From contig NC_092353.1 in the NCBI RefSeq assembly GCF_963676685.1, positions 76,508,001-76,572,000 on the forward strand: a DNA stretch of 64,000 nucleotides, read 5' to 3'. Position 1 is the first letter of the stretch. Each line of letters starts with the position of its first letter. The notes below the pieces were generated by a model. That model worked only from the letters and a program-made list of their open reading frames with translations. It had not been told where the DNA came from and ran no database searches. Both the position numbers and the translations under genes were made by a program. Origin of the DNA: Mytilus edulis (lineage: Eukaryota). Positions 1-64,000 of this stretch are shown here, piece after piece.

Positions 1-254
1 TATATTATGTCATATAACAATGAATATAATAAAAATGTATGCAGCGTAAGATTCTTTGAATAAAGTTAGACAATATTTTTAGAATTTTGTTAAAAGGAAA
101 ATCCTGTTCTACGTATACCATTGTCTTTATTCCGGATTAAAAGGAAAACAAACAAATAGAGGGGTGACAATAATTACTTTAGAAGTAAAAATTCATGAAT
201 TGTATTTTTTGTAACTTTTTTGATCTTGTAAATTGACCGATAATATTCAAACTC

Positions 255-490
255 TTAGATAGAAAATAAACTGACAACGCCATGGCTTAAAACGAAAAAG
301 ACAAAAAGACAAATAATAGTACACAAGACACAAGATGGAAAACTAAAGACTAAGCAACACGAACCTCCCCAAAAACTGGGGTTGATTTGAGGTTCTCCGA
401 AAGGTTAAACAGATCCTGCTCCACATGTGGCACCCGTCCTGTTGCTCATGTTATTATGCACCCGGTAAATGGGTCACATTCGTGAAAGGG
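255..490 (-). repeat. Dispersed interspersed repeat (retroelement 3'-end-like)
   Basis: Reverse complement reads ...GTGGAGCAGGATCTGTTTAACCTTTCGGAGAACC...GTTCGTGTTGCTTAGTCTTTAGTTTT...; homologous + strand copies at ~31640-31850 and ~50835-50970, degraded copy at ~36240-36440. Confidence 0.6.
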
Positions 491-1022
491 GAAGAGGATT
501 TTTTGTCTTACATGTATATGTTAAGGGACATTTCGTCAAAATTAGTTTAGAGCTCAAGCGTTTACTTTGCCCATGATATTTTTGTGACAAAAAAAACCCA
601 CTTCTTCACATAATCACATTTTAAAAAAATGGCCAGTTTATAGTTTTCCCCCATAACCGTATAACCCATGAATGGCAAACCATTTTAAGTATATACTCTC
701 AACATTTAGTTCTGCAAATTTAAGAATTTCTTTGCTGCGTATCATGATGCGAATTACTTAAGAAGTATTATTTTGAGACAGTATGTATACACAACATCTT
801 GAAATTATAACTCGCGACAATTGTTGCTTAAAAACATCACAACGAGCCTGTTCCCCGGGGGCTAGGCAGCCATTTGTGTCATTTAAAAATAAAACTGAAA
901 CCCAAATAAAACTATCAGAAACATATATCAGTTGACAAATCAATTTCACATCATGAAGGAGCAAAAGGGTAACAAAACAATAAAAATCTGTAAAACAGTC
1001 GATTGAATTTGAGACCATATTA

Positions 1023-1262
1023 GGGACGACATCAAAAGTTCAATGAAGGATAAAAAACTTAATTCACATAGTTTTTTCACTGACCCCCCCCCCCCCCCAC
1101 CCCCCCCTCTTAACTTAATTTGGAAAAAATTGATTGACCAATAGGGATATATGTAAAATCGATTTCAGATTAACAAAACTTGCATCAATGTTGACCCCCC
1201 CCACCCCCAAACTATTTGATTTAAGTTTTTTTTATCCTACATCGATCTTTTGATGTCGTCCC
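1023..1262. mobile_element. MITE with ~55-bp terminal inverted repeats
   Basis: Left GGGACGACATCAAAAGTTCAATGAAGGATAAAAAACTTAA matches reverse complement of right TTAAGTTTTTTTTATCCTACATCGATCTTTTGATGTCGTCCC; flanked by TA (TTA/TAA); non-coding. Confidence 0.8.
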
Positions 1263-3974
1263 TAACATACATACTTATATCGACATAGTTAATAAAAGGG
1301 AGAGTTCAATTCAAGTCAAAATGACATTGTATTTTCTTGATACGCTCGTACTATGTAATCAAACTCGATCAATATTTTACTTTATTACAAACAATACATG
1401 TATCAAATTTCGTTTTGTGTTCAATAATTAACACCGTACGTCAAACCTCATTGTGCAGATTGTGTTTACTTTCTACTTCTTGTTTACAAAATAAATGGGT
1501 TTATCTTACTAGGCCATTACAGCGGTATGATTTCAAAAACAATGAAGTTCATTTGTACTGTTTATTAATTTTGTGCGAATTAACTGTAACAATTAGATTG
1601 AGGTATTTCAAATACAACCCTACAGCCTAACTAAATATGAATTTGAAATACAAAAAATTGCTTTAATAAACATATAACCGAGACATTAAAATATGTAAAA
1701 CTATAATAATATCAATTGACAGAACTAGGATTATTTTTGTTTTACCTCTTAATTATTTTTCAAAACATATACCGGTATTAGGTATAATTCACTACGTAAA
1801 CAATCTATTGTTTCAAGGATGGCAGTATTTTTTGTTCGCTACTCTGTTTCAAAACAACAAGTTTTATACAGACTGCCATAAATTGAAAGTATATGAATAA
1901 CAGAACTGAAAAAGCGGAAAAAACATATTAAATAGTCACTCACTTACTCGATTCCTAACAGTTACCGTAAGTAACACTTCTAAAACCACAGTTATCTTCC
2001 CTTGTGTATTTCTCCACTTATTTGGGTAATCTATTCTTTACAATTTCTTTTAGTAAAACTTGAGATACCAGAAGATTATCTTGTTTGGTATATTTATCGT
2101 ATTATCCTTTGATTATTCTTATGAAAATTGCAGTAATCTCACACTTCCTTAAAGTCCCTTGTACTTTGTAGATGACAAAGAATAATTACAATCATTCAGT
2201 TTTAAGTGGAGGAACATAGATTTAATCCTAATTAGAACTATTGAAAGTGTCTTGTTTAAAATCTGTAAAATGTATATATAATAATTCTTAAGACGATGAT
2301 GCTGATAATAGCTTAATGTAACGAGCAGTAAGAGACAGAACTATTCAATTGTCTATTTACTTCTCATGTTTTTTTAAGAATCGTCTGTGGTTCGAAACTA
2401 TCGTGTAGAAATCGACTTGCTATACTATGATCTATAGTAGATACTTTTTGTGTCAATTGATCTCTTGTGGAGAGTTGTCTCATTGGCAATGAAACCACAT
2501 CTTCTTTTTTTATATTTGTTTAAGTACGAACAGATAAATCGAATGCAACAAATGCTTCTCATACTTTTAACAATTTGGTATTCTTATTGGACCATCTAAA
2601 GCACCAATAAAATATACGGTCTGAACTAAATAGCTCAGAACTTTCAAAGTCGTTGTTTTACAGATATTTGTAAATATAAATGAATTCAAAATTTTTTGTT
2701 CCTTCTTTTATTTTTTTGTTCTGAGATTTTATTGATAAAATGTTTCCAATTAAACAGCAGAGTGTGCATAGAAATCTAAACTCACAGCTTAAATGCGTCT
2801 TTTTTTCTATTTTAAGTTTTTTTTATTATTGTGTATGCTTTCTACATGAATCCCAAAGCTGATTGTTGTATATAACAATGTCCCCGAGTTTCGAGCGAGA
2901 GTAAAATCCTTAACAAGTGATCATGACTGTGTTAGTTTGGTTGTACGGAATGTCGATTCAAAAGCTTTTCGGTTTTTATCGTATGTTATTTGTAAATTAT
3001 GCACATCAGCTATATAGACTTGTACTTCGAGTAGTACAACGCTTATTGTTCGTTGAATCACCCTGGCGACAACTCTTTGGGGTCAATAGCTGGATTGTTG
3101 CAAGGGAAAATTTGGACCCCTTTCCGACTTATATTATTTTCAATTGGCAGTCCGAAATTATAACCTTTTACCCTCATGTTGAATTGTTCTCGTCGTTAAT
3201 ATGCAAGAAATATATGCCACTGGACGTTAAACAAACGACTATCAGTCATTCCATCTATTTATACATGTAACAATTTGATTAAGGAGCTGTGCATCTGTTA
3301 TTATACTCTCTAAGTAAATACAAGATTAGTTTACCGTTCAAGATAAATTGAGAAAGATTAAGTGTTGCTGATACAAGTTGATATACTTAATTATAAGTAC
3401 AGTGGCCGAAAAAAGCAGAAATTCAGTTATCTAGTAATAAGAATTATCGCGCGTTCTATTAAACGAAAAACAAATCAAATTTCTCTTGTTTTTGGCATTC
3501 AATTAATGAAACACATGAAGTTTTACATAAAATACAAAATGTCAATTTGCCTACCTTTATTCGAAGACTTTTTCACCTCAAATGCCGTCTGTCACACCTG
3601 TATTTTTGATTTTAATCAACTTTTTCATGTAATCTCTGTTGATTTGACTGGCATTCATACAAACCAATCTAACTGCACGTCAATTCGTTTCGTAAATATA
3701 GATGTATTGTGTAATGGAATACCTGATAATCCAATATACACAATAACATCAAAAGGATAACACGTCAAAAGTCAGGTCCAGTCCGGGGTGACTTGAAATT
3801 TATGTCGATCGGTAAAATGGTTTTGTATTTACTAACGTCACATCACACGCCTGTTGTGAATGAAATAGGAATTAGCGAAAAGAGGATAAATTGTTCAGTT
3901 GTAAATTGAGTTTATTTCGTATGAACTATTCTACATTAAACAGTTTCCTCAATAGAAAATGGTATTTAATCTAC

Positions 3975-4102
3975 TTGAAGCCCACCTTTGGTGCGGGATT
4001 TTCTCGCTGTATTGAAGAACAATTGGTGCATGGTGTTGGGCTGTTTTCTGTCTTTTGTCGGGTTTTTGTCTCTTTGATACATTCCTCATTTCCATTCTCA
4101 AT
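3975..4102 (+). repeat. SINE-like repeat fragment
   Basis: Homologous to 5071-5240 (GGTGCGGGA...GTCGGGTT..TGTCTCTTTGA.ACATTCC.CATTTCCATTCTCAATT); reverse fragments at ~31960-32020 and ~51095-51190. Confidence 0.55.
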
Positions 4103-4139
4103 TATATGTACTCGAAATTGCGTTGAAAGTGTTTGAAGC

Positions 4140-5292
4140 CTTGATCCATCAATTAGAAACCCAATACTGATGGATTTAGTCGAGGATTATGCCAGACAAT
4201 GGTTTAAAAGCATGCGACAGAAGACGAAGATACTCTTTCCAAATGGATTAAGGACGTCGTTGATACAAATCAGAATTAAAAATGAATGGGTATATCAACA
4301 TGGATCATTAGATACATAAACTTCATAAGTGTCCCTCCACAACGGTATTTTGAGGGATCTTTAAAATGCACCTCTTTCTATTTTTTCTAATTTTTTTTTT
4401 TATTTATTTACATCAATATTATTAGCAATTTAAGCCAATCTTCACACTTATTGTGAAACTGTCTATTCTATTCTAGAAATGGCGTAAATCTTTTTTATCT
4501 TTCAATAGTATTAAAACATTTGCAATTGACCTTTCTACACTTTACACAAGTATCCCCGTTTCAAACTAAAAGACAAATTGAAAGAGTTGGTATTGCTTTG
4601 TTAAATAGAAAAACATGGCCAAAATATCTTGTCCTATGGAGGAATAAATCCTATTTTGTAAAAAAAAAAAAAACCACTCTGATTCAAACAAAAAAATCTC
4701 TTAAACTGACATTATCAAGATGCTGGATTTCTTGCTTGACAGCATATTTGTCACGTTTGGAGGGTGTGTTTTTCAACAAACTATCGACATTCCGATGGGA
4801 ACCAACTGCGCACTCTTCTTGCCGACTTGTTCCCCTATTTTAATGAGGCTGACTTTAAACAGGAACTTCTTCAGAAGAAAGAAAATAAAAGTTAGCAGAA
4901 TTGCCGCTATATATTGATGATATTCTCTCACTAAACATTTAAAAATTTGGTGACTGTGTTAACGCATCTATCCCATCAAACTAAAGATAAAGGATTCAAC
5001 AGATACAGTCAGCCTCATGTCTTCACTTGCATCTAGAAATTGATAATCATGCGGAGGGTCGGCTAAAAACGGCGTCCATTATCACTGTACTAGTATATAT
5101 ATTTGTTTATGGGCCAGCTGAAGGACGCCTACGGGTGCGGGAGTTTCATTGAAAACCTACTGGTGACCTTCTGCTGTTGTCTGTTTTATGGTCGGGTTGT
5201 TGTCTCTTTGACACTTTCCCCATTTCCATTCTCAATTTTAAAACTTTACAACAAAACAGATGATTTCAGCTTCCCAATTTTAAACTTTCTAT
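4140..5292 (+). mobile_element. Degenerate Penelope-like retroelement reverse transcriptase fragment
   Basis: Frameshifted RT motifs: MLDFLLDSIFVTFGGCVFQQTIDIPMGTNCA (GxPMG motif), CGCTATATATTGATGAT near 4906-4922 (disrupted R-Y-I-D-D), LHLEID, KLYNKTDDFSFPI; interrupted by a SINE-like insert. Confidence 0.65.
5071..5240 (+). repeat. SINE-like element inserted into the RT relic
   Basis: Splits the RT reading (GRLKT|KLY.K.DDF); homologous to 3975-4102. Confidence 0.6.
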
Positions 5293-6040
5293 TGAGTTGT
5301 ATTTATCTTTAGAGGGGTCTGCTCCAGTCATGCTTCAGTGATTCCATATATAATTAACTAAATGTTCCCACAAAAAGGGGGAAACTAGATCGGCCTATGC
5401 ATTTGTATGGCCATTATCCATTTCTCTTAATAACAGTATAATAACTATCATTGTCTGTACGTTATACTAGCGCCTGTTTTGCTTGTTTCTTTTGTTCGCA
5501 TAAATCAATATGTAGTGCTGCATATTTTGCCATGGCGGGGAGATTTAATACTTACTACATTGTATATAGTTTTTTTTTTTTTTTATTGTTGAAGGTCAAA
5601 CGGTGACCTTAAGTTATTAACGTCTCGAATAGAGAATTGTCTCCAGTACAATAAAATAACGTCCTTCGTTTTCTATACACAAAAAATCATGGAAAAACTT
5701 TTTTTATAGAAAAAAATAAATATATATACATGTATAATACAGAAAAGTTGTATTTTATAATTATCAATTAACAATTAAAGTTAAGATATGTAAAAGAAAT
5801 GACACAAAGAGTCTTAAATTCAACACTTTTTATGGCCGAAGTCAAAATTATTAGTCATCAGTTGTAAAATCAATTATTAGAATACTAGTATCAAGCGATA
5901 GAAGAATTTTATTCATGTCTAATATAGCCCTCATTTAACAATAGGCCGTAAGGATGCACTTAGGTGAGTTTTTGGAATTTGTGTCAAATGTTCGGACTCC
6001 TTGTACATCCTTAAGCCACTAATATAACTGTGAATACACA

Positions 6041-7749
6041 TTATGTAATCTTGAACTGACGGATTTGTCCTGTGGAACTTACAACATTCAGTTTGTTAGT
6101 ATGCAAATAAACTCCAAATGATTCAGTTATTCCTCCATTTGCATTGAGTAATTTTCTGCTATTTTTACCATCTGCCGAGATCAACACAACACAAATGTTT
6201 CCATTCGAAATCACGTATATGATGCCGTGTTGATCAACAGCTATTCCAGAAGGACAACTCAGAATTGATTCGTCCTTGAATTCCCAACGTTTCTCTCCCC
6301 TTTTACTGTAGCATTTGAGTGTAGAACCATAATCAGTATAGTAAATGTTCTCTCCCGAGGTTGTAATATAACTCCAATCAGTCGCTATGGTGTTATCTTC
6401 TATCATAGTTCTTACTTTATTGTTTGATACGTTTATCGCTTGGATCCCTTTTCCTTTCTTACAGTAGAATAGCTGCCCATGTCTGTAAGTTAGACCTCGA
6501 CATATGCCTGTTTTAATTGTATTGGTTACTTGTTTGTTCTCCGTGTCTACAAGAACTAGTTTTTTGCTATATATCGTTGTAACAGTTACTGTTTTGTCAT
6601 CAATGCATGTCACATCAAATGGAAGTAGAGGCGAGAGAGGTATTTCACAGTCTAAAGTTCCATCGTTATGTACGATCACTAATCTATCATTATAACAGTC
6701 CGCAAGTATCATCCTTCCATCAGGAAAGACAGATAATCCTGTTATACATGTACTGTATTTTCCTGCTAGAACACTGAATTCTCCTATCAATGAAGCAGTA
6801 ATATCATCAATCGATTTACTACGGGGTGGAACAGCCGTAAACATTTGAGCCTGTTTCTCAGGACCGACGCCAATGACGATTGGTGATTTACTTTTTTCAA
6901 TTTTTATTGATCCAAAGCCAGTAATGTTTGATAGTATGTCTATAATCTTATCGTCTATCTGGCATTTCAAACCCAATTGGCTAAATCCGTCGTCTTTTGA
7001 TAGTTTTTTTACGTATTTTAACTCCTCAGCGACGTCCTTTTCTAACATTTTACTACCAATGAAAACCTGCAGGTCAGATCCGTGTTGTTTGACGGACATG
7101 AGATTTGTCTTCAAAATCTCAATCTCGTACTTTTTTTCGGAAGTGTAGCTTATTAAGAAGGGTTTCAATTTTGAGTTTGAGTTGTGTTTCAGTTGAATTC
7201 AAGTTGTCTATCATGTGTTTCTCTAATTCATCTAAGCGGGAGTTTAATTTTTCTTTTGTGTCTTTTATATTATTCATGCTTTTTAGATGCTGTTGCTTTA
7301 TTTCATGAAGATTGTCTTCTCGGTCCTTTACTACGCTTTCAATGTTTTCCTGAATGTTTTTCAGTGACTTCTCCAAACTGTCAAATAAAGTGCAAGTTCT
7401 AGAAGACTTGATGGCTTCGTCAATAGGGAACATTCCGTTGCATTCTTTGTGGTTTTCGGATATGCAAATTAGACAGCAAAGTTGATCATGACGTGGGCAA
7501 AACATCTGAAACGTCCTGTCATGCTCTGTACAATTCCGTTCAACTTTACAGATCTCGGCCGAAAGTTTCTTGTAGTTGTCCATAGAAAGGATCCCATGCT
7601 GTCTGGAAGCTTTTTACATGCTGTGGTAATTTATACATGTCGTGCAAAAACCTTCATCACATTCAGGACACCAGTAATCAGCAACGTGTGAAACATAGCT
7701 GAGCAACACAGATACCACACAGTATAACATCTACATCTGAGGCAGCCTT
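6041..7749 (-). pseudogene. TRIM-like B-box/coiled-coil/NHL pseudogene (G1, type A)
   Basis: ORFs 7119-7583 and 6041-7168 are collinear with the intact paralogs; start ATG mutated to AAG (7747-7749), +1 at ~7697, 4-nt insertion at ~7142-7145; no upstream promoter/mini-exon module found. Confidence 0.9.
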
Positions 7750-8155
7750 CTGAAAAAAGTAATGAATATGTTAAACAGATATTAAAAAATGTAATCAGCA
7801 TAATGGTGGTCATGTGTCTATGCATTTATCATTGCATTTAAATTATACGAAAACTTCGAAACGGCGCCATTAAATGTAATACAAAAGGTGTTCTCAGAAA
7901 TTCTTAAACCCCAAAAAACAGGTTGTTTTCCCAAATTAAATGCAGATAGTGTTTGAACGATATAAGATTCAGTACATTGTACAACTTCTAAAATAATTCT
8001 ATTTAAATCTTACAAAAAATATCCTTCTCTTATCTCTTTTATTTGTCTTACGATAGTTAGTATTTATACAAAACACTATCACGCGTATTCAAATGTAACA
8101 TTACGTCGTGAAAAGTGTTAACCAATCATTTTAATATCTCTCCACAATTTAAGTT

Positions 8156-8420
8156 AAACAAGAATGTTTCAATAGTACATGGATGCCTTACTCGCACTAT
8201 TATTGTCTATGTTCAGTGGACTGTAAAATTGGGATCGAAACGCATTCAAATTAGAAAGATCATATCATAGGGAACATGTGTACTACGTTTCAAGTTCAAT
8301 GGACTTAAACTTCATCAAAAACTACCTTGACGAAAACTGTAACTTGAAGCGGGACTGACAGACTAATGAACGAATGAACGGACGAACGGACGCACAGACC
8401 GATTTACATAATGCCCATAA
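8156..8420 (+). repeat. Bivalve Pearl/HINE-like non-autonomous repeat
   Basis: Starts AAACAAGAATG, has a (GGAC/GAAC)n tract near its 3' end and ends CATAATGCCC; second copy at the paralogous position 40172-40445. Confidence 0.6.
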
Positions 8421-8619
8421 AGACACAAAGAAGATTAAAAAGTCAAACAATTGATTGAAACTTCAATATCAATTTTAACACAAAAAAGACCATGATGTTC
8501 GTATCATACGTACAAAACACTTCTCATTCTATTTACAAACTACCATTGATTTTCTTGTTATTTCAGATGATGGGTTAGGAAGTTCCCCAGCTATCATGTT
8601 TATACAGATCAAACATATG

Positions 8620-8740
8620 CATGGGCTTTGCTCATTGTTGAAGGCTGTACTGTGACCTATAGTTGTTAATTTCTGTGTCATTTGATCTGTTGTGGAGAGT
8701 TGTCTCATAGGCAATCAAGGCACATCTTCTTTTTTATATT
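8620..8740 (+). repeat. SINE-like repeat (…GGAGAGTTGTCTCATTGGCAATCATACCACATCTTC-polyT family)
   Basis: Same core at ~2450-2515, 22560-22765 (opposite orientation), 30400-30500, 40505-40600, 47587-47820 and 48960-49045. Confidence 0.7.
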
Positions 8741-9772
8741 ATAAGAAGAAACATTTTATAGCGAGAGTAGCTGGTTTTTGAAACTACAATCCAACGCAAT
8801 GACTGCACTCTATCATTGAACGGGTTTTCGCTTTTATGCATTTTAAAAATCAATTATCTGAGTTTGAGAAACGTGAATTTATAGTAAGTAGTAATGTCTT
8901 ATATATTCACATACAGTAATTTTCGTGTCTGCCCTTCCATTATGTGACTCAAGAAAAATATCCAAAAATGGGTAACAATTGTATCGAAAAGGGATAATCA
9001 AGTGCACCTTTTTATGTTAGGGCGTGTTTGAGGTGTATATTTTGTCTTTAAAACGTATAAAACAAGAGTATTTGATATATCATTACGCTTCAGATTCTAT
9101 CATTTTTATATATCAAAGATGCAGGTTGACTTTATAACATAAATGCATCACAGTACGAAAAGATGAAATATATGGGTCAAGTGAAATACCTATCTAATGA
9201 ATCACCAAAACATCGAAGGTGTGTTCGAATAGCTATTTGTTTTACTGAAAGTACTTGACGACAGTCTTTTAAGTTGGATGATGAAAATGCATATCTTCGA
9301 AAAGATATATTTTTTTGTTTGTGATAACTAGGGTTTATAATCTTCAACCACTGAAAATTTTTATTCTGCCCTTCCACGAAAACTTTAATTTAATTAGCTT
9401 TCAATCATAAAGTTTTGAATGCCTTATAGAATTCAGACAAGAATTTATAAATTGTAAAACAAACACATAATAAGTTGTCTCTGTTCATTATTGTAATCGA
9501 AGTTATCAATGAACACTTTAACCTAGAATGACCAATTAAGCGAGGATTTTGACAATTCAAAACTTTTTCAATGAATTCCTTCTTTTTTGTTTTGTTTTAT
9601 TATTGATCAAAACAAGGATGATATATGATCTCCTAAATCAAAAAATTAGACACGAATTACGTATCTAATTTTTGTTGTTGTAATCAGCGATCCACGAATT
9701 TACGTATAACACGAAACGTCTTTTTTCTCTATCCACGAAAATTGATACCCACGAAAATAAATGAATCCACAG

Positions 9773-9858
9773 TACAATACAATACAATACAATACAATAC
9801 AATACAATACAATACAATACAATACAATACAATACAATACAATACAATACAATACAAT
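9773..9858. repeat. (TACAA)n pentanucleotide microsatellite
   Basis: About 17 perfect units, abutting a MITE-like end (…CCACGAAAATAAATGAATCCACAGTA). Confidence 0.95.
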
Positions 9859-10395
9859 ATTTTTTTATTTTTCAAATTAAAGAGCATAAAATTAATTACA
9901 ACATGACATAAACATTACAGAGTGATTACAAAAACATAATACAATAATTTAAATGCATGAGGAAAGGATCAGTGGTCAAGAGGAGATAATTTTGATATCT
10001 TTTAGAGTATTGAAATTAACTAATTTTCTGATTTTCTAAGTTGCAGGCCTTTATCGAGGTATGCACATAAAATAGACAAAAAGTACAATGTTTTCCATTT
10101 CTACGATTGTGAAAATGAACTGGCGTATAGGGGAGATAATTTTGACGAAGTAGAATCCTGACTGAAGTATCAAACATTCAACATATTTTATTTTTTATCG
10201 TGATATTATTAGCCGGGTACCCAGTAAGTAAGACACACAGTGCGAATTTTATTCAAATGAACTCCTTTAGATTAAATTACAATAGAATAATGAATATTGT
10301 TCCTGTTGTATCTAGAACTTTAAGTAGGAACTCGCAAGCACATATAGAAATGTCGTCTCTTAGCCGTGTATGATGTTTTGTGTTACATCCCTATA

Positions 10396-10664
10396 TTACC
10401 AATGTTATTTCAACCGATCGGGAGAAGATTACCTTTTACTTTGCATAAGAACAGTCTATTTGAAGGTGTGTGTGATAAGGATGATTGCCGTTATAAATAT
10501 CATTGATTTCTAATCACCCATCAATGTCACCAAACGAATTTATAATGACCATAACTGGACACTTCATTGATGAGTTTATCCACAAACACCTATCAGTAAA
10601 TGGACTTGTCAATGATTAGCGAACCGTTTAGACTCCGTCCAGTCAAGTGAAATCAATCAAGTAA
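10396..10664. mobile_element. 269-bp insertion with TA target duplication
   Basis: Paralogous flank at ~44728 reads CCCTATACACCAAG (empty site); here CCCTATA[TTACC...AGTAA]TACACCAAG; weak terminal inverted repeat. Confidence 0.6.
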
Positions 10665-11007
10665 TACACCAAGTCAAGAAGATGAGAAAAGAAAAATATA
10701 TATATGTCTAACTCGGACTGGGGTAATGCAATCATATGGTTTTGCTTTGAAGTCTCGGTAGTATTAAATGGAATGCCGAATAGTTAACGATATACATTTA
10801 CAGAATTTTCTCTTTTCTTTTTATTTCTTGAGAATTTTTTTCTATGCTATGTACCCAATCCACTCCCTCATATACGTCAATTAGACAGCATATACTGCAT
10901 GTACTAATAACGTCATCATATAAATTGAAACTAGATGGAATTAGAAAAAATATTAATGTAAATTTGTTTTCTATAACATTTTAACAGGTAACCTGATAGT
11001 CAAAGTT

Positions 11008-12708
11008 TTAGGCAATGTCAAATTTGAGAAGATGTCCGGAGTAAGATACAACACACAGTTTGTTAATATGAAAATACATTCCGTATGATTTCGTAATTCC
11101 ATCTTTTTCGGTAAGTAATGTTCTGCTATTTTTTCCATCTGACGATATCAACATGACTTTTTCGTTGCTTTTCGAAATCACGTAAACGATACCGTGTTGA
11201 TCAACAGCTATTCCACCTACACCATTCATAATTGATTCGTTCTTGTATACCCTTTTTTCTCCCTTTACACTGTAGCATTTGACTGTAGAACCATCAGTGT
11301 AGTAAAGGTTCTCGTCTGAGGTCGTTATGTAACAAAATTCTTCCTGTATGGTGCAATCCTCCACTAGTGTACATCCTTTATAGTTTGACAGTTGGATCCC
11401 TACGATACCTTTCCCCTTTTCACAGAATAAAATCTGTCCTTGTCTGTATGTAATACCTCGACTAGCGCCTGTGTTGATTGTTTTTGTAACTTGTTTGGTC
11501 TTTGTGTCTATAATTTGTATTTTTGTGCCGTTACAAATTGTAACAGCTACCGTTTTGTCATCAATACATGTAACATCAAATGGACAAAAAAGCAAGAGAG
11601 GTATTTCAGAATCTAAACTGCCATCACTTTGTACGATTATTAATCTCCTATTATAATAACAGTCCGCAAATATGATCCTTCCATCAGGAAAGACTGATGA
11701 CCCTGTTATACACATATTGGATTGTCCTGCTGGAACTTTGATATCTCCAATCAACGAAGCAGTTATACAATCAATCGATCTACTACGGGGTGGAACAGCC
11801 GTGAAAATCTGAGCTTGCATTTCATGACCGACACCAATGACGATTGGCGATTGACTTTTTTCAATTGTTATTGATCCGAATGCAGTGAATTTGGACAATA
11901 TGTCTGTAATCTTATCGTCTATATGACATTTCAAACCTAATTGGCTAAATCCATCATCTTCCGATAGGTTTTGTATGCATTTTAACTCATCGGTGACGTC
12001 CTTTTCTAACATTTTACTGCCAATGAAAGCTTGCAGATCGGATCCATGTTGTTTGACGGACATGAGATTTGTCTTCAAAAGCTCAATTGTTGTCAATTTT
12101 GTGGATAAATTATCAAGGAGGGTTTCAATTTTAAGTTTCAGTTGTGTTTCAGTTGAAATCAAATCGTCTATTATGTTTTTCTCTAATTCATCTAAGCGGG
12201 AATTTACCTTTCGTCTTGTGTCTTTTATATCATTTAAGCTTTTTAAATGATGTTGCTTTATTTCATCAAGATTGGCTTTCCGGTCCTTTACTACCATTTC
12301 AATATTTTCCTGAATATCTTTAAGAGACTTCTCCAAACTGTCGAACAAGGTGGAAGATCTTGATGACTTTATGACGTCGTCAATTAAGAACATTCCAGTG
12401 CATTCTTTGTGGTTTTCAGACACGCACATTATACAGCAAAGTTGGTCATGACGTGGACAAAACATTTGGAGTTTCTTGTTGTGTTCTGTACAATTCTGTT
12501 CAATTTTACAAATCTCAGCCGGAAGTTTCTTATAGTCGTCGATAGAAATTATCCCATGTTGTCTGGAAGCTTTTGACAAGCTGTGATAATTTTTGCAAGT
12601 CGTGCACAGTCCTTCTTCGCATTCAGGACACCAGTAATTGGCAACGTTTGAAACATGCTGACCATCACAGATTCCACACAGCATAACATCTACATTAGAG
12701 GCAGCCAT
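11008..12708 (-). CDS. RING-less TRIM-like protein, 2 B-boxes + coiled coil + NHL-type beta-propeller, 566 aa (G2, type B)
   Basis: Uninterrupted ORF; B-box1 CGIC..CPEC..CTTC..H..H, B-box2 CTEH..CPRH..CCIMC..H; heptad-rich middle; repeats such as PFDVT..D, GIAVDQHGIVYV; TAG acceptor directly before ATG. Confidence 0.92.
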   Translation of the reverse strand: MAASNVDVMLCGICDGQHVSNVANYWCPECEEGLCTTCKNYHSLSKASRQHGIISIDDYKKLPAEICKIEQNCTEHNKKLQMFCPRHDQLCCIMCVSENHKECTGMFLIDDVIKSSRSSTLFDSLEKSLKDIQENIEMVVKDRKANLDEIKQHHLKSLNDIKDTRRKVNSRLDELEKNIIDDLISTETQLKLKIETLLDNLSTKLTTIELLKTNLMSVKQHGSDLQAFIGSKMLEKDVTDELKCIQNLSEDDGFSQLGLKCHIDDKITDILSKFTAFGSITIEKSQSPIVIGVGHEMQAQIFTAVPPRSRSIDCITASLIGDIKVPAGQSNMCITGSSVFPDGRIIFADCYYNRRLIIVQSDGSLDSEIPLLLFCPFDVTCIDDKTVAVTICNGTKIQIIDTKTKQVTKTINTGASRGITYRQGQILFCEKGKGIVGIQLSNYKGCTLVEDCTIQEEFCYITTSDENLYYTDGSTVKCYSVKGEKRVYKNESIMNGVGGIAVDQHGIVYVISKSNEKVMLISSDGKNSRTLLTEKDGITKSYGMYFHINKLCVVSYSGHLLKFDIA

Positions 12709-13309
12709 CTAGAATACAGACGATAAATTCTTAAAATAAATACATCTGAAAAATTAATGAATATGTTCAACAGATATTGAAACATGTACACAGCATAATA
12801 TATGGTGCAAATGTTTGTAATGTTAAATTATTGTGTGACAAATAAGTGAAAGATTCAAAACGGTGCCATTAAAAGTAGTTCAGAAGGTGTTCTCGGAAAT
12901 TCATCAACACACAAACACAGGTAGTTTTCCCAAATTAAATGCAGACAGTGCTGAAACTGATTGCAGATTACAACTTCTTAAACAATTCTGGTCAAATCTA
13001 ACAAAAATCAATCGCTCATCGCTTTTATTTTGCTATCGTAAGCAAAATAAAAGCGATGAGCGATTGATTTTTGAATGTGTCTTTTATGTTCTTTAAGATC
13101 ATCCAATTTTATTTTGTGTATTTTGTGTTAAAATTGATATTGAAGATTCAACCAATTGTTTGATTGGTTTAGTTAACACTTTTCACGATGCAATGTGACA
13201 ATTTTCAGACGCGTGATAGTGTTAAATATTCATACTTAACACTATCACGTGTCTGAAAATTGTCACATTTTAACACAAAATACACAAAATAATCTTTTAT
13301 GTTCTTTAT

Positions 13310-14120
13310 GAACCATGAACCATGAAAATGGGGTCGAGGTCAGATGAACCATGTCCGGCAAACATGTACAGTATACAATCCTTCCATACAACAAACATAG
13401 TTGACTTATTACTTACAGTTTAAGAAAAACAGACTTAAACATAACACTGAGCAATGAACCGAATTAAGGTCAAGGTAAAATAAAACTGCGAGACTGATAT
13501 GTACAATGTACATCATAAAATATTTTCATACACCAAGTATAGTTGACCTATTGCATAAAGTATTAGAAAAAAAAAAGACTTAAACTAAAAAACTTAACTT
13601 CGACAACTGAACCATGAAAATGAGGTCATGGTTAGATGACACCTGCCAGTTGGACATGCACACCTTAAAATCCTTCCATACACCAAATATACTAGACCTA
13701 TTGCTTATAGTATCTGAGAAATGGACTTGACCTACCAAACTAAACCTTGTTCACTGATCCATAAAATAAGATCGAGGCCAAGTAAACAATATCTGACTGG
13801 CACGAGGACCTTGTGGGGCACGCACATACCAAATATAGTTATCCTGTTACTCAAAACTAAGAGAGAAATTGACATTACAAAAAATCTTAACTTTTTTCAA
13901 GTTGTCACTGAACCATGAAAATGAAGTCAAGGACAATGAACATGTGACAGACAGAAGCTTCGTAACATTAGGCATCTATATACAAAGTATGAAGCATCCA
14001 GGTCTTCCACCTTCTAAAATATAAAGCTTTTAAGAAGTTAGCTAACGCCGCCCCCGCCGCCGCCGTATCACTATCCCTTTGTCGAGTTTTCTGCAACTAA
14101 AGTCGCAGGCACGACAAAAA
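13310..14120 (+). repeat. Pearl/Helentron(HINE)-like element with internal AACCATGAAAATGAGGTCAAGG subrepeats
   Basis: Several imperfect internal units, a (GCC)n tract and a terminal hairpin TGTCGAG...CTGCAAC/GTCGCAG...CGACA; paralogous copy at 56531-57550. Confidence 0.65.
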
Positions 14121-14507
14121 ATGCTGGAGAGAAAAAAAACTTTTGACCTACCTAGAAATCCAGGGTCGACAGAGGGAAAACAAACATATTTTTAAATTTG
14201 GCCTCAGTTGCAGATTGATTGACGTCTTACAAAAATTTTGACGTGATTTTAAACTTTGTATTAAAATCGATGTATTGTTTCAAACGGTAAAGGTCACCAA
14301 GATAACTGGGTTTACTCCATAGTAATATGATAATGTTGTCAATGTATACACAAAGTTAAGTCGAAGTACAGTGTAGTATAAACATAGAAAATTGCAAACA
14401 AATTTACGTGTCTATATTTGAAGAATCAAAGCAAAACTACAAATATGCATAGAATTTTAGAATATGAATGCTCGAAAAGGTTCAAAACGTACATAACTAT
14501 ATAAATT

Positions 14508-14720
14508 ACCTTTACAATTTGACCCAAATACAGGAAGTAAAAGTCCAAAGTCCACTTTTTGAACTATATAAATAGAAATTGTTTATGATCGGGTACAATC
14601 TCATGTCACGTGTGATCTTAATTCGTCTGCAATATTCTTATTTCTCTCTTTGATAATAAAGAAAAGGGAGGGAACGAGTGATTAAGTGTTCCTTGGAGTT
14701 CCCAAAATCATTATAACAAT
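14508..14720 (-). promoter_or_regulatory. Putative promoter, ~30-nt non-coding first exon and splice donor of G2
   Basis: Minus strand: E-box CACGTG, TATTTATATAG (14574-14564), TTACTTCCTG (ETS-like), then AAG|GTAATT donor (GT at 14509-14508); module conserved at 41180, 57933 and 26309. Confidence 0.6.
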
Positions 14721-15855
14721 TAAAACAACAGCTATTGATAAAATCTGGTTTTTTTATATATATTATAAAAGGCCAACCCTTATATGTATTCCCATTTAAA
14801 GTCATACGATGTTTTACAACAAAAAGTTTAACTGTGAAAAAAATGTACGTGTACGTAAACCTTTTGTTTAACAAAAATGAATTGTTGCAAATCGAAATCT
14901 TCAGAAAATCACTGCTACTGACCACACCTAATCATTATTTTCTCCAATAGTTAAATTATTTTTTAAAGAGTAATCCTTTCCATTTTTTTCAAGTGGGATG
15001 GCAATTAGAAACCAATTGATGAGTTTTTAGTTTGTAAGAGTTATACTTACATGTAGCAAAATGAACGAGGAAGCCATTAAGAGAACATTATATTAGTATT
15101 CAAACGGACAAAAAGGGAACATAGAATGAGATATGTTGTGTTTCTATTGGCCCTCAGTATGTGAATATAAAAGACATTACTACTTACTATAAATTTATCC
15201 GATTTACATAATGGTTATATACATTATCACAAATTCTACACGAAATATGATATGATACACTTGGAAGATTTAACATGAAAGTTTCAGGAATTATATACCA
15301 TGATTAATAGCTCATTTACTAAATGTGCTAATATCGTCATCGTATAAACTGACCATTATTTAATTAATTAGTTGATTTGTTAACATCTAAAGAAAAATAA
15401 TTACTCAAACAACAGTATTTGAAAATCTTTAAAAAAAATCACTGAATGAAAACAAAATGGGTGATGATTAAAACTTACACATGCCTTGAATCCATTCTCC
15501 TAGGGTCGACACGTGCAATTAATTTCTAATATTTAGATATGTTAAATGCATCTTTTCAACTTTTTCTTGGTCGAGCCAATCATTCAACTTTGTTACGTAA
15601 CTAACTGTCCTGTTGATGTAAATATTTGATCTGATGCTACCGGAGTTGGGGAATGACTAAGACATGACGATTAGGTAAAAGTATAAGTATTGAAAAGGTG
15701 TTCTTGATCTTGTCAAAGGAATTTTCAAAAGACAATAAAAGGCACACATTCGATTTTTTTATTTTTTTTTATTTTGACTAGTATCCAATTTGAGGGTTCT
15801 CTTAACAAAAATATGTTTTCTATAACACTTTAACAGGTAAACTTAAAGTTAAGTA

Positions 15856-17476
15856 TTAGGCAATGTCAAATTTTAGGAGGTGTCCGGAGTAAGATACAAC
15901 ATAAAGTTTGTTAATATGAAAATACATTCCGTATGATTTCGTAATTCCATCTATTTCGGTGAGTAATGTTCTGCTATTTTTACCATCTGACGTTATCAAC
16001 ATGACACTTATGTTTCTATTCGAAATCACGGAAACGATACCGTGTTGATCAACAGCTATTCCAGTTACACAATTCATAATTGATTCGTTCTTGTATACCC
16101 AAAGTTTGTCTCCCTTTACACTGTAGCATTTGGCTGTAGAACCATAATCAGTGAAGTAAAGGTTCTCATCTGAGGTCGTTATGTAACAAAAATCGTCCTG
16201 TATGGTGCAATCCTCCACTAGTGTACATACATTTAAGTTTGACAGTTGGATCCCTACGATACCTTTCCCTTTTTCACAGAATAAAATTTGTCCTTGTCTG
16301 TATGTAATACCTCGACTAGCGCCGGTGTTGATTGTTTTTGTAACTTGTTTGGTCTTTGTGTCTTTAATTTGTATTTTATTGTTGTTACGAATTGTAACAG
16401 CTACCGTTTTGTCATTAATACATGTAACATCAAATGGGTTAAGAAGTGAAAGAGGTACTTCACAGTCTAAAATTTCATCACTATGCACGATCACTAATAT
16501 TATCCTTCCATCGGGAAAGACTGATGATCTGAAGCAGTAGTATTATCAAGTAACCTAGGACGGGATGGCACTACCGTAAAAATCTGAGCCTGCTTTTCTT
16601 GATCTACGGTAAACAAAATTGACGACGGACTTTTTTTAATTGTTATTGACCCAAATGCTATAATTGTGGAGAACATTTTTGTGATCTTATCGTTTATCTG
16701 GCATTTCAAACCTAAATGGGTAAAATCCATCATCTTCCGAAATATTTTGTACGTATTTAAACTCCTTAGTGATGTCCTTTTCTAATATTTTACTACCAAT
16801 GAAAGCCTGCAGATGGGATCCGTGTTGTTTGACGGACATGAGATTTGTCTTCAAAATCTCAATCACGTTCTTTTTTTCGGAAAGTTTATTAACAAGAATT
16901 TCAATTTTGAGTTTAAGTTGTGTTTCAGTTGAATTTAAATTGTCTATCACTTCTTTCTCTAATTCATCAAAGCGGGAATTTAATTTTGTCTTGTGTGTTT
17001 TATATCATTTAATCCTTTAAGATGCTGTTCTTTTATGTTGACAATATTTTCTTCCCTGTCCTTTAATACTCTTTCAGTGTTGTCCTGAATGTCTTTCAGT
17101 GACTTCTCCAAACTGTCAAACAAAGTTGAAGATTTTGATAACTTGATAGCTTCGTCAATAGGGTACATTCCGGTGCATTCTTTACGGTTTTCAGATATGC
17201 AAACTAGACAACAAAGTTGGTATTGACGTAGGCAAAACATTTGAAATTTTCGATCATGCCCTCTACAATTTTGTTCTATTTTACAAATCTCAACTGGGAG
17301 GTTCTTATAGTTGTCCATGGATATTATCCCATGTTGTCTGAAAGCTTTTGATACGTTGTGGTAATTTTTGCAATTCGTGCATAGTCCTTCATCACATTCA
17401 GGACACCAGTTATTGAAACGTTCGAAACATGTTAAGCATCACATATTACACAAAGTATAACATCTGAGACAGCCAT
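15856..17476 (-). pseudogene. TRIM-like B-box/coiled-coil/NHL pseudogene (G3, type C)
   Basis: Four broken ORFs (16980-17318, 16687-16950, 16500-16733, 15856-16494) tile the family protein; early TAA near 17433, frameshifts near 16985 and 16725, deletions of ~52 and ~27 nt near 16529 and 16496; CAG|ATG at 17476. Confidence 0.9.
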
Positions 17477-17539
17477 CTGAAACAAAAGTTGAATATTAAA
17501 AACAGTTATTGAATAATGTACTCTGCAGACTGGTGGTAA

Positions 17540-17735
17540 AATGTAAAATAACAAAAATACACAACTCCGAGGAAAGTTTTGAACAGAAAGTCCCTAGGCA
17601 AATGGCAAAATCAAAAGCTTAAACGAATGGATGACATCTGTTTTATTCCAGATCGCTTGGAAGAGGCATTTTCTAATGTAGAAATGTATGGATTAAACCT
17701 TGTTTTATATTTATCTAATAATCTCTCACTTGCGT
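17540..17735 (+). repeat. Dispersed repeat (…AAAGTCCCT..CAAATGGCAAAATCAAA…GTAGAAAATGGTGGATTAAACCTGG…)
   Basis: Copies at ~37585-37830 and 63630-63820 (+), and ~18110-18430, 30870-30930, 33400-33710, 49630-49700 (-). Confidence 0.65.
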
Positions 17736-19081
17736 GTGTATATTTGAATCATTTCATTAAACACTAGTTAAGTTTAAACACTGCAGCCATCAAATTTTGC
17801 TCTTGTCAATCCATTCCCGTTACCACTACGGTTCTTGCACCTGTATTTGAATACAAATTGTAAAGAAAACATGTATTTGCATAGCCACATACTACATCTT
17901 GTTAAATTAGTTGTAACTTGTTATAAGGTTAAGAGAGTTTTATAATTTATATAAAAGTCTGTTAAAAAAAATAATAGATAATCGTTGATCTCTCTTATAT
18001 GGCTTACGATATATCATAATGACTTTGTTGTTGTCTTTCGTGTTTACTAATGGACTTTGTTTATATGCGTTTTGGTTTTCCTTCATTGATATATTATATT
18101 TGTTTGTTTTCATAGGAATTAAGATTATAAAACAATGTTGACTGCTTTACCCTATATTTTTATACATTTATAACTATTCTGTTCACATATCGTAATAAAA
18201 AATAAATAGAAGGAAATTTTAAACGGCTATCATACAGATGAGAGGTTTAGCTAGAAGAAGTTATAACACCGGCTTTAAAACAAATTATGAGAAAATGCAT
18301 TAACAAAGTCAGGAATATGACAGTTGTTATCCATGCCATTGGTGTGTTTACGCTTTCGATTTTGCCATTTGATTATAGGGACTTAAGTTTCGAATTGTAC
18401 TCGGATCTCGGTACTTTTTATTATATTACTTTGGAAACTCTACACCAACATTTACGACAAAAGGGGCTATTTGTTGTTACCTATTATAATTTCTTTTTCT
18501 TTTTTGACAGTGATGGTTTTTTTTTGTCTCATCTCACGGTTGTCTTTATATAAATTAACTCCTTCGTTATGCCTATGTCGGAGGTGACATTTTGGATTTT
18601 AAAAAACGTAATCCAGTAATATTAGCCAAAGATTTTGTAACAAATATTTCTCAAAACCTTAACTAAATTATAACTTCGATACAAATATATGGTTTGGGAG
18701 TTTTTCTGTATCTATAAGAAACGTATTTAAGACGGGATAGCACATTCTCATTTGTACGGTGATGTTGTATTAGCGAGCCCACGCATTTAGATCACAATAA
18801 ACTTATCGATACTTCAAATAGACTTATTTCAAAGTTTATCAATTTAACATTGTGGATCGAGTCCATAAATTTATATACGATCCGTTTAAACTTATTGATA
18901 CTCTAAGTAAACTTATTCTAAAAGACTAACAATTAAATAATGAAATTAGATCTTTGAATATTTTTATATCGGTATAAATATTGCTTTTGTTATGAATGAA
19001 TTCAAACCCAACTAAATATTACCTATACACCTATGCACATTCACAGTCTTCTGTCGACACATATATTTTGGCATTGCTTAA

Positions 19082-22000
19082 CCCCTTCCCTTTCACACCG
19101 GTACAGCTTACCGGTGAAGCGTTTTTTGGGTTGCGTATTATGTGAGAATAGTTGTAGCGTTTTTATTTTTGAGTGTATAAACATAATACTTAGATGAAAT
19201 TAAAGCCAAGAATTAAAGCTTTCATCTGGTATGATATCGTGGATGTTTAACAACAAAAACAAATTTCTCAGCGAGATGAACCTGCACTTGACAATTAATT
19301 TGACGTCGAAATTTACGGGGATTTCCCGTTTTGTCAATGTCGGAACTAAACTGTCGAAACTTCACTGTGTGAAATATTTTGGCTTTACAAAATTACAGGC
19401 TAATTATTTCGATATTTTGCTTTACAATGATGTATATTCTATTTGGTGGAAACGCCATTAAGCATAGTTTTTTGTCCATAATAAAGCACTTGCTTACGAT
19501 TTAACCACGAGAAATTTGAGAAATTCAAAATTTTTACTAAGGAAAAAAAACAGCAATACTTAAACTATGAAATAGGAAAAAGTGATTATACACGAATAAA
19601 CTTGGGACTTTTAGGTTTCCAAAACTGGAAAGTTTATTAAAATCGGCCGGGGACTTCAAAAGTTACGAGTCTTTACTTTTTGATGATCGCCGTCAAAAAT
19701 GAGTAAAAAACTATGGAGTTTTTTTATGACGATAGTCAATCATTTCTTTTATGGGTCATTTATGCGCGCACCTGCTTTAATCTATTTTTTTTTGGAGAAA
19801 ATAATCAATTAATTCTTTACTTCTTCGAATTTCGTACATAATTTTATTTTTTATCGGTCACCCGGATACATTCCGATATCGGGTTTTTTGTAATTTATGA
19901 TTTTACGGTTCATGACCTCAGTGTTAAAATCAAGGACAAATGGATACCGATTTAATTTCATCAGACGAAGAGGATTATTTGGATTTGTTACTTCAGGATG
20001 GAGACATCGTTGATGATACTGAGTCATACACAACAGAACAAGAAGTTTTGTAAGTTCCAAATTAACACCATGAACGCAAAGTCTTTTCTTTTCAATCGTG
20101 ACAATTCGAAGTTCCCTTTTCAGCAATAACAAGTTCAAATTTGTACCTAATAAATATTATCTGGTACATGTATGTTGTGGAGTATCATATTTATCATACT
20201 CAATTCTTGTTAACCCTTTAACAATTTAGTCACACAGCTTTGGACAAGTTTGGTTAACATGAAGTATTAGGCTTGAATATTGTGAAAAAAAAGCAACTAT
20301 ACTTTTTCATGATTTTATATTTTTTTCTGATACTCATGTCAGAGCAAAGTTAAGTGCCAAAATAAATATTTTACCCCTTCATATTCTGTCCAAAATCAGG
20401 AGCCTGTAATCGGCTAAACAATAATTGTTTTCTCATAGACAATCATACCACATCTCCTGTATATTTATATCAGAATTGACCATTGTTTGAAAAAATAATC
20501 AGTATGTTTAATTCAATAAAAGACTGAAACTGTAGAAAAAATGTACATTGGCACACACAAATAACAACAACAAAACAGAACATAAGAAATGATGGTCAGC
20601 TGGGAGTCAAAATACAAGCAGATTTATATAAACAAAAAAGGGGTAAACATGCAATATTATTGCATATGCTGCAGGCTTAAATTACATTTTTGGAAGCTGA
20701 CTTGGACTATTTCAAAAGATTGGTTAAGCATTATTTATAAAAATCATGCAGAATAACATTTGAAGCAATATTTGCAACAGACATCAATATATTAAACTTC
20801 TTTTGGATGAAAGCAGACATGCATGTGGGGTATAAATCAGATAGCCAGCAGTCCAACAACAAAAAAAGTACAAAATGTAGTAGACATCTTACTGTTCTAC
20901 ACAATACATTTGTAGATCTATAGGTGTACATGTATATTCAGAATGTCCAGTAGTCATTCACAGTAAATAATATACTTATGATCATGAAAGTATGCTATTG
21001 GAAAATTTGTATTTGCAAGTATCTGTTAATCTGGTAAAACTTTCTATATATTATACATGATCATACATTAACTTATTATAAATATAATTATCAGTTGGAT
21101 TTTGTTTCTTATAAATGTTAGTATTTTCTAGTTCATCACAAGACAGTTCTCAGAGTTTATATGGTGACACACTTGCCAAGAATATTTATTGGAAAGATGA
21201 AAACACCTTAGATGATTCAGCTCCAGACCCAAGAACAAATGCATTCAAACCAGAAAAACCTCCAGGTTTTCAGTTTGCTAACTTCACTAGGTAAATGGAT
21301 ATATGTTGTATGAATTCTTACTTGAAATGAATATTTCTGTTATCTGTTCTACACTTATTCAAATAAGAAATATTTCCATCTTTATAGAAGATAGTTTTCA
21401 ATTGAATAAATTCATTTGAAAAGCCCCTTTTCCAATCATAAAAAATGTAAAAATATTCACTTTCACTATAAATACAGGTTAAACTTTCCCTTTTATGATT
21501 TTTTATAGTTAAAAACCCTGTATTTTAATGAATTAAAGAAGTATATTTAAATGTCTTAGAATATTTACAATAAATTTATTAAAAGAAATTAATTTGTCTT
21601 ATGTTGGCTTGTCTGTAATATTTTCTCAGTATATGCTTTGTTTTAAATATTACTATTTTATGTTGGTAGGAAACAACTACAAGGACTAAAATCACCAGCA
21701 GATTTCTTCAAACTCTTTTGTACAGTGGAACTTCTTACTCAGATTTGTATAGCCACAAATAACCAGGCAAGAACTTTAATTAGTGCAGGAATGTGCACTT
21801 CATACACATCTAATGGAGCCTGGGAATTACTCACAGTAAATGAGTTACTACGGTAAGACTTAATATAAGTGAGAAAAAAATATGGCACCTTTACGAAACC
21901 TGTTGTTGATGTTTAAATAAACTTTTGGGTTGTTGTATAATTGGTATATGGTTATAATATATATATATAAGAAAATTATTAAAAGATAATATTATCAAAA

Positions 22001-24763
22001 GATAACATTTGATATACACTAACATTATAATAGAAGGGTATTCTTTATTTTGAAAAGTGAAAACAGAGTATTATATAAGATTTTTTTTTATTAAATGTTG
22101 TCTTTTACAGATTTCTTGGTATTGTTATCTACATGTCAGTTGTAAAGCTGTCCACAGTTGATAAATATTGGTCATCTGATGTGTTATACAAGAGCTGTCC
22201 AGTTCGAGATGTTATGTCAAAGAAAAGATTCCTTGCAATACTATCATTTATTCAAGTGACGTCTCCAGCTGAAGTTGATAAAGGTGAAGTATTTTTATTA
22301 AAATGAATATATTCAATATTTTAAAAAGAATTACATATTGCTTGCTTAATGTTGTAATTCAGAAATACAGTTGCAAGCTATGGAGTTTTTCATTATATGT
22401 GCTTAATGACATTATTTAAAATTTTACATTTGGCCATGATTTTTCAAAAAGATAAATTTTATATCAATATTATAATGGACAGGGGGCATGCATGTCTTAT
22501 TAAAAGAATAGATATGTCATATATGTCTTTTGCTCCCAAATTTCATTCTTCAACTGAAATAAAAAAAAAAAGATGTGGTATGATTGTGACCACTCTGTAC
22601 AAGAGACCAAAATGACACAGATTTAAACAACTATAGGTCACTGTACAACCTTCAACAATGACAAAAACATATACCACATAGTCAGCAATAAAAGGCCCCG
22701 AAATGACAATGTAAAATAATTCAAACAAGAAAACTTACGGCCTTATTTATGTACAAAAATAAAATACATGAAGAAAATGATTACCTACAATGTGTTCACT
22801 TTTTATTCTCTGTTCTGTTACTGGGTATACATGGAATTTCTTTGTGTACTTGGGTAAAAAGAGAACAAACATAGTTGACAAATCAAAGGGCTTAGCATTC
22901 ACAGTTGTTACCACTTTGTGTGAAAAGTTATATGGACAAGGATTTAGGCTATATGTTGATTCTTTTTACACAACATTACGTTTAGCAATTGACCTACTTA
23001 CAAACAAAGTGTATTTAATTGGAGCTATCAGATCTAATAGCACAGCGATGCCTCTAGTTTTCAAACAAAGTGTAGACTGGAGTAAACTTGTATCCAGAGG
23101 TGATTTTAGATGGCATAGGGAAGGTTCGTTTGTTTTCATACAATGGAAGGATTGTAAGACGGTTACACTTATGTCCCCTTTGCACAAAGGTTCTGATGTA
23201 ACTTCCTGTTTTAGAACTATTTCCAACCGTAACGCATGGAAAAGGCAGAATGTAAAACAGCCACAAGTTATTCATGATTACAATGTTAATATGGGCGGAG
23301 TGTACTTGTCTAACCAATATTTAAACAAGTATTCATCTTAAATAAGAACCCAAAATCATTGGTGGAAGGTATTATTTTTTCACTGTTTTGACATTATGGT
23401 GGTAAACTCCTATATAGTTTTTCAGGAGTTTATAGGAAAGTATCCTGCCCAGTTTGAAAACACCACATTTGTTTCTAGGTTTGGTCAACTAGAGTTTAGA
23501 GAATCGATAGCATCTGAGCTAATGAATATCGGGAGACCTTCTGTTGAGAACATTGTCGCCAAACATATGCCATCTTTTCTAAGTATCAGAAAGGATTGCG
23601 TTTACTGTAATGCAAAAGCCAGTATGGATGGTTTACCGTCACCAAGCCACAAAGTATTTTCAGTTTGTAATACTTGTAATGTCCCACTTTGTTGTTCAGC
23701 AACAAGAAACTGTTTTTACAATTGGCATACAGAAGTAAATATTCAAACCTATGTCTCTCAAAATGGAAAATTTAAAAAGAGAAAACTTGAAACTTGATTC
23801 CGGTTATTTGGATACTGTGCATGTGGCTGTTTCCCCCCAGTGACTTACCAGTTGTTAATTGATACTTTTTGTTCATTTGTTAATTTATACATGTATATGA
23901 ATTAAAGCAATTTTCTTGTCCACTTGCAAGTGTTGATAATCCATACAGGTAGTACTCCAATTGACATCAACAGTTATTTCGATAAAGTTGTTCACCTTTG
24001 AAATAAGGTTCAGTTCTCGAAATGAGAGATTTTAAATCATTTTTAGAAGACTGTTGCCATAACAACTGGTATTATTTTGTATTACACTTTAAAGTTGGTA
24101 TCCGATTCTATTAAACTTCGTTTTGGTATGTTAATATATAATTCTTATTATCAAAATCTCGGAATCCTTTAATGTATGGCAATTTTTTCGTATTTTTTCC
24201 CATTTGACTACCGTTGCTATGGGAACCATTTGACAGAGTGAAATATTTTCTGTATTTTTTATATTGTTTATCCCATATTTAGTAAGTACTTGATGAATGT
24301 TCATCTTTACAACTCTCAAAAAGCTGGAAAATGAAGGAAATACTATGGGATCAGGTATTTTTTTAAAAATTGGAATGTTGCTTAGCAACAGAAAAAATAC
24401 ATTATTTATGAATATAATCATTAACTTTGACATGATTTGGAAAGCTGACTTTCCAAGCTTACTTTAACGGGTAAGAGTTATATCTATTTTAATTTAAAAC
24501 ATATTCAGAAATTATCAGGAAATTCAAAATTTCCATAAAATGACAAGAAAAAGCGGGAAATTTCAATACTTAGAGACGTGTCACGTGATCTGTTGCTATG
24601 GTAACATTTATCTGATATGTTCATTTTGTAGCCCCAACATATCTGTTCTGAGATAGATGGATACAAAAAGATATGCTTTATTATAAATAAAGAAATTTAT
24701 GTGATATTTAAGAACACCTTTAAAAGTGTAAATTTTGCTTAAAAATGCATGAATGGGAAGGGG
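19082..24763 (+). mobile_element. Full-span piggyBac DNA transposon (defective)
   Basis: TTAA target duplications at 19078-19081 and 24764-24767; 14-bp TIR CCCCTTCCC(T/A)TTCA; encodes piggyBac transposase homology. Confidence 0.93.
19940..23797 (+). pseudogene. Intron-split piggyBac transposase (exons 19940-20049, 21132-21290, 21670-21852, 22111-22283, then ~22795-23797)
   Basis: GT-AG splicing keeps frame: acidic N-terminus MDTDLISSDEED..., SPADFFKLF...TNNQA...W..LTVNELLR|FLGIVIYM...YWS...MSKKRF; later TGYTWNFFVYLGK, YVDSFYT, YNVNMGGV, WWKVLFF and a Cys-rich C-terminus CVYC..CNTC..LC..CF..WH; in-frame TAA at 23339-23341; first catalytic Asp region missing. Confidence 0.85.
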
Positions 24764-26308
24764 TTAAGGTCATGTTTTCTCTGACTGTTTATTGTGTCTT
24801 TACACTAAATCCATTGAATGTTGGATATGTTATAATTTGGTAGTCTGCACTTAGTCATATAAGTGTGTATTGTGTTTTTGTTACTTGTTACTGTTCTTTG
24901 TATCCATGCGTTAAACTGATTTTTTAAAGTGTGTTTGAAATTGTACTGTGACACCACTTCTCCAGGTTCGGGGAGAGTTGGGTGCAATAAACATATTCTA
25001 AAAGAACTAGTCAAATGTCAGGATCCTGTAATTGAGTGGATGTCATTTGTTGCTGTTTATCATATTTGATTTTCGTTAATTGTCTTCACATTTTTCAATT
25101 GTTTTTGTTCTTTTGCACAACTGTTCCAATTTGTAAGTTGTTCCAATTTGTCAGTTAAGTGTGTGGGTTGGGCACCCGCTCACATGTTTAATCCAGAAAC
25201 TTTCTTCATATATGATGTTTTATACATTGAGTATTGTTGTTGTTCTATACAGATTTAAGGTAAGTGTTTGCAGACGCTCACATACATAACCCCATCACAT
25301 AGATTGATAGATGGATGTATGGATGGATGGATGGATAGAAGATTGAAAATGTTGACCGTTCTATATGTGTGCAGGAACTTTGCAAGAATTACACAATGTT
25401 GACTAGGCATATCTATATGCCACTTCCTGGCGCTTAGAATTTGAAATTGTGGACTAGATCAAATTGATTGAGTTTGAACAATCTTATATATAAAAAAGAT
25501 TAAGGAGGCATTTAGGTTCAATGATGAAGGATATTCAATACGTCATTTTGCAAATACAAATTATTCATACTGTTGATTTAATAATAGTTTTGTTAGTGAT
25601 TACATATATACTGTTAAATAAATGTCATTTCAATTCCGTATTGCAATCATTACGTAGTTTCATGCTCAATACACATTTGAGATTTATTCTTTTTTTTTTA
25701 ATTATTTCTTTAATAATACTGGTACATTTATATATATTTACATTTGAGCATGACCACCCCTTTTCAAAATTAAGAGAGATATACGAATGTGTCTACACAC
25801 ATAACATTGGTATATACGTGTTATTCCTGTAAACACGCAGCGAAAAAAAATAGCTAAATGTAATTAAAAGTTTGTGACAAGTTTGCAGCATTTATGTTTG
25901 CTGCAATCATGACACAAGATTCATTTGCATGGTACATTTGCATGGTAAATGGTTTCGGTAAGATTACAGTTTGAAGTTAACTTGCGGCAATGTTTGCTGC
26001 TAGTTTGCATCAAATGTTTGCCACAAAGCTTAATGTTCGGTACGTGATAGTAGTAACACTCATCACGTGGCCCTACTAATATTTTAATATTCTGTTTATC
26101 CTATTGAAACAAGCAACACAGAATCATAACATAATATATATCACTTCCTGCTACAAATGTAAATTTGGACTTATTTAAGAAGTTTTATATTAATCTAGTA
26201 AATTATGATCGGGGTTACCATCTATGTACCAATAATTGTAGAATATTGTTGCTTATATAGCATGTATAGGTTTTTAAAGATGATAGTAACTATCTAAACA
26301 TATAAATT

Positions 26309-26385
26309 ACCTGTACGATTGTGCACACAGACAAAAAATCAAAGTTCAAAGTCCAATTTCTAAACGATATAAATAGAAATAGATC
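26309..26385 (-). promoter_or_regulatory. Putative first exon/donor/TATA module of G3
   Basis: TATAAATTACCTGTACGATTG...AAAGTCCAATTT..GATATAAATAGAAAT is homologous to the modules at 14508, 41180 and 57933; donor CAG|GTAATT. Confidence 0.5.
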
Positions 26386-26995
26386 AATTTCAAGGACTTT
26401 CCCAAAACGTCAACGCTTACTATTAATCTTCTGTTTGCAGCCAATCGTTCATTATAAAGAACACAAAAATGGAAAGGTTGAATTATTGTGCAATGTATTT
26501 CCATAAATTTAAACAACAGTACAAATACTTCATTTTTTGTACTTAGGGCCAATAGTAACGCAACATCTATATATTTATTTCAGTAGAAAGTCATTCGATG
26601 CTTCGAGATTTTGTATTTTCTTACAACAAAATGAATATCGATCTTTTATATACTTGAATAAAGTTTTATTTTAAGACATTTGTTTGTATACTTTCCTTTA
26701 AAAGAAAATCTTAAATTGCACCGCCCATACTCTAATCTTTAAAATACTTGTCATCAGGTGGAATTCAATTATTATAAGATAACTGATATCAATTGAAAGA
26801 GGAATTTCATATACGTCTTATATGGCCCGCAATTTTTTCCGTAAACATGGAACCAATTTTTGTTGTAAAAATTACGAACCATAGAAAAAATAAAAATTAT
26901 CTTGCAAATAAACTCATATCCTTTGAAACATCTAGTAACAATATATGTGCATTACAGAAGATCATTTAAGCTACTGAAATAACCGAGAATACTCA

Positions 26996-27232
26996 TTATA
27001 TAATATTGAACTGATGGATGTGTCTATTGAAGCTTACAACATTCAGTGTATTAGTATGCAAATAAATTCCGTATGATTCAGAAATTCCATCTTTTACGGT
27101 TAGTAATGTTCTGCCATTTTTACCATCTGACGATATCAACCATGTCAACGCAACACATTTGTTTATATTTTCAATTACGTATACGATGCCGTGTTTATCA
27201 ACAGCTATTCCAGATACGTATACACCATTCAT
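26996..27232 (-). pseudogene. 3'-terminal remnant of a type-A TRIM-like gene (G4)
   Basis: GIAVDKHGIVYVI...SYGIYLHTNTLNVVSF..HQFNII*; downstream flank 26700-26995 resembles the G1 3' flank 5800-6040. Confidence 0.85.
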
Positions 27233-27384
27233 CAGTGATTCATCTAAATGGTGTCATCTTTCAATATATTAAATGATTTACATAGTGATTTATCATTAAT
27301 TTGTTCGTAAACCATATAAACAATTCTATCTTTTTTTGTTTCATAAAGACGACAATTTTTACTTTTTACGATGAACTTGGATAT

Positions 27385-29088
27385 TTATTGTGCCATGTCA
27401 AATATAAGGAGGACCCCAGTGTTGGACACAACATACAGTTTATTATTATGATAATTAATTCCGCCTGAATTTTGAATTCCATCTTTCGCAGTGAGTAATG
27501 TTCTGATATTTTTACCATCTGCCGATATTAACATGACACTTCTGTTTCTATTCGAAATCACGTAAACGATGCCGTCTTGGTCAACAGCTATTCCAGTAGT
27601 ACAACTCAGAATTGTTTCGTTCTTGTATTCCCAACGTTTCTCTCCCTTTACACTGTAGCATTGAACTGTAGAACCTTCACCTGTATAGTAAATGTTCTCT
27701 CCCGAGGTTGTTATATAACTTAAATTGTTATTTATGGTTTCATCTTTCACAATCGTTATTTCTTTATTGTTTGATACGTTAATCGCTTGGATCCCTTTTC
27801 CTATTTCACAGTATAATAGCTGTCCTTGTATGTATGTTATATTGCAACATTTACCTGGTTCGATTGTCTTTGTAACTTGTTTGCTCTTGGTATCTACAAT
27901 GACTATTTTATTGTCAGTGAACGTTGTAACAGCTACTGTTTTGTCATCAATACATGTCACATCAAACGGATGTAGAGGTGAGAGAGGTATTTTAGTGTCT
28001 AAAGTTCCTTCACTTTGTACGATCACTAATCTCTTATTATGATAACAGTCCGCAAATATTATTCTTCCATCAGGAAAGACTGATGATCCTTTTATATATG
28101 TATAAGAACGTCCGACTCGAACCTTGACATCTGTTATCAATAAAGCAGTAATATCATCAATCGATTTACTACGGGGTTGAACTGCCGTAAAAGATTGAGC
28201 CTGTTTCTCATGACCGACGCCAATGACGATTTGCGATTTACTTTTTTCAATTTTTATTGATCCAAAGACAGTTATGTTTGATAGTATGTCTATAATCCTA
28301 TCGTCTATCTGGCATTTCAAACCCAATTGGCTAAATCCATCGTCTTTTGATATGTTTTTCACGTATTTTAACTCCTCAGCGACGTCCTTTTCTAACATTT
28401 TACTACCAATGAAAGCCTGCAGATCGGATCCATGTTGTTTGACGGATATTAGATTTGTCTTCAAAATCTCAATCTCGTTCTTTTTTTCGGATAGGTTATC
28501 AAGAAGGGTTTCAATTTTGAGTTTTAGTTGTGTTTCAATTGAATTCAAGTTGTCTATCATGTGTTTCTCTAATTCATCTAAGCGGGAGTTTATTTTTTGT
28601 CTTGTGTCTTTTATATTATTCATGCTTTTTAGATGCTGTTGCTTTATTTCAACAAGATTGGCTTCTCGGTCCTTTACTACTCTTTCAATGTTTTCCTGAA
28701 TGTCTTTTAGAGACATCTCCAAGCTTTCAAACATGATGGATGATCTTGATGACTTTATGACGTCGTCAGTTAAAAACATTCCAGTGCATTCTTTGTGGTT
28801 TTCGGATATGCAAATTATACAACAAAGTTTGTCATGACCTGGACAAAACATTTGGAATTTTTTGTCGTGCTCTGTACAGTTCTGTTTAATTTTACAAATC
28901 TCAGCCGGAAGTTTTTTGTAGTCATCAATAGAAATAATTTCATGTTGTCTCGAGGCTTTTGACACGCCATGATGATTTTTACATGTTGAACACAGGCCTT
29001 CATCACATTCAGGACACCAGCAATCAGCTCCGTGTGAAGCATGCTGATCATCACAGATACCACACAATATAACATCTGAGGAAGCCAT
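27385..29088 (-). CDS. RING-less TRIM-like B-box/coiled-coil/NHL protein, 567 aa (G5, type D)
   Basis: Uninterrupted ORF with all B-box ligands; CAG acceptor directly before ATG. Confidence 0.92.
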   Translation of the reverse strand: MASSDVILCGICDDQHASHGADCWCPECDEGLCSTCKNHHGVSKASRQHEIISIDDYKKLPAEICKIKQNCTEHDKKFQMFCPGHDKLCCIICISENHKECTGMFLTDDVIKSSRSSIMFESLEMSLKDIQENIERVVKDREANLVEIKQQHLKSMNNIKDTRQKINSRLDELEKHMIDNLNSIETQLKLKIETLLDNLSEKKNEIEILKTNLISVKQHGSDLQAFIGSKMLEKDVAEELKYVKNISKDDGFSQLGLKCQIDDRIIDILSNITVFGSIKIEKSKSQIVIGVGHEKQAQSFTAVQPRSKSIDDITALLITDVKVRVGRSYTYIKGSSVFPDGRIIFADCYHNKRLVIVQSEGTLDTKIPLSPLHPFDVTCIDDKTVAVTTFTDNKIVIVDTKSKQVTKTIEPGKCCNITYIQGQLLYCEIGKGIQAINVSNNKEITIVKDETINNNLSYITTSGENIYYTGEGSTVQCYSVKGEKRWEYKNETILSCTTGIAVDQDGIVYVISNRNRSVMLISADGKNIRTLLTAKDGIQNSGGINYHNNKLYVVSNTGVLLIFDMAQ

Positions 29089-32000
29089 CTGAAATACAGG
29101 TGATAAAATCTGTAAAAAAAAAGAAGCAAAGAAATTTCACAATAATTCATTGATGCGACTTACAGTTGGAAAAATATCACATTTTTAAAAATTGAATTCG
29201 AACCATTGGTCAATAATGTCTTATATTTGTCTTTTTTTTTTCTTTTCTAGGACAGATTGTATAGCATAAATTTCAGTATCGCTTTTATACAAAATAGAGG
29301 TTAATCTTGCTTTAAAACCAAGTTTCATCCACCGTTATCTTCAGGAGATGCATGTCTGTACCAATAGAACAACATGAAAGCATTTTCAAGTCGTTCTATT
29401 GGTTTTTTTGGGGGGGATTTTTTGTTTTTATAGACTTTCTTCCTTAACGTAAAACTTGTGTATACAAACTTTATCGGTTGAACAAGTCAAAGAGATAACT
29501 TATCTAAACCGTTAAGTAATAACATTTAGAATGCTAACGGAGAATGTGTCAAGGTGAAATACCACCATTGATATTCCTCTATAAGTCTTTGTTAAATGTG
29601 CAGAATTTATCTTTGTTTTCAATAAAGAAATACTTGGCATGAGTATAGTTTTATCCTGTCGAGTAATATAGAAAAAAAACTCAATTAACATTTCATCACA
29701 TATAAAAAAAAATCATCATTGGAAGTTAACCTATCAAATTCTCACCTCCGTTTTAATTGTATACAAGCTTTAGTAAGCATGTAACCTCAAGTTTCCAAAA
29801 TATTATACAGAAATCCCAAATACAATAAATATTGTGCTCTTAAATACCCAAGATATATGTTTACGACCAAGAAATGTTTTATTTAAATGAATGTAGGATT
29901 AGTTACCTACAACTGTCGAATTCAAGGGAATATTTTTTTTCGACCTTTTTTTGTATGCAACTGGATGTGACGTACTATGATTTAATTGTATTACACTTTA
30001 ACAAGACAAAAACCAAATCACAGATGAATAACAGCCCATTTATCTGTCAGAACATTACTTTTTTGAAGTTCATTTCAAATATTTTACAAAAAAGCTCATA
30101 ACCTGCATACTGACTCTGTGTATGTATACAGATCAACCCGTGCCAGATAAGATTTATTTTGTTCCTACAGAACTTTTGAGTTTCCCCTCGGGTATCAGTT
30201 GTATTGTTTTTATTGATTGATATAAACAACAGATGAACAATAAATATACAACAATAGTTGATTAGGGAATAAGATTATAACACATTGTCGACTACTCTAC
30301 CCCTGTTTTAGACATATTCACCTTTTATTTTTGTTTTTGTATTACACATCGTTTTCAATATAATGGTATTGTTTGCAGCTGTCATGCAAGTAAGAGTCCG
30401 TATTGAAGACCGTACCTTGACCTATAATGGTTTACTTTTATAATTGTAACATGGATGGAGAGTTGTCTTATTGGCACTCATACCACATCTTCCTTTATCT
30501 TTTCTATATCAAAGAAACGACAGAGGAATGAAGCAGACCATCTAGTTTATGAAGAATCTGAAGTTCACTGAGATATATGTGATGCAAGCAACGCAGTATA
30601 TACATTTTTGTTATCAATGCTCTACAACTAAGTAATTGATTTGACCATCTAAATTTTTGTTACAGCGCATCTGCTTAATTGTTCGTTATCACAAAAGCGT
30701 TTGTTGTACTATAATATATGCTGGTATAGTTTTAATATATAATGCCCATCAGTATCACATTATCATAATTTCAGTTAGTAAAACGTATAATTACAAGATA
30801 ACAAAGTACTTTAAACATAAGGAAACCCACTGTTTAGCATCTGATGTTAATACTACGTTGTATTTCATCATTTGATTTTGCCATTTGATTAGGGACTTTC
30901 CGTTTTGAATTTTCCTCGGAGTTCAGTTTTTTTATAACGTTGTGAGTACAATTACTTGTAGAATATAGAAATTAAGGAAATAAATCATAACAAGCGTTAC
31001 AAACCATAAAAACATAGGTGCAAAATTACCTTTAGTTTGAATCGACAGGCCTTAGAAGTTCCAACCAGCTGATATCAATTAAGTTTTATCAACACATGAT
31101 AACATGAATTATTGGTAGAAATACATGTTGCATATATCATTAAATAAATATTTACACAAACGAGATACAAAATTTTTCGAAAAGGATTTGCACTTTAGTA
31201 TTAAATGAAGATATAAAGATCAACAACCGTACAACAGATCATAGTTATTTAAAGTAGATTTTGTTATTGCTTCACTAATGTTTTAATTGGTCATAATGTG
31301 TAAAATAAGTCGGAAATAAGTAAATTCGTTGTAGTAACTAGCAAAATACCACACCAATATGCATCTTAAGACATCTGGCTTTCGATTCTATAAGTTTGAA
31401 GCTTTGTAACGGTGAAATATACCTGATTTCATCCGCATAACATTTTGGGTGCCATACCAAATCTCTAACTTATTTTCAAATTTACTGAAACAAAGACATG
31501 CAAAAAGGAGAACATCTTACATGTATACGTGAAGACATACTACAATTAAATAATGACGTCTTGTCCACTTGAAATACTATGTAAAGAAAGGAAAGACAGC
31601 ATTTAACCCGTCACGTTAGTGTTGACAATGTTTGTGAAGTAGGCTCTGCTTACCCTTCCGGAACACATGAAATCATCAGCAGTTTTTGATAGGTTCGCGT
31701 TGCTAAGTTTTTAGTTTTTTTGTATGTTTTGTTAAAAGTTGTTTGCCTTGTGGTACTTTTCCTATTTTGCCGCTTCTTTATCAGTTTATTGTCGACCTAT
31801 GAGTTTGAATGTCTTTTTGGTAACTTTAGCCTTTCATTTACTTCTAGGACATGCTTTACAGTCCTGATCTCCATTTATCCAGAACCAATTAATCTATTTA
31901 CAGGAATTACCAAAGAACTGAAAACAGCCTAAGGCCTTAAATGGGTCTTTAACACAGCAAAATAAAATTCTGCACACGGAGGCCGACTTAATCTTGCCTC

Positions 32001-32789
32001 TAAACAAAACTGTGAATGTAACGCTAAACTCCTGTCTTGGGTCTAGCTGAAAAGTGAAGCGGTATTAAACATGTTTCGTGAGATGTCAACCCTAATTAAC
32101 AAACACACAGCAATACGCACAGTTAACCTCAAATTAAAAGAAGTACGAGTCTGATGTCAGACTAGGTAACAAAATAAACAAAGTAGCAAGACAAAGATGT
32201 ATTTCGTTAAATCAAATATGTTTTTAATACACACGATTGAATCGAACAAGTAGAGGTATATAAACACTAAAAGAATGACAAGGAAACGTCACCATCTAAA
32301 TATGGATATTGATAGGAAATGAAAACCATCTCTGTTATTATGAATTTAGGTATATCGCTGTCCGTTTAATATATAGATGTTAAGATCTAGAAATGTGCTT
32401 ATTGTTAGTTTAAGATATTAGTGGTTCACAGTTAGTCCCAATTGGAATTCCGATAACTTTACACTATACGGTATCTCCATAGCGAATAAAAGTGTAATCT
32501 AGTGGATATTCAAGGGCAGTTGACGTATCAAAGCAGTTTCAATTGACATAGTTTTTTTTCGTGAGTTGGTACTAAACAACGAACTGAAAGATTGATGTCA
32601 TCGCATTTGCAAATTAAACAATAACGTTTGTCACAAAGTTGACAAAACAGTTAGAATTTCCTGTTGTGCTCTGTACAACTTTGCTCCTTTTTTTAATTTA
32701 AAAATTTCTATTTTGTTATTCTCACAGGCTATTATAGGCTCAGAAGTCAGTGGTTATCAACTATTCTAAAATCCACGTTGATAAATTCA

Positions 32790-33130
32790 ATCAAATGCTC
32801 CGCTGGGCGCAGCTTGATACAACCGCAGAGGTCGAACTACAGTGTGGGTAAGTATGGACACAACATTCAAGCTTGATACAGCTCTGAATTTGGATTGTGA
32901 TTAAATAGTTGACAAATAATAGGTTTCTGACACAGAATGAATGTGGTCTTAGAGCTTTGAAAATTTAAATTGGACATTTACCTATTACAGTCCCATAACC
33001 AAAATCTAAATACTTGCTTAGATTTCTATTTACTTATACTAAAGTTATTGTGCGAAAACCCAGAAAAATGTTTATATGTGCCCCTTTTTGACCCCTAATT
33101 CCTAAACTGTTTGGTCCTTCCTTTAGTGAT
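32790..33130 (+). repeat. Interspersed repeat fragment (Pearl-like family)
   Basis: GC-richer head GCTCCGCTGGGCGCAGCTTGATAC..., resembles bivalve non-autonomous repeats; absent from the paralogous spacer near 30060. Confidence 0.4.
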
Positions 33131-34103
33131 TATAAACTTTGTATAAAGTTTTATTGATTTTATTGATTATTATTTGAGGTTCATTTCAAATATTTGACAA
33201 AAAAATACTCATAACCTGCATACTGACTCTGAGTATGTATACAGACCAACCCGTTCAAGATAAGGATTGTTTGATACTGCAGAAGTTATCAACATAACCT
33301 TTGAGTTTCCCCTCGAGTATCAGTTTTGTTGTTTTTATTGATATATATATAAACAACAGATGAACCATAAATATACAACAATACATGTAGATGATAAGCG
33401 AAAGAGATTATAACACAATGTCGACTACTCTACCCCTGTTTTTGACAGATTTACCTTTTATGTCTTTTTTTTTTTTACACATCATTGTCAATATAATGGT
33501 ATTGTTTGCAATTGACATGCAAGTGAGAGGTTAACCTAGCTATAAAACCTGGCGGAATCAACTAATTTCTACTTGATAGAATGCATGTACGAAATCAGTA
33601 ATGTGATAGTTCTTATCCATTCTTTTTATGTGTTTGAGCTTTAGATGTTGGCGTTTGCTTTGGGAATTTCCGAGTAGAATTTGCATTGGAGTTTGGTATT
33701 TGTGTTATTTCAATACATTCGGCTGTTCTGAGGAATGACCTAATTTATTTGTTCTGATATCATTAGTTTTATTTGTCACTTTTCTCTGGAAAAATCTATT
33801 GATTTTGTTCTGATTGTTATTTTTCTTCTTACTCTACCATATTTGTGTCTTTAGTCTAATTTTTGTTTCTCAAGATTTCGCTAATATTTTGCATACAATA
33901 TTGACAAGTAATTGCGCTTAACAGGATTGATTCTGTACGGTAAAAGTCTTTATCCAAAGAATAAAAAGATAACGATAAAATTCTTTTTCTGTAAGAGTTG
34001 CATGTCTCTATGGTATCCTCCGCCTCTCTCTCTCTCTCTCTCTCTCATTTGTTTGTTATAAAAAAAAGCGTTTGAGGTACTATAATATATACTGGGATAT
34101 ATA

Positions 34104-35286
34104 CTGAGCGCCAATGAAACCGCAATACTTGCTTTTTCAAAAATAAAATTTATATTAGAAATGATAATCTTTTAAAATAAATAGTTCTTGAAAATTAACA
34201 ATCTTAACAATAAATCGATATCAAACAAAAATGTTTCATTGTCATCTTTCGGGCGCAATAGGTAAACGAAACATCCAATGTCGAATCATCAACTCACAGT
34301 CCTAACAAGAAATGTTACAACCCCGTGGTGCAGCGCAATCTCGACAGCGCCGTGGAATTGATTATCCCCGACGTTTAATGTGATCCCAAGGAATGTTATT
34401 CCACATGTCCCGCAAAAGCAAAGTCAAGCTGACTTTATGATATTGGTGGTTGTTTTCATCGTCTAAACCATGTCAAATCTGGTGCAAAATTTGCTCGATC
34501 GGACCAAAATCCGGCTAAAAGCATGAGTTTTGGCCAAGACGGGTACCAAATGTCTATGTAACCATCACTGACGGTTTTTGGTACATAATAAATAAATTTT
34601 GGTCTACAGAATTCGATGTTTACGCCAGACGGGCGTTTAGATGTCACTAAGAAAAGACTGGTGCTTTTTAACAATTTCTGCGCAAATGGTGATTTTCTGA
34701 AATTGATCCAAAGGTTCTATCGTGGCCACCATTGAACACTCGTGACCTTTGGATCAGAGTCGATATCGGATATGTTAAAGACCAAGTGTAACGGTCTTGC
34801 TGAGCGTTTCTTTCTTTTTGTACCCCGGGCTGTGGCTTATCATTAAATGATCCATTTTGGTTGAATTTATGAATGATTTGGGCTATTGTAGAAGCTACAA
34901 CTTCAGTCTTCTCGTTATTGTATGCTGTGAAATGCTTCATTGGATCATGCCCAAAACTGCATGTCGCTGAATGTCAGAAAGTCCTGGCATTAACTCAGAT
35001 GTTAATTGCAGTTTCTTAACAATAAGGGCGTGAAAATTTATGACATTAGCCAAGCTTTAAATGACAAAATCGTGAAAATGGTGCGTATGTTGAAAAGCGA
35101 TGAACTCGATTTATGTCCGTTCAAAATAACCCTTACTTCGCATTTGTTCCAAAAATCACTCAACCGTTGTCGACAATTGTCTTAAAAGTCATTTTCAACC
35201 AATTATACAAAGTTCTAATATAAATAAAATAAAGATTATAAGATTTTTTTGAAAAACAAAAGTATTGCGTTTTCATTGGCACTCAG
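34104..35286 (-). mobile_element. Tc1/mariner transposon relic
   Basis: TIR CTGAG(C/T)GCCAATGAAA(C/A)CGCAATACTT at both ends, TA flanks; decayed transposase from ATG 34990 (MPGLSDIQRHAVLGM...STIAQIIHKFNQNGSFNDKPQPG..QQDRY; C-terminal MWNNIP..RRCRDC); paralogous site near 30720 is empty. Confidence 0.85.
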
Positions 35287-38120
35287 TATATATATGAAGC
35301 AAAGTTTAATAATATAATGCCCATTATAGTACGGGGACCAAGTGAGGAAAAGTCTCATATTTACCGAGTTTAATTGTCATTCGGACTGCATGGCTGCAAT
35401 CAAAATAATAATAGTTAAAAACCTCACCTTTGTATTTTGATTTTGAAATTTTGGATCTGGTCACTGTAGTTTTAGTTTAACATTATTATAAAAACTAATA
35501 AAACGTAAAATTACGAAATAACAAAGTGCTTAGCTTTAAACACGAACAACAAACAGTTTTGCATCTGATGTTAATACTACGTTAAGTACAAACAATTGGA
35601 TAATATATAAAGAGAAATAATTCATAACAAGCGTTACAAACCATAAATATATAGGTACAACATTACCTTTCAGTTTATAATAACAGATGTTAGAGGTCCC
35701 AAGTTCAATAACCAGCTGATATCAACAAAAATTATCAATGCATGATAACATGCATGATGGGTAGTTATACATGTTGCATATATGATTAAATCAATATTTA
35801 CACAAACGAGATACAAAAAATTGTTGAAAATTATTTGTAATTTAGTTTTTAACGAATCATACAACAAATTATGACAGTTTAAAGTTATTTTTGTATTGCT
35901 TCACTAATGGTGGATCGGAAGGCATAAAAAAGAAATTTCGTGTGAGTCTGAAATAGGTAAAATCGTTCATGTAAATACCATTTCAATTTGCATCTTGATT
36001 TCGATTATATATGTTTGAAGCAAACCCATGATTGCTTTTTGTACGACGACATATAGCTGCTTTCATCCAAGTCACGTTTTGGATACCACATCTTTCTAAT
36101 ATTTACAAAATCATTAAAACAAAGACAGACAGAAGGGGGGCAACTTAAAAATAGACGTGACGACATACTACGATCAAAAGGTGACGTCTTATCCCCCTGA
36201 AATACTATGTTAAGAAAAACAGCTCTGTTTACCATTACGGAGCCCAAGAGATCGTCCTCTGTTCAAGACAAGTGTTCGCCTTGCTAAGTCTTTAGCTCCT
36301 TGTATGTTTTGTTTTGTTTGTTTTGGTATGTTTTTTTTTTTTGTTTTTTTTGTTCTTTTCTTTCTTTTTGGCGTGTCGTTGTCAGTTCATTATCAACATG
36401 TTTGAATGTCACTTTCCTATCTTTACCATCTCTTTTACTTTTAGGAAGTGTTTAATTTTGTTGTTCTTACAGAAACCATTAATTTATTTACAATAAATAA
36501 CAAAATCATGAAGGCTTTTACCTTTTGCAGAACATTAATGAAAAATTTACGACAAACAATTAAGATATTATAAGCAGCCTTATCAGCCGTGACAAATTCA
36601 AATTCATTTGTGAGTTCTTTTAGATTAGGTTTGATACGAAAAAAGGGATATTATGGTTGATACAATATTCTTAAAATAATTCATACGAATATCAACTATG
36701 TTCATTACTTAAACAAAGTCAGTATTGTTTTGTCAGTTTTTTCTCGTTTCATCCATTTCGAGAAGTAAGTATGGCGTGATTCTTAAACGATGTTACGACA
36801 CTCATTCAACATTTTTCATAATACATTTTTCAATATTCTTCGAATATTACTAATGACAAGAAGCTTGCATGTTATAGTCTCGTTTTTTTCTATCTACGAC
36901 CCAAACGATACACTTCGTTTATTTAATTTGAAGACCTGCAACAAATGTCTGAATGGTATCTACGGTTGGCAAAAGGAACAAAATGGTCGTAAGGAATTAA
37001 CATGTTTTTGAAATTCGGTAGCTATTTTGCGTTGGAACATTAAATAATTCATCTACTTTGCTAAAATAAACCAATGCCAGTAACCTCTATTAGTTTAATC
37101 TGTTTCTTGATAAGAAAGAGGATGTTTTTAAATCTACGAAATGAACAGTGAACTACAATCTTATCCTTATTTGTTTAATGTCTAGTTTGAAAACAAGCTA
37201 TCAATATAAGAAGAACTTTTATATTATTCAATGTGAAACTGAAGTAAGTTTCTATTAAAATTCCTAAAAATAGATATTTACAACTAATGATTCATCAAAG
37301 ACATATTGATCAGTGATCAATGTCCTACCATGATATAGATTACCTTATGTATTTGGCAAATCTTTTAGGAATTTTTGGTCCTCAATACTCTTCAACTTTG
37401 TACTTGAGTTTTTTGTAATACAACATTTCAATTCTGGTTCCCATGATTTTTCACTAAAGTAAATATTTCATAATTTGACAGATGTAGCACTACGACCCCT
37501 TCCCTACTTCACATTATACATGTATACAGCTTGTTTGTATGTAATGCATCGACATGAGCAAGTTTTTATTGTATTTGAAAAAAAGTAAAATCACAAACAT
37601 AGTGAACTCTGAGGAAAATTCAAACGGGAAAGTCCCTACTAATCAAATGGCAAAATTAAATGAAAACAACACATCAAACGAATGGACAACAACTGTCATA
37701 TTCCTGACTTTGTACTAGCATTTTCAAATGTAGAAAATGGTGGATTGAACCTGGTTTATAACGCTAAACCTCTCACTTATATGACAGTCGCATCAAATTC
37801 CATTATATTTAAAACAATGCGTGAACAAAACAAACACAACTTCTTTCATCTGTGTGATTTCATTAGACAAACAAAATAATCTCAGTTACATCACTATGTG
37901 CGATAACCAATCTCATATTATGATAACAGTTCGGAAAAAATCATCCTTCCTTCTGAAAAGACAGATAATCTTATACTTTTACATTATTGTGTTTTGCTGC
38001 TCCAATCTTAAAGTTCCTATTTGGTGATCAAGTAATATCAATGATATATTGAAGGGCGGATTGGTGGTGAAGATCTGAGCTGAATACAATTTATACCACT
38101 AAGTTAACTGAAGATACACA

Positions 38121-39812
38121 TTATGCAATATTGAATTGAAGGACTTGTCCAGTGAAACTAACAATATTCAGTTTGTTGGTATGCAAACGAATGCCAAGGG
38201 AAACCGGAATTCCATCTTTCGCAGTGAGTAATGTTCTGCTATTTTTACCATCTGCCGATATCAGCACTACACTTTTATTAGAAATCACGTATACGATGCC
38301 TTGTTGATCAACAGATATTCCAGTTGGATTACTCAGAATTGATTCGTCTTTGTATTCCCAACGTTTTTCTCCCCTTATACTGTAGCATTTTACAGTAGAA
38401 CCACTACCTGTATAGTAAATATTCTCTCCCGAGGTTGTTATATAACTCCAATCAGTCTTTATGGTGTCATCTTCTACTATAGTAATTACTTTATTGTTTG
38501 ATATGTTTATCGCTTGGATCCCTTTTCGTTTTTCACAGTAGAATAGCTGCCCATGTCTGTAAGTTAGACCGCGACATGTGCCTGTTTTAATTGTATTGGT
38601 TACTTGTTTGTTGTTCATGTCTACAATGACTAATTTATCAATTTGTAACGTTGTAACAGCTACTGTTTTGTCATCAATGCATGTCACATCAAACGGTTGT
38701 AGAGGTGAAAGAGGTATTTCACAGTCTAAAGTTCCATCACTATGTACGACCACTAATCTCTTTTTATTGTAGACCGCAATTATCATCCTTCCATCAGGAA
38801 AGACAGATAACCCTGCTATACATGAACTGTATTTTTTTCCTCGAACACTGAATTCTCCTATCAATGAAGCAGTGATATCATCAATCGATTTACTACGGGG
38901 TGGAACAGCCGTAAAAAATTGAGCCTGTTTCTCATGACCGACGCCAATGACGATTGACGATTTACTTTTTTCAATTTTTATTGATCCAAAGCCAGTTATG
39001 TTTGATAGAATGTCTATAATCTTATCGTCTATCTGGCATTTCAAACCCAATTGGCTAAATCCATCATCTTTTGATATGTTTTTTACGTATTTTAACTCCT
39101 CAGCGACGTCCTTTTCTAACATTTTACTACCAATAAAAGCCTGCAGATCGGATCCATGTTGTTTGACGGACACGAGATTTGTCTTCAAAATCTCAATCTC
39201 GTTCTTTTTTTCGGATAGCTTATTAAGAAGGGTGTCAATTTTGAGTTTAAGTTGTGTTTCAGTTGAATTCAAGTTGTCTATCATGTGTTTCTCTAATTCA
39301 TCTAAGCGGGAGTTTATTTTTTGTCTTGAGTCTTTTATATTATTCATGCTTTTTAGATGATGTTGCTTTATTTCAACAAGATTGGCTTCCCGGTCCTTTA
39401 CTACTCTTTCAATGTTTTCCTCAATGTCTTGTAGTGACTTCTCCAAACTGTCAAACAAAGTGGAAGTTCTCGAAGACTTGATGACTTCGTCAATAGGATA
39501 CATTCCGGTGCATTCTTTGTGGTTTTCTGATATGCAAATTAGACAACAAAGTTGATCATGACGTGGGCAAAACATTTGGAATTTCCGGTCATGTTCTCTA
39601 CAATTCTGTTCAACTTTACAAATCTCATCCGGAAGTTTCTTGTAATCGTCGATAGAAATGATCCCATGCTGTCTGGAAGCTTTTGACACGCCATGATGAT
39701 TTTTACACGTCGAGCACAGACCTTCATCACATTCAGGACACCAGTAATCAGCGACGTTTGAAGTATGCTGAGCATCACAGATACCACACAGTATAACATT
39801 CGAGGCAGCCAT
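38121..39812 (-). CDS. RING-less TRIM-like B-box/coiled-coil/NHL protein, 563 aa (G6, type A)
   Basis: True start is MAASNVILCGIC at 39812 after a TTACTTTTTCAG acceptor, as in all paralogs; the extra 71 codons in the ORF track are intron. Confidence 0.92.
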   Translation of the reverse strand: MAASNVILCGICDAQHTSNVADYWCPECDEGLCSTCKNHHGVSKASRQHGIISIDDYKKLPDEICKVEQNCREHDRKFQMFCPRHDQLCCLICISENHKECTGMYPIDEVIKSSRTSTLFDSLEKSLQDIEENIERVVKDREANLVEIKQHHLKSMNNIKDSRQKINSRLDELEKHMIDNLNSTETQLKLKIDTLLNKLSEKKNEIEILKTNLVSVKQHGSDLQAFIGSKMLEKDVAEELKYVKNISKDDGFSQLGLKCQIDDKIIDILSNITGFGSIKIEKSKSSIVIGVGHEKQAQFFTAVPPRSKSIDDITASLIGEFSVRGKKYSSCIAGLSVFPDGRMIIAVYNKKRLVVVHSDGTLDCEIPLSPLQPFDVTCIDDKTVAVTTLQIDKLVIVDMNNKQVTNTIKTGTCRGLTYRHGQLFYCEKRKGIQAINISNNKVITIVEDDTIKTDWSYITTSGENIYYTGSGSTVKCYSIRGEKRWEYKDESILSNPTGISVDQQGIVYVISNKSVVLISADGKNSRTLLTAKDGIPVSLGIRLHTNKLNIVSFTGQVLQFNIA

Positions 39813-41179
39813 CTGAAAAAGTAATGAATATGTTAAACATAATTGTGGTAATGTGTCTATATATGCATTAGTCATTGTATTTAAATTATACGAAAATTTC
39901 GAAACGGCGACATTAAATGTAATACAGAAGGTGCTCTCGGAAATTCCTAAACCCCAAAACAGGTAGTTTTCCCAAAATGAATGCAGATAGTGTTTAAACT
40001 GATATAAGATTCTGGAGTTTAACAACTTCTAAAATAGTTCTATTCAAATCTTACAAAAAATATCAATCTCTTATCTCTTTTATTTGGCTTACGATATTTA
40101 GTATTTATATACAAAACACTATCACGCGTCTTCAAATGTAACATTACGTCGTGAAACAACAATTAAAGTGGGACAAGAATGTGTCACTAGTACATGGATG
40201 CCTCGCTCGCACTATCATTTTCTATGTTCAGTGGACTGTGAAATTGGGATCAAAACGCATTCAAATTTGAAAGATAATAACATAGGGAACATGTGTACTA
40301 CGTTTCAAGTTCATTGGACTCCAACTTCATTGGACTCCAACTTCATTAAAAACTACCTTGACAAAAACCTTAACTTGAAGCGGGACGGACGAAATAACGA
40401 ACGAATGAAAGGCCGAACAGACTGAATAACATAATGCCCATAAATGAGGATTTAAAGTCAAACAATTGGTTGAATATTCAATATTAATTTTAGCACACAA
40501 TAGACAGGGATTTTCATTGTTGAAGGCTGTGCGGTGACCTATTGTTGTTAATATCTTTGTCATTTGTCTCATTTGCAATCATACCACATCTTTTTTTATA
40601 TTACAAGAAGAAACATCTCATACATTGAACAAGGCGAGAGTAGCTGCTTTTTAAAACTATAATCCAACGTAATGACTGCACTCTATAATTGAACGGGTTT
40701 TCGCTTTTATGCATTAAAATGTCCATAGGTAAATATTTTCGATTATTTATTGATATCATATAATAGTCATGAAACGATTGAATAGAATGTACATTTCATA
40801 CTCATTACTTCCACTTTTTATTTTAAAATTTCTTGTAAATGGTGTCAAAGATGAAATACAGAAAGAAGAGGTGACACAAGATAAATCACCTTTGGTTGCA
40901 AATTTATAGACGTCTTGCTATAATTTCGATGTGATTTTAAAGTTTGAATTAAAATCAGTGTAATAGTTTGAAACGGCAAAGTTCAACAAGATAACTGGGT
41001 TTTACCCAATATTATTATGATCATGTTGGCAATATATACACACGGTACATTGTAGTATAAACATGAAACATAGCAAACAAATTAACATTGGAATAATCAA
41101 AGCATCACTACAAATAAACATAATATTTCAGAATAAAAGTGCTAGAAAAGGTTCAAAACGTACATAATATATATAAATT

Positions 41180-41370
41180 ACCTTCACGATTGGACACACA
41201 AACAGGAAGTAAACAGTCCAAAGTCCAATTTTTGAACTATAGAAATTGTTTATTGTCGGGTACAATCTCATGTCACGTGTTATCTTAATTCGTCTGCAAT
41301 ATTCTTATAATTTCTCTCTTTGATAATGAGGAAAAGAGAGGGAACGAGTGATTAAGTGTTCCTTGTAATC
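41180..41370 (-). promoter_or_regulatory. Putative promoter/first exon/donor of G6
   Basis: Homologous to the 14508 module; donor GAAG|GTAATT; 6-nt deletion within the TATA-like element. Confidence 0.55.
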
Positions 41371-42663
41371 ATTACAACAATAAAAAAAAAAACAGTAACT
41401 AATAAAATCAGTGTTTTTATATATTTATTATAAAAGTCCAACTCTTATATGTATGAATTTCCATTTAAAGTCATACGATGTTTTACAAATTAACCAAACA
41501 TTTTACCTTTGAAACAATGTACGTGTACGTTAACCTTTTTCATCAGGAAAATGAATTGTTGCATAACAAAGCCTTCAGAAAAGTGCTGCTATTGAAAACA
41601 CCTAATCGAATTTTGGTAAAATACGGCGAAAAAACAGCAACAATGACAAGTTATTGTGTGGGTTAAGCATGTTAAGTGTCGCAAAATAAAGATCATCAGT
41701 ACCGAGGGCAAGCTGAAAAGGAGAAAAATTTAGAAAGCAAACATTTTGAAACTTTGATTAATTATGGTCCACGTTTTCAAAACACTTATAAAAGTCATTT
41801 AAATGGTTTGTTTAAAGTGTTTACGATGATTTCAACATGTCTATTTGAAATATTTTATCCATAATACGTTTTTTTTTAACCTGACCCCCCCCCCCCCCTT
41901 CCAATAGACTCAACTTATTGAAACGGTAATAAAATTTCAAACTTTTATCCGTCCAAATTTTTTTATTTTGGATGGCAAAATTCAACCATAATTTTCCCCA
42001 TTAGTGAAATTATTTTTTAAAGAGTAATGCAGATTAATGATTTTCCTTTCCATTTTGTTACGAGTAGCATTGCAATTAGAATACAATTTAATGTGTTTTA
42101 ATTTTGTAAAAGTTATAATAACATGTAGCATTGTGTACGAGGAACCCATTAAGAGAACGTTACATTGTTCTTCAAACGGACAAAACGGGAACATAGAATG
42201 AGAGATGTTCTGTTTCTATTGGTCCTCAATATCTAAATATATAAGACATAACAACTTACTATAAATTCACGTTTCTCCAACTTAAATAATTTAGACATAT
42301 TTTTTTCAGAAAAAAATGTGTATTGCAGAAATATTGTTCTTATCAATACTTTTCTGCACTTCTTTACTTTAATACATGCGTTGATGAAATGAACTTTATC
42401 TTTACCCGCTGATTTATATGGGACACAAATTATCTACTCTACCGACCTCTTTTGATACCTACATTATTGTAACTAACACGTTGTTTCTATTTTTATTCAT
42501 ATAAGAATGTGTATGTTATCGTTTGTCAATCATGACCTGTAACACAATATTTTTCTGATGATTTTTTTTTAATTTGCGATGGTCTGTCACGAAATATCAT
42601 AACATACTAAATAGTATTTGTACACAATAAACCTATCGCTCTCATTTTAGACCTTTATGGATA

Positions 42664-44158
42664 TGTTCCGGACCATATACTCATATGGTCCGACCGTACG
42701 CGTATGGTCGGACCATATGAGTATAATACTCGTTTTGGTTACTAACGGGCCGGACCATATGAGTATGTGGACCATATAGGTATATTTTTTTTTAAATTAT
42801 ATTATAAAAGTTTCAATAATATAAAAACTATATCTAAAAAAAATGATGGTAACATGACAATGTATTATTTTTATAATATAAATACTACGTAAAATTTAAA
42901 TATTGATTCCATAGTTAGTTTTCATCGTTAATTACATTCTTACATGTAGGCTTGGGTGACATTTACTTCCATACGGTATCCGATGATAGTTTTTTTTTGC
43001 ATTTGCAAGTCTTGGTTGTGCACGATCCTTTTCATTTACACCTTTTGTTTGCGAGTGAAAAGCTAGCCGTTTTGTAGCTCTACGTACAGTGACACCGAGG
43101 TCTTGAGCCATTCCGATATGTCTATGGTGTTTTTAAGAAGCTCAAGATCTCAAATATCGTAACATGACTGCAATACATCATATTCACAAACCACTTATAG
43201 AATAAACTATGTTACTTTCCAGTTACTTCTTAATTGTGTAATGTTGTTCAGGTCGAAATATTGCCATTCACTCGTAATAACAAATCGATATTGACCATCG
43301 GTAATGACCATAAGTATAAAATGTGTTTATTATAGTTTTGACAAGTAAGTAAAATTTACTAGGTGAAACTTCTAATTTTTATTTAGCTTATCTTTTTATT
43401 ATAATATAATAGTAAAATTACCTATATGATAGCGTCTTTTTGATGAACGGTCATACCATATGAAGAGTTTAGAAGTATTAAAGTCATAAGAAACCTCAAA
43501 AAAATGCATATGTTTTTTTATAACTCAATGGATAGTTTTCATTATAAAACTTATGTACTTATACTTTTTTCTGAAGAAAATTCTTTAGTTTATTCATATT
43601 TAAAAGAAGTTTACTTCATTTTCAATGCTTCCTTCCAGGAAGAAATTCCCCCGACATATTTTCCGTATGCAAAGTGACCTCAGTGTGACCCATCTCGTAA
43701 AAATCCGGTGATCACGCATGGATGTCCTTAAAATAAACTATTATCTGAATTTACAACACGTGCTCAATTTCCATGTTTTTTGTTGATTTTTTGTCGATTG
43801 TTGACAAACAGGTGACAATCGTTAAACTTCGGCTTCAAAACACGAACTTTAATTACCTAGCATATTTTCACAACAACACTGACCGATTGAAAAAAAAATT
43901 GACGATAATACGAAATTTACACGAAAAAAATGATAAATTCGTGCACAGAATACTAAGTTTATGAAGTTTGTATGCATTGGTTCAAGAATTTGTAGAGCAT
44001 TATTTTTTCACCGGTCACTCGTTTCTTATGACTTTAAAAGTAAACTGTAACAGAGTGTTAATTACCCCACCCATACGCGTACGGTCGGACCATACGCGTA
44101 TAGTTGGACCATATGAGTATATACCCATATAGTCCAAATACTCATATCGTCCGGAACA
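42664..44158. mobile_element. MITE with palindromic subterminal repeats (GGACCATACGCGTATGGTCC-type)
   Basis: Ends TGTTCCGGAC...GTCCGGAACA; repeated GGACCATATGAGTAT and ACCGTACGCGTATGGTCGG motifs; paralogous spacer near 59520 is empty; hosts a nested element. Confidence 0.75.
43482..44033 (+). mobile_element. Kolobok-like non-autonomous element (TTAA target duplication)
   Basis: TTAA|AGTCATAAGAAAC...GTTTCTTATGACT|TTAA; AG..CT termini; very similar inverted copy at 53107-53675. Confidence 0.8.
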
Positions 44159-45472
44159 AATACATAATTAATATTTTTGATTATACTTTTTTATTACATT
44201 GGTTGCAATGAATTACATTGATGTCCAAGTTAAATAGAAACCAATTATTGCACATGTGAAATAAAAGTGGTTTTTTCCCTCTCTGACGTCATACAACAAT
44301 AGGCGTTGTCAAGTCGTCGATAACGGCGGATCAAAACAAATTATGAATGCGTAGAAAAAAAGATATAGTTCCTTACATATTTTACATTAAATTCTTTTAA
44401 AAAAGATATTTGCCAAATGAATGTAATAAAAAGAATAACTCGTGACCAAAGAACACTGATAACTAACCCATGCTCTACGCCCATTCGTGAATTAATGTGT
44501 TGTTCGGTCACTCCATAGAGGGTGAATAAAATCCATAAGGGATTCGGCCTCTGGCCTCACCCCCCTCCTGTTATGGATTTTACTAACCCTTTATGGATCC
44601 ATAGGGGTCAGTAGCGAACCATATAACTTATAATATTGTTCTTGTTGTATCTAGCACGTTAGGTATGAACTCGCAAACATATATAGAAATGTCGTCTCTT
44701 AGCCATGTATGATGTTTTGTGTTACATCCCTATACACCAAGTCAGATGAGAAAAGAAAATTATTTATATATCTAACTCGAACTAGGGTAATGCAGTCATG
44801 TGCTATTGATTTGAAGTCTCGGTAGTTTAAGTTTAAAACCCGGTCAGTAAATGATATATATTTACAGTATTGTTCTCTTTTTTCTCTATTTTTATCCATT
44901 ATTCTCAAATCTGTGTACCCAATCTACTCCCTCATATACGTCAATGAGACAGCATTTACTGCATGTACTAATAACGTCATCATATAAATTGACAACTAGT
45001 TAATTGATTAATAAACACCTATAGAAAAATAATTACTCAAACAACAATATTTAAAAATCATAAAAAAAACATTTAATGACCAACAAAGGGATGATTAAAA
45101 CTTACACATGCCTTGAACCAATTCTCCTAGGGTCGACAAGTGGAATTAATTTTCTAATACTTAGATATATGATATTTTCTATTTTTTCCTGGACGAGTCA
45201 ATCTCTCAACTTTGTTACGTAACTAACAGTCCTGTTGATGAAAATATTTCATCCGATGCTACCGAAGTTGAGGAATGACTAGAACACGACGATTAGGTAA
45301 AAGTATAAGCATTGGAAAGGTGCTCTTGTTCTGGTCAAAGGAATTCTAAAAGACAATGTAAAGCAAACATTCGATTTTTTATTTTTTTAAATTTTGATTA
45401 ATATTCAATCTCCTTGGACATGTTGGAGGCTCTCTTAATGAAAATATGTTTTCTATAACATTTAAACAGGTA

Positions 45473-47178
45473 TTAGGCAATGTCAAATTTGAGGAGCTTT
45501 CCGGAGTATGATACAACACACAGGTTCGTAACATGAAAATACATTCCGTATGAATTCATAATTCCATCTTCTGCGGTGAGTAATATTCTGCTATTTCTTC
45601 CGTCTGGCGATATCAACACGACTCTTTCGTTGCTATTCGAAGTCACGGAAACGATACCGTGTTGATCAACTCCTATTCCTGTTACACAATTCATAATTGA
45701 TTTGTTCTTGTATATCCAAGGATTGTCTCCCTTTACACTGTAGCATTTGACTGTATAACAATTATTAGTATAGTAAAGGCTCTCACCTGAGGTTGCTATA
45801 TAACTATAATGGTTTTTTATGGTGCAATCCTCCACAAGTGTACATATTTTAAAGTTTGACAGTTGTATCCCTACGATCCCTTTCCCTTTTTCACAGTATA
45901 TAATCTGTCCTTGTCTGTATGTAATACCTCCACCAGCGCCTGTGTTGATTGTTTTAGTAACTTGTTTGCTCTTCGTGTCTATAATTTGTATTTTATTGTC
46001 GCTAAACAGTGTAACAGCTACCGTTTTGTCATCAATACATGTAACATCAAATGGATATAGAGGCGAGAGACTTATTTCAGTAGATAAACTGCAATCACTT
46101 TGTACGATAATTAATCTGTTATTGAAAAAACAGTCCGCAAATATCATCCTTCCATCAGGAAAGACTGATGATCCTGTTATACATGTACGGGATTGTCCTG
46201 ATGGAAGCTGGAATTCATTTATCAATGAAGCAGTAAAGTCATCAATAGATTTACTACGGGGTGGAACAGCTGTGAAAATCTGAGCCTGCTTTTCATGACC
46301 GACGCCAATGACGATTGGCGATTGACTTTTTTCAATTGTTATTGATCCAAATGCAGTAATATCGGAGAATTTGTCTGTAATATTATCGTCTATCTGGCAT
46401 TTCAAACCTATTTGGCTAAATCCATCATCTTCCGATAGATTTTGTATGCATTTTAACTCATCAGTGACGTCCTTTTCTAACATTTTACTACCAATGAAAG
46501 CCTGCAGATCGGATCCATGTTGTTTGACGGACATGAGATTTGTCTTCAAAAGCTCAAGTGTTGTCATTTTTGTGGATAAATTATCAAGGAGGGTTTAATT
46601 TTAAGTTTCAGTTGTGTTTCAATTGAATTAAAATCGTCTATTATGTTTTTCTCTAATTCATCTAAGCGGGAATTTACCTTTCGTCTTTTGTCTTTTATAT
46701 CATATAAGCTTTTTAAATGATGTTGCTTTATTTCATCAAGATTGGCTTTCCGGTCCTTTACTACCCTCTCAATGTTTTCCTGAATATCTTTCAGAAACTT
46801 CTCTAAACTGTCAAATAAAGTGGAAAATCTTGATGACTTTATAACGTCGTCAATTAAGAACATGCCAGTGCATTCTTGGTGTTTTTCGGATATACAAATT
46901 ATACAACAAAGTTTGTCATGACGTGGACAAAACATTTGGAAGTTTTTGTCGTGCTCTGTACAGTTCTGTTTAATTTTACAGATCTCAGCCGGAAGTTTCT
47001 TGTAGTCATCGATAGAAATAATTCCATGTTTCCTCGACGCTATTGACACGCCATGATAATTTTTACATGTCGAACACAGACCTTCGTCACATTCAGGACA
47101 CCAGTAATCAGCAACATGTGAAGCATCCTGAGCAACACAGATACCACACAATATAACATCTACATCTGAGGCAGCCAT
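45473..47178 (-). pseudogene. TRIM-like gene with a single 1-bp frameshift (G7)
   Basis: ORFs 46564-47178 and 45473-46567 join into a 568-aa protein if one C is restored between 46596 and 46597 (GGGTTTAATT vs GGGTTTCAATT in paralogs). Confidence 0.8.
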
Positions 47179-47340
47179 CTGAAAAAGTAATGAATATGTT
47201 AAACAGATATTAAAAAATGTAATCAACATAATGGTGATGTCTATGCTTTAGTCATTGCATTTGAATCATACGAAAATTTCGAAACGGTGCCATTAAATGT
47301 AATACAGAAGGTGTTCTCGGAAATTCATAAACCCAAAAAA

Positions 47341-47405
47341 TCAGCAACGTGTGAAGCATGCTGAGCATCACATATACCACACAGTATAACATCTGAGGCA
47401 GCCAT
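47341..47405 (-). pseudogene. 5'-terminal remnant of a type-D TRIM-like gene
   Basis: TAG|ATG then MAASDVILCGICDAQHASHVA; upstream 47406-51060 is homologous to the G5 upstream region 29089-31930. Confidence 0.85.
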
Positions 47406-50009
47406 CTAAAATACAGGCGATGAATTATTTAAGAAATTTCACACGAATTAATTGATGCAACTGACTGTTGAAAACAATCACATTTTGAACAATTGAACTC
47501 AAGACATTGGTCAATAATGTCTTATATTTTTCTTTTTTTTTTCTTTTCTAGGACAGATTGTATAGCATAAATTTCAGTATCGCTTTTTTCGTTCATTTTT
47601 TTTTATATAAATAAGGCCGTTAGTCTACTCGTTTGAATTGTATTACATTGTCTTATCAGGGCATTTTATAGCTGACTATGCGGTATGAGATTTGAGATTT
47701 AGATTTGCTCATTGTTGAAGGCCGTACGGTGACCTACAATTGTTAATGTCTGTGTCATTTTGGTCTCTTGTGGACAGTTGTCTCATTGGCAATCATACCA
47801 CATCTTCTTTTTTTTATATTTATACAAAATAGAGGTAAATCTAGCTTTTAAACCAAGTTTCATCCACCGTTATCTTCAGGAGATGCATGTCTGTACCAAG
47901 TACACAACATGAAAGTATTTTTAAGTCGTTCTATTGCTTGTTTTTTTTTGTTGTTTTTGTTTTTGTTTTATAGACTGTTTTCCTTAACGTAAAACTTGTG
48001 TATACAAACTTTATCGGTTGAACAAGTCAAAGAGATAACTTATCTAAACCGTTTTTCTTGATTAAAGAATAACATTAAGAATGGAAACGAAGAACGTGTC
48101 AAGGTGTAATACCAACATTGATTTCCCTCTATTAGTCTTTGTTAAATTTGCACTTTTCAAAAACATGTGCAGAATTTATCTTTGTTTTCAATAAAGAAAT
48201 ACTTAGCATGAGTAAAGTTTTATCCTGTCGAGTAATATAGAAAAAAACTCAATTTACATTTCATTGCATATAAAAAAAAACAACAATCATCACTGGAAGT
48301 TAACCTATCAAATTCTCACCTCTTTCTTAATTGTAAACAAGCTTAAGTAAGCATGTAACCTCAAGTTTCCAAAATATTATACAGAAATCCAAAATAAAAT
48401 AATATTGTGCTTTAAAATGCCCAAGATATATGTTTATGACCCAGAAATGTTTTATTTAAATGAAATGTAGGATTAGTTACCTACAACTGAAGAATTCAAG
48501 GGAATATTTTTTTGTATGCAACTGGGTGTGACTGTGACGTACTATGATTTAATGGTATTACACTTCAACGAGACAAAAACCAAATCACAGATCAATAACA
48601 GACCATTTATCTGTCAGAACCTTACTTATTTGAAGTTCATTTCAAATATTTGACAAAAAAGCTCATAATCTGCATACTGACTCTGTGTATGTATACAGAT
48701 AAACCCGTGCCAGAAAAGATTTATTTTGTTCCTACAGAACTTTTGAGTTTCCCATCGGGTATCAGTTGTATTGTTTTTATTGATTGATATAAACAACAGA
48801 TGAACAATAAATATACAATAATAGTTGATTAGGGAATAAGATTATAACACATTGTCGACTACTCTATCCTTGTTTTTGACATATTTACCTTTTATTTTTG
48901 TTTTACACATCGTTTTCAATATAATGGTATTGTTTGCAACTGCCATGCAAGTAAGAGTCCGTGTTGAAGACCGTACCTTGACCTATAATGGTTTACTTTT
49001 ATAATTGTAAAATTGATGGAGAGTTGTTTTATTGGCACTGATACCACATCTTCCTATATCTTTTTTTATCGAAAGAGTTATCTCCCAAAACACTGTTTCT
49101 ATTTCCGAGAAGATAATGACACAATTTCTTTTTCTGAGAGAGTTTGAATGTCTCTGTGGTATCTTCCGTGTCTTTCTTATACTTCTGAGAAACGAGAATT
49201 TGACGATTGATATAATAAAGTCATCACGGGTTGTCATATGTGCTTGTTTTATGTCGTTCATTTACGTAAATATCAAAGAAACGACAGAGGAATGAAGCAG
49301 ACCATCTAGTTTATGAATTTCAAGTTCACTGAGATATATGTGATGCAAGCAACGCAGTATATACATTTTTGTTATCAGTGCTCTACCACTGAATAATTGA
49401 TTTGACCATCTAAATTTTTGTTACAAGCGCATCTGCTCAATTGTTCGTTATCACAAAAGCGTTTGTCGTACTATAATATATGCTGGTATAGTTTTATTAT
49501 ATAATGCCCATCAGTATCACATTACATAATTTTAGTAAGTAAAACGTATAATTACAAGATGACAAAATGCTTTAAACACAAGGAAACACACTGTTTAGCG
49601 TCTGATGTTAATTAATACTACGTTGTATTTTATCATTTTATTTCACCATTTGATTAAAGTCTTTCCGTTTTGAATTTTCCTCGGAGTTCATTTTTTTATG
49701 ATTTTACGTTTTGAGTACAAACACCTGTAGAATATAGAAAGAAAATAAATCATAACAAATCACAAATATATAAGTGCAACATTACATTTAGTTTGAATCG
49801 ACAGGCCTTAGAAGTCCCAACCAGCTGATATCAATTAAGTTTTATCAACACATGAAAACATGAATTATTGGTAGAAATACATGTTGCATATTTGATTAAA
49901 TAAATATTTACACAAACGAGATACAAACTTTATCGAAAAGGATTTGCACTTTAGTATTAAATAAAGATATAAATAGCAACAACCGTACAACAGATCATAG
50001 TTATTTAAA

Positions 50010-50445
50010 GGGAAAACGGTACTATTTATTCTGCCATAGGCGACAATACTAACATTTTCTAAATTTACCATTTTTATAATAAAAACCTGGATAAAACAGT
50101 TATGTGTGGTGTTAGCACTTTATTACTTTATTCTAAAACTTGAAGCCAAATAGTATCATGACCAATTTCCAATGGAACTTTGTTTATGTTATCCATGCCC
50201 ACCGTCATTTTGCACCAAATTTATGAAATTTTGGAAGCCTTTTCGAATAATTCTCTAGAAAATATTTCAACAGGTTTTAAAATTTATATTGTAAATTTAC
50301 ACACTGCAGTTATACATAGATAAATAAAAAAATATATTGTACCTGTACATCCAATCACAGCGCTCCTAAGTTGACTTCCTTCACCTGTCTTGGGTACACA
50401 CAAGGCCAACCTAATGCTGGGAAAATGTAATACTACCGTTTTCCC
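50010..50445. mobile_element. 436-bp MITE, Kolobok-like
   Basis: TIR GGGAAAACGGTA/TACCGTTTTCCC with TAAA duplicated; paralogous site near 31250 (TTATTTAAAGTAGATT) is empty. Confidence 0.8.
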
Positions 50446-51264
50446 TAAAGTAGATTGTTTTATTGCTTCACTAATGTTTTAATTGGTCTTAATGCGTAAA
50501 ATAAGTCGGAAATAAGACTTAGTAAATTCGTTGTAGTAACTAGCAAAATACCAAATCAATTTGCCTCTTAAGACATCTGGATTTCGATTCTAAGTTTGAA
50601 GCTTTGTAACGGTGAAATATACCTGATTTTATCCGCGTAACATTTTTTGGCGCCATACTAAATCTTTCACTTATTTTCGAATTTACTGAAACAAAGACAT
50701 GCAAAAAGGGGAACAACTTGAAAGTGTTCGTGAAGACATACTTCAATTAAATGATGACGTCTTGTCCACTTGAAATAATATGTAAAGATAGGAAAGACAG
50801 CATTAAAACCGTCACGTTCGTGTTGACAATGTTTGTGGAGCAGGCTCTGCTTACCCTTCCGGAGCACATGAGATCGTCACCAGGTTTTGATAGGTTCGCG
50901 TTGCTAAGTCTTTAGTTTTTTGTATGTTTTGTTTTGTTAAAAGTTGTTTGCCTTATGGTTCTTTAACTTTCATTTACTTCTAGAACATGATTTACATTGC
51001 TAATCTCCATTCCTCCAGAAACAATTAATTTATTTACAGGAAATACAAAAGACTGAAAACAGCATAAGACCATCTTTGAATTTTTAACTTAGCATAATAA
51101 AATCCTGCACACGGAGGCCGAGTAAATCTTGCCCCTTTAAAAAAACGGTGTACTAGTTCAGTGATAATGAATGTCACACTAAACTCCAAAAAATATGGAG
51201 GCTGGCTCTCTTACTGAAAATATGTTTTCTATAACATTTTAACAGGTAACCTAATAGTCAAGAA

Positions 51265-52971
51265 TTAAGCAATGTCAAACTTGAGGAGCTTTCCGGAGTA
51301 AGATACAACACGCAAATTATTAATATGAAAATACATTCCGTATGAATTCGTAATTCCATCTTTTGCGGTGAGTAATGTTCTGCTATTTTTTCCATCTGAC
51401 GATATCAACACGACTCTTTCGTTGGTATTCGAAATCACGGAAACGATACCGTGTTGATTAACAGATATTCCAGTTACACCATTTATAATTGATTTGTTAT
51501 TGTATTCCCAATGTTTGTCTCCCTTTAAACTGTAGCATTTGACTGTAGAACGATTATCAGTATAGTAAAGGTTCTCACCTGAGGTTGCTATGTAACTATA
51601 ATCGTATTTTATGGTGCAATCCTCCACAAGTGTATATATTTTAAAGTTTGACAGTTGTATCCCTACGATCCCTTTCCCTTTTTCACAGTAAATAATGTGT
51701 CCTTGTCTGTATGTAATACCTCCACCAGCGCCTGTGTTGATTGTTTTGGTAACTTGTTTGTTCTTTGTGTCTATAATTTGTATTTTATTGTTGTTAAAAG
51801 TTGTAACAGCTACCGTTTTGTCATCAATACATGTAACATCAAATGGATGTAGGGACGAGAGACGTATTTCAGTAGATAAACTGCCATCACTTTGTACGAT
51901 TATTAATCTGTTATTTAAATGACAGTCCGCTAATATTATCCTTCCATCAGGAAAGACTGATGATCCTGTTATACACGAACTGTATTGTCCTTCTGGAACC
52001 TTGACATCTCCAATCAATGAAGCAGTAATATCACCAAACGATCTACTACAGGATGGTACAGCCGTGAAAGTCTGAGCTTGCATCTGATGACCGACACCAA
52101 TGACGATTGGCGATTGACTTTTTTCAATTGTTATTGATCCGAATGCAGGGATTTTGGATAATATGACTGTAATCTTATCGTCTATCTGGCATTTCAAACC
52201 TAATTGGCTAAATCCATCATCTTCTGATAGGTTTTGTATGCATTTTAACTCATCACTGACGTCCTTTTCTAACATTTTACTACCAATGAAAGCCTGCAGA
52301 TCGGAGCCATGTTGTTTGACGGACATGATATTTGTCTTCAAAAGCTCAATTGTTGTCATTTTTGTGGATAACTTATCAAGGAGTGCTTCAATTTTAAGTT
52401 TCAGTTGTGTTTCAGTTGAATTCAAATCGTCAATTATGGTTTTCTCTAATTCATCTAAGCGGGAATTTACGTTTCGTCTTTTGTCTTTTATATCATTTAA
52501 GATTTTTAAATGATGTTGCTTTATTTTATCAAGATTGGCTTCCCGATCCTTTACTACCTTCTCAATGTTATCCTGAATATCTTTTAGAGTCTTTTCCAAA
52601 CTGTCAAACAAGGTGGAGGATCTTGATGACTTAATGGCGTCGTCAATTAAGAACATTCCAGTGCATTCTTTGTGGTTTTCAGACACGTACATTATACAGC
52701 AAAGTTGGTCATGACGTGGACAAAACATTTGGAATTTCTTGTCGTGTTCTGTACAATTTTGTTCAATTTTACAAATTTCAACCGGAAGTTTCTTGTAGTC
52801 GTCAATAGAAATTATCCCATGTTGTCTGGAAGCTTTTGATATGCTGTGGTAATTTTTACATGTCGAACACAGGCCTTCGTCGCATTCAGGACACCAGTAA
52901 TCAGCAACGTGTGATGTATGCTGAACATCACAGATTCCACACAGTATAACATCTACATTTGAGGCAGCCAT
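51265..52971 (-). CDS. RING-less TRIM-like B-box/coiled-coil/NHL protein, 568 aa (G8, type B)
   Basis: Uninterrupted ORF; TAG acceptor directly before ATG; one B-box2 Cys replaced by Tyr. Confidence 0.9.
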   Translation of the reverse strand: MAASNVDVILCGICDVQHTSHVADYWCPECDEGLCSTCKNYHSISKASRQHGIISIDDYKKLPVEICKIEQNCTEHDKKFQMFCPRHDQLCCIMYVSENHKECTGMFLIDDAIKSSRSSTLFDSLEKTLKDIQDNIEKVVKDREANLDKIKQHHLKILNDIKDKRRNVNSRLDELEKTIIDDLNSTETQLKLKIEALLDKLSTKMTTIELLKTNIMSVKQHGSDLQAFIGSKMLEKDVSDELKCIQNLSEDDGFSQLGLKCQIDDKITVILSKIPAFGSITIEKSQSPIVIGVGHQMQAQTFTAVPSCSRSFGDITASLIGDVKVPEGQYSSCITGSSVFPDGRIILADCHLNNRLIIVQSDGSLSTEIRLSSLHPFDVTCIDDKTVAVTTFNNNKIQIIDTKNKQVTKTINTGAGGGITYRQGHIIYCEKGKGIVGIQLSNFKIYTLVEDCTIKYDYSYIATSGENLYYTDNRSTVKCYSLKGDKHWEYNNKSIINGVTGISVNQHGIVSVISNTNERVVLISSDGKNSRTLLTAKDGITNSYGMYFHINNLRVVSYSGKLLKFDIA

Positions 52972-53106
52972 CTAAAATACAGACGATAAATTCTTAAAAT
53001 GAATATATCTGAAAGAATAATGTGTATGTTTATAAACAGATATTGAAACCTGTACCCAGCGTCATATATTTTTGAAATGTTTGTAATGTTTAAATTATTA
53101 TATTAA

Positions 53107-53675
53107 AGTCATAAGAAACGAGTATCCGGTAAAAAATATTGTTCTTCCAATTAAACCAATGCATACAAACATCATAAACTTAGTCTTCTGTGCTCGAATT
53201 TATCATTTTTTTCGTGTAAATATCGTATAATCGTCAATTTTTTTTTCAATCGGTCAGTGTTGTTGTGAAAATATGGCAGGTAATTAAAGTTCGTATTTTA
53301 AAGCCGAAGTTTAACGATTGTCACCTGTTTGTCAACAATTGACGAAAAATAAACAAAAAAGCATGGAAATTGAGCACGTGTTTAACATGTAAATTCAGAT
53401 AATAGTTTATTTTAAGGACATCCATGCGTATTGTGGTCACCGGATTTTTACGAGATGGGTCACACTGAGGTCATCTTGCATACGGAAAATATATCGGGGG
53501 AATAGCTTGCTGGAAGGAAGCAATTCAAATAAAGTAAACTTCTTCTAAATATGAATAAATTAAAGAATTTTCTTCAGAAAAAAGTATATGTACATAAGTT
53601 TTACAATGAAAACTATCCATTGAGTTATAAAAAACATATGCAATATTTTTTTTGGATTTGAGGTTTCTTATGACT
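53107..53675 (-). mobile_element. Kolobok-like non-autonomous element, second copy
   Basis: TTAA flanks and the same 13-bp TIR as 43482-44033, opposite orientation; absent from the paralogous G2 intron near 12835. Confidence 0.8.
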
Positions 53676-56325
53676 TTAAACATAAGTGAAAGATTCAAAA
53701 CGGTGCAAATAAAAGTAGTTCAGAAGGTAATCTCGAAAATTCATCAACTCACAAAAACAAGTAGTTATCCAAATTAAATGCAGATAGTGTTAAAAGTGAT
53801 ATAAGATTACAACTTCTAAAACAATAACGGTCAAATTTAACAAAATATCAATCGCTTATCGCTTTTATTTGGCTTACGATATTTAATATTTATACTTAAC
53901 ACTATTACGCGTCTGAAAATGTCACATTGCGTCGTGAATAATAAAGGCAACAGTAGACATTAATCGATTAAGAAAAAAACCAAATCCGGGTTACAAACTA
54001 ACACTGAGGAAAACGCATCAAAAGTGTTAACTAAACAAAAATAAACAATTGTTTGAATCTTCAATATCAATTCAAACACAAAATACACAAAATAAAAATA
54101 GATGATCTTAATGAACATACTAGACAAAACACTTCTGATACTTATTTAAAAACTACCATTGATTTTGTTGATGTTTCAAGTTAGGGGTAGGAAGTTACAA
54201 TAGCTGTCATGTGTATGCAGATCAAACATAAGAAGAAAGTATTCAAAACTTGGAAAAAGTGAGAGAAGCTGATTACAGGAACGAGCTCTTTTTTTATATA
54301 ACTACAATCTAATATATATCATAGCTGCTAGGGTATATAAGACAGATATTTTTTAATATTTTTTTTTAGTTGATTTGAAATATTACGAACAATACCAATA
54401 TGATAAATATAAACGATGTCTGCGATCTGACGGCAAGGAACGCACGCTTTCAAGAGAAATCGTTGGGGACTTTTATTTATTTATATAGCAGAAAAATGGA
54501 GTAGATTTAGTTGCCCTTTTGTTTCTTAGTATGGATAGTCAAATTGGTTTTTTTCTCTGAGTCGTTTAAATCACTCGAAACTAGGTGAGACGTGCACAGA
54601 AGTGATAGATATGTACATATGTTTTATTAATATAGAAAAATGAATATTTTAATCAACATAAAACAAAAAAAATATATCTGTATCATATACACAAGTCCAG
54701 TGATACATAGGACTGCACTTTATTATTGAAACGGGTTTTTGCTTTTATGCTTTAAATTGTCCACGGGTGAACATTTTTGATTATTTATTGATATGATAAA
54801 TAAAGAAAGGCTGACACAAGATAGATCACTGTCAGGCCAAAATAAAAATACAGTTTGTTTTCCCTCGCCCGACCGACTAAGAGAAAGTCCTACCGACCCA
54901 AAAGTTTTTATTCCGATTTTTATATTCGCTTTTTCCCGGAGTTTTTCAGGATTGTTTCCGGTACGGACTGTCATTTGTCAGTCACCGGAAGTTTCCTATT
55001 TTTCATCGGATAATATCAAACGTTAAGAAAGGATACGATTAGAGGTGGTCTGCAATAAAGAAAATCGTCTACACGAGGAGAAAAGATACTATGAGCGACG
55101 GAATATTTACGCTGTGTTTATCAGTGGTTGCAAAATGTTACAGTATCAGTGACATTTAACAACCACCTGTACGAGTATGACAATCATGAGACGTGGAACG
55201 ACCATCTTCGCAAGCCAAGGATAACGATCCACCTACCTCCTCTCTATCTCTGGCGGACTGAGATAGAATTTCGGAGACACAAGGTAATGATTTTGATTAT
55301 TTGCAGTGGAAACTCGCTGCATCCAATCAAAAAGCGCCTATAACATGATCACGTGCAAATGTAGAAAGTGTGTGTATATAATTACCACGTTCTTATTATG
55401 CAACAAGTCTTTACATTTCTAAACATACGACTATATTGAGTGACAAATTGAATGTTTTTAATCATCTAATAGAAGTTCCTGTGTATTTTTCTGTATTGCT
55501 TTAATAAGTGTGTAGAATCTAGACGCTACCGTGTTTTTACTTCCAAATTTAAGAGTTCCAGTGCTACCATTGGTCACGAACAATGTACTGAGAATGGGCG
55601 TGACTTTCATCTACCGATAGATGGCGCAACATTGTTATCACAAAGGTTGGCTTAATCTGCCAAGAGTGGAGAGGAGGGAAGTGAATCGTAACCCTTGGTT
55701 TGCGAAGATGTGGAACGACGTGCATAGACACCAAGTTCATGACGTTTTGCCTTTAGACAAAGATAACTTTAACTTTCCACAAAAATACATGTGTGTCTAA
55801 CAAAATAATAGGGACAGCAACATGTAAGCCTAATATGAACGAACACATCAGAATCGTTAGGGTATTTGACAGAATCCTTTACAATAAACAGAGACAAATA
55901 TGTTGGTTTGACCAACACAGAGTAGTCTGATATTAACCCTGACGTCCGACAGCTGTTCGCCAGACAAAGCTTGTCTGGCAAAACAGCTGTCGGATGTCAG
56001 AGAAATGTCATTTAAAAAAATGCCAAATTCAAGGATAAAACAGCAGCAAATTTGAAGTACTAGGTTAATAGAAACAAAATCATTTTTTAAAGAGAGGATT
56101 GGTTCTTTTAGGATAAGGGGAACCTTCTCCCATCTTTTCATTGCTTTTTTTTGTTGTTGCATCCGACAGTCCGCGGTTAAGAAGTTGGTGGGAAAAAGCT
56201 TAAAAATGGGGGGAACCCCTGCTCAATTGTTTTGAGATACAACAAAAAAAATTTGCAAACCCTTTTAATGACTTAGTGCCATCAAGATAAAACCATATAT
56301 CATATTTTTATTTCGAAACTTTGAC

Positions 56326-56397
56326 ACAGGCATGTGAACAAATGGTAAGATGCTGAACTTTTGACTGAATGGTTGTGGGTTCGACTCCTGTCACTGG
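56326..56397 (+). repeat. Degenerate tRNA-like sequence (SINE head or tRNA pseudogene)
   Basis: Perfect B-box GGTTCGACTCC (56378-56388), weak A-box TGAACAAATGG at tRNA-like spacing; stems do not pair well. Confidence 0.4.
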
Positions 56398-56530
56398 TAA
56401 TAAAACTTGGAGCAAGATACTTCCCTCGCTTGTTCGAGTTTTCTCAACTGTTTTAAACTGAGTACATGGTTCGTGGCAGTGGACATGTTGAATTGTGTAT
56501 GCTGTTTGCTTCATAAAGTTCATATAAATT

Positions 56531-57550
56531 AAACAAGAAATACATGTTCACCCTACAATCATTCAATACACTAAATATAGTTGACCAATTGCTTATAGTT
56601 TTTAAGAAACAGACTTAACCAAGAAAACTATAAATTGACCAATGAACCATGAAAATGAGGTCGAGGTCAGATGAACCATGTCCGGCAGACATGTGCAGTA
56701 CACAATCCTTCCATACAACACATATAGTTTAAGAAAAACAGACCAAATCAGAAAACATAACACTGAGCAATGAACCGTGAAAATGAGGTCAAGATCGTAT
56801 AAAACCTGCGAGACTGAAATGGACAATGTAAAATATTTGCATACACCAAATATAGTTATTACATATAGTATAAGAAAAAAAAGACTTAAACTAAAAAAAT
56901 TAACTTTGACAACTGAACCATGAAAATGAGGTCAAGGTCCGATGACACATGCCAGTTGGACATTTACACCTTACAATTATTCCCTACATCAAATGAAGTA
57001 AACCTATTGCATAGAGTAAAAGTAAAACAGACCAAAACACAAAAACTTAATTATAACCACTGAACCATGAAAATGAGGCCAAGGTTAGATGACACCTGCT
57101 AGTTGGACATGCACACCTTACACTCCTTCCATACACCAAATATACTAGATCTATTGCTTATAGTATCTGAGAAATGGACTTGACCACCAAAACTTAACCT
57201 TGTTCACTGATCCATGAAATAAGATCGAGGTAAAGTGAAGACTATCTGACGGGCATGAGGACCTGACGCACATACCAAATATAGTTATTCTGTTACTCAT
57301 ACTATTAAAGAGAGAAATTAACATTACAAAAAATCCTAACTTTTTTTCAAGTAGTCACTGAAACATGAAGTCAAGGACAATGAACATGTGACAGACAGAA
57401 ACTTCGTAACATAAGGCATCTATCATGTGTCTATATACAGAGTATGAAGCATCCAGGTCTTCTACCTTCTAAAATATATAGCTTTTTTAAGTAAGTTAAC
57501 GCCGCCCCGCCGCCGCCGGATCACTATCCATTTGTCCAGTTTTCTGCAGC
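56531..57550 (+). repeat. Pearl/HINE-like element with internal subrepeats
   Basis: Starts AAACAAGAA; repeated AACCATGAAAATGAGGTCAAGG units; (GCC)n near the end; paralogous to 13310-14120. Confidence 0.65.
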
Positions 57551-57932
57551 TGGAGAAAAAAAACTTTTGACCTACACATCTGTGAAATCCAGGGTCGAGA
57601 GAGGGAAAACAAACATATTTTAAATTTGGCCTCAGTTGCAAACTGATTGACGTCTTACGAAAATTTCGACGTGATTTTAAAGTTTGAATTAAAATTGGTC
57701 TAATTGTTTGAAACGGTAAAGTTCAACAAGATAACTGGGTTTTACGCCATATTATTATGATAATGTTGTCAATGTATATATACAGTCGAATTACAGTGTA
57801 GTATAAACGTGAAAAATAGCAAACAAATTTACGTGTCTATATTGGATGAATCAACGCAAAACTACAAATATACATACAATTTCAGAATATAAGTGCTCGA
57901 AAAGGTTCATAACGTACATAAATATATAAATT

Positions 57933-58140
57933 ACCTTTACAATTTGATACACATACAGGAAGTAAAAAGTCCAAAGTCCACTTTTTGAACTATATAAATA
58001 GAAATTGTTTATTGTCGAAACAATCTCATGTCACGTGTGATCTTAATTCGTCTGCAATATTCTTATAATTTCTCTCTTTGATAATGAAGAAAAGGGAGGG
58101 AACGAGTGATTAAGTGTTCCTTGTAGTTCCCAAAATCATT
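57933..58140 (-). promoter_or_regulatory. Putative promoter/first exon/donor of G8
   Basis: Near-identical to the 14508 module: donor AAG|GTAATT, CAGGAAGT, CTATATAAATAG, TCACGTG. Confidence 0.6.
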
Positions 58141-59680
58141 ACAACAATTAAAAAACAGCTATAAATAAAACCGTTTTTTTTTATATATATTATAAAAGTA
58201 CAACCCTTATCCATGTTATATGTATTCCCATTTAAAGTCATACGATGCTTTACAAATTAACAAAAAAGTTTAACTGTAAAAAAATGTACGTGTACGTTAA
58301 CCTTTTTTTTTTTTAACGAAAATGAATTGTTGAAAATCGAAATCTTCAGAAAAGCAATGCTACTGACCATACCTAATCGCTTTTTAGTCCAGCCACAATG
58401 ACAACTTACTGTGTGGGTTGAGTCTCGCAAAACAAAGATCATCAGTACCGAGCATCAGTACCTAGCGTGAACGTGTGGAAGAAAAATTTAGAAAGCAAAC
58501 ATTTTTAAACTTTGAATAATTATGGTCCAGTGTATCAAAACACGAATAAAAGTCACAAAAATGTTTAGCTTAAAGTGTTGACACTGAATATGTAAAAGTT
58601 TCTTTTTGAAACATTCTATTCATGACACATTTTTAAAATATTGCACCGCAACCCCCCAACCCCAGCCGCCCAAATAGCTTCAACTAGATGAACAAGTTTT
58701 GAAATTACAAAACTTATATGGATTTGACTGAATAGCGATGGGTGTGTTGTCTTACAGTACTTTAAATCGCCGTCATAGGACTTAAAGAATAAAATGAGAC
58801 CGTATCAGAGATGTATTTTCTCGTTTTAAACGCTTTAAAAAGGTTTATCAGTCCAAATTTTTCTATTTGGATGCAAACTTCTTGACCGTTATTTTTCCCC
58901 AGTAGTGAAATTATTTTCTAATGAGTAATGCATTTTTTTTCGAGTGGGATGGCAATTAGAATACAATTATGATTTTTTAATTTGTAAGTGTTATAATTAC
59001 ATGTAGCAAAAAAGAGAACATTATATTGTTATTCAAAAGGACAAAAAGGGGAACCTAAAATGAAATATGTTGTGTTTCTATTGGCCCACAGTATCTAAAT
59101 AAAAACGACTTTGCTGCTTACTATAAATTAAAGTTTTTCAATCTTATATAATTGAGACGTATTTTTTTTCAGGAAAAGTGTGTATTTCAGAAATATTGTT
59201 CTTATCAATACTTCTCTGCGCCTCTTTAACCTAATACATTTAATGACAAAATGAACTTCATCTTAACCCTCTGATTTATATGGAACACAAACTATCAACT
59301 CTACCGACCTCTTTTGATGTTACTTTCACGTTTTTTTTTATATAAAAATGTATATGGTGCCGTTTGTGAATCATAACCTGTGAACGAATATTTTTTTCTT
59401 ATAAAAATTGTTTAAATTTGCGATGGTCGGAAGATGGCCTGTCAATGGATTCACGAAAAATGAAAACGTTCTAAATAGTGTATGTACAAAATACGTTTTG
59501 AAAAATCTCATTTTGAACTTTTATGAATACATGAAATTATTATTTTTAATCTTACCTTTGAATTATATCATTTTGAGTGTATCATATTATATCTGGCCTG
59601 GCGTAGAATTCGTGATTATGGATCTAACAATTGAACATTACAAAAACAGTAATGAAGGGTTATTATTATGCAAAGTATCA

Positions 59681-60150
59681 AATAAAGGCAACAGTAGTAT
59701 ACCGCTGTTCAAAACTCATAAATCCATGGACAAAAAACAAAATCGGGGTAACAAACTAAAACTGAGGGAAACGCATTAAATATAAGAGGAGAACAACGAC
59801 ACAACATTAAAATGTAACACACACAGAAACGAACTAAGCATTAGACAAAATCCTATGAGAATAACAAATATAACATCAAAACCATATACATGAATTTGGG
59901 ATAGATAAGTACCGTGACACGTCTTATAGTAATGTGAATTCACACTCAAAAATAAGAGAAAACAAACGACACAACGGAAACACAACGTTAAAATGTAACA
60001 CACACAGAAACGAACTATAATATAACAATTGCCATATTCCTGACTAGGTACAGGACATTCTTAAAGGAAAAATTGATGGGTTGAACCTGGTTTTGTGGCA
60101 TGCCAAACCTCCCTCTTTTATGGCCATGTGAAATATAACATTAAAATGAC
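59681..60150 (+). repeat. Dispersed repeat (AATAAAGGCAACAGTAGTATACCGCTG family)
   Basis: Inverted second copy at ~60325-60687; fragment at ~53940-54020. Confidence 0.7.
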
Positions 60151-60324
60151 AATTTATTCTTGCCCTCATTTAAATCAATAAGATAGCAACAGAACTACGT
60201 AATATACAAAAGATATGTTGAGGGTGGGTCACAAACAGTCGGCAACACTACACAAGTGTGCGTGGCTAAGTTACTTAAAATGCCAAACAGTCTTGCAACC
60301 TTTTGATGACTATTATTCGTTTGT

Positions 60325-60687
60325 CATGTTTGTTTCTCTGTTCCATATTTTCTCCCATTTATCCGTTTATTTATTGTAACCCTGTCGTGTAATGTTTTCA
60401 TTTTAATGTTATAATTACCACTGCCATTAAAGCGGGAATTGGCAGGCCACAAAACCAGGTTCAACCGACCATTTTTTTCATAAAATGCCCTGTACCAAGT
60501 CAGAAAAATAACCATTGTTACATTATAGTTCGTTTCTGTGTGTGTTACGTTTCGATGTTGTGTCTCTATTGTGTCGTAGTTCTCGTATATTTGATACGTT
60601 TCCCTCAGTTTCATTATTAACCCGGATATGTTTTTTCTCTATCGATTGATGAATTTTGAACAGCGGTATACTACTGTTGCCTTTATT
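60325..60687 (-). repeat. Inverted copy of the 59681-60150 repeat
   Basis: Ends CAGCGGTATACTACTGTTGCCTTTATT, the reverse complement of the 59681 head. Confidence 0.7.
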
Positions 60688-61864
60688 CATCAATATTTTA
60701 ACATTATTTAAAAAAAATATCTGCATAGTAAAAGCCTTCTGTAATTCATAAGCCTTGTCAGTAGTTTTTCTATGTTCTCTCACGTAATATTTATAGTTAT
60801 GTGGAGAATTCTATAATGACAAGAACCCGGTTTACAATTACTCTAACCAGCTTTGAACATATATGTAGTTTAAACACACGAGAACTTCTTTAATCCCAAC
60901 AAATAGAAAAGTATTGAATATTCCCTCTATTTACTGTTCACAACCTTAAACATTTCAAACGACCAGTAATGACCGCTTTGACGAATTGTCCGGGGTAATA
61001 TTTCGAGTAAAGCCGTATACTATCAACAAACATTTTTGACTGACATAAAAGAAAAATACCGTGAAAGGCGAGACATAAATATTTGAATCGGTGTTTTTGG
61101 ATTTTGGATATTCCAAAGTTAACTGATATTAATTAATATAAGTACTTACAAGATATGTCAACTCGGTGAAGATTTACTTATCGAGTACTCGTTGGATTTA
61201 CTGAGTGATACTCGAATACTCGCTCGAAAAAAGCAACCTACAAATTGATACACTAACTACATGAACTATACCTATTTAATGTATTGTGGGTTGTTGTATT
61301 ATAGACGTTTAAAAGTCTTCAACAATAGATCATAGTCCCAGGAATTATATACCATGATTTCATAGTTCATTTACTGCATGTACTAATAACGTCATCATAT
61401 TAACTGACAATTATGTAATTAATTAATTAATAACCACCTATAGAAAAATAATTACTCAAACAACAGTATTTGGGAATCATAAAAAAAATTAATGACCAAC
61501 AAAGGGGTGCTGATTAAAACTTACACATGCCTTTAATCAATTCTCCTGGGATATTTAGAAACATTCGATCTCCAAACTTTGATACGTAATCATCCGTCTT
61601 TCTGATGAAAATATAAGATCTGATGCTACCGGAGTGGCGGAATGACTAAGATACGACGATAAGGTAAAAGTCTAAGCATCGGACAGGTACTCTTGTTCAT
61701 AGTGTACTTCTGGTCAAAGGAAATTTTAAAAGGCAAACTTTTGAATTTTTAATTATTTTTTTTATTTTTGATTAATGTTCAATTTCCTTAGAGGCGCTCT
61801 TAATGCAAATATGTTTTCTTTAAGGAAGTAACAGCACCAGGACAGGAAACCGAATAGTTGAGGA

Positions 61865-63565
61865 TTAGGCAATGTCAAATTTGAGGAGGTTTCCAGAGTA
61901 AGATACAACACACAGTTTGTTAATAAGAAAACAAATTCCGTATGATTCACCAATTTTATCCTTTGCAGTGAGTAAAGTTTTGCAACTTTTACCATCTGCT
62001 GATATCAACACAACACATTTGTTTTTATTTGAAATAACGTATACGATGCCGTGCTGATCAACAGCTATTCCAGTAGGACAACTCAGAATTGATTCATCCT
62101 TGTATTCCCAAAGTTTGTCTCCCTTTACACTGTAGCATTTGACTGTAGAACCATTATCAGTATAGTAAAGGTACTCATATGAGGTCGCAATGTAACTAAA
62201 ATCGTTTTTTATGATGCAATCCTCCACTAGTGTACATAATTTATAGTTTGACAGTTGGATCCCTACGATTCCTTTCCCTTTTTCACAGTATAAAATCTGT
62301 CCTTGTCTGTATGTAATACCTCGACTAGCGCCTGTGTTGATTGTTTTGGTAATTTGTTTGGTTTTTGTGTCTATAATTTGTATTTGATAGTCGTTAAAAA
62401 TTGTAACAGCTACCGTTTTGTCATCAATACATGTAACATCAAATGGACAAAAAGGTAAGAGAGGTATTTCAGAATCTAAACTGCCATCACTATGTACGAT
62501 TATTAATCTCTTATTAAAATAAAAGTCCACAAGTATCATCCTTCCATCAGGAAAGACAGATAATCCTGTTATACACATATTGGATTGTCCTGCTGGAACT
62601 TTGATATCTCCAATCAATGAAGCAGTTATATCATCAATCGATTTACTACGGGGTGGAACAGCCGTAAAAATCTGAGCCTGTTTCTCATGACCGACACCAA
62701 TGACGATTGGCGATTTACTTTTTTCAATTTTTATTGATCCAAAAGCAGTAATTTTGGATAATACGTCTGTAATTTTATCGTCTATCTGGCTTTTCAAACC
62801 CAATTGGCTAAATCCATCGTCTTTCGATATGTTTTGTACGTATTTTAACTCCTCAGTAACGTCCTTTTCTAACATTTTACTACCAATAAAAGCCTGCAAA
62901 TCGGATCCATGTTGTTTGACGGACATTAGATTTGTCTTCAAAATCTCAATCTCGTTCTTTTTTTCGGATAGCTTATTACGAAGGGTGTCAATTTTGAGTT
63001 TAAGTTGTGTTTCAGTTGAATTCAAGTTGTCTATCATGTGTTTCTCTAATTCATCTAAGCGGGAGTTTATTCTTTGTCTTGTGTCCTTTATATCATTTAA
63101 GCTTTTTAGATGCTGTTGCTTTATTTCAATAAGATTAGCTTCCCGATCTTTTACTACTCTTTCAATGTTTTCCTTAATGTATTTTAGTGACTTTTCCAAA
63201 CTGTCAAACAAAGTGGAAGTTCTCGAAGACTTAATGACTTCGTCGATAGGGTACATTCCGGTGCATTCTTTGTGGTTTTCAGACACGCAAATTAGACAGC
63301 AAAGTTGATCATGACGTGGGCAAAACATTTGAAACTTTCTATCATGCTCTCTACAATTCTGTTCTATTTTACAAATCTCAGCCGGAAGTTTCTTGTAGTC
63401 GTCCATAGAAATGATCCCATGTTGTCTGGAAGCTTTTGACAAGCTGTGATAGTTTTTGCAAGTCGTGCACAGTCCTTCCTCACATTCAGGACACCAGTAA
63501 TTGGCAACTTTCGATACATGTTGAGCATCACAAATTCCACAAAGTATCACATTTGAGACAGCCAT
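61865..63565 (-). CDS. RING-less TRIM-like B-box/coiled-coil/NHL protein, 566 aa (G9, type C flank, mosaic body)
   Basis: Uninterrupted ORF; TAG acceptor directly before ATG; 5' flank 63566-64000 homologous to the G3 flank 17477-17920. Confidence 0.92.
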   Translation of the reverse strand: MAVSNVILCGICDAQHVSKVANYWCPECEEGLCTTCKNYHSLSKASRQHGIISMDDYKKLPAEICKIEQNCREHDRKFQMFCPRHDQLCCLICVSENHKECTGMYPIDEVIKSSRTSTLFDSLEKSLKYIKENIERVVKDREANLIEIKQQHLKSLNDIKDTRQRINSRLDELEKHMIDNLNSTETQLKLKIDTLRNKLSEKKNEIEILKTNLMSVKQHGSDLQAFIGSKMLEKDVTEELKYVQNISKDDGFSQLGLKSQIDDKITDVLSKITAFGSIKIEKSKSPIVIGVGHEKQAQIFTAVPPRSKSIDDITASLIGDIKVPAGQSNMCITGLSVFPDGRMILVDFYFNKRLIIVHSDGSLDSEIPLLPFCPFDVTCIDDKTVAVTIFNDYQIQIIDTKTKQITKTINTGASRGITYRQGQILYCEKGKGIVGIQLSNYKLCTLVEDCIIKNDFSYIATSYEYLYYTDNGSTVKCYSVKGDKLWEYKDESILSCPTGIAVDQHGIVYVISNKNKCVVLISADGKSCKTLLTAKDKIGESYGICFLINKLCVVSYSGNLLKFDIA

Positions 63566-64000
63566 CTAAAACAGAGGTGAATATTGAATACAGTTTCTGA
63601 AACATGTACTCTGCCGACTGGTGGTAAAATGTAAAATAACAAAAATTCCGAACTCCGATAAAAAATTTGAACAGAAAGTCCGTAAGCAAATGGCAAAATC
63701 AAAAGCTCAAACGAATGGATGACAACTGTCTTATTCCTGATCGCTAGGTACAGGCACTTTCTAATGTAGAAAATGGTGGATTAAACCTGGTTTTATAATT
63801 AGCTAAACCTCTCACTTGAATGTGTATGTTTAAATCATTTCATTTAACATTAGTGAAAGTTTGAAAACTGCTCCCATTAATTTTTTTTTTCTTTTCGATA
63901 CATTCCCGCTACCACTACGGTTCTTGCATCTATATGTGTAAAGTAAATATGTATTCGCATAGCCACATATCTTGGTAAATTAGCTGATATAAGATAAAGT

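What the first reader, a model, noticed from the sequence alone, without database searches (positions are those of the whole stretch)
6041..63565. Tandem array of RING-less TRIM/NHL genes with hypervariable propeller loops: candidate diversifying cytosolic receptor repertoire
Seen: at least 10 co-oriented units in 58 kb. Framework segments are nearly invariant (PFDVTCIDDKTVAVT, KQHGSDLQAFIGSKMLEKD, SVFPDGR), but the short loops beside them differ in almost every copy, listed in order G1, G2, G3, G5, G6, G7, G8, G9. Residue before PFDV: L/C/N/H/Q/Y/H/C. Loop after V(A/T)VT: TIYSKK/ICNGTK/IRNNNK/TFTDNK/TLQIDK/LFSDNK/TFNNNK/IFNDYQ. After the D-x-(T/I)-I motif: ATDW/QEEF/QDDF/NNNL/KTDW/KNHY/KYDY/KNDF. 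After V(I/T)S: NGNIC/KSNEK/NRNIS/NRNRS/NKS/NSNER/NTNER/NKNKC. Established: in NHL propellers (Brat, LIN-41/TRIM71) the D-A and B-C loops form the ligand-binding top face, and antiviral TRIMs such as TRIM5 diversify their C-terminal ligand domain on a conserved B-box/coiled-coil scaffold. Inference: this is a birth-and-death family of variable pathogen or RNA sensors, a TRIM5-like design built with an NHL domain.
Basis: partly seen in the sequence, partly recalled or inferred. Interest (0 to 1): 0.82.

Follow-up and report, generated by a model that had tools for sequence, protein, structure and literature searches.

The report
Mussel RING-less B-box/NHL gene array
A mussel chromosome carries eight head-to-tail copies (five intact) of a TRIM-like gene without a RING finger, whose copies differ mostly on one face of their propeller domain; this fits a varied binding repertoire, but neither positive selection nor an immune role could be shown here.

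Summary
The window (a Mytilus genome, chromosome piece C10) carries 8 co-oriented units plus 2 fragments, not 10 or more genes. Five ORFs are intact (one of them has lost a zinc ligand) and three are pseudogenes.

- **Protein:** B-box1, B-box2, a long coiled coil and a six-bladed NHL propeller. Foldseek's best matches are Brat, Thin, Mei-P26 and TRIM2/71. There is no RING: the only upstream exon is non-coding.
- **Selection on the loops:** top loops evolve about three times faster than bottom loops (omega 0.8 against 0.3). 35% of top-loop columns carry four or more residues, against 6% elsewhere (p = 1e-7).
- **No omega above 1:** the M1a/M2a-like LRT is about 0, no site reaches posterior 0.9, and the top loops cannot be told apart from neutral.
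- **Mosaics:** the copies are gene-conversion mosaics (AU tests).
- **Expression:** G2 is transcribed and spliced. Tissue and inducibility are unknown.

It is one subfamily of a very large Mytilus family. The scan has already noted the same pattern on other DNA of this genome. The TRIM5-like receptor reading stays plausible but unproven.

The parts
6041..7750 (-). G1, pseudogene
   Evidence: Start codon ATG changed to AAG, +1 nt at 7697, in-frame stop at codon 45, +4 nt at 7142-7145.
11008..12708 (-). G2, intact 566-aa coding exon: B-box1, B-box2, coiled coil, NHL propeller
   Evidence: ORF. Pfam B-box hits. AF2 model with pLDDT 86. Covered by RNA-like contigs in 3 runs from 3 studies.
11014..11760 (-). 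Part of G2 that encodes the six-bladed propeller (residues 317-565)
   Evidence: DSSP strands of the model. Foldseek matches Brat, Thin, Mei-P26 and TRIM2 NHL domains with TM about 0.70-0.73.
11524..11535 (-). B-C loop of blade 2 in G2 (codons 392-395), the most variable loop
   Evidence: Loop omega about 2.1. 5 different residues at each of the 4 columns. A transcript contig in run X3 differs at 7 of these 12 nt, CNGT to NNNN.
12709..14509 (-). 5' intron of G2, 1801 nt, ending directly before the ATG
   Evidence: Joint 12708 to 14510 with CT..AC on the + strand (GT..AG on the gene strand) in run X1. The acceptor before the ATG is kept in all 8 units.
14510..14640 (-). Non-coding 5' exon of G2 (5' end approximate)
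   Evidence: Splice joint and low depth in X1. Donor AAG|GTAATT. The frame that would join the ATG is closed by stops.
15856..17480 (-). G3, pseudogene
   Evidence: A 1-nt deletion, a 1-nt insertion, 52-nt and 27-nt deletions, and zinc ligands H87Q and H100R lost.
27002..27241 (-).
   Evidence: tblastn residues 491-565, 62% identity.
27385..29088 (-). G5, intact, 567 aa
38121..39812 (-). G6, intact, 563 aa from the conserved ATG
   Evidence: Acceptor ttttcag|ATG.
41111..41424 (-). Homologue of the 5' exon region, upstream of G6
   Evidence: blastn 83% identity to 14440-14760.
45473..47178 (-). G7, broken by a single 1-nt deletion after 46597; H18D
   Evidence: The deleted base is not in a homopolymer run.
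47337..47405 (-). N-terminal fragment (first 25 residues)
   Evidence: tblastn.
51265..52971 (-). G8, intact 568-aa ORF in which the B-box2 zinc ligand C95 is Y
   Evidence: C95 is kept in 90% or more of 82 family members.
57865..58187 (-). Homologue of the 5' exon region, upstream of G8
   Evidence: blastn 91% identity to 14440-14760.
61865..63565 (-). G9, intact, 566 aa; a clear mosaic (G2-like, then G6-like, then G2-like)

Best explanation
This is a tandem array of one young subfamily of a very large, mollusc-wide and Mytilus-expanded family of RING-less TRIM-like proteins. Each protein has B-box1, B-box2, an antiparallel coiled coil and a six-bladed NHL propeller.

Shown:
- Each gene has one non-coding 5' exon and a single coding exon.
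- The array evolves by duplication, by gene conversion or unequal exchange (the copies are mosaics) and by frequent gene death.
- The zinc fingers, the coiled coil, the propeller strands and the bottom loops are under purifying selection.
- The D-A and B-C loops on the top face change at about the neutral rate.
- At least G2 is transcribed and spliced.

Inferred:
- The proteins form coiled-coil dimers that display two propellers.
- The variable top face is the ligand-binding surface, so the copies differ in what they bind.
- The top face carries no strong positive charge, which points to protein or other non-RNA ligands rather than RNA.
- Lacking a RING, the proteins would act by B-box/coiled-coil assembly, sequestration or recruitment of a separate E3.
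- A role in recognising fast-changing non-self (viruses, transposons, intracellular microbes) is the likeliest use of such a repertoire, but it is not demonstrated.
For: - **Architecture:** Pfam B-boxes; PDB sequence hits to the TRIM28 and TRIM25 B-box/coiled coil and to NHL-type Pizza/PknD blades; AF2 model with pLDDT 86; the best Foldseek matches are all TRIM-NHL domains.
- **Dimer:** ipSAE 0.69 against a best control of 0.00. That mark was reached by 21 of 30 solved homodimers and 0 of 23 solved monomers. The runs agree in at least 86% of contacts and the partner's pLDDT is at least 76. The contacts are antiparallel, for example 161 with 180 and 140 with 198. The score may come from the model's memory of TRIM structures.
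- **No RING:**
- **Polarity of variation:**
  - omega is 0.76-0.80 in top loops, 0.26-0.32 in bottom loops and 0.38-0.40 in strands.
  - Columns with 4 or more residues are 35% of top-loop columns against 6% elsewhere, p = 1.3e-7.
  - Entropy over 82 family members is 2.65 bits (top) against 1.63 bits (bottom), p = 6e-9.
  - A second subfamily on C4 shows the same polarity: 0.90, 0.30 and 0.28.
- **Purifying selection on the scaffold:** NG86 omega is 0.13 in the B-boxes and 0.28 in the coiled coil.
- **Mosaicism:** the nearest neighbour changes along the gene, and segment trees reject one another (AU p of 0.008 or less).
- **Gene death:**
- **Expression and splicing of G2:**
- **Family size and clustering:** 2522 first-look candidates, and all 77 that were scored are significant.
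- **Lineage-specific clades, no ortholog above 87% identity:**
Against: - No test gives omega significantly above 1 in this array. The M1a/M2a-like LRT is 0.05-0.6, and no site has P(beta>alpha) of 0.9 or more.
- The top-loop class lies below 1 in the full set and is only 1.2-1.3 (p about 0.1) in the shallow clade.
- The blade-1/2 patch exceeds the gene-wide synonymous rate, but fits omega = 1 once its own synonymous rate is left free.
- Nearly half the copies are dead or damaged, which also fits a redundant, decaying family.
- No ligand, no tissue and no induction data are available. One raw RNA-seq run had no read on G2.
- Top and bottom were assigned from the strand order of a predicted model, not from coordinates.
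Confidence: 0.6

Rival explanations
1. Relaxed constraint only. The family is redundant, and the top loops are simply the least constrained part of a stable propeller. They drift neutrally while gene conversion and purifying selection keep the framework alike. The copies have no diversified specificity.
For: Top-loop omega cannot be told apart from 1. There is no omega>1 class and no supported site. Three of 8 copies are pseudogenes and G8 has lost a zinc ligand. The listed G2 allele differences are 22 nonsynonymous to 8 synonymous along the whole gene.
Against: The same 12 loops are the most variable in every subfamily sampled, while the bottom loops, equally exposed, are as constrained as the strands. 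Top-loop composition avoids L, I and F relative to the neutral codon expectation and is enriched in G, N, S, Y and C. Loop lengths are almost fixed. The sister subfamily gives a marginal omega>1 signal at two top-loop sites (LRT 7.9, p = 0.019).
Confidence: 0.27
2. RNA-binding regulators of the Brat / LIN-41 / NHL-2 type. The propellers would recognise RNA motifs, and the array would diversify RNA targets, for example transposon or viral RNA, or germline mRNAs.
For: The nearest structures are RNA-binding NHL domains: Brat with hunchback RNA, Trim71 with lncRNA, Mei-P26, NHL-2. The variable face is the RNA-binding face of those proteins.
Against: The net charge of the 63 top-loop residues is only -2 to +3 across copies. 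TRIM71 and LIN-41 use a strongly positive top surface (PMC9634614). Identity to those domains is 15-19%. No filamin domain is present.
Confidence: 0.1
3. Substrate adaptors for endogenous proteins, with ordinary housekeeping or developmental TRIM-NHL-like roles. Duplication would serve dosage or tissue subfunction rather than recognition of non-self.
For: Canonical TRIM-NHL proteins (TRIM2, TRIM3, TRIM32) bind endogenous partners. G2 is expressed at modest depth in unrelated runs.
Against: There are no conserved one-to-one orthologs even within the M. edulis species complex (87% or less). Turnover and mosaicism are rapid. There is no RING for E3 activity.
Confidence: 0.03

Closest known systems
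TRIM-NHL proteins (class VII TRIMs: TRIM2, TRIM3, TRIM32/Thin, TRIM71/LIN-41, Brat, Mei-P26, NHL-2)
   Same: B-box, coiled coil and a C-terminal six-bladed NHL propeller, which are the best structural matches. The N-terminal strand closes blade 6. The top face is the ligand face.
   Different: There is no RING and no filamin domain. Only one blade is recognisable by Pfam and identity is 15-19%. The gene has a single coding exon. The family has hundreds to thousands of copies in tandem arrays instead of a few conserved orthologs. The top face is not strongly basic.
TRIM5alpha, fish finTRIM/btr and other expanded antiviral TRIMs
   Same: A conserved B-box/coiled-coil dimer scaffold with a variable C-terminal recognition domain, tandem multigene arrays, pseudogenes and lineage-specific expansion. 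This comparison rests on my own knowledge of those families.
   Different: The variable domain is NHL rather than PRY-SPRY, and there is no RING. Positive selection, which defines the TRIM5/finTRIM case, was not demonstrated here. No antiviral data exist.
RING-less TRIM-like proteins (for example TRIM14, TRIM16, TRIM29, TRIM44; from my own knowledge)
   Same: B-box/coiled-coil proteins without a RING that still act in signalling or assembly.
   Different: Those proteins carry SPRY or no C-terminal domain, and they are single-copy, conserved genes.
B-box gene expansion in bivalves (Regan et al. 2021, PMC8382680)
   Same: An orthogroup annotated 'B-box-type zinc finger / interferon-beta production' is listed among the families expanded in bivalves.
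   Different: That paper works at orthogroup level only. I found no description of the RING-less B-box/NHL architecture, of the arrays, of mosaicism or of top-face variability in the searched library.

Membership tests
TRIM (tripartite motif) family, strict sense | N-terminal RING finger | tested here: not met
   The protein starts at B-box1. The only upstream exon is non-coding, with stops in the joining frame. All 82 aligned family members start the same way.
TRIM (tripartite motif) family, strict sense | B-box zinc finger(s) | tested here: met
   PF00643 scores 24.4 bits against a cut-off of 24.1 in G2. PF22586 (B-box1 type) scores below its cut-off. The eight Cys/His of each box are kept in G2, G5, G6 and G9. 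TRIM28 B-box/coiled-coil hit at E = 1.6e-7.
TRIM (tripartite motif) family, strict sense | Antiparallel coiled-coil dimer | tested here: met
   The model has a helix at 120-221 and a return helix at 224-253. The homodimer prediction scores 0.69 against a best control of 0.00, with antiparallel contacts. This is a prediction only and may reflect the model's memory of TRIM structures.
TRIM-NHL subfamily (class VII) | C-terminal six-bladed NHL beta-propeller | tested here: met
   24 strands form 6 blades. Foldseek E values are 1e-14 to 1e-12 and TM 0.70-0.73 to Brat, Thin, Mei-P26, TRIM2, TRIM71 and NHL-2. By sequence only blade 5 reaches the Pfam NHL cut-off.
TRIM-NHL subfamily (class VII) | Conserved orthology to TRIM2/3/32/71 | tested here: not met
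   Identity to the solved NHL domains is 15-19%. All close relatives are Mytilus paralogs named 'uncharacterized' or 'B box-type domain-containing'.
TRIM5-like diversifying restriction factors | Positive selection (omega>1) at surface loops of the recognition domain | tested here: inconclusive
   The variation sits on one face, but the LRT is about 0 and no site has posterior 0.9 or more. Top-loop omega is 0.8, or 1.2-1.3 with CI 0.96-1.7 in the shallow clade. Power is low with 8 copies.
TRIM5-like diversifying restriction factors | Binding of a pathogen component, or antiviral activity | not testable with these tools
   No functional data. Only the transcription of G2 is shown.
Brat/LIN-41-type RNA-binding NHL domains | Electropositive top surface that contacts RNA | tested here: inconclusive
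   The net charge of the top-loop residues is -2 to +3. This was counted from sequence, not from a surface potential.

The most novel reading that the evidence does not exclude
The array would be one cassette bank of a germline-encoded intracellular recognition system of a thousand or more RING-less B-box/coiled-coil/NHL genes in mussels. New specificities would arise by exchange of propeller segments and loop-sized patches between paralogs. The G2 allele whose B-C loop differs at 7 of 12 nt would be one example. Coiled-coil dimers, perhaps between paralogs of the same coiled-coil type, would pair propellers combinatorially. This would be an NHL-based counterpart of TRIM5/finTRIM or of plant NLR clusters.
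Probability: 0.22. Interest if true: 0.75.

Novelty: new variant of a known kind. Interest (0 to 1): 0.45.

Why it matters
Bivalves have no adaptive immunity, yet they live in constant contact with microbes and viruses, and they carry large, poorly understood gene expansions. Suppose this family's variable propeller face does set binding specificity. It would then be a large intracellular recognition repertoire built on an NHL domain rather than on SPRY or LRR, diversified by gene conversion, and it would offer many natural variants of one scaffold for binding studies. If the loops merely drift, the family is instead a clear case of massive but functionally shallow gene turnover. That would be a caution against reading 'variable loops on a conserved frame' as proof of an arms race.

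Tried and rejected
- **Ortholog DNA not available:** No DNA of the M. edulis, trossulus, coruscus, californianus or galloprovincialis orthologs could be fetched, so the codon tests rest on the 8 window copies plus a second in-genome subfamily.
- **Pairwise ratios not trusted:** top-loop dN over propeller dS looked above 1 in the closest pairs (G2-G8 1.86, G7-G8 1.48). I do not rely on these because mosaic ancestry makes propeller-wide dS a poor local yardstick.
- **Blade-1/2 patch:** the test was chosen post hoc, and the signal vanishes when the local synonymous rate is left free.
- **Amino-acid composition:** tried as a way to separate drift from constraint, but it was not decisive.
- **Literature:** eight full-text searches and a term search inside the mussel pan-genome paper found nothing specific on this family.
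- **Other ORFs:** seven other ORFs of 100 aa or more have no Pfam domain. The window has no tRNA and no Rfam hit.
- **Hidden RING considered and rejected:** a RING in an upstream coding exon is excluded.
- **G7 assembly error considered and rejected:** the frameshift is not in a homopolymer run.
- **Presence/absence variation:** it could not be judged. No DNA run holds more than 59% of the sampled words of the 5.9-kb stretch, which is expected in so polymorphic a genome.


Full report
**What is there.** The window is G000:C10:76508001-76572000 of a 1.37-Gb genome. Its closest database proteins all come from Mytilus species. The DNA is AT-rich, at 30-36% GC.

A tblastn map with the 566-aa ORF at 11008-12708 finds eight units, all on the minus strand, plus two fragments:

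| Unit | Coordinates | State |
|---|---|---|
| G1 | 6041-7750 | pseudogene |
| G2 | 11008-12708 | intact |
| G3 | 15856-17480 | pseudogene |
| fragment | 27002-27241 | residues 491-565 only |
| G5 | 27385-29088 | intact |
| G6 | 38121-39812 | intact |
| G7 | 45473-47178 | one frameshift |
| fragment | 47337-47405 | first 25 residues |
| G8 | 51265-52971 | intact ORF, zinc ligand lost |
| G9 | 61865-63565 | intact |

The genome search finds no further close copy outside the window. The next nearest paralogs, on C4, are only 42-44% identical.

Five ORFs are intact. The lesions in the others are as follows:
- G1 has lost its ATG and carries a stop and two frameshifting insertions.
- G3 has several indels and has lost two zinc ligands.
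- G7 has one 1-nt deletion, which is not in a homopolymer run.
- G8 keeps its ORF, but the near-invariant B-box2 ligand C95 is now Y.

**Gene and protein architecture.**
- **Sequence matches.** Pfam finds two B-boxes, and only one blade (about residues 494-520) reaches the NHL cut-off. PDB sequence matches are the TRIM28 and TRIM25 B-box/coiled coil and NHL-type Pizza/PknD blades.
- **Model.** An AlphaFold2 model built on an 82-sequence family alignment has mean pLDDT 86. It shows two zinc-finger modules, a helix of about 100 residues (120-221) with a return helix (224-253), a hairpin, and 24 strands forming six four-stranded blades. The N-terminal strand 317-324 closes blade 6.
- **Fold.** Foldseek's best PDB matches are all TRIM-NHL domains: Brat, Thin, Mei-P26, TRIM2, NHL-2, TRIM71 and TRIM3, with E values of 1e-14 to 1e-11 and target TM about 0.7.
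- **Dimer.** A prediction for residues 1-310 scores 0.69 against a best control of 0.00. That mark was reached by 21 of 30 solved homodimers and 0 of 23 solved monomers. The runs agree in at least 86% of contacts and the partner's pLDDT is at least 76. The contacts are antiparallel. The model may be remembering TRIM structures, so this shows likeness, not binding.
- **No RING.** All eight units have a splice acceptor immediately before the ATG. In run X1 a contig joins 12708 to 14510 with GT..AG on the gene strand. The upstream exon is closed by stops in the joining frame. The protein therefore really starts at B-box1.

**Where the variation lies.** I assigned each propeller residue to a strand or loop from the model's DSSP string.
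- By the usual propeller convention, D-A and B-C loops form the top face. [quoted passage not shown]
- Among the 8 copies, 35% of top-loop columns carry four or more residues, against 6% of the other propeller columns (Fisher p = 1.3e-7).
- Across 82 family members of 27-86% identity, mean entropy is 2.65 bits in top loops, 1.63 in bottom loops and 1.68 in strands (p = 6e-9). Eleven of the 12 top loops exceed every bottom loop; DA4-5, at 2.05 bits, falls just below AB3, at 2.07.

**Selection.**
- **Pairwise values.** Nei-Gojobori omega is 0.13 in the B-boxes, 0.28 in the coiled coil, 0.53 in the linker and 0.51 in the propeller, with dS about 0.4.
- **Method.** I wrote a GY94-type likelihood with trees for each gene segment. 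It gives M0 omega of 0.37-0.41, in line with the pairwise values.
- **Test for a positively selected class.** An M1a against M2a-like comparison gives LRT 0.05-0.6. About 31% of sites sit at omega = 1 and the rest at 0.15-0.2.
- **Single sites.** A FUBAR-like grid gives no site with P(beta>alpha) of 0.9 or more.
- **Structural classes.** omega is 0.76-0.80 in top loops (interval 0.62-0.94), 0.26-0.32 in bottom loops and 0.38-0.40 in strands.
- **Blade-1/2 patch.** Four loops around blades 6, 1 and 2 reach 1.1-2.2. Pooled as 23 codons, they exceed the gene-wide synonymous rate (omega 1.34-1.44, p = 0.008-0.05, chosen post hoc). With their own synonymous rate left free, the best fit is omega = 1.
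- **Shallow clades.** In the G2/G7/G8/G9 clade, where saturation is least, top loops give 1.2-1.3 (0.96-1.7, p about 0.1). In the G1/G5/G6 clade they give 0.94.
- **Replicate.** A second subfamily of eight genes on C4 shows the same polarity (top 0.90, bottom 0.30, strands 0.28). It also gives a marginal omega>1 signal at two top-loop sites (LRT 7.9, p = 0.019).

My reading is that the top face changes about three times faster than the rest, at roughly the neutral rate. This array alone cannot separate diversifying selection at a few sites from relaxed constraint.

**Mosaicism.** The nearest paralog changes along each gene. G9, for example, is G2-like over codons 1-50, G6-like over 51-300 and G2-like again over 301-425. 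Synonymous distances differ by segment accordingly. Each of four gene segments rejects the ML trees of the others (AU p of 0.008 or less). The one exception is the first propeller segment (codons 301-425), which does not reject the tree of the second propeller segment. Gene conversion or unequal exchange among the copies is therefore established. It must be allowed for in any site test.

**Expression.** Three contig sets of transcriptome size, from three studies, cover 10500-12710, which is the G2 coding exon plus about 500 nt of 3' UTR. Coverage stops at the ATG, and X1 carries the splice joint. G2 is therefore transcribed and spliced.

One raw RNA-seq run, of which about 6% was read, had no read on G2. 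Tissue and inducibility are unknown.

In run X3 the G2 contig differs from the window at 7 of the 12 nt that encode the blade-2 B-C loop (CNGT to NNNN), but at only 2 other positions in 306 nt. This looks like a patch exchange or a very divergent allele. It lies 31-42 nt from the contig end, so it needs confirmation.

**Wider family.**
- The genome search returned 2522 first-look candidates, and all 77 that were scored are strong matches. Nearly all are uninterrupted reading frames of about 560-590 aa, and most lie in clusters on C4, C5, C7, C8, C10 and C12.
- In a protein tree, the window copies group with M. edulis, galloprovincialis and trossulus proteins. The M. californianus and coruscus copies form their own clade, and no protein is more than 87% identical to a window copy.
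- The ESM Atlas lists many mollusc clusters with B-box plus NHL.
- Regan et al. 2021 list a B-box orthogroup among the bivalve expansions. I found no paper on this architecture or on its variable face.
- The scan has noted the same pattern on other DNA of this genome. One earlier follow-up reported selection on about 20 top-face residues in another cluster. My tests reproduce the polarity, but only a weak selection signal.

**Verdict.** The array is real and well described, and it is one more member of a family the scan keeps meeting. The architecture, the one-sided variability and the birth-and-death dynamics are supported. The 'diversifying receptor' reading remains a reasonable hypothesis that these data neither establish nor exclude.

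Noticed in passing
window 22790-23797 (+), probably starting near 19940: A piggyBac-type transposase remnant or gene lies between G3 and G5. PF13843 (DDE_Tnp_1_7) matches at E = 4.6e-26 and PF13842 (zinc finger) at E = 1e-5.
   Followed up: partly
window 13455-14242 (inside the 5' intron of G2): A repeat with very high depth in the RNA-like contig sets (up to about 830) and about 34x in the raw RNA-seq run. Nearly all of those reads continue into unlike sequence, so it is a dispersed, transcribed repeat and not part of the gene.
   Followed up: no
window 11524-11535: In run X3 the G2 transcript contig has 7 changes in the 12 nt of the blade-2 B-C loop (CNGT to NNNN) but only 2 elsewhere in 306 nt. 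It may be a loop-sized conversion patch or a very old allele. It lies near a contig end.
   Followed up: partly
window 52687-52689 (G8 codon 95): G8 has an intact ORF, but the B-box2 zinc ligand Cys95 is Tyr. This residue is kept in 90% or more of 82 family members, so G8 may be a decaying gene.
   Followed up: partly
window 28223-28699, 38947-39360, 52154-52513, 62700-63308 (+): Antisense ORFs of 119-202 aa recur opposite the coiled-coil coding region of G5, G6, G8 and G9. They are most likely a by-product of the codon make-up of the coiled coil and not genes.
   Followed up: no
codons 106-262 of all units: There are two coiled-coil sequence types: G2/G7/G8 against G1/G5/G6/G9. They are combined with different propellers, and G9 has the second type with a G2-like propeller. 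If dimerisation is type-specific, this would define pairing groups.
   Followed up: no
G000:C4:68.72-68.83 Mb and neighbours (loci L011-L030): A second subfamily of eight or more genes shows the same top/bottom polarity. It also gives a marginal omega>1 signal at two top-loop sites, in DA3-4 and BC6 (LRT 7.9, p = 0.019). L013 and L014 encode identical proteins.
   Followed up: partly
window 9769-9859: An (ACAAT)18 microsatellite.
   Followed up: no
window 11008-12708 (G2) compared with runs X1, X3, X7: Of the 30 listed differences between the window's G2 and the transcript contigs, 22 are nonsynonymous and 8 synonymous. Five nonsynonymous ones are shared by all three runs (T36K, N77D, I184N, C314G, E516G), so the reference G2 carries several unusual residues. 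A further 22 differences were not shown by the tool.
   Followed up: partly

Follow-up and report, generated by a model that had tools for sequence, protein, structure and literature searches.

Mosaic paralogs in a tandem array of B-box, coiled-coil and propeller genes of Mytilus edulis

The gene array and its proteins

We analysed a window of 64,000 nt from the 1.37-Gb genome of Mytilus edulis (G000:C10:76508001-76572000), which contains eight full-length copies of one gene, all on the minus strand, together with remnants. Five copies are intact (G2, G5, G6, G8 and G9) and three are broken (G1, G3 and G7). We call type A the state at sites where G1 and G6 agree and type B the state where G2 and G8 agree; 150 sites separate the two. 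Paired positions are those of the window, and nt numbers are those of the coding sequence (CDS).

6041..7749, minus strand: G1, full-length, type A, broken (no ATG, split frame)
11008..12708, minus strand: G2, type B, intact, 566 aa; the nearest copy of its 3' part is G3
15856..17476, minus strand: G3, full-length, broken; type A at nt 222-727, type B from nt 1131
27035..27253, minus strand: G4, remnant of blades 5-6, adjoining G5 from behind
27385..29088, minus strand: G5, intact, 567 aa; type B at nt 144-378 (in common with G7), type A at nt 387-1599
38121..39812, minus strand: G6, type A, intact, 563 aa
45473..47178, minus strand: G7, frameshifted; G5-like at nt 120-285 (16 of 19 sites), type B elsewhere
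47344..47405, minus strand: truncated second gene start, an ATG and about 60 nt, upstream of G7, then G5-type 5' flank
51265..52971, minus strand: G8, type B, intact, 568 aa
61865..63565, minus strand: G9, intact, 566 aa; one coding exon directly behind an AG

In pairwise comparisons the eight copies are 78-90% identical at the DNA level. No additional copy was found within 60 kb on either side of the window, and the remaining scored matches in the genome are at most 45% identical to the window gene. The propeller family as a whole has at least 77 scored matches in the M. edulis genome, in several clusters. The named close relatives (66-83%) are Mytilus proteins only, from trossulus, edulis, galloprovincialis, coruscus and californianus. 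G9 itself falls into a protein-database cluster whose representative is an unrelated 40-aa peptide, a clustering artefact that may conceal the nearest G9 relatives in the homolog search.

The G9 protein consists of B-box1, B-box2, a coiled coil (aa 118-271), a linker and a six-bladed NHL-like propeller (aa 315-566). These parts appear in the predicted structure (mean pLDDT 84) as a pair of B-boxes, one long helix and a propeller of six blades, with predicted coiled-coil helices at 118-219 and 222-248 and 24 modelled propeller strands in aa 315-565, mostly at pLDDT above 85. The Pfam zf-B_box model scored 24.0 bits in G9, against a cut-off of 24.1, and 24.4 bits in G2, and Pfam NHL scored 20.2 bits in the propeller (cut-off 20); across 52 proteins, 16 of the 19 invariant columns are Cys or His in aa 9-101. 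The CDS opens with B-box1, and Pfam gave no RING hit in any of the three proteins scanned, nor any hit to NB-ARC or LRR domains. An AG directly precedes each start codon, so the CDS is likely a single exon behind a 5' intron.

The best Foldseek matches of the propeller were the NHL domains of Thin, Brat and TRIM2 (16-18% identity; E ~1e-14 to 1e-12). The mussel proteins share the B-boxes, long coiled coil and six-bladed propeller of TRIM-NHL proteins (Thin, Brat, TRIM2, TRIM3, Mei-P26 and NHL-2); however, their propeller is just 15-18% identical, RING and filamin domains were not found, and there is one coding exon. TRIM-NHL genes are also conserved single genes, whereas the mussel family is large and variable. 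We found no study of this propeller family in Mytilus; "B-box", "NHL" and "gene conversion" are absent from the main texts of PMC7653742 and PMC10514466, whose supplements may list it.

We also observed several features around the copies. Going upstream from G7, one meets the second gene start after 165 nt and then about 3.7 kb of G5-type 5' flank in pieces (47411-51150), which are 80-90% identical to 29094-32014. The M. californianus isoforms P0007 and P0100 differ only within their first ~20 residues, which hints at duplicated starts in other places too. Gene remnants on the minus strand lie right behind G5 (27035-27253, blades 5-6) and G6 (37884-38001, blade 1) and are likely footprints of deletions in the array. 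A repeat with an internal tandem part occurs three times between genes at ~72-82% identity (13306-15195, 40895-42663 and 56542-59529), and a 580-nt inverted pair lies at 43478-44037 and 53103-53679. An open frame of 183 aa at 22790-23341 (plus strand) resembles a fragment of a piggyBac-type transposase. Just outside the window, L031 506-6040 (plus strand) holds two long open frames of 721 and 1000 aa, which we take to resemble a retroelement. About 15 kb past the window end, the minus strand of L032 (G000:C10:76582001-76592000) carries a 321-aa open frame with what look to us like canonical NHL repeats; tblastn gave no match between this frame and G9.

Tracts of different ancestry within single copies

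An earlier note on this DNA had described the paralogs, and G9 above all, as patchworks of one another. We ran 15 patterns derived from its motifs against the window copies. CPECEEGLCTTCKNYHSLSK, GDIKVPAGQSNMCITG and DGSLDSEIPLL.FCPFD were restricted to G2 and G9, and CREHDRKFQ, GMYPIDEVIKSSRTST (the original motif minus its last letter) and KIDTL..KLSEKKNEIEIL to G6 and G9. TGASRGITY occurred in G2, G3 and G9. The exact form of WEYKDESILSCPTG was found in G9 only, and its relaxed form was common to G1, G6 and G9.

We then painted G9 at the 150 A/B sites. It is type A over nt 222-923 (with short B patches), type B over 954-1442, type A over 1468-1618 and type B over 1625-1690, giving 29 runs where 74.7 were expected (P 1e-5). 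The tracts and flanks, in the direction of transcription, are as follows.

63566..63986, minus strand: 5' flank; G3 is the sole match (81% over 435 nt); high-copy repeat from ~63600
63367..63511, minus strand: B-box1 tract, nt 55-199, closest to G2 (94-95%)
62643..63344, minus strand: type-A tract of B-box2, coiled coil and linker, nt 222-923; 93% to G6, 85% to G2
62924..63071, minus strand: youngest tract, nt 495-642, 98% to G6
62124..62612, minus strand: type-B tract of the closing strand and blades 1-4, nt 954-1442; 92% to G2, 75% to G6
61948..62098, minus strand: type-A blade-5 tract, nt 1468-1618; 12 of 12 diagnostic sites A
61876..61941, minus strand: type-B end of blade 6, nt 1625-1690; 12 of 13 diagnostic sites B
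61339..61823, minus strand: 3' flank, common to G3 and G7 (70-72%)

The order proposed earlier for G9 (G3's 5' flank, a G2-like B-box1, G6-like B-box2 and coiled coil, G2-like first blades and a last blade again like G2) is thus borne out. The proposed G1/G6 origin of blade 5 holds for its class only: because the tract is just 83% identical to G1 or G6, it is an old A-class sequence and a copy of neither.

Synonymous sites switch together with the protein. Over nt 222-923, 23 synonymous sites of G9 are G6-like and 6 are G2-like, and over nt 954-1442, 21 are G2-like and 4 are G6-like (P 6e-6 for the switch, with bounds set post hoc), which is evidence against convergent protein change. The longest identical run between any two window copies is 92 nt, inside the G6/G9 tract at 62924..63071. 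Since the G9 tracts are 83-98% like their donors, most of them are old.

The direction of transfer is ambiguous: either the A-type blade 5 or the adjoining B tract may be the incoming piece. Blade 5 of G9 resembles californianus and trossulus (outgroup) proteins, and it may be ancestral sequence that was retained, with the B tract as the incoming piece. Both flanks of G9 are G3-type and surround internal A tracts, and the layout of an A half followed by a B propeller may partly reflect ancestry in common with G3. Donors since lost from the sequenced haplotype are a possible source of some tracts.

G7 is also composite. KIKQNCTEHDK and KLCCIICISE are exclusive to G5 and G7, confirming the G5-type B-box2 that had been proposed for this copy, and TGAGGG and SLSTEI occur in G7 and G8 only. 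The proposed G1/G6-type 5' flank was found for the proximal ~165 nt; beyond the truncated start, the flank is G5-type (84-90%). A G2-type coiled coil passing into G8-type blades was recovered (37 of 52 sites, then 61 of 85), but this switch is between two type-B copies and is less well supported, and at synonymous sites only the G7/G8/G2 triplet gave P 0.63.

One part of the earlier proposal did not hold, namely that the exchanged tracts are about one blade long. A propeller blade spans ~126 nt, and blades start near nt 976, 1111, 1237, 1357, 1477 and 1609. The robust G9 tracts measure ~145, 700, 490, 150 and at least 66 nt, and only the blade-5 tract is about the length of a blade. We considered whether shuffling might nonetheless be phased to blades, through break sites at blade borders or selection for whole-blade swaps. 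The G9 tract at nt 1468-1618 nearly coincides with blade 5 (1477-1608), and at the looser setting of a copying model 5 of 11 merged breakpoints fall within 8 nt of a blade start, with a median internal tract of 130 nt. However, the 10-11 merged propeller breakpoints lie on average 28-29 nt from blade starts against 32.6 nt at random (P 0.28 and 0.22, at low power), the 130-nt median comes from a setting in which a tree without recombination would already yield 42 of 56 switches, and two robust tracts are several blades in length. The B-boxes and coiled coil show exchanges no less clearly than the propeller does, and a tract in P0090, a protein from another M. edulis assembly, crosses a blade border. 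We therefore consider blade-phased shuffling improbable.

The copying model gave 38 or 56 switches, depending on the setting, against 19.6 (maximum 31) or 41.6 (maximum 53) in single-tree data (20-42 overall). Equating nearest-copy switches with conversion events was rejected on this ground, as at least half of the apparent switches are noise. The painting penalised gaps; an unpenalised version let gaps in G3 attract matches, and from it we took only the list of identical runs and the G6/G9 tract.

Tests against a single tree and against misassembly

To judge the mosaic pattern as a whole, we compared it with one duplication tree in which rates are uneven along the gene and amino-acid changes converge. 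The plain PHI test gave P 0.0005 at all sites and P 0.023 at 58 synonymous sites, and stayed at the permutation floor whichever one copy was omitted; 67 of 169 triplets reached P ≤ 0.001. Uneven branch lengths inflate such values, and we therefore replaced the plain PHI P values by null distributions from single-tree simulations with branch lengths fitted per window. Against these, the observed PHI z of -22.9 lay well beyond the null minimum of -12.9 (60 simulations; null mean -7.3). The largest quartet conflict was 18, a value that never exceeded 10 in 200 simulations, and conflict affected 44 of 70 quartets, compared with at most 13 in simulated data. Of 8 segments, hand-picked after looking, 5 were flagged as rejecting the whole-gene tree.

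Single-tree simulations do yield part of the signal, and the whole-gene tree places G9 as the sister of group B, such that its A/B painting alone could arise from shifts in branch length. Two results tell against this account. Opposite splits are each strongly backed in different parts of the gene (G2G9|G5G7 by 18:0 sites in test window 1, G2G7|G5G9 by 23:1 in test window 3), a combination reached in no simulation, and synonymous sites switch as well, with P 0.0013 for the G9/G2/G6 walk at synonymous sites only. The synonymous-only tests of two other triplets were not significant (G9/G2/G1, P 0.62; G5/G6/G2, P 0.68). The quartet and PHI tests with simulated nulls largely refute descent without recombination, which we regard as very unlikely. 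One tree for the eight copies is rejected, and the mosaicism is real. GC bias as a cause of the mosaic was set aside, with GC3 at 0.33-0.36 in all eight copies.

Chimeric assembly is a known hazard for tandem copies in heterozygous genomes, and the mosaic copies might have been stitched from reads of different paralogs. We followed the G9 junctions in contigs assembled from public runs. The junction at nt 199-222 lies inside one run-X8 contig with 0 differences (63322-63472), the A-to-B junction at nt 923-954 in a run-X4 contig with 1 difference (62420-62687), and the junction at nt 1618-1625 in X1 and X3 contigs with 0 differences; both of these runs may come from the source study. The last junction also occurs in allele contigs of X5 (24 differences in 706 nt) and X4 (11 in 363 nt). 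The junction at nt 1442-1468 is bridged by one X4 contig only, with 11 differences. No contig among the runs examined spans full-length G9, and at 62899, 62979, 62987 and 63181 no X1 contig has G9's own letter; both points would favour a chimera. Against it stand the junctions within single contigs from runs of several studies, the short longest identical run between copies (92 nt), tracts that are 83-98% like their donors, and P0090, in which the blade 5/6 joint and the residues private to G9 are preserved in another assembly. Stretches that no contig covers carry no weight. Misassembly of G9 is unlikely, and we put the chance that stitched reads account for the mosaics as a whole at very low indeed. 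The description of the paralogs as patchworks produced by gene conversion or unequal crossover is thus supported.

The same contigs bear on alleles and transcripts. X5 equals G9 exactly over nt 678-1145 (62421-62888, three contigs) and is ~3-5% off in the 3' part and flank (61500-62300), which indicates that G9 alleles are themselves recombinant. The differences listed for X5 match P0090, and we counted the two once. Run X4, which may be RNA, contains a G9-like allele; the RNA run X19 yielded short or divergent pieces only.

Variation between assemblies and in a second cluster

We next compared the window copies with proteins of other assemblies, which are gene models and may be erroneous or chimeric themselves. 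P0090 differs from the G9 propeller at 22 of 236 aa, keeps the blade 5/6 joint and is likely an allele of it. It is identical to G9 over 59 residues, then G7-like over aa 389-416, then G9-like again.

62318..62401, minus strand: G7-like stretch of P0090, aa 389-416; 9 of 28 residues differ from G9 and 3 from G7

Outside this stretch, which was picked after looking, P0090 and G9 differ at 13 of 208 residues (Fisher P 2e-4). The stretch is likely a polymorphic short conversion over two variable loops. Two further models from the M. edulis assembly that yields P0090 change abruptly along their length: compared with G8, P0002 has 7 differences in 292 residues and then 66 in 274 (P 2e-4), and compared with G6, P0013 has 5 in 270 and then 52 in 185 (P 2e-4). 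P0018 has a G5-like start followed by the G6 propeller. Other individuals thus appear, from these protein models, to carry other joints.

Some units have nevertheless persisted. The G6 propeller is nearly unchanged in P0018 (15 of 303 differences) and in galloprovincialis P0098 (9 of 220), and clear alleles of parts of G9, G6 and G7 are seen between assemblies, as judged from protein models. Across species, all four pairings of coiled-coil type and propeller type were found. Concerted evolution by species was rejected as an explanation, since none of three finished protein trees brought the window copies together (of 32 rows, 6-9 short ones were omitted per finished tree, and 5 from the quick tree of blades 1-3). 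The A and B lineages appear from these comparisons to be old, and to have been recombined, not homogenised.

The same tests were applied to a second cluster of the family.

G000:C4, ~68.2-68.8 Mb: second family cluster, L011, L013-L017, L019 and L021

With seven copies (L011, L013, L015-L017, L019 and L021; the identical L014 was omitted), PHI z was -17.2 against a null minimum of -8.9, and 20 of 35 quartets were in conflict against at most 4. The mosaic pattern is therefore not special to the window array.

Probable germ-line exchange and its meaning

The copies have mosaic ancestry, with old to moderately recent tracts and joints that differ between assemblies. We infer that the eight copies became mosaics of one another by repeated ectopic recombination in the germ line between misaligned tandem copies, through gene conversion and unequal crossover (probability roughly 0.85). 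Tandem single-exon copies would misalign in meiosis or in the germ line, where homology for exchange would come from the coding exon, which runs for 1.7 kb without interruption and is 78-90% identical between copies. Gene conversion would then leave internal tracts, and unequal crossover would produce hybrids of N-terminal half and propeller joined near the linker; in one haplotype, conversion and double crossover give the same picture. Exchange could strike at any point of the gene, in tracts some tens to hundreds of bases long, and its products would accumulate over times similar to or longer than allele divergence. As a by-product, new combinations of variable loops would arise on the presumed binding face of the propeller.

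Tracts identical to germ-line donors and units phased to structural modules are the marks of cassette-type or somatic systems of the VLR or FREP kind. The mussel array differs from them on both counts, with a longest identical run of 92 nt, tracts at 83-98%, and units that are not module-phased (P 0.28 and 0.22 on 10-11 breakpoints, at low power). Nothing points to somatic shuffling, in which every animal would make its mosaics anew in body cells, an idea put forward for the FREPs of snails and for myticin-C of mussels, and we give it next to no weight as the source of these mosaics: in PMC3164099, recombinants among myticin-C cDNAs, of which none were seen in genomic DNA, are read as somatic recombination or conversion, but here the tracts are 2-17% off their donors and the same junctions recur in different samples, suggesting that they are inherited and old.

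The loops that join strands D to A and B to C hold 22 of the 30 most variable columns within 67 of 566 residues; from general propeller topology, we take these DA and BC loops to be the binding face. In TRIM-NHL proteins, RNA or protein is bound at the top face of the propeller, the face that is variable in the mussel family. Among the five intact copies, dN/dS is 0.93 in the loops (CI 0.66-1.39), 0.15 in the B-boxes, 0.30 in the coiled coil and 0.47 in the strands, values that together with the variability would fit either binding proteins with differing targets or relaxed constraint. The earlier suggestion that exchange re-assorts the variable loops follows from the positions of the tracts; selection for such re-assortment is unsupported at a loop dN/dS of 0.93. 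The proteins would act in the cytoplasm as dimerising binding proteins whose targets differ, and an immune role would be plausible. A broader and more doubtful idea, which we hold only tentatively, is that RING-less B-box, coiled-coil and propeller genes form a large repertoire of cytoplasmic receptors in which ongoing germ-line exchange is kept by selection. If so, the set of binding-loop combinations would differ from mussel to mussel, and the family would be to animals, on an NHL-like propeller scaffold, what Type I R-gene clusters are to plants.

In PMC4161772, the tomato I2 homologues, which are Type I R genes, are described as tandem paralogs 85.6-99.8% identical with frequent exchange. 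Type I plant clusters share with the mussel array tandem paralogs in a similar identity range, sequence exchange and chimeric genes. Allelic relations between genotypes are eroded in the plants and may be partly so in the mussel, where some alleles survive (G9/P0090, and the G6 propeller in P0098). The mussel proteins are not NBS-LRR. The zebrafish NLR-B30.2 and finTRIM families are likewise expanded, clustered and intracellular with a variable C-terminal domain, and bioRxiv 10.1101/027151 and PMC2657112 report recombination breakpoints or gene conversion in them and propose that short conversions recombine substitutions in the recognition domain. Those families carry B30.2 and significant positive selection, whereas the mussel genes have a six-bladed propeller, a CDS without RING or NACHT, and a loop dN/dS of ~0.9. 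In the N-domain of primate CEACAMs, conversion between paralogs alters a binding surface and is polymorphic within species, according to PMC8860441; unlike the mussel proteins, however, CEACAMs are surface receptors with tested bacterial ligands. Other marine invertebrate expansions, outside this mussel family, include variable propellers diversified by recombination (PMC8195603).

The array thus exemplifies, with good support, a process that is already known, in a family that has been little described. Such exchange is ordinary for tandem arrays, and the locus by itself is not surprising; its value lies in the evidence it gives on a very large mussel family for which we found no description. 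The pattern recurs in a second cluster, varies between assemblies and, as is seen in recognition families, reaches the propeller face that is variable. For these genes, one-to-one orthology and short-read mapping are unreliable, and selection tests need non-recombinant segments. Exchange in the C4 cluster is younger, making it the better site for studying ongoing conversion. L011 and L015 share an identical run of 487 nt there, and L013 and L014, 8.6 kb apart, are 100% identical, which may reflect a recent duplication or an assembly duplicate.
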